Below are positions 1 through 64,000 of a stretch of DNA of 64,000 bases, piece by piece. The stretch is from positions 310,001 to 374,000 of the forward strand of contig MU008181.1 in assembly GCA_010909165.1 (NCBI GenBank). Reading direction: 5' to 3'. The notes under the pieces are model-generated. The model had not been told where the DNA came from. It made no database searches and saw only the letters and a list, made by a program, of their open reading frames with translations. How positions within the stretch are numbered: position 1 is the first letter of the stretch; each line of letters starts with the position of its first letter. Source of the stretch: Anthoceros angustus (taxonomy: Eukaryota; Plantae; Anthocerotophyta). Both the position numbers and the translations under genes were made by a program.

Positions 1-1015
1 ACATCATAGCTTGTCCTCTAGATTTGTAATGCAAGAGTATTGTGAGGAGGCCAAAGCTATCACTCCGAGAGTTATGTGAGCAATTTGCGTATTGTGGTTA
101 GATTACATATATAGTTGTAAACGAGTTTGGTGCTAAGAAGGTGTGTGTTGAACCTTGTGGCCACGGCTCCTTTGCGACGAATCCAATTTTTTTTTTCGAG
201 ATGCACGACGCGTTCGATTCCTTTCAGCACCGAATAAAACACTATTTCGCACAACAACAGTCTTGTGCACCAGAGCTCCCAGAGCCTCCACAGCCTCAAG
301 CAGCGGTCCCCATTGCTGTCAAGCTCGGTTCCATCACCGTCGATGTTAATGCCGCTGGTAATCTACACGGCAACGTTCCCAAACCAGCTGGCTCATGTGG
401 GATTCTTTGCTGCTTGTCGTTGTGGCTCTCCTGTGTATACATGTGTTTTCATACCCAGAAGATGCCGCAGTTGAGGACCCCCGGTTGGCGCTGTTGGCAC
501 AACATCTACATCATTTTGGGATTGATTTTTCCTCACTGATCAAGGTCAGCTTAACTCACAAGCCTCCAGCACCTGCCTTAGGCATATGCCTGGTTCAGCG
601 TGCTCTGGTGCTGATTTACCGATACAATTTGAGGACAGAGATGACTACTGCGGTGAGACAACTTGACCAAAATGTTTCGACTGAAATCGCATCCAAGAGA
701 AAGGACAGGAACTTGAGCCTTTGTTTGGTCCGCTCTCTAACTTCCTGCTCGTGGCATACTCTGCAAAGCTTGCTGGAGCCAGTTCAGGTCGCTGCCGGTG
801 ACCACAGTAGGAGCAGGGGGCCTGCTCAGCGTGCCGATCCGCAGCTCCAGGAAGCACTCGCCGGACCCCATGGCCAGCCCCGACTCCACGCAGCTGTGGA
901 AGGACTCCGACTCGCCGGGAGGCGGGGAGGTCGGGTCACATTGTGACAATCCGATTTTAACGTCTTTCTGTGACAACTCTAGATACGACACATTTTTCAC
1001 TTTACAGAAAACAGT

Positions 1016-3226
1016 TCAGCTTTGGACACTCGGTTGCTGCTTCCTATCCCTAACCAGAAAACTGTGCACAACTCCGTCCATGTCTGTCCACCAGCTCTGG
1101 CCTGGCTGCTTCCAAGCCCCGACTCCTATTCTCCTTGCCTGAATCTCCTGTGCTTCCTCCCACATCTGGGCTCCAGCGTATATGCTCGACATCAATACAT
1201 ATGCTGCAGCATCTTTCTTGTCGATCTTCATTGCTTCTTCGAAAGCATGACGTCCCACCGCCACGTTGCTCCACTTTCGACAAGCACCTAGTAGAGTGTG
1301 CCAAATCGAAGTGTTTGGAGGTACAGGCATTGTCCTCACTAAGGCTAGTGCCTCCTCCACTTGTCCTGCACGACCCAGGAGATCCACCATGCAAGAATAG
1401 TGGTCCACCGTGGGAGCTATGCCGTAGTGTCTGCTCATAGCCTCAAAGTACTCTTGCCCTTCGTTCACGAGACCTGCATAACTGCATACTGGCAGTAAGC
1501 TGAGGAATGTGATACCATCTGGCTGTATGCCCTCATCTGTCATTCTGAGGAACAAGTCAAAGACGTGCTCGCAGTCTCCCTGTCGATGGTATCCTGCAAT
1601 CAGAGCATTCCAGGCCACGACATCTCTTTCTGCCAATGCCTCAAACACCTCTTGGGCATCAACCATGCTTCCGCACTTTCCGTACATGTGTATCAGACTG
1701 CGGGCTACAACCACATCAGTCTGAAGCCCTTGGTCTTTAATCTGTGTATGAAGTTGCATTCCAAGACACAAAGCTGCCACATCTGCACATGCCTGCAAGA
1801 GGGAGACAAATGTCACGGAATCAGGTGCAAACACACCTCCTTCTTGCATAGCACGGTAAAGACCAAGGGCTTCCTGCCCCTTGCCCTCTTGGCAATATCC
1901 AGTTATCATGGCATTCCATGTCACCACATTCCTTTCATCAAGGCTGCCAAACACTGCTTGAGCATCTTCTATGCTGCCGCACTTTGCATACATGTTTACC
2001 AGGCTGTTGGCTACAAACGTATCAGCCTGAAGCCGTAGCTCTCTAATTTGTGCATGAAGCTGCCTCCCCTTTCCCAAAGCCGGTGTGCCCAGACTTGCAC
2101 ATGCCTGCAGGAGGAACACAAAAATTACAGAATCAGGTGTAACAATGCCTTCTTCTTGCATCGCACTGTAAAGACCAAGGGCTTCCTGCCCCATACACCG
2201 CTGCGAGTATGCTGCTATCATCGCACTCCATGCCACCACATTTTTCTGACCAAGGCCATGAAACACCCTTTCAGCGTCTTCCAAACTGCCACATTTGGCA
2301 TACATGTTCACTAGACTGCTGGCTACAAACACATTGGTTTGCAGTCCTCGTTCTCTAATTTGAGCATGAAGTTCCTTCCCCTTCTCCAAAGCCCCAGGAC
2401 CCACACTTGCACATGCCTGCAAGAGGCACGCAAATGTAACCGAAGTGGGTGCAGCTATGCCTTCTTCCTGCATAGCACCATAAAGACGAAGGGCTTCCTG
2501 ACCCATGCCCTGGTGGGAATATCCAGATATCAAGGCATTCCATGTCACCACATTTTTCTCAGCAGCTCCGTCAAACAATCTTCGAGCGTCTAGCAAGCTG
2601 CCACATTTTGCATACATGTCCACCAAGGAACTACAAACAAATACATCGCTCTCAAGCCCATAAGCCAACACATCAGCATGCACCTGCTGCCCAGATTCCA
2701 AGTCCGCTGCCGATGCACAAGCCCGAAGCGCTGATACGAAGACATGCCCGTCTGGCTTCACACTCGAGCTGCGCATGCGATAATAAAGCTGAAAGGCCTG
2801 CTTATCTTGACCGTGTTCGACATGTGCCGAAATTATGGAAGACCACATGAAGGCATCTGGGTGGGCGACTGAAGTGAAGACATCCATAACTTCCTGCATT
2901 CTGGCATGAGAAGCATACATCCGCAGGATGTGGTTGCACAAGAATGTGTCCGACTCGTACCCCTTCTTCACGCTGAGAGCATGAACACGGCGACCCAGAG
3001 CCAGATCCTTCTTCGCCGCACATTCTTTCAAGACCGCATAAAACAGCGAGTTCGGACAAGGACAGTCTTTGTGCACCAAGACTCCCAGGGCCTCCACGGC
3101 CTCAAATAGCTGCTCCAGCTGACAAAGTTCCCTCACGGTTCCAGACGTCACGCCCCTTTCGTATCCTGCAAGCCTGTTGGATGTAGGGGCTCGATGACCC
3201 ACGACACATCGGCGCCACGAGAGCAT
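1016..3226 (-). CDS. PLS-class pentatricopeptide repeat (PPR) protein ending in E/E+ with no DYW deaminase domain; organellar RNA-editing factor candidate (PPR-1)
   Basis: 736-aa intronless ORF with repeating L-S-P triplets (e.g. SLVNMYAKCGSLEDA..VF / VV.WNAMI.GY / VTF..LLQAC), five S-type motifs, then P2-L2-S2-E1-E2. It ends at WKQPGQSWWTDMDGVVHSFLV plus a short tail. The N-terminal leader homologous to PPR-2 lies upstream in another frame (ATG 3458). Confidence 0.93.
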   Translation of the reverse strand: MLSWRRCVVGHRAPTSNRLAGYERGVTSGTVRELCQLEQLFEAVEALGVLVHKDCPCPNSLFYAVLKECAAKKDLALGRRVHALSVKKGYESDTFLCNHILRMYASHARMQEVMDVFTSVAHPDAFMWSSIISAHVEHGQDKQAFQLYYRMRSSSVKPDGHVFVSALRACASAADLESGQQVHADVLAYGLESDVFVCSSLVDMYAKCGSLLDARRLFDGAAEKNVVTWNALISGYSHQGMGQEALRLYGAMQEEGIAAPTSVTFACLLQACASVGPGALEKGKELHAQIRERGLQTNVFVASSLVNMYAKCGSLEDAERVFHGLGQKNVVAWSAMIAAYSQRCMGQEALGLYSAMQEEGIVTPDSVIFVFLLQACASLGTPALGKGRQLHAQIRELRLQADTFVANSLVNMYAKCGSIEDAQAVFGSLDERNVVTWNAMITGYCQEGKGQEALGLYRAMQEGGVFAPDSVTFVSLLQACADVAALCLGMQLHTQIKDQGLQTDVVVARSLIHMYGKCGSMVDAQEVFEALAERDVVAWNALIAGYHRQGDCEHVFDLFLRMTDEGIQPDGITFLSLLPVCSYAGLVNEGQEYFEAMSRHYGIAPTVDHYSCMVDLLGRAGQVEEALALVRTMPVPPNTSIWHTLLGACRKWSNVAVGRHAFEEAMKIDKKDAAAYVLMSSIYAGAQMWEEAQEIQARRIGVGAWKQPGQSWWTDMDGVVHSFLVRDRKQQPSVQS

Positions 3227-3599
3227 CTGGCGAGCACCGGAAAATCTGTCTACAGCGAGACATCCCCCTGCACGGACCGGCTTTCTTGCGAAGCTGCTGC
3301 TCTTCGCGGCACATTTGTTTTGCCCATCGTTGCTTCCTTGAAGTGGAGGCTTTTCGTCCTCCTAGTTTGTACGCGCTTTGTCGCGTCCACACAAATTGTC
3401 TCGACAACGGATCTTGCTGACCTCGGCGTGACTCCATTGCAACCCTCCAGCAAGTCATGGGCTCGGACGAGCACAGCCTGAGCCTGCCCTTGGGCGCTTG
3501 TATGCATGTCCTCCGAACCAGGCAGCCAATGTAGAACTTGCCTGAAGTCCGAAATCATTTGGAGCAAGATTTAGCCGCGCATAATCAGTGTGTATCTGC

Positions 3600-6446
3600 T
3601 CAGCTTCTAGGCATCAGACAACTAACAGCCATTGCAGGCGCGAGCGCCTTCCAGTCAGATATGTTGGCCAACGAAGAGTCCAGTTGTGGCCCATATCCTT
3701 TATGACTTAACTTTGCTTCGCTCCCGGGACGATTCTTCTCCCCCACCAAGAAACTGTGCACCAGTCCATCCATGTCTGTCCACCAGCTCTGGCCTGGCTG
3801 CTTCCATGCCCCAATTCCTATTCTCCTCGCCTGCACTTCCCGTGCTTCCTCCCACATCTGCGCACTGATGTATATGTTCGACATCAACACATATGCTGCG
3901 GGATCTGTTTTGGCCAGCTTCACTGATTCATCAAAAGCATGGCGTCCCAACTCCACGTTGCTCCACTTCTGACAAGCACCCAACAAAGTGTGCCAAACTG
4001 CAGCAGTAGGCAGGACAGGCATTGTCTTTACTAAAGCTAGTGCATCGTCCAGTAGTCCTGCACGAGCCAGGAGACCCACCATGCATGAGTAGTGGTCCGC
4101 AGTAGGAGTGATGTTATACTGTCTGCTCATAACCTCAAAGTACTCTCGCCCCTCGTTCACTAGGCCTGTGTGGCCGCAGACTGTTAGTGCACTGAGGAAT
4201 GTGATGCCGTCTGGATGTACTCCATCCTCTCGCATTCTGCGAACTAAATCAAAGACCTTGTTACTGTCCCCTTGACGCGTATATCCTGCAATCAGTGCGC
4301 TCCAGGCGACCATGTCTCTTCTAGGCAATGCATCAAAGACCTGCTGTGCATCAGCCATGCTACCGCACTTTCCGTACATGTTTATCAAACTGCCGGCTAC
4401 AAGAACATCAGCTTGAAGCCCTTCTTGTTTTACCTGTAAATGAAGCTGCCTTCCCAGGTGCAAAGCTGCCACGTTTGCACATGCCTGCAGGAGGGAAACA
4501 AATGTTACAGAATCAGGTGCAGCCAAGCCCTCTTCTTCCATAGCCCTGTATAGACGAAGGGCGTCCTGCCCTAAGCCCTGCTGGGAATACCCAGCTATCA
4601 TGGCATTCCATGTCACCACATCTTTTTGACCAAGCACGGTAAACACAACCTGGGCATCCTCCAGGCTACCACATTTTGCATACATGTTGACCAAGCTATT
4701 AGCTACGAACACGTTAGCCTGAAGCCCACTATCTTTGATTTGTGCATGAAGCTGCTTTCCCTTCTCCAAAGCTGCGTTCCCGATTCCTGCACATGCCTGC
4801 AGGAGGGACACAAACGTCACAGAATCCGGTGCACAAGTGCCTTCATCCTGCATAGCCCTGTAAAGACTAAGGGCTTCGTGCCCCATACCCTGCTGGGAGT
4901 AACCCCCAATCATGGCATTCCACGAGACTACATTCTTTTGGCCAAGCCTGTCGAACACACACTGAGCATCCTCTATGCTTCCACACTTTGCATACATGTT
5001 TACCAAGCTGTTGGCTGCAAACATATCATCCAGAAACCCTCGTTCCCTCATTTGTGCATGCATTTGCTTTCCCATCTCCAAAGCAGGGGTGCCCACACTT
5101 GCACATGCCTGCAGCAGGGACACAAATGTCACAGAATCGGGTGCAACAAGGCCTTCACCTTGCATAGCACTATAAAGACCAAGGGCTTCCGGCCCCTTGC
5201 CCTGCTGGGAATATCCTGCTATCATGGCACTCCACGTGACCACATTTTTTTTGTCAAGTCCGCTGAACACTCTTTCAGCGTCTTCCAGACTGCCACACTT
5301 TGCATACATGTTTACCAAACTGCTTGCTACAAATACATGAGCTTGGAGTCCTTGTTCCCTAATTTGCGCATGAAGCTGTATCCCCGTCTCCAAAGCCGGG
5401 ACACCCACACTTGCACATGCCTGCAGGACGCATGCAAATGTGACAGAATTGGGTGCAGCTATTCCCTCTTCTTGCATAGCACTATAAAGGCAAAGGGCTT
5501 CCTGACCCATGCCCTGCTGGGAATATCCTGAGATCATGGCATTCCAAGTCACAACATTTTTCTGAACAAGCCCGTCAAACACTCTTCTCGCTTCATCCAA
5601 GCTGCCACATTTTGCATACATGTCCACCAAGCAACTACAAATAAACATGTCATGCTCAACGTCACTATCCAAGAAATCAGCATGCACCTGCTGCCCAGAT
5701 ATCAAATCTGCTCCCTTTGCACAAGCTTGAAGAGCTGCTACAAACACATGGCCATCTGGTTTCACACCAGACCTGCACATCCCATGATACAGTTGTATGG
5801 CTTGCTTATATTGGCCATGTTTCACATGCGCAGAAATGATAGAGGACCACATGAAAGCATCGGGTCTGGCAACCATATAAAACACATCCACAGCTTCTTG
5901 CAACCTGGCATGAGAAGCGTACATTCGCATGATGTGATTGCACAAGAAAGTGTCCGACTCAAGCCCCTTCTTCACGCTGAGAGCATGAACACGGCGTCCC
6001 AAAGACCCATCATTTTGAGCTAAACATTCTTTGAGGACCGTATAGAAGACAGCTTTGGGAATATAACAGTCTATGTGCACCAGAACTCCCAGAGCCTCAA
6101 CAGCCTGACTGAGCTGGCCCTGCTGACATAGTTTGCTTACGGTCTCAGAAGTTAAGCCCATTTCGTTTTCTGCAGGAGAACTACAACCTATCTGCATATG
6201 CAGAGCAGCCACACATCGCAGAGGCCCAGGCTGTGTTGCACAGGTGCTGCACCCGGTGACTTCTTTGTTTCCCAACGGTTGGTTTCTTGAAGTCAGGCGA
6301 GCTGGAGAAGCTTTTCCTTTAAGACATGGTAAACCACCACCTCGCAGGGTCCACAAAACCTGTCCCCGTAGCGGGTCCTGTTGCCCTTTCCGTGACTCAA
6401 TTGTAACGCTACAGACAGCCATGGGACGCAGGAGCACCAAGGACAT
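3600..6446 (-). CDS. PLS-class PPR protein, E/E+ terminus, no DYW domain, with long N-terminal leader (probable organellar transit peptide) (PPR-2)
   Basis: Intronless ORF; the track start at 6458 is GTG and the first ATG is 6446. Six S-type motifs, then P2-L2-S2-E1-E2 and WKQPGQSWWTDMDGLVHSFLVGE. About 100 aa of non-repeat leader precede TSETVSKLC. Confidence 0.95.
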   Translation of the reverse strand: MSLVLLRPMAVCSVTIESRKGQQDPLRGQVLWTLRGGGLPCLKGKASPARLTSRNQPLGNKEVTGCSTCATQPGPLRCVAALHMQIGCSSPAENEMGLTSETVSKLCQQGQLSQAVEALGVLVHIDCYIPKAVFYTVLKECLAQNDGSLGRRVHALSVKKGLESDTFLCNHIMRMYASHARLQEAVDVFYMVARPDAFMWSSIISAHVKHGQYKQAIQLYHGMCRSGVKPDGHVFVAALQACAKGADLISGQQVHADFLDSDVEHDMFICSCLVDMYAKCGSLDEARRVFDGLVQKNVVTWNAMISGYSQQGMGQEALCLYSAMQEEGIAAPNSVTFACVLQACASVGVPALETGIQLHAQIREQGLQAHVFVASSLVNMYAKCGSLEDAERVFSGLDKKNVVTWSAMIAGYSQQGKGPEALGLYSAMQGEGLVAPDSVTFVSLLQACASVGTPALEMGKQMHAQMRERGFLDDMFAANSLVNMYAKCGSIEDAQCVFDRLGQKNVVSWNAMIGGYSQQGMGHEALSLYRAMQDEGTCAPDSVTFVSLLQACAGIGNAALEKGKQLHAQIKDSGLQANVFVANSLVNMYAKCGSLEDAQVVFTVLGQKDVVTWNAMIAGYSQQGLGQDALRLYRAMEEEGLAAPDSVTFVSLLQACANVAALHLGRQLHLQVKQEGLQADVLVAGSLINMYGKCGSMADAQQVFDALPRRDMVAWSALIAGYTRQGDSNKVFDLVRRMREDGVHPDGITFLSALTVCGHTGLVNEGREYFEVMSRQYNITPTADHYSCMVGLLARAGLLDDALALVKTMPVLPTAAVWHTLLGACQKWSNVELGRHAFDESVKLAKTDPAAYVLMSNIYISAQMWEEAREVQARRIGIGAWKQPGQSWWTDMDGLVHSFLVGEKNRPGSEAKLSHKGYGPQLDSSLANISDWKALAPAMAVSCLMPRS

Positions 6447-8501
6447 ACTGCCCTGCACCGGACTGCAGATATCTGCGTATCTTGAAGCATATTACAATTC
6501 ATGAAGACCCCGGGCAGGGGAGATGACTACATTGTCAAAGGCTCGCTCTTCGTAAAGCAAATGCTTCAGCTCTTCGTGGACGATATCATCATTTTTCACT
6601 TTGCCTCACAGACGGGCCAAACAGTCCAGAAACGAAGAGAGGAAGCTGCAGCACAATCAGCAGAAGAACAAAAAACGTCTCGAACTTCCGTTTCGTTACT
6701 GGCAGGATCCACAAGCGAATTGCACAGGAACGTCCCGCCGTTCCACCTGCTGAAACAGATTACATGAGTCGTTGTCGTAGTTATCCAAGAGCATCTCCTT
6801 GCGGCTCCACATTCGTAAGCTTCCGGCCATGGAACCTGGCGCAACTCTCGACCTGTAGAGCAGTCCCGTGCCGGAGAATTTGCAAGAGTCCCGTAATCAT
6901 ACCAAGATTTCAGTGCCATGTTATGAGGCTAAGCAAAACCTGGCTTACCAAAACTCAGAAACTACGGTAAATAGGCTCATTTATTGGTTGTCAAAATATA
7001 GAAAACTCTAGAACGACAGGGGACGGGGCATGGTTCTTGATTTGCTTCATGATAATTTTTAAAAAATAAAATTTCCGGATCTGGTCGCCACATTCGTGGA
7101 CCGAAAATTCCCGAGGCCGTCACTTGCTCAAATCCATGCCCAATAGACCAAGAAAAAGTCTTAGCCAACTAGACATCAGGCTTACGCTGCCCGAAAAGAT
7201 GTAAAAGCTGCCAGCTCATACCGCATACACAGCACACAACAAGCTTTCCTCTTCATAGAGGGAGAAGACCGTCATGGGCCTTGGTACTTAACAACTTGTA
7301 CCATGGTACAACCATATTATAACCATGTTGAATTGGCTGCGGGCTGTCCAACTAGCTAAGATTTACTGAATTTTTTATCCACAAGTTCACTCACGATAAT
7401 GCAATCAATATGGCCTTTTCCCCTCAAGACAATTCGTCATATACCAGATATTATTTACAACAGCGTCCACATAGCGGGCATTCAAATTACATATTACAAA
7501 TGATATCACGCCTCAAAGTTTGCAGAATTTTGGAGGCCTAGGGGAACGATGAGCTACTAGTGCAATCGAAGGATGAAAGAATGCACTAGTGGTGGGCTAG
7601 AAAAATCTTAACAAGCTGGAAGAGATCTGAGCAAGAGCTCCTTGCTATTTTGTAGGTTGTGCTTGATCGACAAGTTTCAGGCCCTGTTTGAGCAATGACA
7701 CTTCTTGCTATTGTTGTGTTTAGGCTAGGAGTTGTTGATCACTGGAGCTTACAATCTATCTTCATTGAATAGGAGTGACAGGGAAATCCATCCCTAGATG
7801 TGCATGAGAGTGTAGCTGCCATTTAACCTCAAGATCAAGAAAACTGGAGCGGGGCCATAGCTAAGGCATGCTACTATTAGGTCAAAAGTGAAGTTTTGCA
7901 AACTAGAGGCCTTAAGCATTGCCTTAGGAAGTAGCCTCGAGGGAAATGCCTCACCAGTCACCAGGTAGAAGATAAGGGTTGAGAGGACGAAAGGAAAAAT
8001 GTTTCTAGGGCTCCTTTAAGATGTATCTTGGTTTCCGTGCCAATCTCTATAAAAAAGAGCGGCATAGAAAATGAATTGTATCAGACTATATGGGTATGGC
8101 TCCCACGACACATTGAGGAATTGATGCTATCCTCATGTTTGCATCTGTCCAAAGTCTGAAGGTTTCTAGCATATAGAGTTTGCTAGCTGACCCGTTTTGA
8201 GTTCAACATATGAGTCGTCAACTGATTATGGTATAATGGTCATTTCTTAGGATCTTCCCCGTTGCTCATGTTTTGGAGGGTGTCCTGAGTATTTCTTCCT
8301 CTCGATTCACATGTGTATGCCCGCTAGCACTGTCTGCTTTCCAGGGACCGAATGACATGTTGAAACATCATAAATTGCTGACGCTGTGTAAGGAAACAAA
8401 ATCGTAAGTTGCTGTTCGCCCATCGGCACGAAGGCATATACTTGTGGAAGTCTAGAGGAAACCTTATGATGTCTTAGATTGCTGTGCTGAATGAAGTCTT
8501 G

Positions 8502-8672
8502 TAGCCTGTGTGATTGGAGTCTCGTAGCTCGTGTGATTGGAGTCTCGTAGCCCATGTGATTGGAGTCTCGTAGCTCGTGTGATTGGAGTCTCGTAGCTCG
8601 TGCGATTAGAGTCTCGTAGCCCGTGTGATTGGAGTCTCGTGGCCCGCGTGACTAGAGTCTCGTAGCCCATGT
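8502..8672. repeat. 23-bp minisatellite, 7 copies (consensus TGTGATTGGAGTCTCGTAGCTCG)
   Basis: GAGTCTCGT recurs every 23 bp from about 8517 to about 8655. Confidence 0.95.
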
Positions 8673-8683
8673 AACTGGCCTAC

Positions 8684-10510
8684 GTTTTTCTTTTCTCCAC
8701 AGCTTATTTATCACTACACCATATACTGGTTACAATCACATGAAATAATCTACCATTGCAAAAACTAGAGAGAAAAGAAGACGTTACTATGAAAAAGAGA
8801 TGGGAAAAACACAATGAAGGGCATCATGCCAGAGAGACTAACCCCCACGATCACGCATTTCAAAACTACCCACCGCCCGAAGAACTTCATGGTCAGGGAT
8901 GTGAAAAGGCCTACTTACCACCGGTGTCGAAGAAGCTGCATCTCCCGCGCTCGCTGTTGTTCCGTGCACTGTGTTGGCCAACGCCTTTTGCAGAGCGATG
9001 GAAACCCTATGCAGGAAGAAAGCAACAATACAAGAAAGGGGGAGGCCAACCCCATTCTTGCGGCTATGATAAGCCTTGGCGCAGGCCTTGACGAACCTAG
9101 AGAAATCCTTGCCCATGGCTCCGTAAGTCTCAATGGCAAGGGAGACGAAGGCGTGGCCGTCTTGCATAGGAGAATACTTGTGGACCTTAGCTGTCGCGCA
9201 TCCCTCCGCCCCCCAACCTGGAGGGTTAAGAATCACATGTCCGCAGACATTGTCCCGGGTGGGATCGGTGACAACCACATCAGCAACCGAAACCTGATCC
9301 CCTCGTTGAATAGGCTGTAAGGGCTCTCCCTAAATGGAAGGAACCTGCATTCCCTAGCAATAGATAACATGGCGTCCCAGACGGCATCATGCATAGCGAT
9401 ACGTTGCCTAACCGCAGGACAGCGAGCCAAGTGCGTGTCCAAGTCATCGAGAGGGGCCTGCAGCTGCAAGTTGAAAGAGAGTAAGCTAGAGGTTGGACCA
9501 AGCCTTGGCGAAAATGAATCGCGGTGGAAAAAGTTGCTGGTGCGATGCGAAACACTTAAATACTAGGTCGAGCCAGAAGTTAGGAACCTGCCCGCTTCCC
9601 TGAGCGAGAGCAGAGACGAGCCCGAGTGGGCTTAGGAGTGGAGGAATTCCGAAGCTGTTTCTCCAGGAGGGATGCCTAAAGCCCCCTGAGCCCAACCTTA
9701 GGAAGCGAGGAAAAATACGGCATGGCAGCCCTCGCCTCTAAGGATAAAGAGTCCTTGGCTAATCTTAGTGAGGCTTGCATGGGAAAAGTCCTCTCCTCAA
9801 CGTTTGCGACAAAAGCTGGCTAATCTTAGTGAGGCTTGCATGGGAAAAGTTCTCTCCTCAACGTCCGCGACAAAAGCCTCCAAGATATGTGAATGCCGAA
9901 TTAAGAAACGGGAGGACAAGATGGGGGCAGAGAGAGCCCAGCTCCCTGAGAAAGCAGCTAGCGCGGACCCCTCCGTGGCTAGCAAACCAGTGCCCCCAAA
10001 AGCGACGGGAAGGAATGCCTGCCGCTTTGCAAGATCCCCGGCCGTACACTCGAAGGTGCCTGGGCCGATGATGTCGCCTCAAACCTGCATAAGCCGCTTG
10101 TCGAAATTCCTTAGGCTAGACAAGAAAACCAAGGAGGGGGCAACTGTTCGAAGAAGGTACCCTGGCCATCGCGCAAAAAAAAAGGAGAGGATCTCAAACG
10201 CCACTTGCGGGTCTCCTAGTTGAGAAAGGTCCTCGATGTGCGCCAAATCCTCAACCAAAGCCGTGTCCACATAATCCTGGGTGAAGGCAGGAAGCCCAAT
10301 CGGGACACCAAAAACCCGAAGCCCTGGCAAAGAAGCAATATCCCCCTCCAGATACCAGAGAAAAGGCACAACGCTAGAGGGAGACCAAACATTGCACTTA
10401 ATGATTTTGACCTTCAAACCGAGGCGGGAGAGCTCTGAAGTGAAGAAATCAAACGCCACATTAACCTTGTCCCCAGGACCCGAGGATATGCGTATCGTCG
10501 GCCACAGATG
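8684..10510 (-). mobile_element. Degenerate 5'-truncated non-LTR retrotransposon with RT C-terminus, CCHC knuckle and restriction-like endonuclease (CRE/R2-type)
   Basis: Minus strand, several frames: RT motif ADDTHILG (10502-), thumb region GLRVFGVPIG, CSCRP-LDDLDTHLARCP (CCHC), RIAMHDAV, and RLE-type ADVVVTDPT...A..A..KVHKY...F..LAIETYGAMG. AATAAA at about 8705 is followed by an A-rich tail at about 8685-8695. Frameshifts are present, as is a 61-bp internal duplication at 9757-9877. Confidence 0.8.
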
Positions 10511-10557
10511 GATACAAACAGAAATTTAGCGCTTACAACATGATAATAATCTAGCAT

Positions 10558-10691
10558 TGACGCCATTTGGCCTACCTTTTATTATCAGATGCGTAAAAGA
10601 GAATTCAAAGATTGATGGATGTCTTGACGCCATTTGGCCTACCTTTTATTATCAGATGCGTAAAAGAGAATTCAAAGATTGATGGATGTCT
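10558..10691. repeat. 67-bp tandem duplication (2 copies)
   Basis: TGACGCCATTTGGCCTACCTTTTATTATCAGATGCG...GATGTCT starts at 10558 and again at 10625. Confidence 0.95.
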
Positions 10692-11379
10692 TGCACGCTG
10701 ATTGCGCGAAGGGAAATCTTGGCGTGAGCAGTGACGTGCTACCCTATGCTAACAGCACGGTTTCATCACAGAGCGTGTTCTTTTCACATGACGTTAGCAG
10801 ACACGAAAAGGAAATAGAAAGAAGGCAGCAGCAGGTGTGCTTCGCCCTGCCTTCGTCTACCGCTTCGTACCGCCTTCCCAAGCCATTTGACTTGCGGCCC
10901 AAGCATCTGATCTGGGAGCCAAGTGGTACGGGCCGTGGCGGTTTGCCGCAGGCATCTATGGCGGGCCCAGTCTTCGCCTTGCTCCCAGCACCACTCAGCC
11001 TGTCCACTTGACATGGCTTCCTGTGCTGTGCTCGTGACTCGGTCTCGGCCGCAGCCCGCGCCTGTTCCTGGATTGCCTGGCCTGTTGGTGCAGGATTTCC
11101 CTAGTGCCGTGCCCGCACCGTGCCGTGCAATGTGCACCTTTGCTTGTGCTGTCTGAGACGTTTGTCGAATTCTTGCGTCCTTGCTGGAGCTAGCTGGTAT
11201 GGAGATCGCGGGAGGGAGACTTCCCGCTGGTTTGTCTGCATTTTCTTGTGTGATGAGCGGCAGCCCGGAGCTGTCTGTGCTGTAGAATCACGTTTGTCCA
11301 GGGCCCCGGGATCCATGGCTTCCGGATCACGTCAGGGAGGAGGTTCAAGCAGCTATCTCTTCGGTCGGGAGGAGCAGTC

Positions 11380-12335
11380 ATGGAGCCCGTTCTCATATCA
11401 GGTCTGTTGTGCTGGTGAATGTGTTGGTGTTTGTAATGTAGAGACTGTAGTGTTGGAGTCTGAATTGTGTGGAATGGTTGTTGGAATGTGTAGATGGCGC
11501 TCTCCCCGCTCGGGGGAGCGAAGGAGGAGTGCAAGGCAGGCGAATCCTGGCATCTGTGCCAACCTCTCCTCCTCCTCCCAGAGTGTGCACTGACTACACC
11601 ACGGGACAGACCTATCCTTGCTATCCGCAGCAGTACCCGGTTTTGGTGATCGTGGTGGCGGGCCTTGTTTCCATGTTGTTTCTTATAAGCGTGGCTTTCC
11701 TGATGCTTTACTGCTCCTACTACAAGCGAAGAGATTTGAGACTCGAGGGTTCGAGTCCTGCGTCTCAAGTGGCTCCTGCCAATGCGGTTGCGTCTGCGTC
11801 TGCGTCTGCTGCCGGCCCTGACTCCACGGCGTACGATGATTTGGTGCTTGTGTACATGCCTGGAGACGAGTTGGCTGTCTTTGCACGACCAGCTCCTTTC
11901 ACGGGAGACTCGGCTTCCGGCGAGGCTTCCTTGAAGGAAAAAATAAGCAGCTCGAATGGAGAGGTGGAGCAAGGTGATCACACTTCTGGAGCTGCGGCGG
12001 TGAAGGAATGTGATGTGGAGGCGTCTCCCGACGGCCAGGATACAGCTCGAGAGCCTAAGCGGAATATTGTCCGCAGCCTCTCATTGTCGAACCATAGAAG
12101 TTTCAGGTTCCAGGAGCTCGGTGCTTCGTCTTCTTCGTCCGCAAGAGAAGTTTTCAGGTTTTCCACAAGGCATGCAAGTTTCAGATTTGAGCGTGATATA
12201 AGTGTTGCTTTAGAATTGGAAGGAACTAGAAGCTTTTCCTTCCCAAGACGGGCAGATGCAGCTCTTTCTGGCAGCCCTTTTCCTCAAGGCGCAAGAACAG
12301 TTGATCATCAGGCCTTGCTGTTGCCAGAAATGTGA
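11380..12335 (+). CDS. Single-pass membrane protein with a GLUTAMINE DUMPER (VIMAG)-like cytosolic motif
   Basis: Proposed exon 1 11380-11401 (ATG..TCAG|gt), intron 11402-11493 (92 nt, ..tag), exon 2 to the stop at 12335. TM helix VLVIVVAGLVSMLFLISVAFLMLY followed by basic KRR. Motif LVLVYMPGDELAVFARPAP resembles the V(I/V)M(A/P)GD..P.F.A.P motif of GDU-like proteins. The Ser-rich tail is likely disordered. Confidence 0.6.
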
Positions 12336-12680
12336 TACTGGCTAGCGCGGATGGAAGGTGAAGCTTGGTGTGATTCGTTTTGTAGAGAAGTGGCAGCAAT
12401 GGAAACTGCCGTGCTTTACAGTCATTTATCTACACTTGTATGTGTTTATTGCCATAGCTTTGAGCTTTTCTGAAGACTGCACGTGAGCATTCTCAAACAT
12501 CCTTCTTCCTCCCTCGCCGAGGTTCTCGAAGTTTTCGGAATATGCACACAGGCATCTAAGCATACTCCTTGCTGTTGATTTTACGGGCGACGACTGGAAT
12601 GCTCCTTCAGTGAGGTAAGGAGAGTCACATCGAAGTCTTGCGAAGCTGAACGCGTGTTGTCGGATTGGCCGCTTTGTTTC

Positions 12681-14198
12681 TCAGAATTTGCAGACTTCTT
12701 GCCTGAAGATATCCATCGCAGCAGGCGGCAGGCTGATGAGAACGTTGATGCTCTTCCTCTCCCTCCCGTGAGAGAGGAACAGCACGGCCTCACGCTCCGG
12801 GAGATTAGCAGGGCCCGTTTGCACCGGCTCACCCCACCCGAAATTGGTGGTGTGGAACTCCAGCCTTGACCATGTGGTGATCACCAGTGTTGCAACCAGA
12901 GCCGGCCTCGCCCTGGTCACTTCGAAGAAATCAATGGCGGATCTGATGTAGTCTCCGGTGATCATGGCTATGGCGTCCTTCACCAGCCCCACGGCGTGGG
13001 ACAGCGGGCGCTGTGTGAGCTCCGAGGCCGTGGTTATGGCGTACGCCAGTGCGATTCCGTTGCCAACGAAGCCCTTGGGAAGAGGAGGTTCCAGGCGGTT
13101 GCGTCCGTCCACTGCGAAGAGGAGCTTTGTCAGCTGATCCCCCTTCATGCCCATGGCTCGTGTCCGAGCTCTCCAGATGTGCGCTGCCAGGCTCTCGAAG
13201 GTGGTGACTTTGGTGGTTGGAGCAGGTTTCTCCTCAACGCTCGCCGCCTTCTTCAGAGCCTCCAGTTCCTCGGCGGTGAACCAGAAGAAGGCGTTTTCCA
13301 AGCCCTCGTCCTGGAGCAGCAGGTTCTTCTCCTCGGACAGATCTTCGATTTCTGTGAACTCACCGTGCGTGTATCTGACTTCCGGAGGGTTCCGCTGCCG
13401 GAGAATGCTCCTGTCCAGGACTGGTGGCACGCTCAAGGCCTTCTCCCCTCGGGCCAGCTCTGCCCAGGAGTTGACGAAGTTCATGGCGCCCACACCATCG
13501 AACAGGCAGTGGTTGTTGCTCAGTCCCAGCACCCAGCCCCCGCACTTGAATTTGGTCACCTTCAGATCACGCACACGGTGTGAAGACCTGGAGCAGGAGA
13601 CGTATTAAATCACCGGCTAGCAAGCTCTTGCTCTCACCTGGATGACCAGCGGAGGAATCTGAAGAATGTTGGCGGCTCCAGGAACGGCGTACACCAGCTT
13701 CTTGCTCACCTGCACATTCGGTTTGCTCACATCGTACCCGAGCTCCGCCAGGGACAGGTTTGCCTCCGCCTCCACGAACACCACGCCATCTCCTGTGAGT
13801 TTGATGTCCAGCTTTCCCTCCTTGCTGATGCCCAGCCTTCCTGTGACTGGGTAGTAGAAGACCAAGAGTTTAGCCAGGGCTTCCTTGAGCACACGAGCCG
13901 GGTCTGGATGTTGCTTCGGGACAGCAGGTTTCCCGTTTGCTGTGCCGCCATTCTCTGTCGCACCGTCGTGGTTATCTGCGTTACCAGGTGTTGTGTTGCG
14001 GTCGTCCTCTGGAACCGGCAGGATGTGAGGCTGCTGCTGAGCCTGGAAAAAGTAAAGCGTTTCTACCATCACGGCAATGTTCTGGTCGAGGTTGCTGAGG
14101 AAGAATTCGCCCTGGTTCTCCTTGACTGGTTCTGCAGGCACCACCAGCTCAGGCTCCCCGAGCAGAGTTACCTGCAGTGGTGGGTGATCGGAACCCAT
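12681..14198 (-). CDS. ASFT: BAHD acyltransferase, omega-hydroxyacid O-feruloyltransferase-like (ASFT/HHT1)
   Basis: Two exons (14198-13638 and 13559-12681) with a 78-nt GT-AG intron at the conserved Q position (PPLVIQ|VTKFKCGG). HXXXD = HCLFD; DFGWG variant NFGWG. FLSNLDQNIAV and TTWSRLEFHTTNFGWGEP..GPANLPEREAVLFLSHG match the ASFT family as I recall it. An alternative upstream ATG lies at 14270. Confidence 0.88.
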
Positions 14199-16874
14199 TT
14201 TTTCCCTGATGTGTTCTGCAGGCCACAAACTTTCAATGGATGAGCTCTCTGATTTCCTGGACCACAACATTTCTATTCACAAAATATTGGTCAACTGCAG
14301 ATCTTCGCTCCATATTGGATGGAGGATTGTTCCACCTACTTCTTGCACCGGAGTCCCAAACTTTGCCTGTTGGCTACCGAGCTCAGGTGACGAAAATGTC
14401 TGAAGTTGGAATGGCAGAGTCGAGGAGGAATGTGCCCAAGAACTTCGGTCCAACGGATCGGGAAGCTTGCCTGAATGGAGAGAGCTGGCGTGGTTGGTAC
14501 GAGGGGCTTCAGATGACTCAGTGGTAGGACAGAATCGGACCTCAGGGCTTTTAAACATGGCGAGTGGAGCGGTCCAGCTCCGCTCCACCCATTACTAAAC
14601 CGTATGTTCTCTCGAGGACTAAAGTGCATGCCTGCGAGGAGCCGGTACACTACCAGCAGATGGACAAGGGCCCCGTGAACGCGTTTCTGGCGCTGTCAGA
14701 AAGCTGTCAAATTTGTGAAGGAGACAATGTGACTTCTGTTTGGAGCTGTGGCCCTGTGGCAGAGGCGCAACGACCCAACCACTTCGAGCAGACTCTGGTA
14801 ATGGAGACATATATGTAAGCGTCTCTCCAGGATGGATTCGATTTGAATGTCTCCTGATTCTCTACAGTTATTAATGTGCTCCCAAGCGCTTGGTCGGATT
14901 CCTCAAATCAGTGGAGGGCACGTTTTTCTCTTTCGTGTGTCATGCAAAGGAGGTTCCCATTGATGCAGCATCTGGGTTGATTGTGGGGACGGAGTGTTCA
15001 AAGATTAGAGCAGAGGGGAGAGAGTGGCATTATCGGGTATGTATCACGTTTTTAGGCCATGTTGAACAGTAGTGGGTGCCCGGACCCGGCCCCAGGTGAT
15101 TCTTTGCCTAGAAGGGTTTGTAGCTTTGGGGACACTTCGTCTCTCATGCGAGTACGACTGACGTGGTTTACACATGCATTGCAGAGATGTCCTGGTGTTG
15201 CAAGTGTGTAAGCGCTGGCTGGCGACGGATGCGTGACTCGTCAAGACCAGTGTGTGCTCTGAAGATGAAGACCTTGAGGCACGTACTGTACATGGTATGG
15301 GATGACTCCAACTATGCTTTCGGTTTGTACGCTAGGAGGGAAAGAGCCTTTAATTCACATCCGCTTCATGATTCCCAGCCAGTGATGTAATGGTAGCCAA
15401 TAGCAGCACCAGTCCAAGCTGTGGATGGGCCCAGCGAGTTGGTGGTGGGTTGGTGAGCCACATGGTGACTTGCCTTGTACCGCTGAGTACATCTTTACAG
15501 CCCCACTTAAGCCCATTAATGGAGAGCAGATCTGTCCTGAAGAGTTGTTGAACTCATCATGCTCATCGCAAGGTGATTAGCCGAACGTGTTCTTGAGAGC
15601 TTAAGACGTTGTTGCTGCTTCTCCCATAAGGTGAGCCCGATCTGCATTCGGAGAGACGCAAGACAGTGATTGCGTAGGAGGAGGGTTCGTGCCTTGTCTT
15701 GAGAGCCGGTCCATTCAATACCGTGGTTTGTGTGCCTTGGTGAGCACTCGGTGGTCGAGTCTGTGAGTTGGTGTATGTCAGCTTTTTGGGCCCTGGAGCT
15801 GACGTTGCTACGTCGACACTGCTCTCCCTCCAGTTTCAGGATATCCATGGGTGGCGATTCGAAGCTTCTCCGCTCCTGATTCTCAGTTGTGGGAACCACT
15901 TCCCACATCTGAGAATTGCGGGGGAGAAGCTCCGATCCACGCCCAAGTTCCGACTTGATGCAAGAATGGACAGGTGTACCAGATTCTTGAGATGGCGCGA
16001 CCCAGTGATCGGTTACTGCGAACTATGGTGAGCTCGCTTTTCATCCAACACCAATTTCATTCTGTTGCTGTCAGATGTGACTCAGTAAGGTGTTGGGTGG
16101 AGTGCTTCTTGTGATAGGATGTGGCAATTCTTCCAAGAGCGGCTTCCGTCAACGAGCGCGAGGTGCCACCTGCGAGACATCTTTTGTCGCTTGTGTTTGA
16201 AAAAGCACCAGTGTCCTAGTCTCAATTATTTGAACATCAGGCTCCTTCTGAGCGAAAGGAGACATGATGTGGACGGCTTGCTAGGCAGATGCGCTTGTCA
16301 CATTTTCCTTCATGCTTCTTCATCTTCGGTCACCCACCTTGTAATGGTTCATGCAGCTGAAGTAACATGATCCTGTTCTGGAGTGGTGAGCAGCAGCCAT
16401 TTCTGGTGTCAGTCTCCCACAGGCCCCGCATAGTGGTTGCTCACATTGTAATCCTAACACAACCAAGTGTCTCCATCATCCGGATCATGTCTCCTCAGCC
16501 TCTTTCTGCACCATCCGTGCCCATGGAATTCGTGAGCTCCTGAGGACTCTTGTGAATATATTTGATTCTGGAGATATTGTGGTGTGGTGGCCACAACATT
16601 CCCTGCACTTGTAGCAAAGGACGTAAGCAGGGAAGGTATGGACTTGTGCAATCTTTACATGTGTTATAAAAATAATGCACCCTCATTCCAGCAGGGTGAG
16701 AACATGGAGATAGCAGTTGGCGGTGAAGCCGACCGAGACCGAGACCAATCCAGTACACGAGCGGTTCACTACCAGCGCCAATGCGCCAATTTAAGCACCA
16801 GGCAGCTTATTTGGAGCGCCTTAATTAACCCTACGCTCCGGGGGCCAATAGGTGGAAGAATTCATTCATCTCTT

Positions 16875-18639
16875 CTAAATCTGAACAAACTTCTCGAACT
16901 TGTCCATCTCATGCGGCAGCAGGGAGATGACGACGTTCAAGCCTCCCGCAGGCCTGGCGGTCGGCAAGAGCAGCACGAATTCCGTCATGGAGCTCACGAT
17001 CGGGCCCGCAAACACAGGCTTCCCCCACCCGAAATCCACCTGGTAGAAAGGCAGCTTCCACCAGGCGGAGATGAAGACCCCGCCGGGCAGCGCGGGAATG
17101 CCCCGGTGCACCTCCCACCAGTCCAATGACGACCTCACGTACTCGTCCGTCACCCTGCCGATGGCGCTCTGCACCTTCTCCACGCAGAAGGTGAGCGGCT
17201 TCTCCTTGAGCTCCTGGAACGTGGCCCTGGCGCAGGCCGAGAAGACGGCGTTGCAGCACAAAGCCCTCGGCAGCGGCGGGCTCATCCGCCCCCGTATGTC
17301 CACCGCGAACAGCAAGGTCGCGGGCGCGGTCGGCGCCGGGCAGTCCACCGCCCTGCTCCTCGCCTGCCAGATGTGCGAGGCCAAAGCTTCGAACGTCGAT
17401 ACCTTGTTCACGCTCCCTTTGCTGTGGAAGCCATTGATCTCGACGCTGCCGTGGCCATTGCTGTCGTTGCCGCTGCTTTTGTTGGCACTGCCGTTGCTAT
17501 TGCCGTCGTTGTTGCTGTTGCCATTGGTGTGGCCATCGCTGTTGCCATGGCTGTGGCCGTTGCTGTGGCCGTTAGGGTCGTTGATTTGGTAGCCATTTCC
17601 ATGGCCATTGCTAGGTTTTACAATATCCTGTTTGCCAGGCTCCGGCTCCGGCTCCCGCTCCCGCTCCGGCTCCTCCTCCTGCTCCCGGCCCGCGGCCTTC
17701 TTCTTGAGATGATTCAGCGCGTCCTCGGGGAAATGGAACACTCTGTAGATGTGACGCTGCGAGGCATGGAGATCTTGGAGCTTGCCGTTGGCGACATCCG
17801 CGGTGGTGAAGGGGTTGGAGGCGGCCAGCATGGCGATGTCCTCCGGGGAGATGTACTCGGGGTGGTCGAAGCGGATCTGAGGCGGCTCCCGCGCGCGCAG
17901 CAGCGTCCGGTCGTGGACTGGGAACACCACCATGTCCCCGCCCTTGCAGAAGGAGGTGAAGTTGGTGAGGAAATCTATGGCGCCGATGCCGTCGTAGTTG
18001 ATGTGGCCCATGGTGAAGCCCACCGCGAATCCCCCGCACCGGAACCTCGTCACCTGCATCCATCACCACACACCCATTCACCATCCACATTCACCTACGG
18101 TCGTCAACTTCACGACCGAGCTCGCACGCTCGACTGCCTATATACCTCACCTGCACCATGAGCAGCGGGACGTCGGTGATCTTGGCCGCGCCCCATGCCT
18201 GCGGCACCAACGTGCGGAACGCGGGATTGGGAATGGTGACGTCCCCCAGATGGGCCAGGCGGAGCTCGGTGTCGGCCTCTCCGAACTGCGCGCCGGCCCC
18301 GTTGCAGTCCACCTCCAGCCTGCGCTCGGCCGCGTTCAGCCGGAGCCTGCCGGCCAGGAACTGGTAATGCACCAGCACCTTCTTCAGGGCCTCGCGCAGG
18401 GTGCTGGCCACGCCGAGGCTGGGCTTGTCGGGATCGGCGCGGTAGAAATACACCGTCTCCACCGAGAACGCCAGGACTTGGTCGATGTTGGAGAGGAAGA
18501 GCGGAGCATTCACCCCGTCCCCGGGAGAAGCAGGCTTGATGAGCTCGGGATCGGCCAGCTTCACCGGGAGCTCGGCCAGCTCGGGGGGCGCCCCCGCCAC
18601 CACCCGCCGCCCCTTGCCGCCGCCGCCGCCGCCTTGCAT
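16875..18639 (-). CDS. BAHD acyltransferase, GLAUCE-like
   Basis: Two exons (18639-18151 and 18053-16875) with a 97-nt GT-AG intron at the Q position (LLMVQ|VTRFRCGG). HXXXD = HINYD; DFGWG present. FLSNIDQVLAFSVETVYF and LAGRLRLN....RLEVDCNGAGA resemble GLAUCE-type BAHDs. About 100-aa low-complexity insert. Confidence 0.85.
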
Positions 18640-19861
18640 TGCTGCAGCTTCAGGATCCGGGGGCGAGGCGTGGGGGAGAGGGATGGATGGATTCGAGAAT
18701 CAAGAATCGAGAATCGGCGGATGGATCGGTGCAGGAGAGTGCGGGGGAGAGGAGTCCGGGGGACGGGCTTTTGAAAGACGCCACAGCCGGGTGGGGAAGT
18801 TGAGATGTCACAGCGCAGGGCCCCCTGGCTTTACCTGTCAGCCGGGCTGGTGAACGGCGGGAGCTGGCTGTGGCGAGGTCGGGTGTGTCGCAGTAGTGCG
18901 TAGCGTACGCGCGCGCCCCCCATTCCATCAATCCCGACTGCACGGTCGGACGATCCATCCTCCCGGGCTGGTCATCTGTACCGGGGGCATTAAGGGGGAG
19001 GTTAATGGCGATGCGGGCGGCAGGACAGGCTTGGGGCTGGTGAATGCAACGCCATTATCGGGCACACTCGGTCGCAGTCGCGTCTGTGAAGGGGCCAGTG
19101 GCAAAGCGGATTCGGATCGGCCCACCTGCAAGTTGCAGGGGATGGTCTAGCGCTGGCTCGGAGTTGATGGATCCACGGATGGCCGAACTGCTCTGGGACT
19201 GGTCTGACGCCACCGGTGGCCTCTGGCTCTGCAGAGCGCACTGCCATGGGCTCTGGCCTGGTGGTAGCTGCAGTAGGTATAGCGTGGCTTTGGAGCTTTG
19301 CCTAAGGGCAAAGCTGCACTTCACGGGGGCCCCATGACAGCTGCTGCGTCAACCTCATGGCAGCCTTTGTGAGCGGAAGAGTGCGCTTCCCAGGGACCAG
19401 TCGGCTTGCTGCTGCTGCTGCTGCGGTTATGGCTCCACTCGGGGAATTTATTTCGATCTTCTCGCATGCTTGCGGCCGCGTACAACACACCGACTTGTGG
19501 ACGTACCCGCAGATGGATGATCCCGGACGAGTGTGCTAGATTTATTGCAACCTTGGATGCCAGCCTGGTCGCGTCTGCTGTGCCATCCCTGTCCTCGCGC
19601 CTGCCTTCCATGTACTTTTCTAGCTCTGATTTCGCACGCGCTTGACACCTCACAAATCCACAACGCGAGTCTATCTAGGATTCTGGAGCCTAGGCATGGC
19701 AACAGCGACCGTCGTGTTTTCCCACCTCCATCCAGGCTAAGCTATCAGGGTGGCCTGGGGCATGGACCGGTTTGTAGCTAAACTCGATACATATCTATAT
19801 AGACTAGAAGAAGAAAAAGAATTTTATTTAAGTCCACTAAGGACGTATTTCCGTCATGGCA

Positions 19862-20052
19862 CTTGGTACTTAACAACTTGTACCATAGTATGCCTAAGCT
19901 ACTTGCACCAAAGGCATCCATTCCCTTTAAGCACCCCATCTAAGTACCGATCCAAGCGCAGGATGCTTACTTGTATCATGGTATGCCTAAGCTACTGGCA
20001 CCAAGGGCATCCATTCCCTTTAGGCACCCCATCTAAGTACCGATCCAAGCGC
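19862..20052 (+). repeat. Dispersed/tandem repeat of about 93 bp (two tandem copies here, a third at 22297-22390, 5' core also at about 7279-7305)
   Basis: CTTGGTACTTAACAACTTGTACCAT occurs at about 7279, 19862 and 22299. The following GCCTAAGCTAC..GGCATCCA..GCACCCCATCTAAGTA block occurs at 19876, 19969 and about 22314. Confidence 0.85.
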
Positions 20053-20514
20053 GATAAGCACGTTCTTATAAATGTGTATCAAAGCTCAGAGATGGAAGTT
20101 TTTCCTTTTCTCCCTTTGATGGTAAAGTAAGACTAAGTCCATGAGCTTATTATCTCAGGTCGGAACAAGCTTCATATCGAAAAAGGAGCGAGCTACATTA
20201 TGTCCATTTGGCCTAAGCCATTTGGACACCATATGTATAGATAAAAAGTCCCTCCTAAAACAGCTACCTATATTCTTTATATTTGTCCGGTTTATCCATC
20301 CCCCGTCCTTCGCGTCCTCCGCCAGCTACAAAAATCATCCCCCATGTTGCCAGATCGAAGGGGTTACCATGACCCACATACCTTCTCTAATTCTTCCCAT
20401 CATCACAATCTCGTCAATTCATACTCTCGCACTCCAAACCAAAAATCAAATATTATAGTTCTTCAAGGAGGGACATCCAAACATGGGTTCATTGGAACTC
20501 CCCACTTAAACATC

Positions 20515-22240
20515 GATCAGTGCTCGGATGGGGTGCTATCCGTCCCCAGCTTTACAGGCCTATGGGACTATCAGTTGTAACTATCAATGCTCAGATGGGG
20601 TGCTATCCATCCCCAGCCAGTTGTAACTATCGGTGCTCAGATGGGTTCTGTCCATCGCCAGCCAGTTGTAACTATTTGTGCTCAGATGGGGTGCTATCCA
20701 TCCCCAGCCAATTGTAACTATCGGTGCTCAGATGGGTGTCGTCCATCGCCAGCCAGTTGTAACTATTTGTGCTCAGATGGGGTGCTATCCATCCCCAGCC
20801 AATTGTAACTATCGGTGCTCAGATGGGTGTCGTCCATCGCCAGCCAGTTGTAACTATCTATGCTCAGATGGGGTACTATCCATCTCGAGCTTAACAGGCC
20901 TGTCAGTTGTAACTATCAGTGCTCAGATGCGGTGCTATCCATCTCCAGCTTAACAGGCCTGTGGGGCTGTCAATTGTGACTATCCTGCCTTGGTCTCAAC
21001 CATTGCGGGGTCACCAGTAGTTAGTGTATGGGATGCTATCCAAGGGCTAATAGTTGTCCATTGCAGGGTCGCCTGTAGTTAGTATATGGGGTGCTATCCA
21101 CGGGCAGTCAGTTGTAACTATCCTGCCTTGGTCTCAACCATTGCGGGATCGCCAGTAGTTTGTGTATGGGGTGCTATCCAGGGGCTATCATTTGTCCATT
21201 GCGGGGTCACTAGTAGTTAGTCTATGGGGTGCTATCCAAGGGCTGTCAGTTGTAACCATCCTGCTTTGGTCTCAACCATTGCAGGTGTAATCCGACGTAT
21301 CAGTTGCAACTATCAATGCTCAGATGGGGTGTTATCCATTCCCATCTTAACAAGCCTGTGGAGCTGTCAGTTGTAACTATCCTGCCTTGGTCTCAAGATG
21401 GGGTGTTATCCATTCCCATCTTAACAAGCCTGTGGAGCTGTCAGTTGTAACTATCCTGCCTTGGTCTCAACCATTGCAGAGTCGCCAGTAGTTAGTGTAT
21501 GGGGTGCTATTCAGAGGCTATCAATTGTCCATTGCGGGGTCGCCAATAATTAGTGTATGGGGTTGCCAGTAATTAGTGTATGTAACTATCATGCCTTGAT
21601 CTCAACCATTGCGGGGTCGGTAGTAGTTAGAGTATGGGGTGCTATCCAGGGGTGTCTGTTATAACTATCCTACCTTGGTCTCAACCATTGCGGGGTCACC
21701 AAAAGTTAGTGTATGAGGTGTTATCCATCCCTCAGCTTTATAGGCCTACGGGGGCTGTCAATTGTAGTTAGTGTATGGAGTGCTATTTAGTTTATGGAGT
21801 CTATTTTGTTTATGGAGTGCTATTAGTGTATGGGATGCTAGTTCGTGTATGGGGTGCTATCCATCCCTCATCTTTATAGGCCTACGGGGCTGTTAGTTAT
21901 AACTATCTTGCCTTGGTCTCAATCATTGTGGGGTCGCCAAAAGTTAGTATATGGGGTGCTATCCATCCCTAAGCTTTATAGGCCTATGGGGCTATCAGTT
22001 GTAGTTAGTGTATGGGGTGCTAGTTAGTTTATGGGGTGCTATCCATCCCTAAGCTTTATAAGCCTATGGGGCTATCAGTTGTAGTTAGTATATGGGGTGC
22101 TAGTTAGTTTATGGGGTGCTATCCACCCTGTCCATTGTAGTAAGTGTATGGGGTGCTAGTTAGTATATGGGGTTTTATGGGCCTACTCAGCTTTATGGGC
22201 CTACTCAGCTGTAAGCTGTAACTATCCTACATAATCTACT
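20515..22240 (+). repeat. Complex modular satellite built from short motifs (ATGGGGTGCTATCCA, CAGTTGTAACTATC, CCTTGGTCTCAACCATTGCGGGGTC, TAGTTAGTGTAT)
   Basis: Dozens of shuffled copies of these modules; higher-order near-exact repeats at 20585-20880, 21325-21470 and 21950-22130. Confidence 0.9.
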
Positions 22241-22659
22241 TAGCTTGCAATGGATGGAGCTTGCTTAGTATACTTGGCTGAACTTTCCTATAATGGGACT
22301 TGGTACTTAACAACTTGTACCATGGAGTGCCTAAGCTACTATGACCAAGGGCATCCACTCCTCTAAGCACCCCATCTAAGTAACGATCGAAGGCTCAAGA
22401 TGCTTGGCAGCCACATTCTCATAAATGTTAGACATGGAACTTAGTTACTCCTTGTTTGCTCAAGATGCTTGGCAGCCACATTCTCATAAATGTTAGACAT
22501 GGAACTTAGTTGCTCCTTGTTTACTATGATCCTCAGAGTCTCCTTTTGATTTTCTTTCGTAGATGGGTTCACCCACCTCATCGTTCCTTAATAAAAATCC
22601 ATAATTTATGATATAGTATTATCTCTGTTCATTGAATACATACTCAAATAAATTACATG

Positions 22660-23346
22660 TTCCAGTGGCGACCCCGCACATGGGTGAGACAAAGGCAAGA
22701 TAACTCAGTAGGACACTAACTATTGGCACCCCGTAGGACACTAACTACTAGCGACCCCGCAATGGTTGAGATCAAGGATAGCCTCGTAGGCCTATAAAGC
22801 TAAGGGATAGGTAGCACCCCATACACTAACTATAACTGATGGGATAGATAGCATCCCATCCACTAACTAGCATCCCATACACTAACTAGCACCCCATATA
22901 CTAACTACAACTGACATCCCCGTAGGCCTATAAAGCTACGGGATGGATAGCACTCCATACACTAACTACAACTAATGGGATGAATAGCACCCTATCCACT
23001 AACTAGCACCCCATCCACTCACTTGCACCCCATACACTAACTAGCACCCCATACACTAACTACATTTGACAGCTCCGTAGGCCTATAAAGCTGAAAGATG
23101 GATAGCACCCCATACACGAACTATTGGCGCCCCTGCAATGGTTGAGACCGTGCTAGATCGACATTCTGGAAGTCCTCACTATCAAAGCAAGCTTGATGGT
23201 GGCGACCCTGCAATGGTTGAGACCGTGCTAGATCGACATTCTGGAAGTCCTCACTATCAAAACAAGCTTGATGGTGGCGACTCTGCAATGGTTGAGACCG
23301 TGCTAGATCGACATTCTGGAAGTCCTCGCTATCAAAGCAAGCTTGA
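22660..23346 (-). repeat. Inverted arm of the same satellite, ending in three 75-bp tandem units
   Basis: Reverse-complement modules TAGCACCCCATACACTAACT, TAGGCCTATAAAGCT and CGACCCCGCAATGGTTGAGA. 75-bp units have AATGGTTGAG at 23137, 23212 and 23287. Confidence 0.88.
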
Positions 23347-23409
23347 CTGGTGGAGTCTATTAAACTTGATAACAAGAAACCATATGTACATCTACTATCC
23401 ATAAAATGT

Positions 23410-23755
23410 GTGAAGTCGTATGTCTTTATCTCGTATGCTAACACTAGTATGTGTGCTAACCGTAGTATGTCTCAAGCCGTATATCTTTATCTCATATGCT
23501 AACTGCAGTATGTGTATTAACCGTAGCATGTTTGAAGCCGTATGTTTCTATCTAGTACATATGTATCTAACAATATGCTAATGGTCATATGCTAACCGTT
23601 GTATGTTGAAGCCGAATGTCTCTATCTCACAATCTGCTGACAACCCTATGCTAATAGTTATATGTGTGAAGCCGTATGTCTCTATCTCGTATGTGTGCAT
23701 CTAACAGCATGCAAATGTATCTAACAGTATGCAAATGTATCTAACAGTATCACAA
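23410..23755. repeat. Degenerate AT-rich tandem repeat
   Basis: Recurrent GAAGCCGTATGT(C/T)TCTATCT and CTAACAGTATGCAAATGTAT motifs. Confidence 0.55.
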
Positions 23756-24620
23756 TTAGTAAAATGCAATGTGTTAAACCTAAAGTGGTACCAGGTTGCA
23801 GAGCAAAATAAAATGGAAAAGGACTCATGAATCTAGAAATTTTGTGGTTCTTCTTGAGGTTCTAAGATGAACCATATTGATTTTTCATTTAATTATTATT
23901 TTTATTTACATATAACATACAAGGTCCACAATCAAACAAAAGGGATTAGGGATTCGGCCCAAAAAGACTTGGAGCTACTGTAGGACTGAAGGGGGAGATA
24001 TTTTAGAGCATGTCGTAGACAAGAGACAATTTCAGTTGTTGAGCGACTACCTTAACCACTGAAGGGGATCTGGTTTTCATGATCTTATATATATATATAC
24101 ATATATATTCATATTTTTATAGATTATAAAGTAGTATTCTATAGTTTTGTGAGGACTTCTTATTTTTTAATCAAGTATTGTACCATGAGATTTATTGTAA
24201 GATATGTGTTGATCTCCACTATTAGTCCACTTGGCATTCTTAGAATGTCCCAATCGGAATGATAACTTCTCAACTGATAAACACTCCCAACTGCACCTCT
24301 TGGTACTTCGACGCTAACTTAAACATACGCTCATAGGTAGTGTGGCATAAATTTAAAATCACTCAAACGCTTCCACTTCTCCTAGTGCCGTCCCAGTGCC
24401 CAAACTCTTGTTCGCACAACAAATACATAATATTTATTTTTAGAAAATCCATAGAAAATCTTATATTGCAGTTGCATTGCCGTCCTCGCTGATCTCTCAA
24501 CTTACTTTAACTTAACTTTTATTAATCTAATTTAACTTAATCTAATTTAAAGAAGGTCTCGGGCACATAGATCTCACAAGAGAAAATAAGCTCACCGCAA
24601 AACAACAAGGACCTATCGAG

Positions 24621-25149
24621 ACTACCGTAGAATAGACTACGGTTCGGTGTAAATTAATTATAAAATCAATAAGCTGGATATTTTAGATATTATTGATTAT
24701 AATGCAAAAATAACAACTATTTTTGTTTTAGGTATACTTCCGCCACAATACAATGGCGTACGATTACCTAGCTAGATGCCGCAACGATAGCATGGCGGCC
24801 GCAATACCACGAGGGCTACGACATCGCTGATAAAAGAGGCGGTCCATGCGATCCGGGGAAAGCAGATTGGGCCATTGCGACTTAGACATGATGTGGTGAT
24901 GATGTGATGTGTAGCAGCGATGTAATAACAACGATCTCTTAAAATTAATTACCAAATGATGTAGGTACTTGATATCTAATTATATTTTAATATTATTTAT
25001 AATATTTATATGTTTAACCTAAAATAAAAAATCTAGAATATGCTCCCTGTCTGAAAATTTAAAATAAGAGGTTCAACACAAAGGTTCTGAAAATTTAAAA
25101 TAAGAGGTTCGACATAAAGGTACCTGACCGTAGTCTACTCTGCGGTAGT
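24621..25149. mobile_element. MITE-like AT-rich element with 23-bp terminal inverted repeats
   Basis: ACTACCGTAGAATAGACTACGGT (24621-24643) versus ACCGTAGTCTACTCTGCGGTAGT (25127-25149) gives a 21/23 inverted match, with further internal inverted AT-rich segments. No clear TSD found. Confidence 0.55.
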
Positions 25150-25640
25150 TTTCAGGCAAGGGTATTAAGTGCCCTAAATATCCCCATAAGAAGAGTGATT
25201 GGTGTGTTTAGTCACAAGAGGAACTTGTACTCACCCCAAACTGGCAAGGACATACCCAGACTAATTTTTAGGCAAGGGTATTAAGTTCTCTTAATTTTAG
25301 TGATTGGTGTGTTTCGTCCTTCTTATAAAGTTAGTTTGCTGGTTTGTTATATGTCCATCATTTCAACAAGAGTAAGTATGTTTTTTGGTTCTAAATTAAT
25401 TTTACAATAGACGTCCATGGTAGATTGGGTTTTCTCATCCATAGCTTTACTCAGACTATGACATAATCTCATCGCTATTTAATAAACCTGGGAAATATAT
25501 CATATCTATATAGTTGTTTTAGACAGGGACATTGCCATATTCCAACGAAAGTGGATGTTGAGACAACCACAGAAATATCGTTCGCTTCCCATTTCAGGTA
25601 GCCATGGTCGCTAAGACTTGGCTTGAGAGCATACATAATT

Positions 25641-26108
25641 GAGCTAGCTAGGGTCGCTAACACCTACACTTGAAATTCTACTGCCCTTTTTTTTGGTGAA
25701 TGTAGCCAAGGTCGCTAACACCTGGTTTGAGCTAGCCAGGGTCTCTAACACCTACGCTTGAAATTCTACCGCTCTTTTTTTGGTGAATATAGCCAAGGTC
25801 GCTAACACCTAGTTTGAGCTAGCCAAGATCGCTAACACGTACACTTGAAATTCAACTGCCCTTTTTTTTGGGTAAATGTAGTCAAGGTCGCTAACACCTG
25901 GTTTGAGCTAACCAGGGTCACTAACACCTACACTTGAAAGAGCTAGCCAGGGTCGCTAACACGTACACTTGAAATTCTACTGCCGTCTTTCTGGTGAATA
26001 TAGCCAAGGTCTCTAGAACCTAGTTTGAGCTAGCCAGGGTTGCTAATACCTACACTTGAAATTCTGCTGCTCTTTTTTTTGGTGAATATAGCCAAGGTCA
26101 GTAACATC
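25641..26108. repeat. Tandem repeat of about 88 bp, about 5.4 copies
   Basis: GAGCTA(G/A)C at 25641, 25729, 25816, 25905, 25940 (partial unit) and 26027. Unit GAGCTAGCCAGGGTCGCTAACACCTACACTTGAAATTCTA...TTTTTTGGTGAATATAGCCAAGGTCGCTAACACC. Confidence 0.92.
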
Positions 26109-26474
26109 TGCACTCCAAATTCTTTTGCCATTTGTTATAGGACGTTATATCATTCTCACCATATTTCTGGACGTGCTCAATGTTTAAATCCGGATTAGAA
26201 CCGAAGACCTCCAGTGTTTGAGACTAATGTGATAACCAACCACAACAAAAGCAAATGACATAACAAATTTATTTATGTTTCGCTAATGGTGGAAGGATGA
26301 CCATGTGAGAGAGTTAGTACAAAATAATAGAGGTAAAAAATAGAATAAATTCTTCTTTTTTCCCCTATAAAAATAAACTACACATACATACATCTGAACT
26401 AGAAAAAAAATAATTTTCTGAGACAAGAGAAAAACAAAATTGTAACCAACTACACTATCCACACTCAGCCTATC

Positions 26475-26511
26475 TATGGCATACCAAAGAGGAGAGGGGG
26501 ACATTTTTTTC
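26475..26511 (+). repeat. Left terminal inverted repeat of the IS3EU/GingerRoot-type element
   Basis: 15-bp perfect plus about 25-bp imperfect inverted match to 48397-48442. Confidence 0.92.
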
Positions 26512-26759
26512 TTCCATAAAACTTTTGGTGTCCGGTTTGGCCAAAATGGGGTAGCCAAAGGGGACTCACCAAAGCGGCCACTTGGCAGTCACGGAAGATA
26601 GAAAGGGAACTTTCTTTTTCCCCGCACTCACTCTTGGTTTTTCTCGCAGCCGGATGAAGAATTTTTTTCCGCGCAGCGTTCTATAGGGTGCGGTGGGTGG
26701 CTTACCTATGCCACCTGCCCGTTTTTAGGGTTCATGTCCTAAGAGATTGGGCGAGATGG

Positions 26760-27330
26760 TTTAGGCGGCGGGCGGCGGCGGGCGGCGGCGGGCGGCGGCG
26801 GGCGGCAGGCACAGGGGCGGGCGGGAGGCGGGCGGGCGGGCGGCGAGTGCGAGGCGGCGGGGCGTGTCGAGCGGCGGCGAGCAAGCGCCTCAGCGGCGGC
26901 GGCGAGCGCCTCATTGTGGCGCGGCGCGCGGCGGCGGCGAGGCGGGCGAGCCCGGCCACCCGCAGGCGTTAGGCGGCAGGCGGCAGGCGGCCGGCGGGTG
27001 GGGTTGCCGCGGGCCGCAGCGGAGAAGGCGTGCGTTGAGGCAAAACGAGGCGGAGGAGGAGAGCTGCGGTGGCGGCGGCGGCGAGCGGCGGCGGCGGCGG
27101 GCGGGGAGGCGGGCGGGCGGGCGGGCGGCAGGCGGGCGAGGCGGGCGGCGGCGGCCTTCCTGCAGGTGACGGGCGGGCGGCGGCGGCGGGCGGGGCAAGG
27201 AGGCGGGCGGGGCAAGGCGGGGAGGCGGGAGGCGGAGGAGGCGGGCGGGCGAGGCGGGCGGCGGCGGGCGGCGGCGGGAGGCGGGGCGTGGCGAGGCGGC
27301 AGGCGGGGCGCGGCTGCGAGGAGGAGGCGG
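26760..27330. repeat. GC-rich (GGC/GGGC) low-complexity subterminal tract
   Basis: Nearly continuous GGCGGCGGGCGGC runs. The long Pro/Arg/Ala ORFs here are a by-product of composition. Confidence 0.9.
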
Positions 27331-29161
27331 CCAGTGCAGTCCTCCCCATCCTTGCACCAAGCAACTAACCTCGTCCTCATTCCTTCGCCCATGGTGATGC
27401 CGAATTGTTTGATGCTCATTTCTTTGCAAGCGGTGACACGCGAGATGGTACTGGTGCCGCAGTATTGTAGGCTTCCAGGTTGTGGGCGGGATGGCGACCC
27501 TCCTCCTCACATGCCCTGCAGCGGGCCTGTGACCCACATGTGTGGGGGCGGCGGAGGAGGGTTCCACGATCTCCTCGAGCTCACCCGATCCTAATATGTG
27601 GAGTGAGTTGTTTCTGGTCTTATGACCCCAAGAAGCCAATGCATCCTTTGTCCTCGAGGAGCTTGATGCGCTTTGACATGAGGACCTAGCGACCTCATCG
27701 CCACATAGAGAACTACCCTTGGACTTGAAGTTCTTTTGGTGAGGGGGCGTGGTCGCGGTATTTGGGTGGACTGGACTTCCCTCTGCGAGTGCCTTCCAGG
27801 CAGGCGCGCACTATTTCATGCATACCCATTTTGATGGGTGGCCATTGGGTCCTAACGATCCTGCGAGGCCTCGCGGTCCAAGCACCCGAGTCACTTTGGA
27901 GGACTTCAAGTGGATGGCCAAGTTTCACTCGACGGCTTGACTCCACGGTACCGCGGCCTCGGCCTTCTCGCCCCCTCCTGGATTTCATCTCAACGTCTTC
28001 TCTGAATTGGGCCTTGCGCCAACCATGTCTTGTGGGAGGAGATGAGCGACCTCTACATCATCGAGGGCGGTGATCATGGGGTTGGGGTGGTGGTCATGTG
28101 CTTTAGGCACCTGTGGGCGAGGGTTTTGATAGGACTTGATGTCAGAGGCCTTTACGGTTTAGATTTGTAGGTGTCTTCGACCCCGCTCCCACGCTTTGAC
28201 TTGACCAAATTTTGGCCTTCCTCTTCGTGTATTCTCACCACTCGGCGGATATCATGCCCACGTTTTCAACTTGGCCCTCGGTTCATGCTTGCCGCGCGCC
28301 GTGTTCGTGCACGCATTTTGGCCGCTTTTCCATTCTCCCTTGGCCTTGTCAACCTCGCTTTTGCCCGCTTTTCCATGTCGTCACGCTTGCTTATTAATTG
28401 ACAACCCAGTGCCTTCTTTCGGTGTGATTTGGGTCCATGAACTCGCTCTTCACAGGTTCGTCGCTTTGATACTTGCCTCCACTTCAAGGAATGCGGTTTC
28501 ACACAAAGGTGATTCCGACAGCGTCTCCACAATTTTCATGCACCATTGTCGGAAGGTCGGGGGAACTTGCGAGAATGTCTCGCCCATGCCTTGCGGCCGG
28601 ACCATTCTTTGGGCGGAGGCTATTCCATGAGCCCTGCGTCATGTGTCCCTGCGGTGGCCCCTCCGGCCCTCACGTTTCTATCCTATCGGCCTGATCCCCG
28701 TCGCCTTCCCTATCCATGTCTCATTGTCTCCCGCTTGCACTACGGCCCGCCTAGTCGCGCCCCGGTGCCACGCGGCGCACCTCATATGAAAAGCGTTACG
28801 AAGAGGTTAAGGGCTCTCCATGTCCACAGTGTGCAGTCGCATTCCACTCCACACCATCTCCTGCGGAGGGATCCCCTCGCGCAATACAAGCACAGTACAT
28901 CACCGCTCTATCGAGCGATACATGTCCGGAGGTAATTTGTACACTTCAAGCACACCTCGTCGCCATGTCCCTCGCCACTTGCATGTCCTACACAAAACAT
29001 TTTGTCATCGTCACAGCTGTTCACATTCGACGGTCTTGGTGGCGTTCACTTACCCTCGGCAATGCTATCGGAGGCGGTGGCACCTCGGTGCAACATTGCG
29101 GCGTCGTCGGGGACATAGTAGTCGTTGTCGTCCTCCTCGTCTACCCCATATGCGGGCGGCC

Positions 29162-30407
29162 CTACCGGGCCCGGCCGCTCCTCCTCTGGAAGGCCTCCGC
29201 GGGGACGTGGCCTGCTATGTCATCGTCTCCCGACCTCATTTTCCTCACCACATGCAAGTTCCACACCCGAACGAAAGTCGCCAGCTCTGTCCTCATGGTG
29301 GGCATGAATGCTGCGTGCAAGGAATGTATGTGCCAAGGGTTCGTGGTATCCAACTCACGGCTGTCCTGCAGCTCCAACATGTACCTCTTGTACAGGAAGC
29401 CCCACTTCTCCTTCAGCGCCCTCCAGAAGTGCTCGATGCGCTGCCTCACACCCACGTACCCACCCACCAACCACGCCGTTATGTCTGGCACGGGCTCCGG
29501 CGTCCGGAAATTGCGCAGGCCGCATTCGGCAAGCAGAATGCGGCAAATCCCCTTCACATGACATCCAGTATCCACCTTACCTGATTGTGCACCGATGGCC
29601 CCCGAATGAAGTTCCTACCGTTCTCTCGCGGCCTACTGGTTCAGTCCTCCTCAACTAGGTTGTGCTCCGTGTCGGACGAATCCTGCGGGTGCCCAAACCT
29701 CGCACCGCCTCCACGCCTTGTAGCCTTGTTCCCCGCTTGTTGTCCTCGGCCCGCCCACGTTATGTAGTCGTTGCCCCATCTATGGCGTGCACCACGAAGT
29801 GGAACATGTACATCTTGTCGTGCAAGACACCCGCACCGTTAGCTTCATGCCTTGTCTTTGCGGCTATCACTCAGCGACCACCATGTGCTCCAAGTTCCGC
29901 ACTCACGATCCATGTGCCACATGTACGTTACATTACGTGTATTGCACCGCGAATCGCTGCGACCTCATTTCCATGGCCTCGGTGCATGGCTCGCAATCTT
30001 TGCCGTCACACCTCTCAGGCACGGCGGCCAGCCCGGCCGCGGTCTTGCTGCACAATCCTCACTCCCCAGTTCACACCCTGCCGCGTGATGGTCACATTTT
30101 GTAGGATGAGGTTGCAGACGTCTTCTATTGTTCTCAGCGGACCCGCGTAGCAGCCTCTCCATCCTGGGCACCGTGCCAGCCACCTCCTCAACGTCCGCGG
30201 TGCACATCCCAGCTCGCCTGCGAGCCCTTTCAATGTCCGTCCCGCCCTCCTCCGCCCCTCTGCGATGTTCCTCAAAGTCTCCACTTCGAAAGGGCAGCCT
30301 GCCGACCGTTCCCTTCCCTCTCCCCGCCGCTCGCCCTCTGTTTCAGTATCAGAGGGCTCTGTGATCGTCTCCACCTCCGACACTTCGCTTTCCTCCCCTT
30401 CCTCCAT
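29162..30407 (-). pseudogene. Intron-containing IS3EU/GingerRoot-like DDE transposase, copy 1 (frameshifted as assembled)
   Basis: N-terminal HTH (LAGELGCAPRTLRRWL), then MWHMD|gtgagt intron, DKMYMFHFVVHAIDG, FGHP..SD and FIRGPSVHNQ. A 140-nt GT-AG intron (29580-29441) follows, then RIEHFWRALKEKWGFLYKRYMLELQDSRELDTTNPWHIHSLHAAFMP.MR.EL.TFVRVWNLH. The 3' extent beyond 29162 is uncertain. Confidence 0.82.
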
Positions 30408-33400
30408 CGGATCCCCCCCTCCCGTCCTCTCCGCGCCCTCGGCCCCTCCATCTCCCCCCCACCCTTGCAGCACGCGCCATCTCCCCTCCGCCCCCACCCA
30501 CCCCATACGGTCGCCCGGCCTCACCCGGACCCCTCCGCCCCTGCCATCCTCTCATTGCCCTGTGCCCCGGCCCCTCCGCCTCGCCTCGCACCCGCTGGGC
30601 CTCGGCCCGCCCCCTCCGTCCCTCCTCCGGTTCCCTTTGCGGCCCGCCCCTTCCTCCCACCCGCGCCCGCGCCCAGCCCACCCACCCGCCGTCACTCGCA
30701 CCCGGATGGCGCTCACGGCCCGCCCCTCCGCCCCTTCCTCCTTCCGCTCCAGCGCCCTCGCCGCGCCCCTCCGCCCGTCCCTCCTACCGCTCCGCGCCCT
30801 CGCCCTCTCCCCTCCCACTCCGCCCCTCCCTCCCTCCTCCGCGCCTCGGCCCGCCCCCCTCGGTCCCTCCATCCAACCCCAGCGTCCGACCCCCGTTCAC
30901 GCCATCCACCCCGCCTCGTCATCACCCTCATCTCCCCTCCTTCCCCACACCGTCGCCCGCCCCTCATCGCCGCCCCTCCGCGCCATCAATCCGCCATGCC
31001 ACAGGCGAACCCAACCCGCCCGTTCTCGGCGTCCCCATGATCACTGCGGTGTTTGCGTACTCGGGCCTATCCTCACCAGCCTGCCTCGCCGTTGCGTGGT
31101 CTCGGTGGGATTCACTACTTGAGCGGTCGGGTTTGACCGCCGCCTTTGTTCCATCGACAATGCGTGGTTTCCCTCATCTCCGGCCGTATGTCGAATAATT
31201 CCGCTTTCACGCCACCGGTTTCATGAAATGAACGCTCATGTGCCTTATTCACTTCGACGCTTTGGGTTGCTTGATGACCCCATGCCTAAGGACATTCATG
31301 CGCCTTGCTTCTTTCCACAAATCCACGATACAATGTTTGACAAATACCGACCCCACCATTATTCCTCGCCTTTCCACCCCACAACTCTCGGTGATAGGCC
31401 ACTGGTGTGTGCACGTTGAAGAGAAACACGAGACTCTTTGTAGCGGCCCCCACTCGGAATTTCGGGCTCCCATATCTGCGCGGTGCTCGAGGATGGCGTG
31501 AGCACGCAAAGCCTCCTCTTGACAAAGAAGCTCACCTTGTCCACACAAGACATACGCGATCCCGGTTGTCAAGGAGAACGGCAACCGACATTGCGGCGGC
31601 ACCCCTCGACTCCGCGCGGGCAATTGTCATTCGCCCGCCGATCGGCACATCGCCAACATGCCCATGTAGTCCTGCCGGTCCACACATCTAAGCGGGGAAA
31701 TGCTGGCGGTCCATACAGTGATGCACCAGTGTCACATCCCCACTCCACCAGCCACCCGCCCCTTTGCGGTCTCCGCGCATGCTCCTTTTCGAGGATGCAT
31801 GGCGATCCGATTCAGCGAGCATCGTGTCCACCACTCGCATGGTACACGTGGGTCAGCGATCGAACCCACCCGTACACGTCGACCATCGTCACCAAGCACG
31901 CGCGGCTTGCATCCGCCTCACCACCACCATTGCTTGCACTCTTACGAGCGGCCAACTCCATCGCCTTCCATCCCTTCTCCTTCCGTGTTGGACCCGCCCC
32001 AACCCACCAATCCGTGGCGGAGGCTCCTTGTTCTTCGCAGCCTCCGCAATTCAAATGTGTCCATGTGCTGAAATAGATACCCTCGGTGCATGTCTTGCAA
32101 CCCACAAATCCACAATGCATTGCCCACCTCTCATCCGGAGCATCCTCCACTGGCATGGTTCCATCCGCACGCACCAAAACCACCCACGAGTCCAAGCCCG
32201 CAGCTTGTCTCCTCCGATGCCTCGAAGACATGCGCCACCATGTCCCTCCATCCGCTATGCGACGTGCGAATGTCGTCAAGCGCGTTGCGAACACGGCATG
32301 GACGGCGGATGTCGGCGTCTCTACCTCGTCAACGCGCGCCCCTGCCGCCATCGTGTCCCTGTCCCTGTTCGTTCGCCGCGGATCGCGCTTTGCTGTGTGG
32401 CCCCCATCCCAAAACAACCGCGCATCGAGCCACCGCCGCCTTCTTCGTTCCATGCTCGAATGTTCCCCACCCTCCTTTCCTTAGCCTTTGCGCGACCCCA
32501 ACCCCAGCTGTTCACGCCCCGCTCTCACAGGTCTTGCACAGCCACTGCACCGGACCGCGATTGAAGTTCCCAATGTCCCTTCACCCACAGGGTTTCGTCG
32601 ACTTCCGTTGTCGCGCCCTCCGGCGTCGTCGGAAACGGTGGTCCTGCTCTGCCCGATGACCCGGCCATGGCTCCACGATTTCCACAACTCGGACTGTCGC
32701 AGGAGAATGGAGTGTCCCTCCAACGGCGGCGCGCATGGACTCTTCCTTCCGAAATTGAATAAGGCGGGCATCGCGATTTTCGGAGGCACCGCAGAGGCGA
32801 TGTCATTGCTCCTCCGCCACACTTTAAGATTCCACGCGCCGCGTTGTCCTTCTCGACCGCGGTGCATTAATTCGCCTCCTTTGTGTGCACAAGCTACCTC
32901 CTTGCCCCACATACTCACAGCGAACACCGCGACCAATGAACACGCAACTTGCGTCATCAATAATTACCAATGGGATGGCATTTGAAACATGTAGTCCACA
33001 ATCCCAACGAACATCACATCACACAACGACTTGGCCACCTCTCTACAACGGCTCGGCAATCTCGCTAGGCCATGCCATAAACCGTGTTGTGAGAAATGGC
33101 GGTCGGCACCTCGCGCACATAGTGTCCTCGTCATACAATGGAAGGAGCAATGTCCGCACGTCATGGGTGAGCCTGTCCTCCGTCATCAATGGTACTTCAA
33201 ACACCACAATTGGCCCCTCACCAAAGAACACGCGGTCCGTAATGAAGGTGTAGCTTCCTCTGTCGCAAAGACAACCTACGCCTGGCGAACATGGTCTTAT
33301 TTCGGTGCATGCCTCAAAGGTCGTCCGTTCGAGTTATCTGCATACATCCTTGAGCCGGAGAAAAAGCGACCACCTCCAAAGATAACGTGTTCACAATGGG

Positions 33401-35149
33401 CATCACCGGCGTCAAGCTGCACCACAAGTCCGAACCCGCCCCACAAGCCCCCAACATGCAAGCACTTTTAAACAAGACCTCCTCGGTTAGCCTCTCGACC
33501 ATGCTCACCTCCATGCCAAGTGCGGTCCCGGACGGCGTGCAAAATGTCGAAAAACTCGGATCCCGTGATGAGGGCAACGGCCTCCTTGATGGCCATGCGC
33601 CGTCCGCGCACTTGCCGAGGCCTTCTTCAAGATAGACAACACACCCATCACCTCCGGGTAGCACGCTTTCATGTCCGCCTTGAAGGCCTTCCTCAAGAAC
33701 GATGAGCCCGGCGCATCTTGCCACACACCTTGACGCCGTCCATCCGGCGCCAAGGCGTGTGCAATTGTGGTCATGGGGCATGACACTTGCACGGCCAAAG
33801 ACCATGTACACGAGGTAGCCAAAGAACCGAGCACAGAGTCGAGGCCTGTTAGAATGAAAGGCCAGGGGCTATGATGAACACTCCACACACACGCGACTCA
33901 CCACACAATCGCTCATCCGAGATGGACTTCCCCTTGTGGTGCGGTGTCCACAGCCCCGGGGTTGTCCCTCGCCTCAAACACGCAGTTCATGAACATGGGA
34001 TTCGCTGCCGCCATGCCTCGGGCCGTGGCGAGTCGGCCTAAATCCTCTCCGCCTCGGCAAACTACCCCCATGCCGGGTTGCGATCGGACATGGAACCGTG
34101 GGAACACAGACTTCCCATCACAATGTTGCTTGAAGAGGTCGTCAGGCCCGCATTCGCTGCCACTCTACACACCCGCAAAGCGGTCGGAAAGTGGCCATGG
34201 CAGCGTATCTGGGCACTTCAATTCTTGAATGGCAAGGGCGGAGGTCTACCTTCAGACAATCCGCCTCTTACACGGTGATCTGCGCTCGTGGATGGGCTCC
34301 AGTGGTATTTGTGAGGCGAACCGGCGCATAGCGGAGTTGGCGGCATCGTGGGCCTCTTGCGCCACTTCCGTAAAGCGCCCGACGTCTCCCTCACAACGCG
34401 CGCTGCCCGCGGCGGGCGCTCTTCCATTCTCCTTGGCCTTGTCAACCCGCCGCCCCGCCTTTCCATGTGGCCACGCTTGCTTATTAATTGACAACCCATA
34501 CAGCCGCCTTCTTTCGTGATTTGGGTCCGCTGGAACTCGCTTCCTGAGGTTCGCCGCTTTGATAGCCGCCCACTTCAAGGGAATGCCACACAAAGGTGAT
34601 TCCGACACGCTGCCTCCACAATTTTCATGCACCATTTTGAAGGTCGTGATGTAACGGTGGAATGTCTCGCCATGCCTTGCGGCCGGACCGCAGAAACCTT
34701 GGTCGGAGGAGGCTATTCCATGAGCCTCGCATGTGTCCACTGTGGCCCCTCCGCACTTATCCTATCGGCGGTGATGCCCCGCCCCGCCGCCTTCCCTATC
34801 CATGTCTCATTGCCTCCCGCTTGCACTACAGCCGCCTGCCGCCCGGCCACCCGCGACGCACCTCATATGAAAAGTGCTCAAGAGGTTAAGGGCTCTCCAT
34901 GTCCACAGGTGCACGGGTTCCGCATTCCACTCCACACCATCTCCTGCAGAGGATCCGCCGCAATACAAGCACATGCCACCGCCTATGCGATACATGTCCG
35001 GAGGTAATTTGTACACTTCAAGCCCGCCTCAGACGCCATGTCCTCGCCACTTGCATGTCCTACACAAAACATTTGTCGTCATCAAGAATCGCTGTGTGTT
35101 CACATTCGTGACGGTCGGCCGACGCTCACTTACCCCCACAAGAATGCTA

Positions 35150-36379
35150 TGAGGAGCGGTGGCACCTCCGTGCAACATTGCGCATCGCGTGGTCCGGGGA
35201 CATAGTAGTCGTTGTCGCCTCCTGCCTACCCCCATATGCGGCCCTACCCAGCCACCCGCCTCCTCCCCTGGAAGGCCTCCGGGACGTGGCTCCTATGTCA
35301 TCGCCTCCCGACCTCATTTTCCTCACCGCAAGTTCCACACCCTAACGAAAGTCACGTCTCTCATGGTGGGCATGAATGCGGCAAGGAATGTATGTGCCAA
35401 GGGTTCTGGTATCCAACTCACTACCGTCCCGCAGCTCCAACATGTACCTCTTGTATGTGAAGCCCCACTTCTCCTTCGCGCGCCTCCGGCGTTCGCTCAC
35501 ACCCACCCACCCACCAACCACGCCTGCTATGTCCGCACGGCCCGGCCGGAAGTTCCAGCCGCATTGTGAAGCACATTGCGGCAAATCCCTTCACATGACA
35601 TCCAAGATCCACCTTACCCGATTGTGCACCGATGGCCCCGAATGAAGTTCCTCCTGCCTTCTACCGGTTCAGTCCTCCTCAACTAGGTTGTGCTCGCAGC
35701 AAATCGACCGAATCCGGGGTGCCCCAAACCACGCACCGCCTCCAGACGCCTTGTAGATTGTTCCCCGCTTGTTGTCCTCCAAGACCGCCCACGTTATGTA
35801 GTGCCCCATCTATGGCCGCGTGCACTCAAGTGGAACATGTACATCTTGTCGACTGCAAAGACAACACTCGCACTGCTAGCTTGTCGTGCCTGTGCCGCGG
35901 CTATCGACTCCGACCACCATGTGCTCCAAGTTCCGACACTCACCATGTGCCATGTACATCTGTTCTGTGTATTGCACCACCAATGCGCACGCGACTCATT
36001 TCCATGGCCTCCTACCGCATGGCTCGCAATGCGCCACCGCCTGGCACGAGCACTCACTGCCCGCAGGTCGCCTCGCACAATCCTCACTCACACCCCGCGT
36101 GATGGTCACATTTTGTAGGATGAGGTTGACGCCTTCTATTGTTCTCTGACCAGGTGCGCCTCTCCATCCGGCACCGCGTGCCACCTCCTCAACGTCGCGG
36201 TGACATCCCGCTCGCGAGCCCTTTCAATGTCCGGCCCCGCCTCCTCCGCCTCCGCGATGTTCCTCAAAGTCTCCACTCAAAGGGCAGCGCCGACTGCCTC
36301 TTCCTCTCCCCCGCCGCCTGCTTTCGAGTGAGGGCTCGTGATCGCCTCCACCTCCGACACTTCGCCTCCCTTCCTCCAT
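35150..36379 (-). pseudogene. IS3EU/GingerRoot-like DDE transposase, copy 2 (more indels)
   Basis: Homologous to 29162-30407. It retains the ttgcag acceptor before GACAAGATGTAC that copy 1 lacks; KEKWGFTYKRYMLEL is visible. Confidence 0.75.
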
Positions 36380-37099
36380 CGGATCCCCCTCCTGCCCCTT
36401 CCGCGCCTCGGCCCCTCCATCTCCCCTTGCAAGACGCCCCATCTCCCCTCCGCCCGCCCACCCCATACGGCCTCACCAAGACCCTCCGCCTCCCGCCATC
36501 CTCTCATTGCCTGCCCTGCCCGCCTCCGCCTCACTGCCCGCCCGCCCTCCGCCTGCCCTCCCTCCCGGTCTCAGACACGCCCGCCTCCCTTCCTCCCACC
36601 CGCGCGCCCACGGCCCGCCCACCCGCCTCCACTCGACGGATGGCGCCACGGCCCGCCCTCCGCCTTCCTCGCCCGCCCCGCCTGCCCTCCGCCTGCCCTC
36701 CTACTCGCCCGCCTCCGCCTCCCACTCCGCCTCCTCCTCCCTCCTCCGCGCCCGCCTCCCCCCGCCCGCTCCGCCCCTCCATCCAACCCCATCGTCCGGC
36801 CCCCCTGCTCACGCCGCCATCCACCCGCGCCTGCTATCACCCTCATCTCCTCCTTCCCGACACCGCCTTCGCCTCATCGCTACCGGACCCGCGCCATCAA
36901 TCCGACCATCGCCTCGAACCCAACCCCGCCTGCTCTCCGCCGCCCCCATGATCACGCAGTGTTTCGCGACTGGCCTATCCTCACCAACCGCCTCGCTATG
37001 CGTGGTCTCCCGAGGTCGATTCACTACTTGAGCTGGTCGGGTTCAAGACCGAGCACGCCACTTGTTCCATCTATCGACAATGCGTCCTCATCTCCCCGT

Positions 37100-40000
37100 A
37101 TGTCGAATAATTCCGCTTTCACGCCACCGACAATTTTCATGAAATGAACGCTCATGTGCCTTATTCACTTGCGAACGCTTTGCTTTTACGCCCATGCCTA
37201 AGGACATTCATGCCTTGCTTCTTTCCACAAATCCACGATACAATGTTTCAAAGAAATACCGACCCCACCATTATTCCTACGCCTTTCCACCCCACAACTC
37301 TACGGTGATAGGCCACCGGTGTGTGCACGCTGAAGAGAAACACGAGACTCTTTGTAGCAAGCCCTACACTGGAATTTCGGCTCATATCGCGCAGGCTCGA
37401 GGATGACGTGAGCGCAAAGCCTCTTCGCAAAGAAGCTCACCTTTTGTCCACGACAAGACATACGCATTGGGTCAAGGAGAAACGGCAACCGACATTGCTG
37501 CATCGGCCCCCCTCGCCGACCGCTGGCAATTGTCATTCGCCCCCGCCGATCCGCATGCCATCGCCAACATGCCCATGTAGTCCCGCCCGTCCACACATCT
37601 AAGCGGAACTGTCGTCGGCCCATACGATGCACCGAGTGTCACATCCCCACTCCACCCAGCCCACCCATCGCCTTTGCGCGCATGCTCCTTTCGTCAGAGG
37701 ATGCATGGCACCGCAGCCCAGCAGGTGCATCGTGTCCACCACCGCGTGATGGTACACGTGGTCGCCGCGATCGAACCCACCCACGCACACCGGTCGACCA
37801 TCGCCACCAAGCAAAAGATGACTCGCTGCATCCGCCTCACCCCACCACCATTGCGACTCTTCAACGCGGCGCCAACTCCATCGCCTTCGCATCCCCTTCT
37901 CCTTCCGTGTTGGACCCGCCCCAACCCACCAATCCGTGGGAGGCTCCTTGTTCTTCGCAGCCTCAATTCAAATGTGTCCATGTGCTGAAATAGATACCCT
38001 CGGTGCATGTGCCGCAACCCCGTCCACAACTGCATTGCCCACCTCTCATCCGGAGCATCCTCCACTGCATGGTTCCATCCTGCACGCACTAAAACCACCC
38101 ACGAGTCCAAGCCCGCAGCCCTTGTCTCCTCCGCCAAGACATGCGCCACCATGTCCCTCCCATCCGCTTATGCGACGCGAATGTCGTCCGGCAAGCGCTC
38201 GCGAACACCGGCATGGACGGCGATGATGTCGACGCCTCTACCCGCCGCCATCGGGAACGCGCCCGCCGCCATCGCCGCCCACGCCTCGTGTCCTCGCTCG
38301 CTCCGCCCCAACGGATCCGCTACCGCCTGTGGCCCCATCCCGCAAAACAACCGCATCGAGCCACCGCCGCCTTCTGCTCCATGCTCAATGACCGCCCCCA
38401 TCCTCCTTTCCTTAGCCTTTGCCCGACCCCAACCCCAACCCCATTGCTCACGCCCGCCTCTGTGTCTTGCAGCGGACCGGACCGATTGAAGTTCTAATGT
38501 CCCTTCACCCAGTGGTTTCGCCGATTTGTCGGCCGCTCCGGAACGGTGGTCTGCTTCGCCCGATGACCCGCCATGGCTCCACGATTTCCACAACTCGGAT
38601 CGCCCCAGAGAATGGAGTTCCTCCAGCGGCGCGCATGGACTCTTCCCTTCCGCTTGAAATTGAATAAGGGGCATCGCGATTTTCGGAGGCACCCAGAGGC
38701 GCGATGTCATTGCTCCTCCGCCACACTTTAAGATTCCCGCACGCGCCGCCACGTTGTCCTTCTCGACCGCAGCTGGTGCATTAATTCGCCTCCTTTGTGT
38801 GCACAAGCTACCTCCTTCGCCCCACATACTCACAATTAACACCGCAGCAATGAACACGCAACTTCTCATCAATAATTACCAATGGGATGGCATTTCGAAA
38901 CATGTAGTCCACAATCCCAACATCAACACATCACACAACGACTTGGCCACCTCTCTACAACGGCTCGGCAATCTACGCTAGGCCATGCCATAAACCGTGT
39001 TGTGAGAAATGGCGGTACACTCGCGACATAGTGTCCTCGAGTCATACAATGGAAGGAGCAATGTCCCGACGTCATGGCTGTGGGAGCTGTCCTCCGTCAT
39101 CAATGGTACTTCAAACACCACAGGCGCCTCACCAAAGAACACGCGTCCGTAATGAAGGTGTGCGCCTCGTCTCGCAAAGACAACCTACGACCGTCGCGAA
39201 CATGGTCTTCACTGTGTGCATGCCTCAAAGGTCGTCCTGCTCGAAGTTATCTGTACATCCTTGAGCACCGGAGAAAAGAACCGACCACCTCCAAAGATAA
39301 CGTGTTCACAATGGGCATCACCGAAAGGCCCAAGCTGCACCACAAGTCCGAACCTGCCCCCAAGCCCCAACATGCAAGCACTTTTAAACAAGACCTCCTG
39401 CTAGCCTCTCCGACCATGCTCACCTCCATGCCAAGTCAAGGGTCCCGGACGGCGCAAAATGTCGAAAAACTCCGGATCCCCAGCCGTGATGAGGGCAACT
39501 CCTTGATGGCCGCCGCCGGGTCCGCACTTGCCCATGAGGCCTTCTTCAAAGATAGACAACACACCCATCACCTCCGGGTAGCACGCTTTCCGCCTTGAAG
39601 GCCTTCCTCAAGAACGATGAGCCCCGATCTTGCCACACCTTCGCACGCCGCCCATCCGGCCGCCAAGGGCGTGTGCAATTGTGGCCACGGCCATGGGGCA
39701 TGACACTTGCACGGCCAAAGACCATGTACACGAGGTAGCCAAAGAACCGAGCCGTGAGTCGAGGCTGCGTGTTAGAATGAAAGGCCCGCAGCTATGATGA
39801 ACACTCCACACACGCGACTCACCACACAATCGCCATCCGCGAGATGGACTTCCCTTTTGATGTGGTGCGGTCCCCGAGCCCCGGGGTTGTCCTCGCCTCA
39901 AACACGCAGCTTCATGAACATGGGATTCTCGCTGCCGCCATGCCTCGCCCGCGTAGTCGGCCCCTCGCCAACCGTCTCCGCCTGCAACTACCCCCATGCC

Positions 40001-41454
40001 GGGTTGCGATCGACATGGAACTGGGAACAGACTTCCCATCACAATGTTGCTTGAAGAGGTCGACAGGCCTGATTCGCTGCCGCCCTCTACCACACCAAAA
40101 CAGAAAGTGGCCATGGCCAGATCGGGCACTTCAATTCCGAATGGCAAGAGAGGTCCTACCTTCAGACAATCCGCCTCTTACACAGGCGTCATTCGTGGAT
40201 GGGCTCCAGAGTGGTATTTGTGAGGCGAACCGGCGCAGCGGAGTTGGCGGCATCGTGGGCCTCTTGCGCCACTTCCGTGTAAACCGCCGACGCCTCTCAC
40301 AAACCGTTACGCTCGCCGCCGGGCGATGACGCCTTCCATTCTGATCGTGCAGCGCAGCAACTCCTCCTCATCAACAGAGTGGCGGAGGTTGGTTGTGGCC
40401 CATGTCTCCAGCAAGTCCTCAGGCTCTATGGCCCCTAGATCGAGGGCCGGGTCTACGTCTTCCAACAGCTTCAGGAGCCTCGCCGCGGGCGCGATGCGAT
40501 CGATGAAGCCTTCTCGCCCCGACATCGTAAAGCTCCAACCCCGGACGCCACCACGCGCAACCCCCTCCGTGTCTATCCTGTCCTGCCGCCTTCTCCATAA
40601 TCGAGTGCACTTGGTCAACACCGCAGCTGGTCCGGATTCCCCATCCTGCACTCTCTCTCGCGCGCCGCAGGATGTCGAAAACATTCTTGGCCTCACGCGC
40701 TGCGCATTCCGTTCACATGGGAGATGGTGGCGGCTTTCTTCGACCTCCGTGAGGACGGAAGCGCCATGCCGCAACCGCTCGTATGTTTGAATCGACGCCG
40801 ATGGCGGGATGGCTGCGCTGCTCACCGCGGATGCTCCAATAGCGGCGATCCATCTCGAGCGGCGCCGGGCGCCCTCCTTTCATCTCGGAATCGTCAATGA
40901 CTACGAAGGCCCCACTGCGGTGCACTGTGCCGGTCGAGCGATAGCGCCAAGCCACTTGGTCGTCGGATCTCGGTCAACCCAGATCGAGTCTGTCCACCAC
41001 GTGCACGTCATCTCCGTCAATCCGCTTCCCGCCGCCGCTCCTTCCTCCTCTTCCAAGACCGCTTTTCTCGGTAGTTACGGACCATGCGGCGCATCTCGGG
41101 ATACGGATCCCGGACATACAAAAGCGCACCTTGCAAAACGTTAGCGCGCTGCGGTGATGCGAGCGAAAGGGCGGGTCGCAGAGGGCTGCGATGGCGTGAC
41201 TGCGCACCTTCGTTGCGCTCGATGAAACAACAGGCCCAAATTGCGGGAAGGCGGAAGAGGGGCGCCACCCGGTCCACAGTCGGCGGCCACGGTCCTTCAA
41301 ACTCGTCATACCTCGCTCCCACGGGCATGGCGGTGACGTGCAACTCCACCACATGCTGCGGCAATCCTCCGACAAAGCGCCTCCCCATCGCCTCGGTCCT
41401 AAGTGGATGGCCTCGTAAATGCGATTCTGCGGGCGTAATAGAGAGCTTCTTCAT
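37100..41454 (-). other. Candidate second, multi-exon gene of the transposon (product unidentified); its 3' part is duplicated at about 31200-34430
   Basis: Protein-like minus-strand segments (e.g. GFIDRIAPAARLLKLLEDVDPALDLGAIEPEDLLETW, FLRKAFKADMKACYPEVMGVLSILKK, FFGEGPIVVFEVPLMTEDRLTHDVRTLLLPLYDE), plausible splice sites and Cys/His clusters. No family recognised and the boundaries are approximate. Confidence 0.35.
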
Positions 41455-42679
41455 GCACCGGCCCTGCGCCGCCAGACGCCGCCCTCTGCCGTCTCAGAAC
41501 CATAATCGGGTGATTGCGTGTGTGAGGGGATGTTTCCCCGCCGCGCCCGCAGTTCCGGCGTGGAGGAACGTGCACCCCCCTCACCCCCGGAAGGTACACT
41601 CGGCTGTTGCGTCGCCGATCACGCAATGCACTTCGGCCAAGGGTCCGCCGATGGCGGTGTCACACACACCGGAGGGCCTTGCGGATTGCCTCGCGCCTTT
41701 GAATTCTAGCAGCGCGTGGGAGGCTTGGAACGCGATGAGGCCGACCTTGGCGTTGGGGATTTGGGAAGACATTTGCATCCTCGTCGTGAGTTCACCCAAT
41801 CTCCGAGAATATCACCGCCATCGCGGCATGACGGCGCTCGGCCTCTCCTCGCGCCATGTTTTCACTTGGATTGGTGCGAGTCCACAAAAATGGGTGTGCC
41901 TTGGTCACGGCCTCCGCCCGCGATTTCCAGTCAAGGGTGGGAGATGGGGCGAGGCGGCGTGTCCGCGATGGCGAACCACCGGCCGATCTGCGGGAAGATA
42001 CGGCGCCGTCTCCCGTCTTCCGCTCTTTCGCATGACAAGAGCGGAGGTTCATTATTTCGTGGAGTCGTGCCCCAAACGCCTCAAACCCCGCTTAGGATTA
42101 AGAAATGCCCGCCTTTACATGTACGGAAACACGACATTCATTACATCGGAAGACGGAGATGGCGCGCGGCGTGCGCCGTCTCCATGCACCTCGTCGGATG
42201 GCGCATTGTTTAAGGCGAGATGGTGGAGATGAGGACATCTTTGCTTAAACGCCTTCTAGAAGACGCGTTGTTTATGTTTAGTATTCGTGCGGAGGGGCCG
42301 GACGAGGCCGTGGACAAGAATGCGGCCCGCGGCGCTTGGGAAGGCGGTCGCATCTTCAGCAGGGCCATGGTCTGCACCGGTGGCGGTCGTGAGCAGGCGG
42401 TTGCAGCCTCGCCTACAAAACATCTCCTCACGGAAGGGGATTCCGACATGACCAAGGACGTGTGTTCCTCGTAGCAATTTTGCGGTTTTGTCAAATCACT
42501 TCCTCCATGTTTCTGACCCCAACCCAAGCATATATAGTGAATTTGTCCCTGGCATTTCCGAACCTGAATGGATGGCGGAATAACAGATGGATATTGAGTA
42601 TGAGGTTTTTTTGTTCACACATGGCTAGTAGGAAAAGGGTTTTGGGCCAAAGTATAAGGTCCAAAAAAGGATGGAACAT

Positions 42680-44300
42680 AATGCATAATGTTTCAATTTT
42701 CAAAGGCCAAGGAAGATAGTGGTCCATATAGTACAGAGGACTTTACAACCTTGGCCTTTGGGATATTTGAAAGGAGGAAACATCATGCATGGTGTGTCCA
42801 TGCCAAAGGCCAAGGAAGGCGAGGCATATACTACAAAGGACATGTCATCCTTGGCATTTGGGATTTGTCACAAACGAAACATCATGCATGTTGTTTCAAC
42901 CACCAAAGGCCAAGGAAGTTAGTGCTACATATACGCAGTAGGCTTGGTCTTCCCATATGTGTGTGTGGTTGGATGGCAAGATGTAAAGGTAAAACATCTT
43001 TAGGGTTTAGCGAAGGGGCGTTGGCGTGTTAGAGCATGTGCACATATGCATGTAATCCGCATATATAGACATAAATATTACATATGTCTTGTTCCTTGGA
43101 CATTGGCCTATAGTAGGATTGATAGGACATGCTAGCATCCTTGAAAGGTTGGTATATAATATATGGATATATATGTAGGAGAAAGTTGAAAACTAAGCAT
43201 CTTTGCGCAGATGTGCTCAGTTTTTCTTCCTCTATCCCTTGCAAAGCAAATTTTCCATGCATCGTCGATAAAGTTTCTTGGCATATGCCTAAGGATCTTT
43301 GTCGGTAGCAATGGAAAAGCTTCTTATTTTTGTTTCCCTTTTCTATGTATCGCGAAAGGGTTTTCCTTTATATGCATCAATGAAAAGGGTCCTTGCACTT
43401 TGGTACAAGTGATGATAATGTCTTCGCCTTGGAAAAGAGGTATATTATGTTCTCTATATATGAAAACACCGTATACGCATGATATGTGAGAAGTTGTGTC
43501 TCTAGTTTTGCCTTCTTCTATCCTTCGTCGATGGCAAGTTTCCATGCATCATGAACAAAGTTCCTTGGGGCATGGGGAATGAACTTGTCCATGATGCATG
43601 CGAAAGCATATGGTTTTTGCCCTTTTCGCGGCTTCGAGGAAAATGGTCCTTGGCCTTTGGTAGAAGTGAATGGTAATGTCTTCATCTTAGAACTAAGGTA
43701 TATTATGTATGTCTATATATGCAAGAATAACACCGTTAACGTGCATGATAGGATAGAAGTTGTGTTGTGGGTTTTTGCCTTTTGTGCTCGCTTTTTTTCC
43801 ATGCATCCGAGTTCCTTGGCCTATGGCGAAGCTTCCAGTGCATTGAAAAGTTCCTTTCCATATGTTACCTTTTGTATGCTTGCATCTTTCCCGACATGTG
43901 GGAAAAGGCTCCTTGGCCTTTGGCACATGTGACAATGAATGTATTCTGTTGAACCGAGGTATATCATGTATGTCTATATATGTGCGGGAATAACAACGTA
44001 AACGCATGACATGGGGCGGTTTTGTTTTGGTTTTGTCCTTGTAATCTTCGCTGTGGCAATTCTTTGAATGCATCCTCCAAAAGTTGTGGCCCATGGGGAT
44101 TGATTTTTCCACGATGCGTAAATTTCCTTATGTTTTTCCCTCTATGCTTGGCCTATGTGTATGCTTGGCCAATGGAATTGTCTCTACATGCATCATCGAA
44201 AAGGGTCCTTGCCTATGGTACAAGTCATTGTTCATGACCGGTCTTTGAAAATAGTTATATCATACATGGCTATATATGTAGGAATAACGTGGAAAACAAA
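42680..44300. repeat. Degenerate AT-rich modular repeat (about 260-295-bp units) with an inverted left portion
   Basis: GGTATAT(T/C)ATGT..CTATATATG at about 43439, 43697, 43959 and 44255. TCCTTGGCCT(T/A)TGG recurs to the right and its reverse complement CCAAAGGCCAAGGA recurs at about 42704, 42803 and 42903. Confidence 0.65.
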
Positions 44301-45639
44301 CAAGGTGCTTGCGGTTGGTATCGATTTTTCCTCCGCATCGTGGGCATCATTGGCCACATGGCGGATGACGTTTTGCATGATGCATGCCATACGTTGTCTG
44401 CATGACGCACTGATCTCAAGGTTGTGGAGTCCGAGGCACAAACGCCGAAGGCAGCGGTCAAACTGTCCGTCACGCGATCCAGCGCGGCGGTGAACGTTGG
44501 GAAGCCATCCGAACTTGCCGTGATGGGCGGAACGAATGGCCATAACGAGGAAGAGCGGCAGAAGCGCCGGCGAAGAATGGCGGAGGCGCGAGAGGCGATG
44601 GAAGCGGCGGACGGCGGGTGCCGACGGTGGTGGCGCGCGCCACCACCGGTGTTGTGGCGTGTGGAGGTGATATTGCGTGCGATGGACACCTCCCGATTTT
44701 CTTACGGGTGTAGGGTGTGAACGTGGACGACGAACACACCGCAAGTGTGATGGATGGAGAGGAAGGAGTGCAGTGCGCGTGCTCCTCGGCGATGGCGATG
44801 GGCGGCGGTGGGCAATCGCTTTTCCGCATGCGCCTCCTTGGAAGAAGCGGAGTTTGCATCGCGAGTGGCTAGTGGAAACGCGGAAGAGCGTGGTGCGGAA
44901 TCTGAAGGTAAAACATACAGTGCAGCTTAACGATCACAACACACGAGCGAAGGGACGGTTGTCGTCCGGACGCAGTCTGGTGATGCGAGGAGGTGAAGCT
45001 CCGTGACAAAGGTCGGGAAGACGGGTGGTGGAGCGGGATGGCCGTCGGGCGGGGAAGGTGTCGTGGAGGCGGTGTCCATGGATGGCGGGCGATGCGTTGG
45101 CACTTTCGGTATGAGAGGTGCGACGGATGAGGAAGGGGTCTACGAGGAGCTACGTTTTCTTTGTCGCTTTTTACTTGCTATGCGATCCGCATTATGGCGG
45201 TGCCATCTTTGTACAATTGTGGCATTAGTAGTAGTGGTGGCAACTGCGCTGTGTTTGCGTGGACGGTGACCCGGAAAAAGTATGTTTATGTAATTGATGA
45301 GAGAACCGAATATTGAGTTTAAACAAGTGAACATTTTGGCGCTCCAGTACACCGACTGCGAATGTCGTGGGAAGAGGAAAGGAGTTGGCGATTCGCCTAC
45401 AAACGAAATGTAGGCCAAAGGGTTGAGAAGGGCGGGGCGTCCGTGTCATGGTTGTTCAGCGGTTGAGCAGGCGGGTGGACAAATGGAGTCCATGACATGT
45501 GGCGAGACCGCGCCACGAGAGCTGCAACTCCCATTCCGGAAGTGCATGCAAGCTTTGAGGAGGCGAACATGGGCGGCCGCTGCCCAGGCAAGGCAAAGAG
45601 GCCGTGGCCGTAAACACCTCAGCCGGCCAGTGCGGCATT

Positions 45640-47400
45640 TGCAATATTGGGAGGCGTGGGCGGGGAAGGGCGGGTGGAGGGAGTGAAGGCTATGCGCGTT
45701 GTGGGAAGACGGATGGAGGACAAGGGCATGGGCGGTAGTGGCGGGGAGGCGGAGGCGGCGGCAGGCGGGAGGGTGGAGGAGACTCTGGCCTGGCGGCGGG
45801 GCGCCCAGCGGCAGGAGGAAGCGCCATGGCGGAGGGGTGCCGCCGCCATGGCAGCGGTGGCGGCGCATGGCCCGGCAGCGAGAGGAGGCGGGAGGGACAC
45901 AGCGTCCCCTCCCGGCATGGAAGGGGCGGTGCGGCAAGGGTGCGGGGCCCCTCCGCCCTTGGGGTGGAGGCGAAGGAAGCGGCCGCCGCGGAAAGGCGGG
46001 TGGAGGCAGGGCCCTCCCCGCGAGCAGCGCAGCGGGCGGGGAGGCAGTGCGGCGGGAGGAGGGGAGACGGTCCCGTGGTGGCATCACCCAGGGCGGCCAA
46101 AGCGACGGGCGGCACCTGCAGCGCCAGGCGGCGGCAGGCGGCGGCGGGGAGGCACCCCTCCCCATGGCAGCGTCGCCCGGCAGCGATGGCCAGGCGGGGC
46201 GGGAGGAGGAGGGGAGGCTGCCTGCCCTCCCCATGGCGGCGCGTGAGCCAGCGGTGGCAGTGCGGCGGGAGGAGGAGGGCTGCCTCCCCATGGCGGCAGC
46301 GCCAGTGGGCAGCGGCGCACCAGAGGAGGAGGAGGGCACCTCCCCATGGCGCATCTCCAGTAGGAGGAAGGCGGCCTTGAGGAGAGGATCTGAGGCACCT
46401 TCCTCCCCGCCCGGCGCATCAGCGTGGCGAGGCAGCGGCGAGGCGGCGGAGGAGGGGAGGGCACCTTCCCTCCCCAGCATCCCCATCGGCGAGGGGAAGC
46501 GGCCGGGCGGAAGGGGAGGCAGGTGCCCTTCCCCGCCAAACGCCTCGCCAGGTAGCGGGAGGGCACCCCTCCCCATGGCGGCCGGGCCGGGGCGGCCGCG
46601 GAGGCGGGAGGGCACCTTCCTCTCCCATGACGGCCTCCCGGAGCGGGAGGAGGTTGCCCTCCCAGGCGGGGGCGGTGCGGAGGCGGAGGAAGCCAACCCG
46701 GGGTGGAGGGCGACGGAGGCGATGCCGCCCCGCCGCCAGGGAGGTGGATAGGATGGCGGATGCCCGTGGCCGCGCGCCGGCCGGTCGAGCTCGGCATGGC
46801 GGTGGCGATGCAATGTCGCCCGCCGCCATGCCCGAGCGGAGGTCGGCCATGGTGGCGGAGGGCGATGACCGCCGCCCGAGGCCGAGACGGATGGCTCGCG
46901 ATGGCGGGGAATGAGGCGGGATGCGGATGGCGGCGCCATCTGCCCGGACAGGCAACACCGGTGATCTTGGCGGCGATCGCCCAGCGGGGAGTGGGCCAGG
47001 CGCGCGGGCAGCAGGAAGCCCGATTCTGGGAGGAATAACCGTTCCATCGGCGGCATCTCGGCGTCGGCGGGGCGGCAGATTAGGCGGAGGCTCGGGAGGC
47101 GGGAGGAGGCGGGAGGCGTTGCTGCGCGAGCTCACGGCGGTGGAGGCCATCCGGCGGCACACCGGAGGAGGAGGAGGGGAGCAACGGCAGAGGGCGGCGG
47201 AGCGAGGCGATGTCAAGGAGAAGGAGGAGTGCGGCTCAGGCCCCAACTCCGCGGGCGAGCACAAGGGGAGGAAGCGCGACTACGAGGAATCGGACACGGT
47301 GTCCGAAGTGGAGAGCCAAGGCGGGTGCCTCCACGCCGAATGCCCGAGCGGCTTCTGAGGAGGCCCGGCGAGAGGAGGCGATGAGGCGGAATGCTCGGCG
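45640..47400. repeat. GC-rich subterminal low-complexity region with recurrent CCCTCCCCATGGC motif
   Basis: CTCCCCATGGC-like motifs at about 46160, 46227, 46284, 46341 and 46569 embedded in GGC/GGA runs. Confidence 0.75.
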
Positions 47401-48396
47401 TGGAGGCCATGGAGGGCACAATTAAGGTTCTCCAGATGATCAAGCGCATGGATGACGAGGAGGAAGGCGTCGTCATCCCTTGTGCTCGAGTTATCGGCGC
47501 GTTTTGGTTTTGCATAGGGGCGAGGCATGCGCGTAGGAAGGCCGTGGGAGATAGGGTTTGATGCTAATTGTGCAATTTTGCGATGTGTGCGTGGACATCC
47601 TTTTGATGAATGGAATGGCACCCTTATAATGAGCGGCTCGTTGGAGGGACCGTAAACTTTGTTGGTGAGGTATCGACACTCGGCGCTGTTGCACAGGCCT
47701 TCCACATTCTTGATCGCCATCATCTGCATTTGACGAACGCGCAATGGAGAAGGATGTCTACTCCGTAGCTGGGATCGGAGGAGCGGTAGAACAAATTTAG
47801 CGGTGGAATCCCCAAATCCCACCACGGCGATCGCCACATGCACCCGATTTCTTGAGGCAGGCGGCTTCTATGTTCCGGAACATTTTCAACCCTCCACACG
47901 CCCGGGTGTCCGCGTCTTCTTAGCTGTGGACAATGGAATCGTGATTTTGTGAGGAGGCTATCATCGGAAACATTGAGAAGGACGATCGTGCTACGGTGAA
48001 GCAAGAGCGCTCGAATGAAAACAACATTGGCCGTGCAGACCATCATTGCATTCGCATACCATGGCGCGGGGTAGGGTTCGGCAACCACCGGTGTGGTCGG
48101 CGCAGCAGCGTGTTAGGGTTTGCCATCCATGGCGGGCCATGGAAGAAAACTTTATGGCGGAAGGTAGGGTGGAAGGTCAAAACAATGTGTCACGGCTCTT
48201 TGTTTGATTGAAAGTTGCAAGGACAAAAACATTTTCAACCCTACACCCTTTTCGAGGGAGGCGTGTGTGTCCCTTTGGTGCTTGGCATTTGTTGGTTAGG
48301 GCGCCAAAGCGCCATGTGACCATGTCTTTGTAAAAAAAGATCTCGTCGGAATCTCGGCATATTCCTCAAGATCCCCAGGGCTTGCATGGGTTTCGC

Positions 48397-48442
48397 GAAA
48401 AAAAAAATGTCCCATCCCCTCTGTCCCCTTTGGTATGCCATA
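48397..48442 (-). repeat. Right terminal inverted repeat of the IS3EU/GingerRoot-type element
   Basis: Ends ...CTTTGGTATGCCATA and is immediately followed by the TSD CCTATC. Confidence 0.92.
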
Positions 48443-48788
48443 CCTATCTCCCCACTATTTGATTTTTATCTTCACTTCGCATTTATCACAATCACGGCCA
48501 ACAAATCAATACGTAATAACTTTCGCTAAAAACAAAATCAGTAGATAATAAACAATGCAAAAGAATATTGACACCAATTTTCGAATGTAGAACTTTGTTG
48601 TTTCCCGCGCCTTCACGCGGCTCGGGCCGGATTGCCTTCTGCGGTCTCCTCCATGGATTCCCCAGAGGATTGGAGTGACTTTGAGTCGTCCCCCAACATC
48701 GCGATGCAGGTAAGTGCTGTGATGTGATCAGTTCCTTTCGTGAATTGGATTGCTCTGAAAGTTGAAGTCGTTTGCCTTCTCGGCTCAG

Positions 48789-51700
48789 ATGAAGAGAAGC
48801 AGTGGTGGGAGTAGGAAGCGAGCTAGGACAGGCGAAGGAAGCAGCCCAGCCGCCGCTGTTCATTCGCCTTACTTCTTCACCCCCGCCAAGATCTCAGGGA
48901 TGGCTTCACAGGCTTCCAAGCCGAGACTCAGGCCAGTGGTAACTTTGAAGCCTGGTAGGCGGAGAGCTCGAGTGTCTGACAGGGTGATTGAATGCGTTGC
49001 GGAGGCGGGTCTGAATTCCGCCGGTGATCAAAAGAGCTTGGCAAAAATCATGGAGTCCTGCCTCGAGGAGCCAGGCTCACAAGGGAGGAGTTTGACTGGC
49101 ACTTTCAGCTCTCGGCTGAAGGAAGAGCATCAGTGGATCGAGATGGATGTGAATGCTAAGTTATTTGGAAGAAGGGAGACAGGAAGCTGCGGGGATGGCA
49201 GAAGTTCAGGACGTGGTTGTGGAGTCCAAGAGAGGGTGGGGTTGGAGGACAGCCCCGGTGTCCTACCCGACCTCGCTTTGAAATCGAATGTGAGCTCGAA
49301 GCCGAGTTCGAGGAGGAGGAAGCAGAAAGGATTTCCAACGGAAAGGAAAGGGGATGAGAAATCAAATTTTGAGCCGTCTAGGAAGGTAGTAGACATTGAA
49401 GGTGTCCTTGAAGGGCTGCAGGGTGCAGCATCTCAGGGACAAATCGTCCACATCGAACATTTACCAGAAAGGTAAGATTTGTTTTTCTTCCGGATCTGTG
49501 TCTGGAATGCCAGATCTGTATTAAGGTTCCAGCTCTCACTGGACCTGTTCTGTCCAGGCCAGCCTCGTTCGGGGAGATAGACTACAATCTGAGCCCTAAG
49601 CTCCTAAGAACTCTAAAGGAAAGGTGCGTGTTTGTGCTGCTAGAGCTGTAAAACTGTCTACTTTATCTAACTGAACTGCTGAGCGTCGCCTTTCTCTTTC
49701 ACCCGTTCAGAGGAATCCCGAAGCTCTACAGCCACCAGTCCTCAGCACTCAACACGATCTTTGGTGGTTCCAGTGTTGTGGCTGCAACTCCAACTGCGTC
49801 TGGAAAGAGCATGATGTACATTATACCAGTAGGCTCCCTTGACTCCCACTTTTCCTTCTACATCACATGTATTTTCCCGAAACATTCGATGCTGGAAACT
49901 GTGGTTGATGTACAGTGTCTAACTTTGTTCTGATAATCTGTACCGTTATGCTGATGCAGGTGCTTGATGCCTTAATAAACGACCCGAATTCTAAAGCCCT
50001 TCTTCTCTTCCCAATGAAGGTGAGCATCTGGAACAACTGCACAGGTCACACCTATCGTCTATACGAGATAATGAACTAGTGCTAATCCCACCAATTCCTT
50101 CTGATTGTAGGCTCTGGCGCATGATCAGCTGAAGACTCTGAGTAAGTCAACGTACAGCACCTCTTGTTAGCATTTTGTCAGCCCCAAGCCTGTAGCACAG
50201 GGTCTTTGGTCTTCAGAGCTTTGCCCAGCATCCATCAAACGTCTCCAGTTCTCTGACCATGCAATGTACTGGCGGCAGGTGAGTTCGTAAGCAAAGTGAA
50301 GCGAGGTCAACCACACTGCTATTGGTAAACCTTCGCAGCTATGCTCTGAGCGTTTCTTTCATATTTTGCTCTCAAAGGCATGATGTTATGCCTTGGAGTA
50401 CACTCCGTGATGCCTTTTCCCTGAGAACTTGCTTATTTGTTTGCAGCTTCGATGGTGACACACCTCTTGAAGACAGGGAGAAGATCCGGAAAAACGGCAG
50501 GGTTAGTACTAAAGAGACTACGTCTCTTGCCGAGCATGGCCTGACCTCGTTTTACAACTATTTTTGTCAATGCTCTTGATTGCAGATTATTCTTACGAAT
50601 CCTGACATGATCCACCACAATCTTCTTCCGAAGCACACGGTACACCGCCTGGGGCTTAAACGTTTGTACAAGAGTGACATCATGCCTCTGCGGTGCGACC
50701 TGCTAACTCTCTTCAAACACTCTGTCACCAGTATTGGCAACGGTTCTTCTCCAACTTGAAATTCGTGGTGGTAGATGAGGCACACACTTACAGAGGGGTA
50801 TTCGGCAGTCATGTGGTATGCAATAAATGTCCACATTCTGTACAACTAGCAGAAATGCCCAACCTCTTCAGCTTCGAAGGGACTGTGGGGCCTGCACATG
50901 ATTACTGGGTGATCCTTGAGCTTGGATATAGAGAACTCCGTTCAATGAAGTTGATGTATTCTTGTTGGGGGTTCTGCAGGGCTGCATCCTGAGGCGGCTA
51001 CTTAGAATTGCCCGGTACTATCGTGCAGAGCCCATGTTTATATGCTGTTCAGCGACTATTGGGAATCCCAAGGTACAGCAGGATTTGATTCAGAAGTAGA
51101 GATGGTAGAACTTGTGCCAGACTTCTGATCGATCCTTCTTGGACAGGATCATGTGAAACAGCTCACAACGGTGGATGTTGAAGCTATCCATGGAACAGGG
51201 GCACCCGTTGGCGACAGGCACATCGTTTGCTGGCAGCCTTCTGAAGCGAATAGTCCGTACTCAGAGAGTGCAGATGTAGCGGTACTGTAGAAGTTGTGGC
51301 GTTGGCTGTATGTTAGAGATGCAGAAATCCGATATGTTCACCCAATTCCAGAGCGAAGGCTGCCCGCTGAAGTTGCTCTTTGCAGGTCCAACTTTTGAAG
51401 TCCGGGCTTCAAATGCTTGTGTTTGTGGAGGCTCGGAAGCTAGCGGAGAGCGTCTGTGGTGCTATACGCCAGAAGCTTGTTTCAGAGGTTTCTTCCTGCA
51501 ACACATCTTTCTGCGAACGTAATGCAGGCGACAAGAATAATTTTATTCAGCTACTTCTGATGATTATCATAAACAGAGGCTGTATGATCTTGCGAAGAAG
51601 GTCGACAGTTACCGGGCAGGATATACAGCGGAAGACAGGCGCGAATTAGAGAAGGTGCGACCTATGTGTCTTCTGCTTCTGCCCTGAACTGTTTCCACAC

Positions 51701-54438
51701 GTTCCGTTCTCTTTCGTCAGATATTCTGACCCCTTACCGGCTAAATGGTTGTGGCTCACAGCGACTTCGTGATGGGTCACTGAAGGCTCTCGTCACTACC
51801 AGAGCCCTTGAGCTTGGGATAGATGTACGTCCTCGTTCCCCCTTAGGTTTTCATCGTTTGACAGTCGTCTTTGAAGGTTTCGGTTCACCGTTCACTCCTA
51901 ACACTGCCATCCTCCTTGGAACAGGTAGGCCACCTAGATGCCACCGTACATGTCGGTTTGCCGGATACTGTGTGCAGTCTGTGGCAGCAGGTGGGTGTTC
52001 TGCTGTGAACTCGTCCCTGTCGAATCGTCAAATGAAAGCTTTTTGCACTCTGCTTGGAAGGGCCTTGCACACATGGAATGTGTGACCGCTTCCCTTATGA
52101 AAGTGCTAAATGCCAGATTTTATTGCTGATCTCTATCTCTCCGGAAACGTTCCAGATTGGCCGATCTGGGCGCCGCCAGGGAGCCTCCCTGGCGGTGATC
52201 GTCGGCCTGCAGAGGCCAAATGATTGGTTCTACTTGCATAATCCTGAGAAGGTTCAATTTGTCACCACCCTCGGCTTTTAGATTAGTTCGGCATACAGGA
52301 GGTTAGAAATGCCCTACTGTGGAATCTCTGAAGTATTCACCCAGAAGTTGATTTACAGCTTTTCGGCCGAGACATCGAAAAGGCATACTGCAACCCAGCC
52401 AATCCACAACTGCTGCAGATGCACCTCTGCTGTGCAGCGAATGAACTGCCACTTACAGGTTTGCTTCACAGAAATGGTGTGCTGCAAGCAACGTTTCTCC
52501 GGCATAGATTAATCGTGACTCATAATGTACTGGAATGCTAGAACTACGTCCTGACAAACATTTCTTTATTGTAACAGAAGAAGATAAACAGTACTTCGGA
52601 GAGGAGTATTCAGAGTGCAGAGATGGTCTGGCAATAGAAGGTGTTCTGATATCTGATTCAGGGCAACAATATAGTTACAGACTTGGAGATAATCCGTCCA
52701 TGAAATGTCCAATACGTGGAACCTCAATGGATATTTTTCAGGTAGCTGAGCTTCAGACTCTGCACCCTGGGATTGAATTCCAACTTGCACATGCGAGACT
52801 CAAATCCTGCTCGTGTTCCTTGTGGAGTAGCTTGTAACTCAGGACGAGCGGATCATTGAGGAAATGGACCGGAGATGGGCTTTTAGAAGGCTCCATAAAG
52901 GCGCAATTTACTCTCATCAAAGGGACTGCTACGAGGTGATCACTGGTCGAACCTTGTCCTGCCTGAAGATGTGTACTGCCTGATACTAACGCAGCCTGGA
53001 ATTTTGCCTCATGTAACCAGATAGTTGACTTCGATATAGAAGCCAGGAGGGCACTTGGCGTGCCATGCAATGTGAACTACGTCACAGGTCTAAGTTGGAA
53101 CTTTTGACCAACATATTGCGACAATGATTTGTCTGGTGTTTCTGCAGGTTTAAACTTCTCATTGACTTAATTGTTGAACTGCAGAGGTCAAAGAAAGACA
53201 CAGTGTGCACATATTGGCTGAAAAGAACGACACTAGGATGATTGGTGCAACCAGAGTTCATTTTGGGAAGGTGGGAGAACTCTAAAGCTGTACCTTCATG
53301 TCTGTTGTGTGGAAAGGACCCAAGTAAAAACATGGTGGTATCTGTGCAGTTGCAAGTGACAGAGCAACTTGTCGAGTTTATCCAGATTGACTTGATAAAG
53401 GACTACGTTCTTTCACACAACGTGCTGAATCTCCCACCAAGTAATTTTGACACCGTGGGCTTTGTAAGTAGCTGCAAAGCACTGTGTCGGTGTCACTAAT
53501 CAGAATTTTCTGTGGATGCTGATGGTTCGGTGAGTTGTTTTCCAGTGGTGCGACATTCCTGAGGATGTGAGACAAAAATTGGAAACAGGGGGTATGCTGT
53601 ATGATGCTCTGGAATCCGTGGCTCGTGTTATGAGGGCTTTTCTTCCCTCTCTGACTATGAGTAAGTGGGGCTCGGCGTCTCTCCGTTTTTAACCCCCCAT
53701 ATCCTGAACAGTTCCGTTGACCTATGTAATGTGTGACCACTGTTCAGGCGAACAAGCTGACATGAGCAGCTTTGCTACGGAGAAACATGAGGGAACATCG
53801 AATCCACAGGTCCGAGACTCTTTCACCGAGTTTGAATTTTGTTGTCTAGACTCTTCGTGCCGAAACCTGTTATGACGATGGCTACCCTTGTGGACTCATC
53901 TTCTCAATCCGACGTGTGGTGCAGATATTCATGTATGACGCCTACCCTGGAGGCATGGGCTTGGCCAAGCAGGTGTGTAGTAGAGCTTGACAGGTCTGGT
54001 TACCGTGAGTCGAATTGCTTACCAACCTTTGTGATAATTTGATGCTAAACAATTTCAGGCGTTCGATGAGTTTCTGGAGGAGATATGGAGCCGGGCTCTG
54101 AATGTACTCGAGGGTTGCGATTGTCAATACGGCTGCCCCTGCTGCATTCAGGTCTGCCACGCTATCACCAGCTGAGTCAGTATCCTGGGTCCCCTGCCAA
54201 CATCTAACACATCTTGCTGTGCTTCTGCAGTGTGGACGTCGTGACAGCGTGCGCGTCCTGAATCAGAACGCAAAACAAGCCTGCGCAACTTGCTGAAGGG
54301 GTTGCTGGGAGCTTGGATGTCCTCGGAGCCGCCTGTGTCACAAGAAGAGAGCTCAGAGAAAGCTGGTTTTGGCAACAACCAAGGAGGCGACAGAAGAGTA
54401 GTGTAGCCGCATTATTGGAGGAATACTTGACCATGTGA
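48789..54438 (+). CDS. HRQ1: HRQ1 / RecQ4-like DEAH-box ATP-dependent DNA helicase with C-terminal DUF1998 (Zn-binding) domain; more than 20 exons
   Basis: Exons spell [16 protein letters not shown] (Walker A, about 49780), [84 protein letters not shown] and [12 protein letters not shown]. The last exon here has two 1-bp deletions relative to the duplicated copies at 57.3-57.5 kb and 59.5-59.8 kb. Confidence 0.92.
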
Positions 54439-54603
54439 CACCACGAGGTTCCCGTTCCGCAGGTGTAATAACTGTGGAACGACCTGCATAGGACGCGTCT
54501 TGTTTGTCACGAGACGTATCGTCTAGCCGATACAGCCCAGCTACATGGGCTGTGCGGAATGTTTGTACTGTATCCATAGGACCAGCGTGTGCTCTTGCGG
54601 GGC

Positions 54604-56880
54604 ATGGCTGTCTGGGGCTTGGCAATTGATTCAATCCAAGGGCAACTCTGCCCGTTGTGGGGACAGTTTTCGTTAATCCAACAAAGCGGCGGGACAAGAA
54701 AGCGATTGTCTGCAAGCGACGGAACCTGGAGTGCAGCCCACCCTAAGCTTTTCGCCCGCCTTGCAGCAAGGGGAGCTCAAGGAGCTCCAGTACGTGAGCA
54801 ACTTCCACGAACCAGACCTTGCTGCTCTCGAGACGGGTCGTGATGCCTCCAAATTCAGGAGTGCAAGTTATGATATGGTAGTAACCGCTGAGACGGTGAG
54901 CAAGCTGTGTGAGCAAGGCTATCTCGCTAAGGCTGTGGAGGCCTTGGGAGTTCTGGTTGAGGCGGACTGTAGTGTTTCCAGGTCTCTGTTTTACACAATC
55001 TTGAAGGAATGTGTTGGACAGAAGGATGTCGTTGTGGGTCGCCGAATCCATGCTTTCACAGTCAAAAGGGGTTACCAGGCCGACACGTTCCTGTGCAATC
55101 ACATCCTGCGAATGTATGCTTCCCATGGCAGGTTGCAAGACGCGATGGATGTGTTCACCATGGTTGCCACACCCGATGCCTTCATGTGGTCTTCCATTAT
55201 ATCTGCTTATGTGAAGCATGGGCAAGACAGGCAGGCCATACAACTGTACCACCGCATGCGTAGGTCAAGTGTGAAGCCAGATGGGCATGTGTTTGTGGCA
55301 GCCCTGCAGGCTTGTGCAAGGGGAGGGGACTTGGAATCTGGGCAGGAGGTGCATGCTCATGTGTTGGCTAGTGGTATGGAGTCTGATTTGTTCGTTTGCA
55401 GTTGCTTGGTGGACATGTATGCCAAGTGTGGCAGCGTGGAAGATGCTCGAAGAGTGTTTGATGGACTTGGTCGGAAAGATGTGGTGATCTGGAATGCCAT
55501 GATCGCTGGATATTCGCAGCAGGGCATGGGCCATGAAGCCCTCTGCCTGTTCAGGGCTATGCAAGCAGAAGGCAGCGCTGTACCTAATTCCGTCACATTT
55601 CTGTGCCTCCTGCAGGCATGTGCAAGTGTGGGGAACCCAGCGTTGGAGGTGGGGAAGCGCCTGCATATGCGAATTAGAGAACAAGGGTGTCGATCTGATG
55701 TGTTAGTAGCCAACAGTTTGGTGAACATGTATGCAAAGTGTGGCAGCTTGGAGGATGCGCAGAGCGTGTTTGATGGACTTGATCGAAAGGATGTTGTGAG
55801 CTGGAATGCCATCATTGCAGGATATTCCCAGCAGGGCATGGGCCATGAAGCCCTCTGCCTGTTCAGGGCTATGCAAGCAGAAGGCAGCGCTGTACCTAAT
55901 TCCGTCACATTTCTGTGCCTCCTGCAGGCATGTGCAAGTGTGGGGAACCCAGCGTTGGAGGTGGGAAGCGCCTGCATATGCGAATTAGAGAACAAGGACA
56001 TCAAGCTGATGTGTTAGTAGCCAACAGTTTGGTGAACATGTATGCAAAGTGTGGCAGCGTGGAAGATGCTCGAAGAGTGTTTGATGGACTTGGTCGGAAA
56101 GATGTGGTGACGTGGAATGCCATGATCGCTGGATATTCCCAGCAGGGCATGGGCCATGAAGCCCTCTGCCTGTTCAGGGCTATGCAAGCAGAAGGCATCA
56201 TTGCACCCAATTCTGTGACATATGTCTGCCTCCTGCAGGCATGTGCAAGTGTGGGGAACCCAGCGTTGGAGGTGGGAAGCGCCTGCATATGCGAATTAGA
56301 GAACAAGGACATCAAGCTGATGTGTTTGTAGCCAACAGTTTGGTGAACATGTATGCAAAGTGTGGCAGCGTGGAAGATGCTCGAAGAGTGTTTGATGGAC
56401 TTGGTCGGAAAGATGTGGTGACGTGGAATGCTTTGTTGGCAGGATATTCCCAGCAGGGCATGGGACAGAGAGCCCTGCAGCTTTACGATGATATGCAAGC
56501 AGAAGGCATCATTGCACCCAATTCTGTGACATATGTCTGCCTCCTGCATGTGCAAGTGTGGGGAACCCAGCGTTGGAGGTGGGAAGCGCCTGCATATGCG
56601 AATTAGAGAACAAGGGTGTCGATCTGATGTGTTAGTAGCCAACAGTTTGGTGAACATGTATGCAAAGTGTGGCAGCTTGGAAGATGCTCGAAGAGTGTTT
56701 GATGGACTTGGTCGGAAAGATGTGGTGACGTGGAATGCCATGATCGCTGGATATTCCCAGCAGGGCATGGGCCATGAAGCCCTCTGCCTGTTCAGGGCTA
56801 TGCAAGCAGAAGGCAGCGCTGTACCTAATTCCGTCACATTTCTGTGCCTCCTGCAGGCTTGTGCAAGCGTGGCAGCTTTG
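54604..56880 (+). pseudogene. PPR-3 5' fragment, copy A (frameshifted mosaic of PLS motifs)
   Basis: Leader MAVWGLAIDSIQGQLCPLWGQF, then TAETVSKLC and PLS motifs, with frameshifts at homopolymers. It ends at a GCAGCTTTG junction into HRQ1 sequence. Confidence 0.8.
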
Positions 56881-57546
56881 CTACGGAGAAACATGAGGGA
56901 ACATCGAATCCACAGGTCCGAGACTCTTTCACCGAGTTTGAATTTTGTTGTCTAGACTCTTCGTGCCGAAACCTGTTATGACGATGGCTACCCTTGTGGA
57001 CTCATCTTCTCAATCCGACGTGTGGTGCAGATATTCATGTATGACGCCTACCCTGGAGGCATGGGCTTGGCCAAGCAGGTGTGTAGTAGAGCTTGACAGG
57101 TCTGGTTACCGTGAGTCGAATTGCTTACCAACCTTTGTGATAATTTGATGCTAAACAATTTCAGGCGTTCGATGAGTTTCTGGAGGAGATATGGAGCCGG
57201 GCTCTGAATGTACTCGAGGGTTGCGATTGTCAATACGGCTGCCCCTGCTGCATTCAGGTCTGCCACGCTATCACCAGCTGAGTCAGTATCCTGGGTCCCC
57301 TGCCAACATCTAACACATCTTGCTGTGCTTCTGCAGTGTGGACGTCGTGACAGCGTGCGCGTCCTGAATCAGAACGCAAAACAAGCCTGCGCAACTTTGC
57401 TGAAGGGGTTGCTGGGAGCTTGGATGTCCTCGGAGCCGCCTGTGTCACAAGAAGAGAGCTCAGAGAAAGCTGGTTTTGGCAACAACCAAGGGAGGCGACA
57501 GAAGAGTAGTGTAGCCGCATTATTGGAGGAATACTTGACCATGTGA
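56872..57546 (+). pseudogene. Duplicated 3' exons of HRQ1, copy B
   Basis: Near-identical to 53766-54438 (offset about 3106); includes YDAYPGG and [10 protein letters not shown]. Confidence 0.9.
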
Positions 57547-57710
57547 CACCACGAGGTTCCCGTTCCGCAGGTGTAATAACTGTGGAACGACCTGCATAGG
57601 ACGCGTCTTGTTTGTCACGAGACGTATCGTCTAGCCGATACAGCCCAGCTACATGGCTGTGCGGAATGTTTGTACTGTATCCATAGGACCAGCGTGTGCT
57701 CTTGCGGGGC

Positions 57711-58868
57711 ATGGCTGTCTGGGGCTTGGCAATTGATTCAATCCAAGGGCAACTCTGCCCGTTGTGGGGACAGTTTTCGTTAATCCAACAAAGCGGCGGG
57801 ACAAGAAAGCGATTGTCTGCAAGCGACGGAACCTGGAGTGCAGCCCACCCTAAGCTTTCGCCCGCCTTGCAGCAAGGGAGCTCAAGGAGCTCCAGTACGT
57901 GAGCAACTTCCACGAACCAGACCTTGCTGCTCTCGAGACGGGTCGTGATGCCTCCAAATTCAGGAGTGCAAGTTATGATATGGTAGTAACCGCTGAGACG
58001 GTGAGCAAGCTGTGTGAGCAAGGCTATCTCGCTAAGGCTGTGGAGGCCTTGGGAGTTCTGGTTGAGGCGGACTGTAGTGTTTCCAGGTCTCTGTTTTACA
58101 ATCTTGAAGGAATGTGTTGGACAGAAGGATGTCGTTGTGGGTCGCCGAATCCATGCTTTCACAGTCAAAAGGTTACCAGGCCGACACGTTCCTGTGCAAT
58201 CACATCCTGCGAATGTATGCTTCCATGGCAGGTTGCAAGACGCGATGGATGTGTTCACCATGGTTGCCACACCCGATGCCTTCATGTGGTCTTCCATTAT
58301 ATCTGCTTATGTGAAGCATGGGCAAGACAGGCAGGCCATACAACTGTACCACCGCATGCGTAGGTCAAGTGTGAAGCCAGATGGGCATGTGTTTGTGGCC
58401 AGCAGTTTGGTGAACATGTATGCAAAGTGTGGCAGCGTGGAAGATGCTCGAAGAGTGTTTGATGGACTTGGTCGGAAAGATGTGGTGACGTGGAATGCCA
58501 TGATCGCTGGATATTCGCAGCAGGGCATGGGCCATGAAGCCCTCTGCCTGTTCAGGGCTATGCAAGCAGAAGGCAGCGCTGTACCTAATTCCGTCACATT
58601 TCTGTGCCTCCTGCAGGCATGTGCAAGTGTGGGGAACCCAGCGTTGGAGGTGGGAAGCGCCTGCATATGCGAATTAGAGAACAAGGACATCAGGCTGATG
58701 TGTTAGTAGCCAACAGTTTGGTGAACATGTATGCAAAGTGTGGCAGCTTGGAAGATGCTCGAAGAGTGTTTGATGGACTTGATCGAAAGGATGTTGTGAG
58801 CTGGAATGCCATCATTGCAGGATATTCCCAGCAGGGCATGGGGCAGGACGCCCTCCGTCTTTCCAGTG
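57711..58868 (+). pseudogene. PPR-3 5' fragment, copy B (frameshifted, internal deletion)
   Basis: Same leader as copy A. It jumps from GHVFVA directly to SSLVNMYAKCG at about 58396 and ends at a TTTCCAGTG junction. Confidence 0.8.
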
Positions 58869-59759
58869 GTGCGACATTCCTGAGGATGTGAGACAAAAAT
58901 TGGAAACAGGGGGTATGCTGTATGATGCTCTGGAATCCGTGGCTCGTGTTATGAGGGCTTTTCTTCCCTCTCTGACTATGAGTAAGTGGGGCTCGGCGTC
59001 TCTCCGTTTTTAACCCCCCATATCCTGAACAGTTCCGTTGACCTATGTAATGTGTGACCACTGTTCAGGCGAACAAGCTGACATGAGCAGCTTTGCTACG
59101 GAGAAACATGAGGGAACATCGAATCCACAGGTCCGAGACTCTTTCACCGAGTTTGAATTTTGTTGTCTAGACTCTTCGTGCCGAAACCTGTTATGACGAT
59201 GGCTACCCTTGTGGACTCATCTTCTCAATCCGACGTGTGGTGCAGATATTCATGTATGACGCCTACCCTGGAGGCATGGGCTTGGCCAAGCAGGTGTAGT
59301 AGAGCTTGACAGGTCTGGTTACCGTGAGTCGAATTGCTTACCAACCTTTGTGATAATTTGATGCTAAACAATTTCAGGCGTTCGATGAGTTTCTGGAGGA
59401 GATATGGAGCCGGGCTCTGAATGTACTCGAGGGTTGCGATTGTCAATACGGCTGCCCCTGCTGCATTCAGGTCTGCCACGCTATCACCAGCTGAGTCAGT
59501 ATCCTGGGTCCCCTGCCAACATCTAACACATCTTGCTGTGCTTCTGCAGTGTGGACGTCGTGACAGCGTGCGCGTCCTGAATCAGAACGCAAAACAAGCC
59601 TGCGCAACTTTGCTGAAGGGGTTGCTGGGAGCTTGGATGTCCTCGGAGCCGCCTGTGTCACAAGAAGAGAGCTCAGAGAAAGCTGGTTTTGGCAACAACC
59701 AAGGGAGGCGACAGAAGAGTAGTGTAGCCGCATTATTGGAGGAATACTTGACCATGTGA
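58860..59759 (+). pseudogene. Duplicated 3' exons of HRQ1, copy C
   Basis: Near-identical to 53539-54438 (offset about 5321). Confidence 0.9.
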
Positions 59760-59920
59760 CACCACGAGGTTCCCGTTCCGCAGGTGTAATAACTGTGGAA
59801 CGACCTGCATAGGACGCGTCTTGTTTGTCACGAGACGTATCGTCTAGCCGATACAGCCCAGCTGGGCTGTGCGGAATGTTTGTACTGTATCCATAGGACC
59901 AGCGTGTGCTCTTGCGGGGC

Positions 59921-62900
59921 ATGGCTGTCTGGGGCTTGGCAATTGATTCAATCCAAGGGCAACTCTGCCCGTTGTGGGGACAGTTTTCGTTAATCCAACA
60001 AAGCGGCGGGACAAGAAAGCGATTGTCTGCAAGCGACGGAACCTGGAGTGCAGCCCACCCTAAGCTTTCGCCCGCCTTGCAGCAAGGGGAGCTCAAGGAG
60101 CTCCAGTACGTGAGCAACTTCCACGAACCAGACCTTGCTGCTCTCGAGACGGGTCGTGATGCCTCCAAATTCAGGAGTGCAAGTTATGATATGGTAGTAA
60201 CCGCTGAGACGGTGAGCAAGCTGTGTGAGCAAGGCTATCTCGCTAAGGCTGTGGAGGCCTTGGGAGTTCTGGTTGAGGCGGACTGTAGTGTTTCAGGTCT
60301 CTGTTTTACACAATCTTGAAGGAATGTGTTGGACAGAAGGATGTCGTTGTGGGTCGCCGAATCCATGCTTTCACAGTCAAAAGGTTACCAGGCCGACACG
60401 TTCCTGTGCAATCACATCCTGCGAATGTATGCTTCCATGGCAGGTTGCAAGACGCGATGGATGTGTTCACCATGGTTGCCTGGATGCCTTCATGTGGTCT
60501 TCCATTATATCTGCTTATGTGAAGCATGGGCAAGACAGGCAGGCCATACAACTGTACCACCGCATGCGTAGGTCAAGTGTGAAGCCAGATGGGCATGTGT
60601 TTGTGGCAGCCCTGCAGGCTTGTGCAAGGGAGGGACTTGGAATCTGGGCAGGAGGTGCATGCTCATGTGTTGGCTAGTGGTATGGAGTCTGATTTGTTCG
60701 TTTGCAGTTGCTTGGTGGACATGTATGCCAAGTGTGGCAGCGTGGAAGATGCTCGAAGAGTGTTTGATGGACTTGGTCGGAAAGATGTGGTGATCTGGAA
60801 TGCCATGATCGCTGGATATTCGCAGGGCATGGGCCATGAAGCCTCTGCCTGTTCAGGGCTATGCAAGCAGAAGGCAGCGCTGTACCTAATTCCGTCACAT
60901 TTCTGTGCCTCCTGCAGGCATGTGCAAGTGTGGGGAACCCAGCGTTGGAGGTGGGGAAGCGCCTGCATATGCGAATTAGAGAACAAGGGTGTCGATCTGA
61001 TGTGTTAGTAGCCAACAGTTTGGTGAACATGTATGCAAAGTGTGGCAGCTTGGAGGATGCGCAGAGCGTGTTTGATGGACTTGATCGAAAGGATGTTGTG
61101 AGCTGGAATGCCATCATTGCAGGATATTCGCAGCTGGGCATGGGACAGAGAGCCCTGCAGCTTTACGATGATATGCAAGAGGAAGGTGTGGTTGCACCCA
61201 ATTCTGTGACATATGTCTGCCTCCTGCAGGCCTGTGCCGGTTTGGGCAACACAGCTTTGGAGAAGGGGAGGCAGATTCATTCGCACATTACAGAACGAGG
61301 CCATGAAGTTGATTTGATTATGGCTAACAGTTTGGTGAACATGTATGCAAAGTGTGGGAGCTTGGAAGACGCTCAAAGAGTGTTTGACGAAGTTGGTCAG
61401 AAGGATGTGGTGACGTGGAATGCTTTGTTGGCAGGATATTCCCAGCAGGGTATGGGCTACAAAGCCCTTCATCTTTATAGGGATATGAAAGTTGAAGGCA
61501 TCATTGCACCCAATTCTGTGACATTTGTGTGCCTCCTGCAGGCATGTGCAAGTGTTGGAGCCCCAGCTTTAGAGATGGGAAAGCAGCTTCATACAGAAAT
61601 TGAAGAGCAGGGACCTCAGGGTGATGGGTTTGTTACAAACAGCCTGGTGAACATGTATGCGAAGTGTGGCAGCCTGGAAAATGCTCAGAGAGTGTTTGAG
61701 GGACTCGGTCAAAAAGATGTGGTGACATGGAATGCCATGCTGTCAGGATATTCTAAGCAGGGCATGGCCCAAGAAGTCATCCGTCTCTACAGTGCTATGC
61801 AAGAAGAAGGCAGAGTTAAACCTGATTCTGTGACTTTCGTGTGCCTCCTGCAGGCATGTGCAGGTTTGGGCAGCCCAGCTTTGGGCATTGGGAAACAGCT
61901 TCATTCGCAGATTAGAGAACAAGGACACCAAGGTGATGCATTTGTAGCCAACAGTTTAGTGAACATGTATGCAAAATGTGGCAGTTTGGAAGACGCTCAG
62001 ATTGTGTTTGACGGGCTCGGTGAAAAAGATGTGGTGACGTGGACTGCTATGATAGCAGGGTATTCCAAGCAGGGCATGGGGCAGGACGCCCTCCGTCTTT
62101 CCAGTGATATGCAAGCAGAAGGCATAGCTGTACCTGATTCTGTGACATTTGTGTGCCTCCTGCAAGCATGTGCGAGTCTGGGCACCCAAGCCTTGGAAGC
62201 GGGGAAGCAGCTTCATGCCCAGATTTGGGAACAAGGACATCAGGCTGATGTGTTTGTAGCCAACAGTTTGGTGAACATGTATGCAAAATGTGGCAGTTTG
62301 GAAGACGCTCAGATTGTGTTTGACGGGCTCGGTGAAAAAGATGTGGTGACGTGGACTGCTATGATAGCAGGGTATTCCAAGCAGGGCATGGGGCAGGACG
62401 CCCTCCGTCTTTCCAGTGATATGCAAGCAGAAGGCATAGCTGTACCTGATTCTGTGACATTTGTGTGCCTCCTGCAAGCATGTGCGAGTCTGGGCACCCA
62501 AGCCTTGGAAGCGGGGAAGCAGCTGCATGTTCAGATCATAGAAGGAGGGCACCAGGGTGATGTTTTTGTAGCCAACAGTTTGGTGAACATGTATGCAAAG
62601 TGTGGCAGCATGGAAGATGCCCAGAACGTGTTTGATGGTCTTAGTCACAAAGATGTGGTGACATGGAATGCCCTGATGTCAGGATATTCCCAGGAGGGCA
62701 TGGTGCAGGAAGTTCTGTGTCTTTACAGTGCTATGCAAGAAGAAGGTATATCTGTACCTGATCCCTTGACATTTGTGTGTCTCCTGCAGGCATTTGCAAG
62801 TGTGGGCAGCCCAGCTTTGGAGGACGGGAAGCAGCTTCATGCCCAGATTTGGGAACAAGGACATCAGGCTGATGTGTTTGTGGCCAACAATCTGGTGAAC

Positions 62901-63884
62901 ATGTATGCAAAGTGTGGTAGCTTGGAAGATGCTCAGAGAGTGTTCAAGGAACTTGATGAAAAAGATGTTGTGACGTGGAATGCCATAATCGCAGGATATG
63001 CACAGCAGGGCATGGGGCAGGAAGCCCTTCATCTCTTCAGTGCTATGCAAGAAGAGGGCGTGGCTGTACCTGATTCCGTGACATTTGTGTCCCTCCTTCA
63101 GGCATGTGCAAGCGTGGCAGCTTTGAGCCTTGGAAGGCAGCTACATGCACGGATTGAAGAACTAGGCCTTCAGGCCGATGTGTTTGTAGCCCGAGGTTTG
63201 ATAAACATGTACGGAAAGTCTGGGAGCATGGTTGATGCACATCAGGTTTTTGACGCATTGCCAGAAAGAGATGTCGTCTCCTGGAGTGCACTGATGGCAG
63301 GGTACACTGGTCAAGGAGACAGCAAATTGGTCTTTGAATTGATCCAGAGAATGAGTGAGGATGGTATACAGCCAGACGGCATCACATTCCTTAGTGTACT
63401 AACAGCATGCAGTCATGCGTGTCTGTTGGACAAGGGGAGGGAGTACTTTGAGGCTATGAGCAGAGACTATGGCATCACTCCTACAGTAGAGCACTACACA
63501 TGCATGGTGGATCTCCTCGGCCGTGCAGGCCAAGTGAAGGAGGCACTAGCGCTGATAAGGACGATGCCTGTACTGCCTAATGCTGCAGTATGGTATACTT
63601 TGTTAGGTTCGTGTCAAAAATGGAACAATGTGGAGGTGGGACAGTATTGTTTTGATGAAGCATTGAAGCTAAACCAGAAAGACGCTGCAGCGTATGTATT
63701 GATGTCAAACATATACACTGGTGCCCAGATGTGGGAGCAAGCACAGGTGATGCAGGTGAGGAGAAAAGGGATCAGGGCTTGGAAGGAGCCTGGTCAGAGC
63801 TGGTGGACAGACATGGAGGGATTCGTTCATAGCTTTCTGGTTGGGGATGAGAAGGATCCCAGGAGAAAAGCAAGACTGGACTAG
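59921..63884 (+). CDS. PLS-class PPR protein, E/E+ terminus, no DYW domain (PPR-3, copy C; 5' about 940 bp frameshifted as assembled, open from 60861)
   Basis: Leader ATG 59921 is homologous to the PPR-2 leader. A 1007-aa uninterrupted ORF runs 60861-63884. Ten S-type motifs in total; ends WKEPGQSWWTDMEGFVHSFLVGDEKDPRRKARLD. Confidence 0.88.
61942..62525 (+). repeat. Near-exact 312-bp (104-aa, one PLS triplet) tandem duplication within PPR-3
   Basis: Antisense ORFs 61997-62185 and 62309-62497 are identical and 312 bp apart. ANSLVNMYAKCGSLEDAQIVFDGLGEKDVVTWTAMIAGYSKQGMGQDALRLSSDMQ...LEAGKQLH occurs twice. Confidence 0.95.
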
Positions 63885-64000
63885 ATTATTTCCAAAGGTC
63901 TGCAATCGGCCAACTCTGGAGTCCCTATCGGCTGGTGTGACAAATGGAAAGCATATCAGTGGAGTCCGTATAGAAGAGTTCGTGCATTGGCTTGGTCGCA

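Follow-up and report, generated by a model that had tools for sequence, protein, structure and literature searches.

IS3EU transposons have TA..TA ends, generate 6-bp target site duplications (TSDs) and cluster with GingerRoot (bootstrap 99; Kojima 2023, PMC10045372). In rust fungi their ends follow the pattern TAYGG..CCRTA, with terminal inverted repeats (TIRs) longer than 30 bp, and fungal IS3EU elements bear accessory genes (TET/JBP and alpha-kinase being the examples from rusts; PMC12730594). Among plants, GingerRoot has been reported from bryophytes and lycophytes; gene fragments are frequent in these elements, and the 77 intact copies of Selaginella lepidophylla span 3.9-12.9 kb, with TIRs of 100-150 bp (Cerbin et al. 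2019, PMC6839031). The background given on this literature by a first-pass annotation of the DNA analysed here agrees with the three sources.

We analysed a stretch of 64,000 nt from the genome of Anthoceros angustus (hereafter the window: assembly GCA_010909165.1, contig MU008181.1, positions 310,001-374,000, forward strand), in which positions 26475-48442 (21,968 bp; Table 1) very probably represent a single insertion of a decayed, non-autonomous IS3EU/GingerRoot DNA transposon in repeat-rich DNA of a non-seed land plant.

Table 1. Features of the Anthoceros element, in window coordinates
Feature	Position	Strand	Remarks
Left TSD	26469-26474		CCTATC
Left TIR	26475-26514	+	tip TATGGCATACCAAAG, then imperfect inner stretch up to GGGACATTTTTTT-CTTC
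GC-rich low-complexity block	26740-27330		GGC/GGGC-type short repeats
Segment high-copy in DNA run X1	27800-28400		summed word depth ~45-107
Tandem unit 1	28320-34396	-	6.1 kb; carries transposase pseudogene copy 1
Microhomology, first duplication boundary	28328-28336	+	9-mer TTCCATTCT
Transposase pseudogene copy 1	29165-30400	-	HTH and rva_4 DDE core
Copy 1, last exon	29237-29446	-	intact; rva_4 profile positions 102-171
Copy 1, catalytic E	29432-29434	-	in QRIEHFW
Copy 1, predicted 140-nt intron	29441-29580	-	CAG/GTAAGG ... GGCAG/CGC; predicted by homology
Copy 1, catalytic D2	29671-29673	-	in SDTEHN
Copy 1, catalytic D1	29908-29910	-	in WHMD
Copy 1, in-frame stops	30015-30017, 30006-30008, 29760-29762, 29641-29643	-	
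Copy 1, frameshifts	~29925, ~29677	-	
Copy 1, helix-turn-helix region	30171-30248	-	HTH_23 E=1.1e-3, HTH_Tnp_1 E=0.17
Tandem unit 2	34414-40302	-	5.9 kb; carries transposase pseudogene copy 2 (~35250-36390)
Remaining two TTCCATTCT copies	34422-34430, 40334-40342		
Degenerate tandem array	42650-44400		AT-richer; ~100-bp and 260-290-bp periods
Low-complexity block	45450-47400		GC up to 76%; scattered imperfect repeats
Right TIR	48397-48442	-	
Right TSD	48443-48448		CCTATC

Termini, relatives and group membership

The tips of the element (TATGG...CCATA) fit the TA..TA and TAYGG..CCRTA patterns: the left tip TATGGCATACCAAAG starts at 26475 and the reverse complement of this 15-mer closes the right end at 48442. 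Past the 15 perfect bases the arms can still be aligned, the left one as far as about 40 nt and the right one as far as about 46 nt, at the cost of 4 mismatches and a single 6-bp indel; similarity is nil further inward. The flanking CCTATC is perfect (6/6) on both sides. The terminal structure claimed beforehand (15-bp perfect and about 40-bp imperfect TIRs starting TATGG, with the 6-bp TSD CCTATC) was thereby recovered, and among the 3,427 TAYGG..CCRTA pairs of the window the ends of this element were the only ones with at least 18 of 20 matching tip positions (1/3,427), as well as the only ones to combine at least 14 of 20 matches with a perfect 6-bp flank repeat; by either criterion, none of 100 windows simulated under a first-order Markov model (0/100) held a comparable end pair. 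A scan of metagenome contigs for the TIR pattern gave 0 matches. A subterminal motif of CCAAAG type was considered as a transposase-binding array and dropped, its enrichment being too mild.

For the transposase, 122 relatives were found, with fungi, one mollusc and one moss as their sources, and each of the 10 that were scanned contains rva_4; protein identity to the fungal and animal members is 30-39%, and a word-indexed protein search with the intact last exon returned no candidates. Two relatives lie within elements of 4.5 kb (Tilletia, L001) and 4.2 kb (Aspergillus, L004); in both, the TAYGG tips match 20/20 and the 6-bp TSD is perfect. The Tilletia element also contains a second gene, which has no Pfam domain. 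No TIR/TSD ends were found around the moss (Ceratodon, L012) and metagenome (L005-L009 and L013-L015) loci, which are therefore probably fragments. The closest sequence compared with the transposase is that of a plant GingerRoot: over the spliced catalytic stretch, 19 of 38 residues (50%) are identical to Selaginella Sl-GR-005, and the alignment reaches a BLOSUM62 score of 89, as against 24 or less in 20,000 shuffles.

With GingerRoot the Anthoceros element has in common the 6-bp TSD, the TA..TA termini, an integrase-related DDE transposase (including the half-identical catalytic stretch), the host range, the insertion away from genes and the frequent loss of the transposase. It departs from GingerRoot by its shorter TIRs (about 40-46 bp, in line with the more than 30 bp of IS3EU and below the 100-150 bp of Selaginella), by its length (22 kb versus 3.9-12.9 kb in the 77 intact Selaginella copies), and by having a 6-kb internal tandem duplication and no detected captured gene fragment. 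With IS3EU it shares an identical TAYGG..CCRTA motif, TIRs of more than 30 bp, the 6-bp TSD and the rva_4 core, hallmarks that are also those of the complete Tilletia and Aspergillus elements; the fungal elements are, however, either 4-5 kb long and intact or equipped with defined accessory genes (TET/JBP, alpha-kinase), whereas the 22-kb Anthoceros element has dead transposase genes and no identifiable accessory gene. Termini, TSD length and transposase type thus agree on the IS3EU/GingerRoot membership proposed by the first-pass annotation, an assignment that we consider well supported.

Ginger1, Ginger2-TDD and LTR integrases are characterized by TG..CA ends, HHCC and GPY-type motifs and a Pfam rve core, and the TSDs of Ginger2 are 6 bp long. 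The Anthoceros element resembles them in the retroviral-integrase-type DDE fold (and Ginger2 in TSD length), but has TA..TA termini, rva_4 as its sole core match and an HTH N-terminus. On account of these termini, and as no ORF scanned matched rve (PF00665) at E≤0.01, an element of Ginger1, Ginger2 or LTR-integrase type was ruled out. Mavericks/Polintons possess AG..TC termini, a protein-primed DNA polymerase B and capsid/ATPase genes; they were likewise ruled out by their different termini and by the absence of such domains from the 237 ORFs.

Transposase remnants and the internal duplication

The rva_4 domain was detected on the minus-strand ORF 29165-29614 (E=2e-10). A profile of 35 relatives placed the HTH, the D1 region, SVHNQ and the RIEHFW exon (90 bits) collinearly on the minus strand, the upstream parts requiring relaxed thresholds. 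When the 122 relatives were compared with the window by tblastn (1e-3), the last exon was the sole match; it is the only individually significant part, the upstream core having been traced from weak collinear matches and by eye. The N-terminus shows a weak HTH match (HTH_23 and HTH_Tnp_1 both fall under the Pfam cut-offs) and no match to a zinc finger or to rve. Removal of the predicted intron from copy 1 would fuse ...SVHNQ to RIEHFW.... Both copies of the transposase are pseudogenes, so that the integrase-like DDE transposase claimed for the locus stands as to its type, and falls as a working gene on the stops and frameshifts present in both copies.

The internal duplication suspected at the outset is real: the two units share 82% identity (BLAST) and differ by 13.6% substitutions and 239 indel events over about 5.6 kb aligned, and the 9-mer TTCCATTCT occurs three times in the entire window, each time at a duplication boundary. 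Copy 2 is more decayed than copy 1 (RIEHFW is deleted), and its stops at 35794-35796 and 35669-35671 are homologous to the TAA (29760-29762) and TGA (29641-29643) of copy 1. As these two stops are common to both copies, the transposase gene was dead before the duplication; moreover, since both resident genes are broken, any movement needed an enzyme from another copy. Coding constraint after the duplication was not detected, the differences between the units having no codon periodicity and including many frame-breaking indels. The high indel density from unit to unit suggests that some of the frameshifts could be assembly noise.

Interior, CpG content and age

The earlier description of more than 10 kb of additional coding-like DNA, and of the element as carrying cargo, found no support in further domains, homologues or a codon-position signal. 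None of the ten longest ORFs matched Pfam, and the 237 segments free of stops and 60 aa or longer (low-complexity ones included) yielded nothing beyond rva_4 and the weak HTH_23; WPP and RGP (E about 0.01) were put down to chance, given 176 queries. A protein search with the largest non-repetitive ORF (385 aa) returned no homologue among 5.8 billion proteins, and the whole window had no Rfam match. The long ORFs are rich in R, P, A, G and S, a composition typical of GC-rich non-coding DNA, and those of the 45450-47400 block are compositional. Nested transposable elements were ruled out as the cause of the large size, internal TIR/LTR and TSD signatures being absent from 40.3-48.4 kb. DNA run X1, in which one segment is high-copy (Table 1), consists of low-coverage contigs that show which parts are repeated and give no junction information. 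The extra DNA is thus a duplicated dead transposase region together with low-complexity and satellite-like DNA, with no recognisable gene or gene fragment; the unusual size itself was correctly noted (22 kb, or about 16 kb minus the duplicate).

The observed/expected ratio of CpG is about 1.0 throughout the 22 kb, uniformly from TIR to TIR, and falls outside, to 0.3-0.8 in most flank bins. The recent insertion formerly read from the clean ends is not borne out, as TSD and 15-bp tips are short and without CpG, about 13% of such ends would be expected to stay unmutated by chance at the non-CpG divergence of the internal duplicates, and 4 of 25 aligned sites of the inner TIR differ. It is conceivable, if rather unlikely, that the host holds an IS3EU/GingerRoot lineage that is habitually 20-28 kb long, can be mobilised in trans and escapes CpG decay; were this the case, it would imply evasion of CG methylation, or a recent arrival (e.g. 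by horizontal transfer) with the internal decay already present.

Competing readings and significance

If the stops and frameshifts of copy 1 were assembly errors or missed introns, the element would be autonomous and its transposase would work. The intact last exon, the clean GT-AG intron that restores SVHNQ/RIEHFW and the unusually high indel density between the units could be cited for this, but the four in-frame stops are situated within stretches aligned gap-free to the family profile, at sites that leave no room for introns, and the TAA and the TGA recur at homologous sites in the 82%-identical copy 2, which independent assembly errors would not yield; we regard autonomy as very improbable. 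Real cargo that escapes Pfam through its shortness or novelty, whether genes specific to the lineage or gene fragments captured from the host, would be in keeping with the frequent gene fragments of GingerRoot (PMC6839031), the accessory genes of fungal IS3EU (PMC12730594) and the second, domain-less gene of the Tilletia relative, and the Pfam scan had a lower ORF limit of 60 aa. It is nevertheless decidedly unlikely in view of the 237 ORFs that have no Pfam match apart from the transposase, the 385-aa ORF without homologue, the non-coding-like composition of the long ORFs, and the inter-unit differences, which ignore codon position and often break the frame.

The repeat-rich flanks might also be taken to mean that there is no single 22-kb unit, its ends stemming from two insertions or its 6-kb repeat from an assembly artefact. 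Such an origin is barely credible: the perfect 6-bp TSD pairs both ends (a match that unrelated ends would show with P about 1/4096), the 64-kb window contains no additional TIR copy, 13.6% substitutions and a 9-bp microhomology are not expected from a false assembler duplication, and the CpG-rich composition is even between the TIRs and drops outside.

Under the preferred reading of a single, decayed and non-autonomous IS3EU/GingerRoot insertion, a family transposase would have bound the TIRs and excised the element, and reintegration with 6-bp staggered cuts would have left CCTATC on either side. As both resident genes are pseudogenes, the enzyme would have been supplied by another, intact family member. 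The 6-kb tandem duplication bounded by the 9-bp microhomology doubled an already dead gene, and the gain in size may be attributed to this duplication and to the growth of low-complexity and tandem repeats, not to gene capture.

Within the known IS3EU/GingerRoot group, the locus ranks as a dead copy of excessive size and not as a gene carrier. For annotation, the whole 22 kb is to be treated as transposon sequence and masked; none of its long GC-rich ORFs is a gene. One feature is unexplained, the undepleted CpG, which could point to methylation escape or recent arrival. The copy exceeds every intact GingerRoot reported in Selaginella, and shows inflation by microhomology-mediated internal duplication and repeat growth instead of gene capture. 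Furthermore, as a plant copy with clearly defined limits it extends a superfamily of which few plant members have been curated, and the finding that rva_4 proteins go with TAYGG..CCRTA ends and with 6-bp TSDs, both in a land plant and in two lineages of fungi, aids the annotation of such elements.

Boundaries and surroundings of the element

The IS3EU/GingerRoot-type transposon occupies positions 26475-48442 (21,968 bp), since its terminal inverted repeats (TIRs) start and stop there; the wider span of the first-pass annotation (26469-48448) also takes in both target-site duplications (TSDs). On the left, the TSD CCTATC is followed by TATGGCATACCAAAG (starting at 26475), and on the right the same 15-mer, reverse-complemented, ends at 48442 and is followed by CCTATC. 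End-to-end alignment showed that past this 15-mer the TIR is imperfect (4 mismatches and one 6-bp indel) up to a common GGGACATTTTTTT block, yielding arms of ~40 nt (left) and ~46 nt (right), inward of which similarity is absent. Although an inverted 15-mer pair is by itself not rare in 64 kb, its combination with the other end features is: among the 3,427 TAYGG..CCRTA pairs in the window, only that of the element reached at least 18/20 tip matches, and it alone combined at least 14/20 matches with a perfect 6-bp flanking repeat, while 100 Markov simulations produced no pair of either kind. The alignment and simulations confirm the TATGG-starting TIRs (15 bp perfect, ~40 bp imperfect) and perfect 6-bp TSD reported in the first pass. 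Furthermore, of the 22 1-kb bins wholly or mostly within the element, 21 have a CpG observed/expected ratio of 0.81-1.20, as against 0.26-0.83 in nearly all flanking bins (with the switch coinciding with the TIRs), and GC content is 48-66% by sub-region, as compared to 41% for the 6.5 kb on its left and 48% for the 5 kb on its right. These contrasts independently set the 22 kb apart as a single foreign unit.

The element lies between mosaics of short tandem arrays. Within that at 19800-26100 (45-138 bp units), array units at 21.0-23.1 kb contain an IS3EU-like tip (TATGGGGTGCTATCCA, in both orientations), here in satellite DNA and without TSD. Large arrays of ~310 bp period, with 3.3-kb higher-order repeats, occupy 1-6200 and 53500-64000; the right block is 92-99% identical internally, and the left one is inverted relative to it (75-80% identity). 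The two BAHD acyltransferase genes of the left flank are HHT/ASFT-like (nearest type: omega-hydroxypalmitate O-feruloyl transferases), and their best named relatives show just 62% identity in ferns (Adiantum) and ~60% in seed plants, which is compatible with a land plant belonging to neither group. This host placement agrees with the plant range reported for GingerRoot.

Coordinates of features in the element and its left flank (copy 1 and copy 2, transposase pseudogenes of the two tandem units)
Feature	Position	Strand	Remark
In-frame stop, copy 1	TGA 30015-30017	-	upstream of last exon
In-frame stop, copy 1	TGA 30006-30008	-	upstream of last exon
In-frame stop, copy 1	TAA 29760-29762	-	upstream of last exon; also at homologous position in copy 2
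In-frame stop, copy 1	TGA 29641-29643	-	upstream of last exon; also at homologous position in copy 2
Frameshift, copy 1	~29925	-	homology-following frame
Frameshift, copy 1	~29677	-	4-bp deletion vs copy 2
BAHD acyltransferase gene	12684-14276	-	left flank; PF02458; HxxxD and DFGWG motifs
BAHD acyltransferase gene	16878-18699	-	left flank; PF02458; HxxxD and DFGWG motifs
GC-rich low-complexity sequence	26.74-27.33 kb
GC-rich low-complexity sequence	30.4-30.9 kb
GC-rich low-complexity sequence	36.4-36.9 kb
GC-rich low-complexity sequence	45.45-47.4 kb
AT-richer degenerate tandem array	42.65-44.4 kb

Transposase relatives and gene decay

A Pfam scan of every stop-free segment of 60 aa or longer inside the element (237 in total) gave a single significant match (PF24764, rva_4, integrase core; E=2e-10, above the curated cut-off), in ORF 29165-29614(-), together with a sub-threshold HTH_23/HTH_Tnp_1 match at 30171-30248(-); rve, zinc-finger, polymerase and other TE domains were absent from these segments. 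With this ORF as query, exhaustive phmmer against 1.84 billion representatives returned 122 matches (top identity 39%), rva_4 being present in 10 of the 10 longer ones scanned; matches of named origin come from fungi (Tilletia, Aspergillus, Arthromyces, Phenoliferia), the limpet Patella and the moss Ceratodon purpureus. To tie the protein family to an element type, the DNA surrounding two of the fungal relatives was retrieved: a 4,514-bp element (locus L001, 5680-10193; 20/20 tips from TATGG, TSD CGATAC) encloses the Tilletia gene, and a 4,210-bp one (locus L004, 9824-14033; 20/20 tips from TACGG, TSD ACCGAA) that of Aspergillus spectabilis. Both are complete fungal IS3EU elements, whose tips and TSDs thus match the published hallmark, i.e. 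TA..TA ends with usually 6-bp TSDs (PMC10045372) and, in rusts, TAYGG..CCRTA ends with TIRs >30 bp (PMC12730594). The Tilletia element also carries, on the opposite strand, a 362-aa gene without Pfam domain. On the moss sex chromosome (C. purpureus chromosome V, CM026426.1) related rva_4 'integrase core' gene fragments are annotated, around which no TIR or TSD was found within 10 kb on each side.

IS3EU and GingerRoot form a single lineage (bootstrap 99; PMC10045372), and the spliced catalytic stretch of our element (FIRGPSVHNQ/RIEHFW...) is identical at 19 of 38 ungapped positions to Selaginella GingerRoot Sl-GR-005 (sequence as printed in PMC6839031), with a BLOSUM62 score of 89 against a maximum of 24 among 20,000 shuffles; Sl-GR-005 is nearer than every database match.

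A family profile made from 35 relatives recovered collinear pieces on the minus strand: the HTH region, the D1 region (WHMD, then HDKMYMFHFVVHAIDG), D2 (SDTEHN), SVHNQ and a strongly matching last exon (90 bits). A predicted canonical 140-nt intron (29580-29441(-), CAG/GTAAGG...CAG/CGC) joins SVHNQ to RIEHFW, and a second short one is possible downstream of WHMD (GTGAGT). The integrase-like DDE transposase of the first-pass annotation therefore stands as an rva_4 core, but not as an intact gene: in copy 1, four stops and at least two frameshifts interrupt the frame tracking homology, and copy 2 (~35250-36390) is more decayed, its RIEHFW segment being deleted and its Pfam match gone. As two of the stops are common to both copies, they are neither assembly errors nor recent, and the gene was dead before the region was duplicated. 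The element is thus judged non-autonomous, and once the gene had died any transposition would have needed transposase supplied in trans.

Internal duplication, cargo and age

BLAST self-comparison revealed one 6-kb tandem duplication (unit 1, 28320-34396; unit 2, 34414-40302; 82% identity). Global alignment of the units gave 13.6% substitutions across 5,645 aligned sites, a high ratio of small indels to substitutions (239 vs 770) and a Ts:Tv of just 1.1, to which assembly noise in the GC-rich DNA may have contributed. That the duplication itself is an assembler artefact was rejected, as the TTCCATTCT 9-mer occurs three times in the whole window, precisely where the units begin or end (28328, 34422, 40334). 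Such boundary microhomology is what microhomology-mediated tandem duplication classically leaves behind, and we take this process to be the origin of the units. Differences between them show a third-position excess in no segment and frame-breaking indels are everywhere, hence the units have been without coding constraint since duplication.

Instead of the large cargo initially proposed (within >10 kb of coding-like, GC-rich and repeat sequence), the interior consists of the tandem duplicate, low-complexity sequence and degenerate arrays. No cargo gene was found by Pfam, protein search or the inter-unit codon test, given that domains beyond the transposase and constraint are lacking, the remaining long ORFs are compositional (R/P/A/G/S-rich), and the longest non-repetitive one (385 aa) yielded no homologue; short captured gene fragments are possible. 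In the contigs of the low-coverage DNA run X1, 27800-28400 (straddling the start of unit 1) is a high-copy repeat (summed word depth ~45-107), and other element parts are almost missing.

The recent insertion read from the clean TSD and tips is not supported. These 42 bases contain zero CpG, and non-CpG sites differ by 9.8% between units (~4.9% per lineage), so that, given in-place duplication, ~2 changes would be expected and ~13% of such ends would be unmutated by chance; moreover, the inner TIR mismatches at 4/25 aligned sites. Alternatively, the decay may be older than a recent trans-mobilisation, and as both scenarios fit the data, recency does not follow. Undepleted CpG is odd for sequence old enough to hold duplicates 13.6% apart; possible causes are that its CG sites are unmethylated, that the element arrived recently in an already-decayed state, or that conversion is biased.

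Taken together, the 6-bp TSD, TAYGG..CCRTA ends, TIRs, rva_4 core and similarity to Sl-GR-005 place the element in IS3EU/GingerRoot, as first proposed. In comparison to described GingerRoots (3.9-12.9 kb) it is larger, has shorter TIRs and, in place of captured gene fragments, contains an internal tandem duplication. It adds a member to an already known kind of transposon and is of modest interest; only its anomalous CpG content and its large size deserve further attention.
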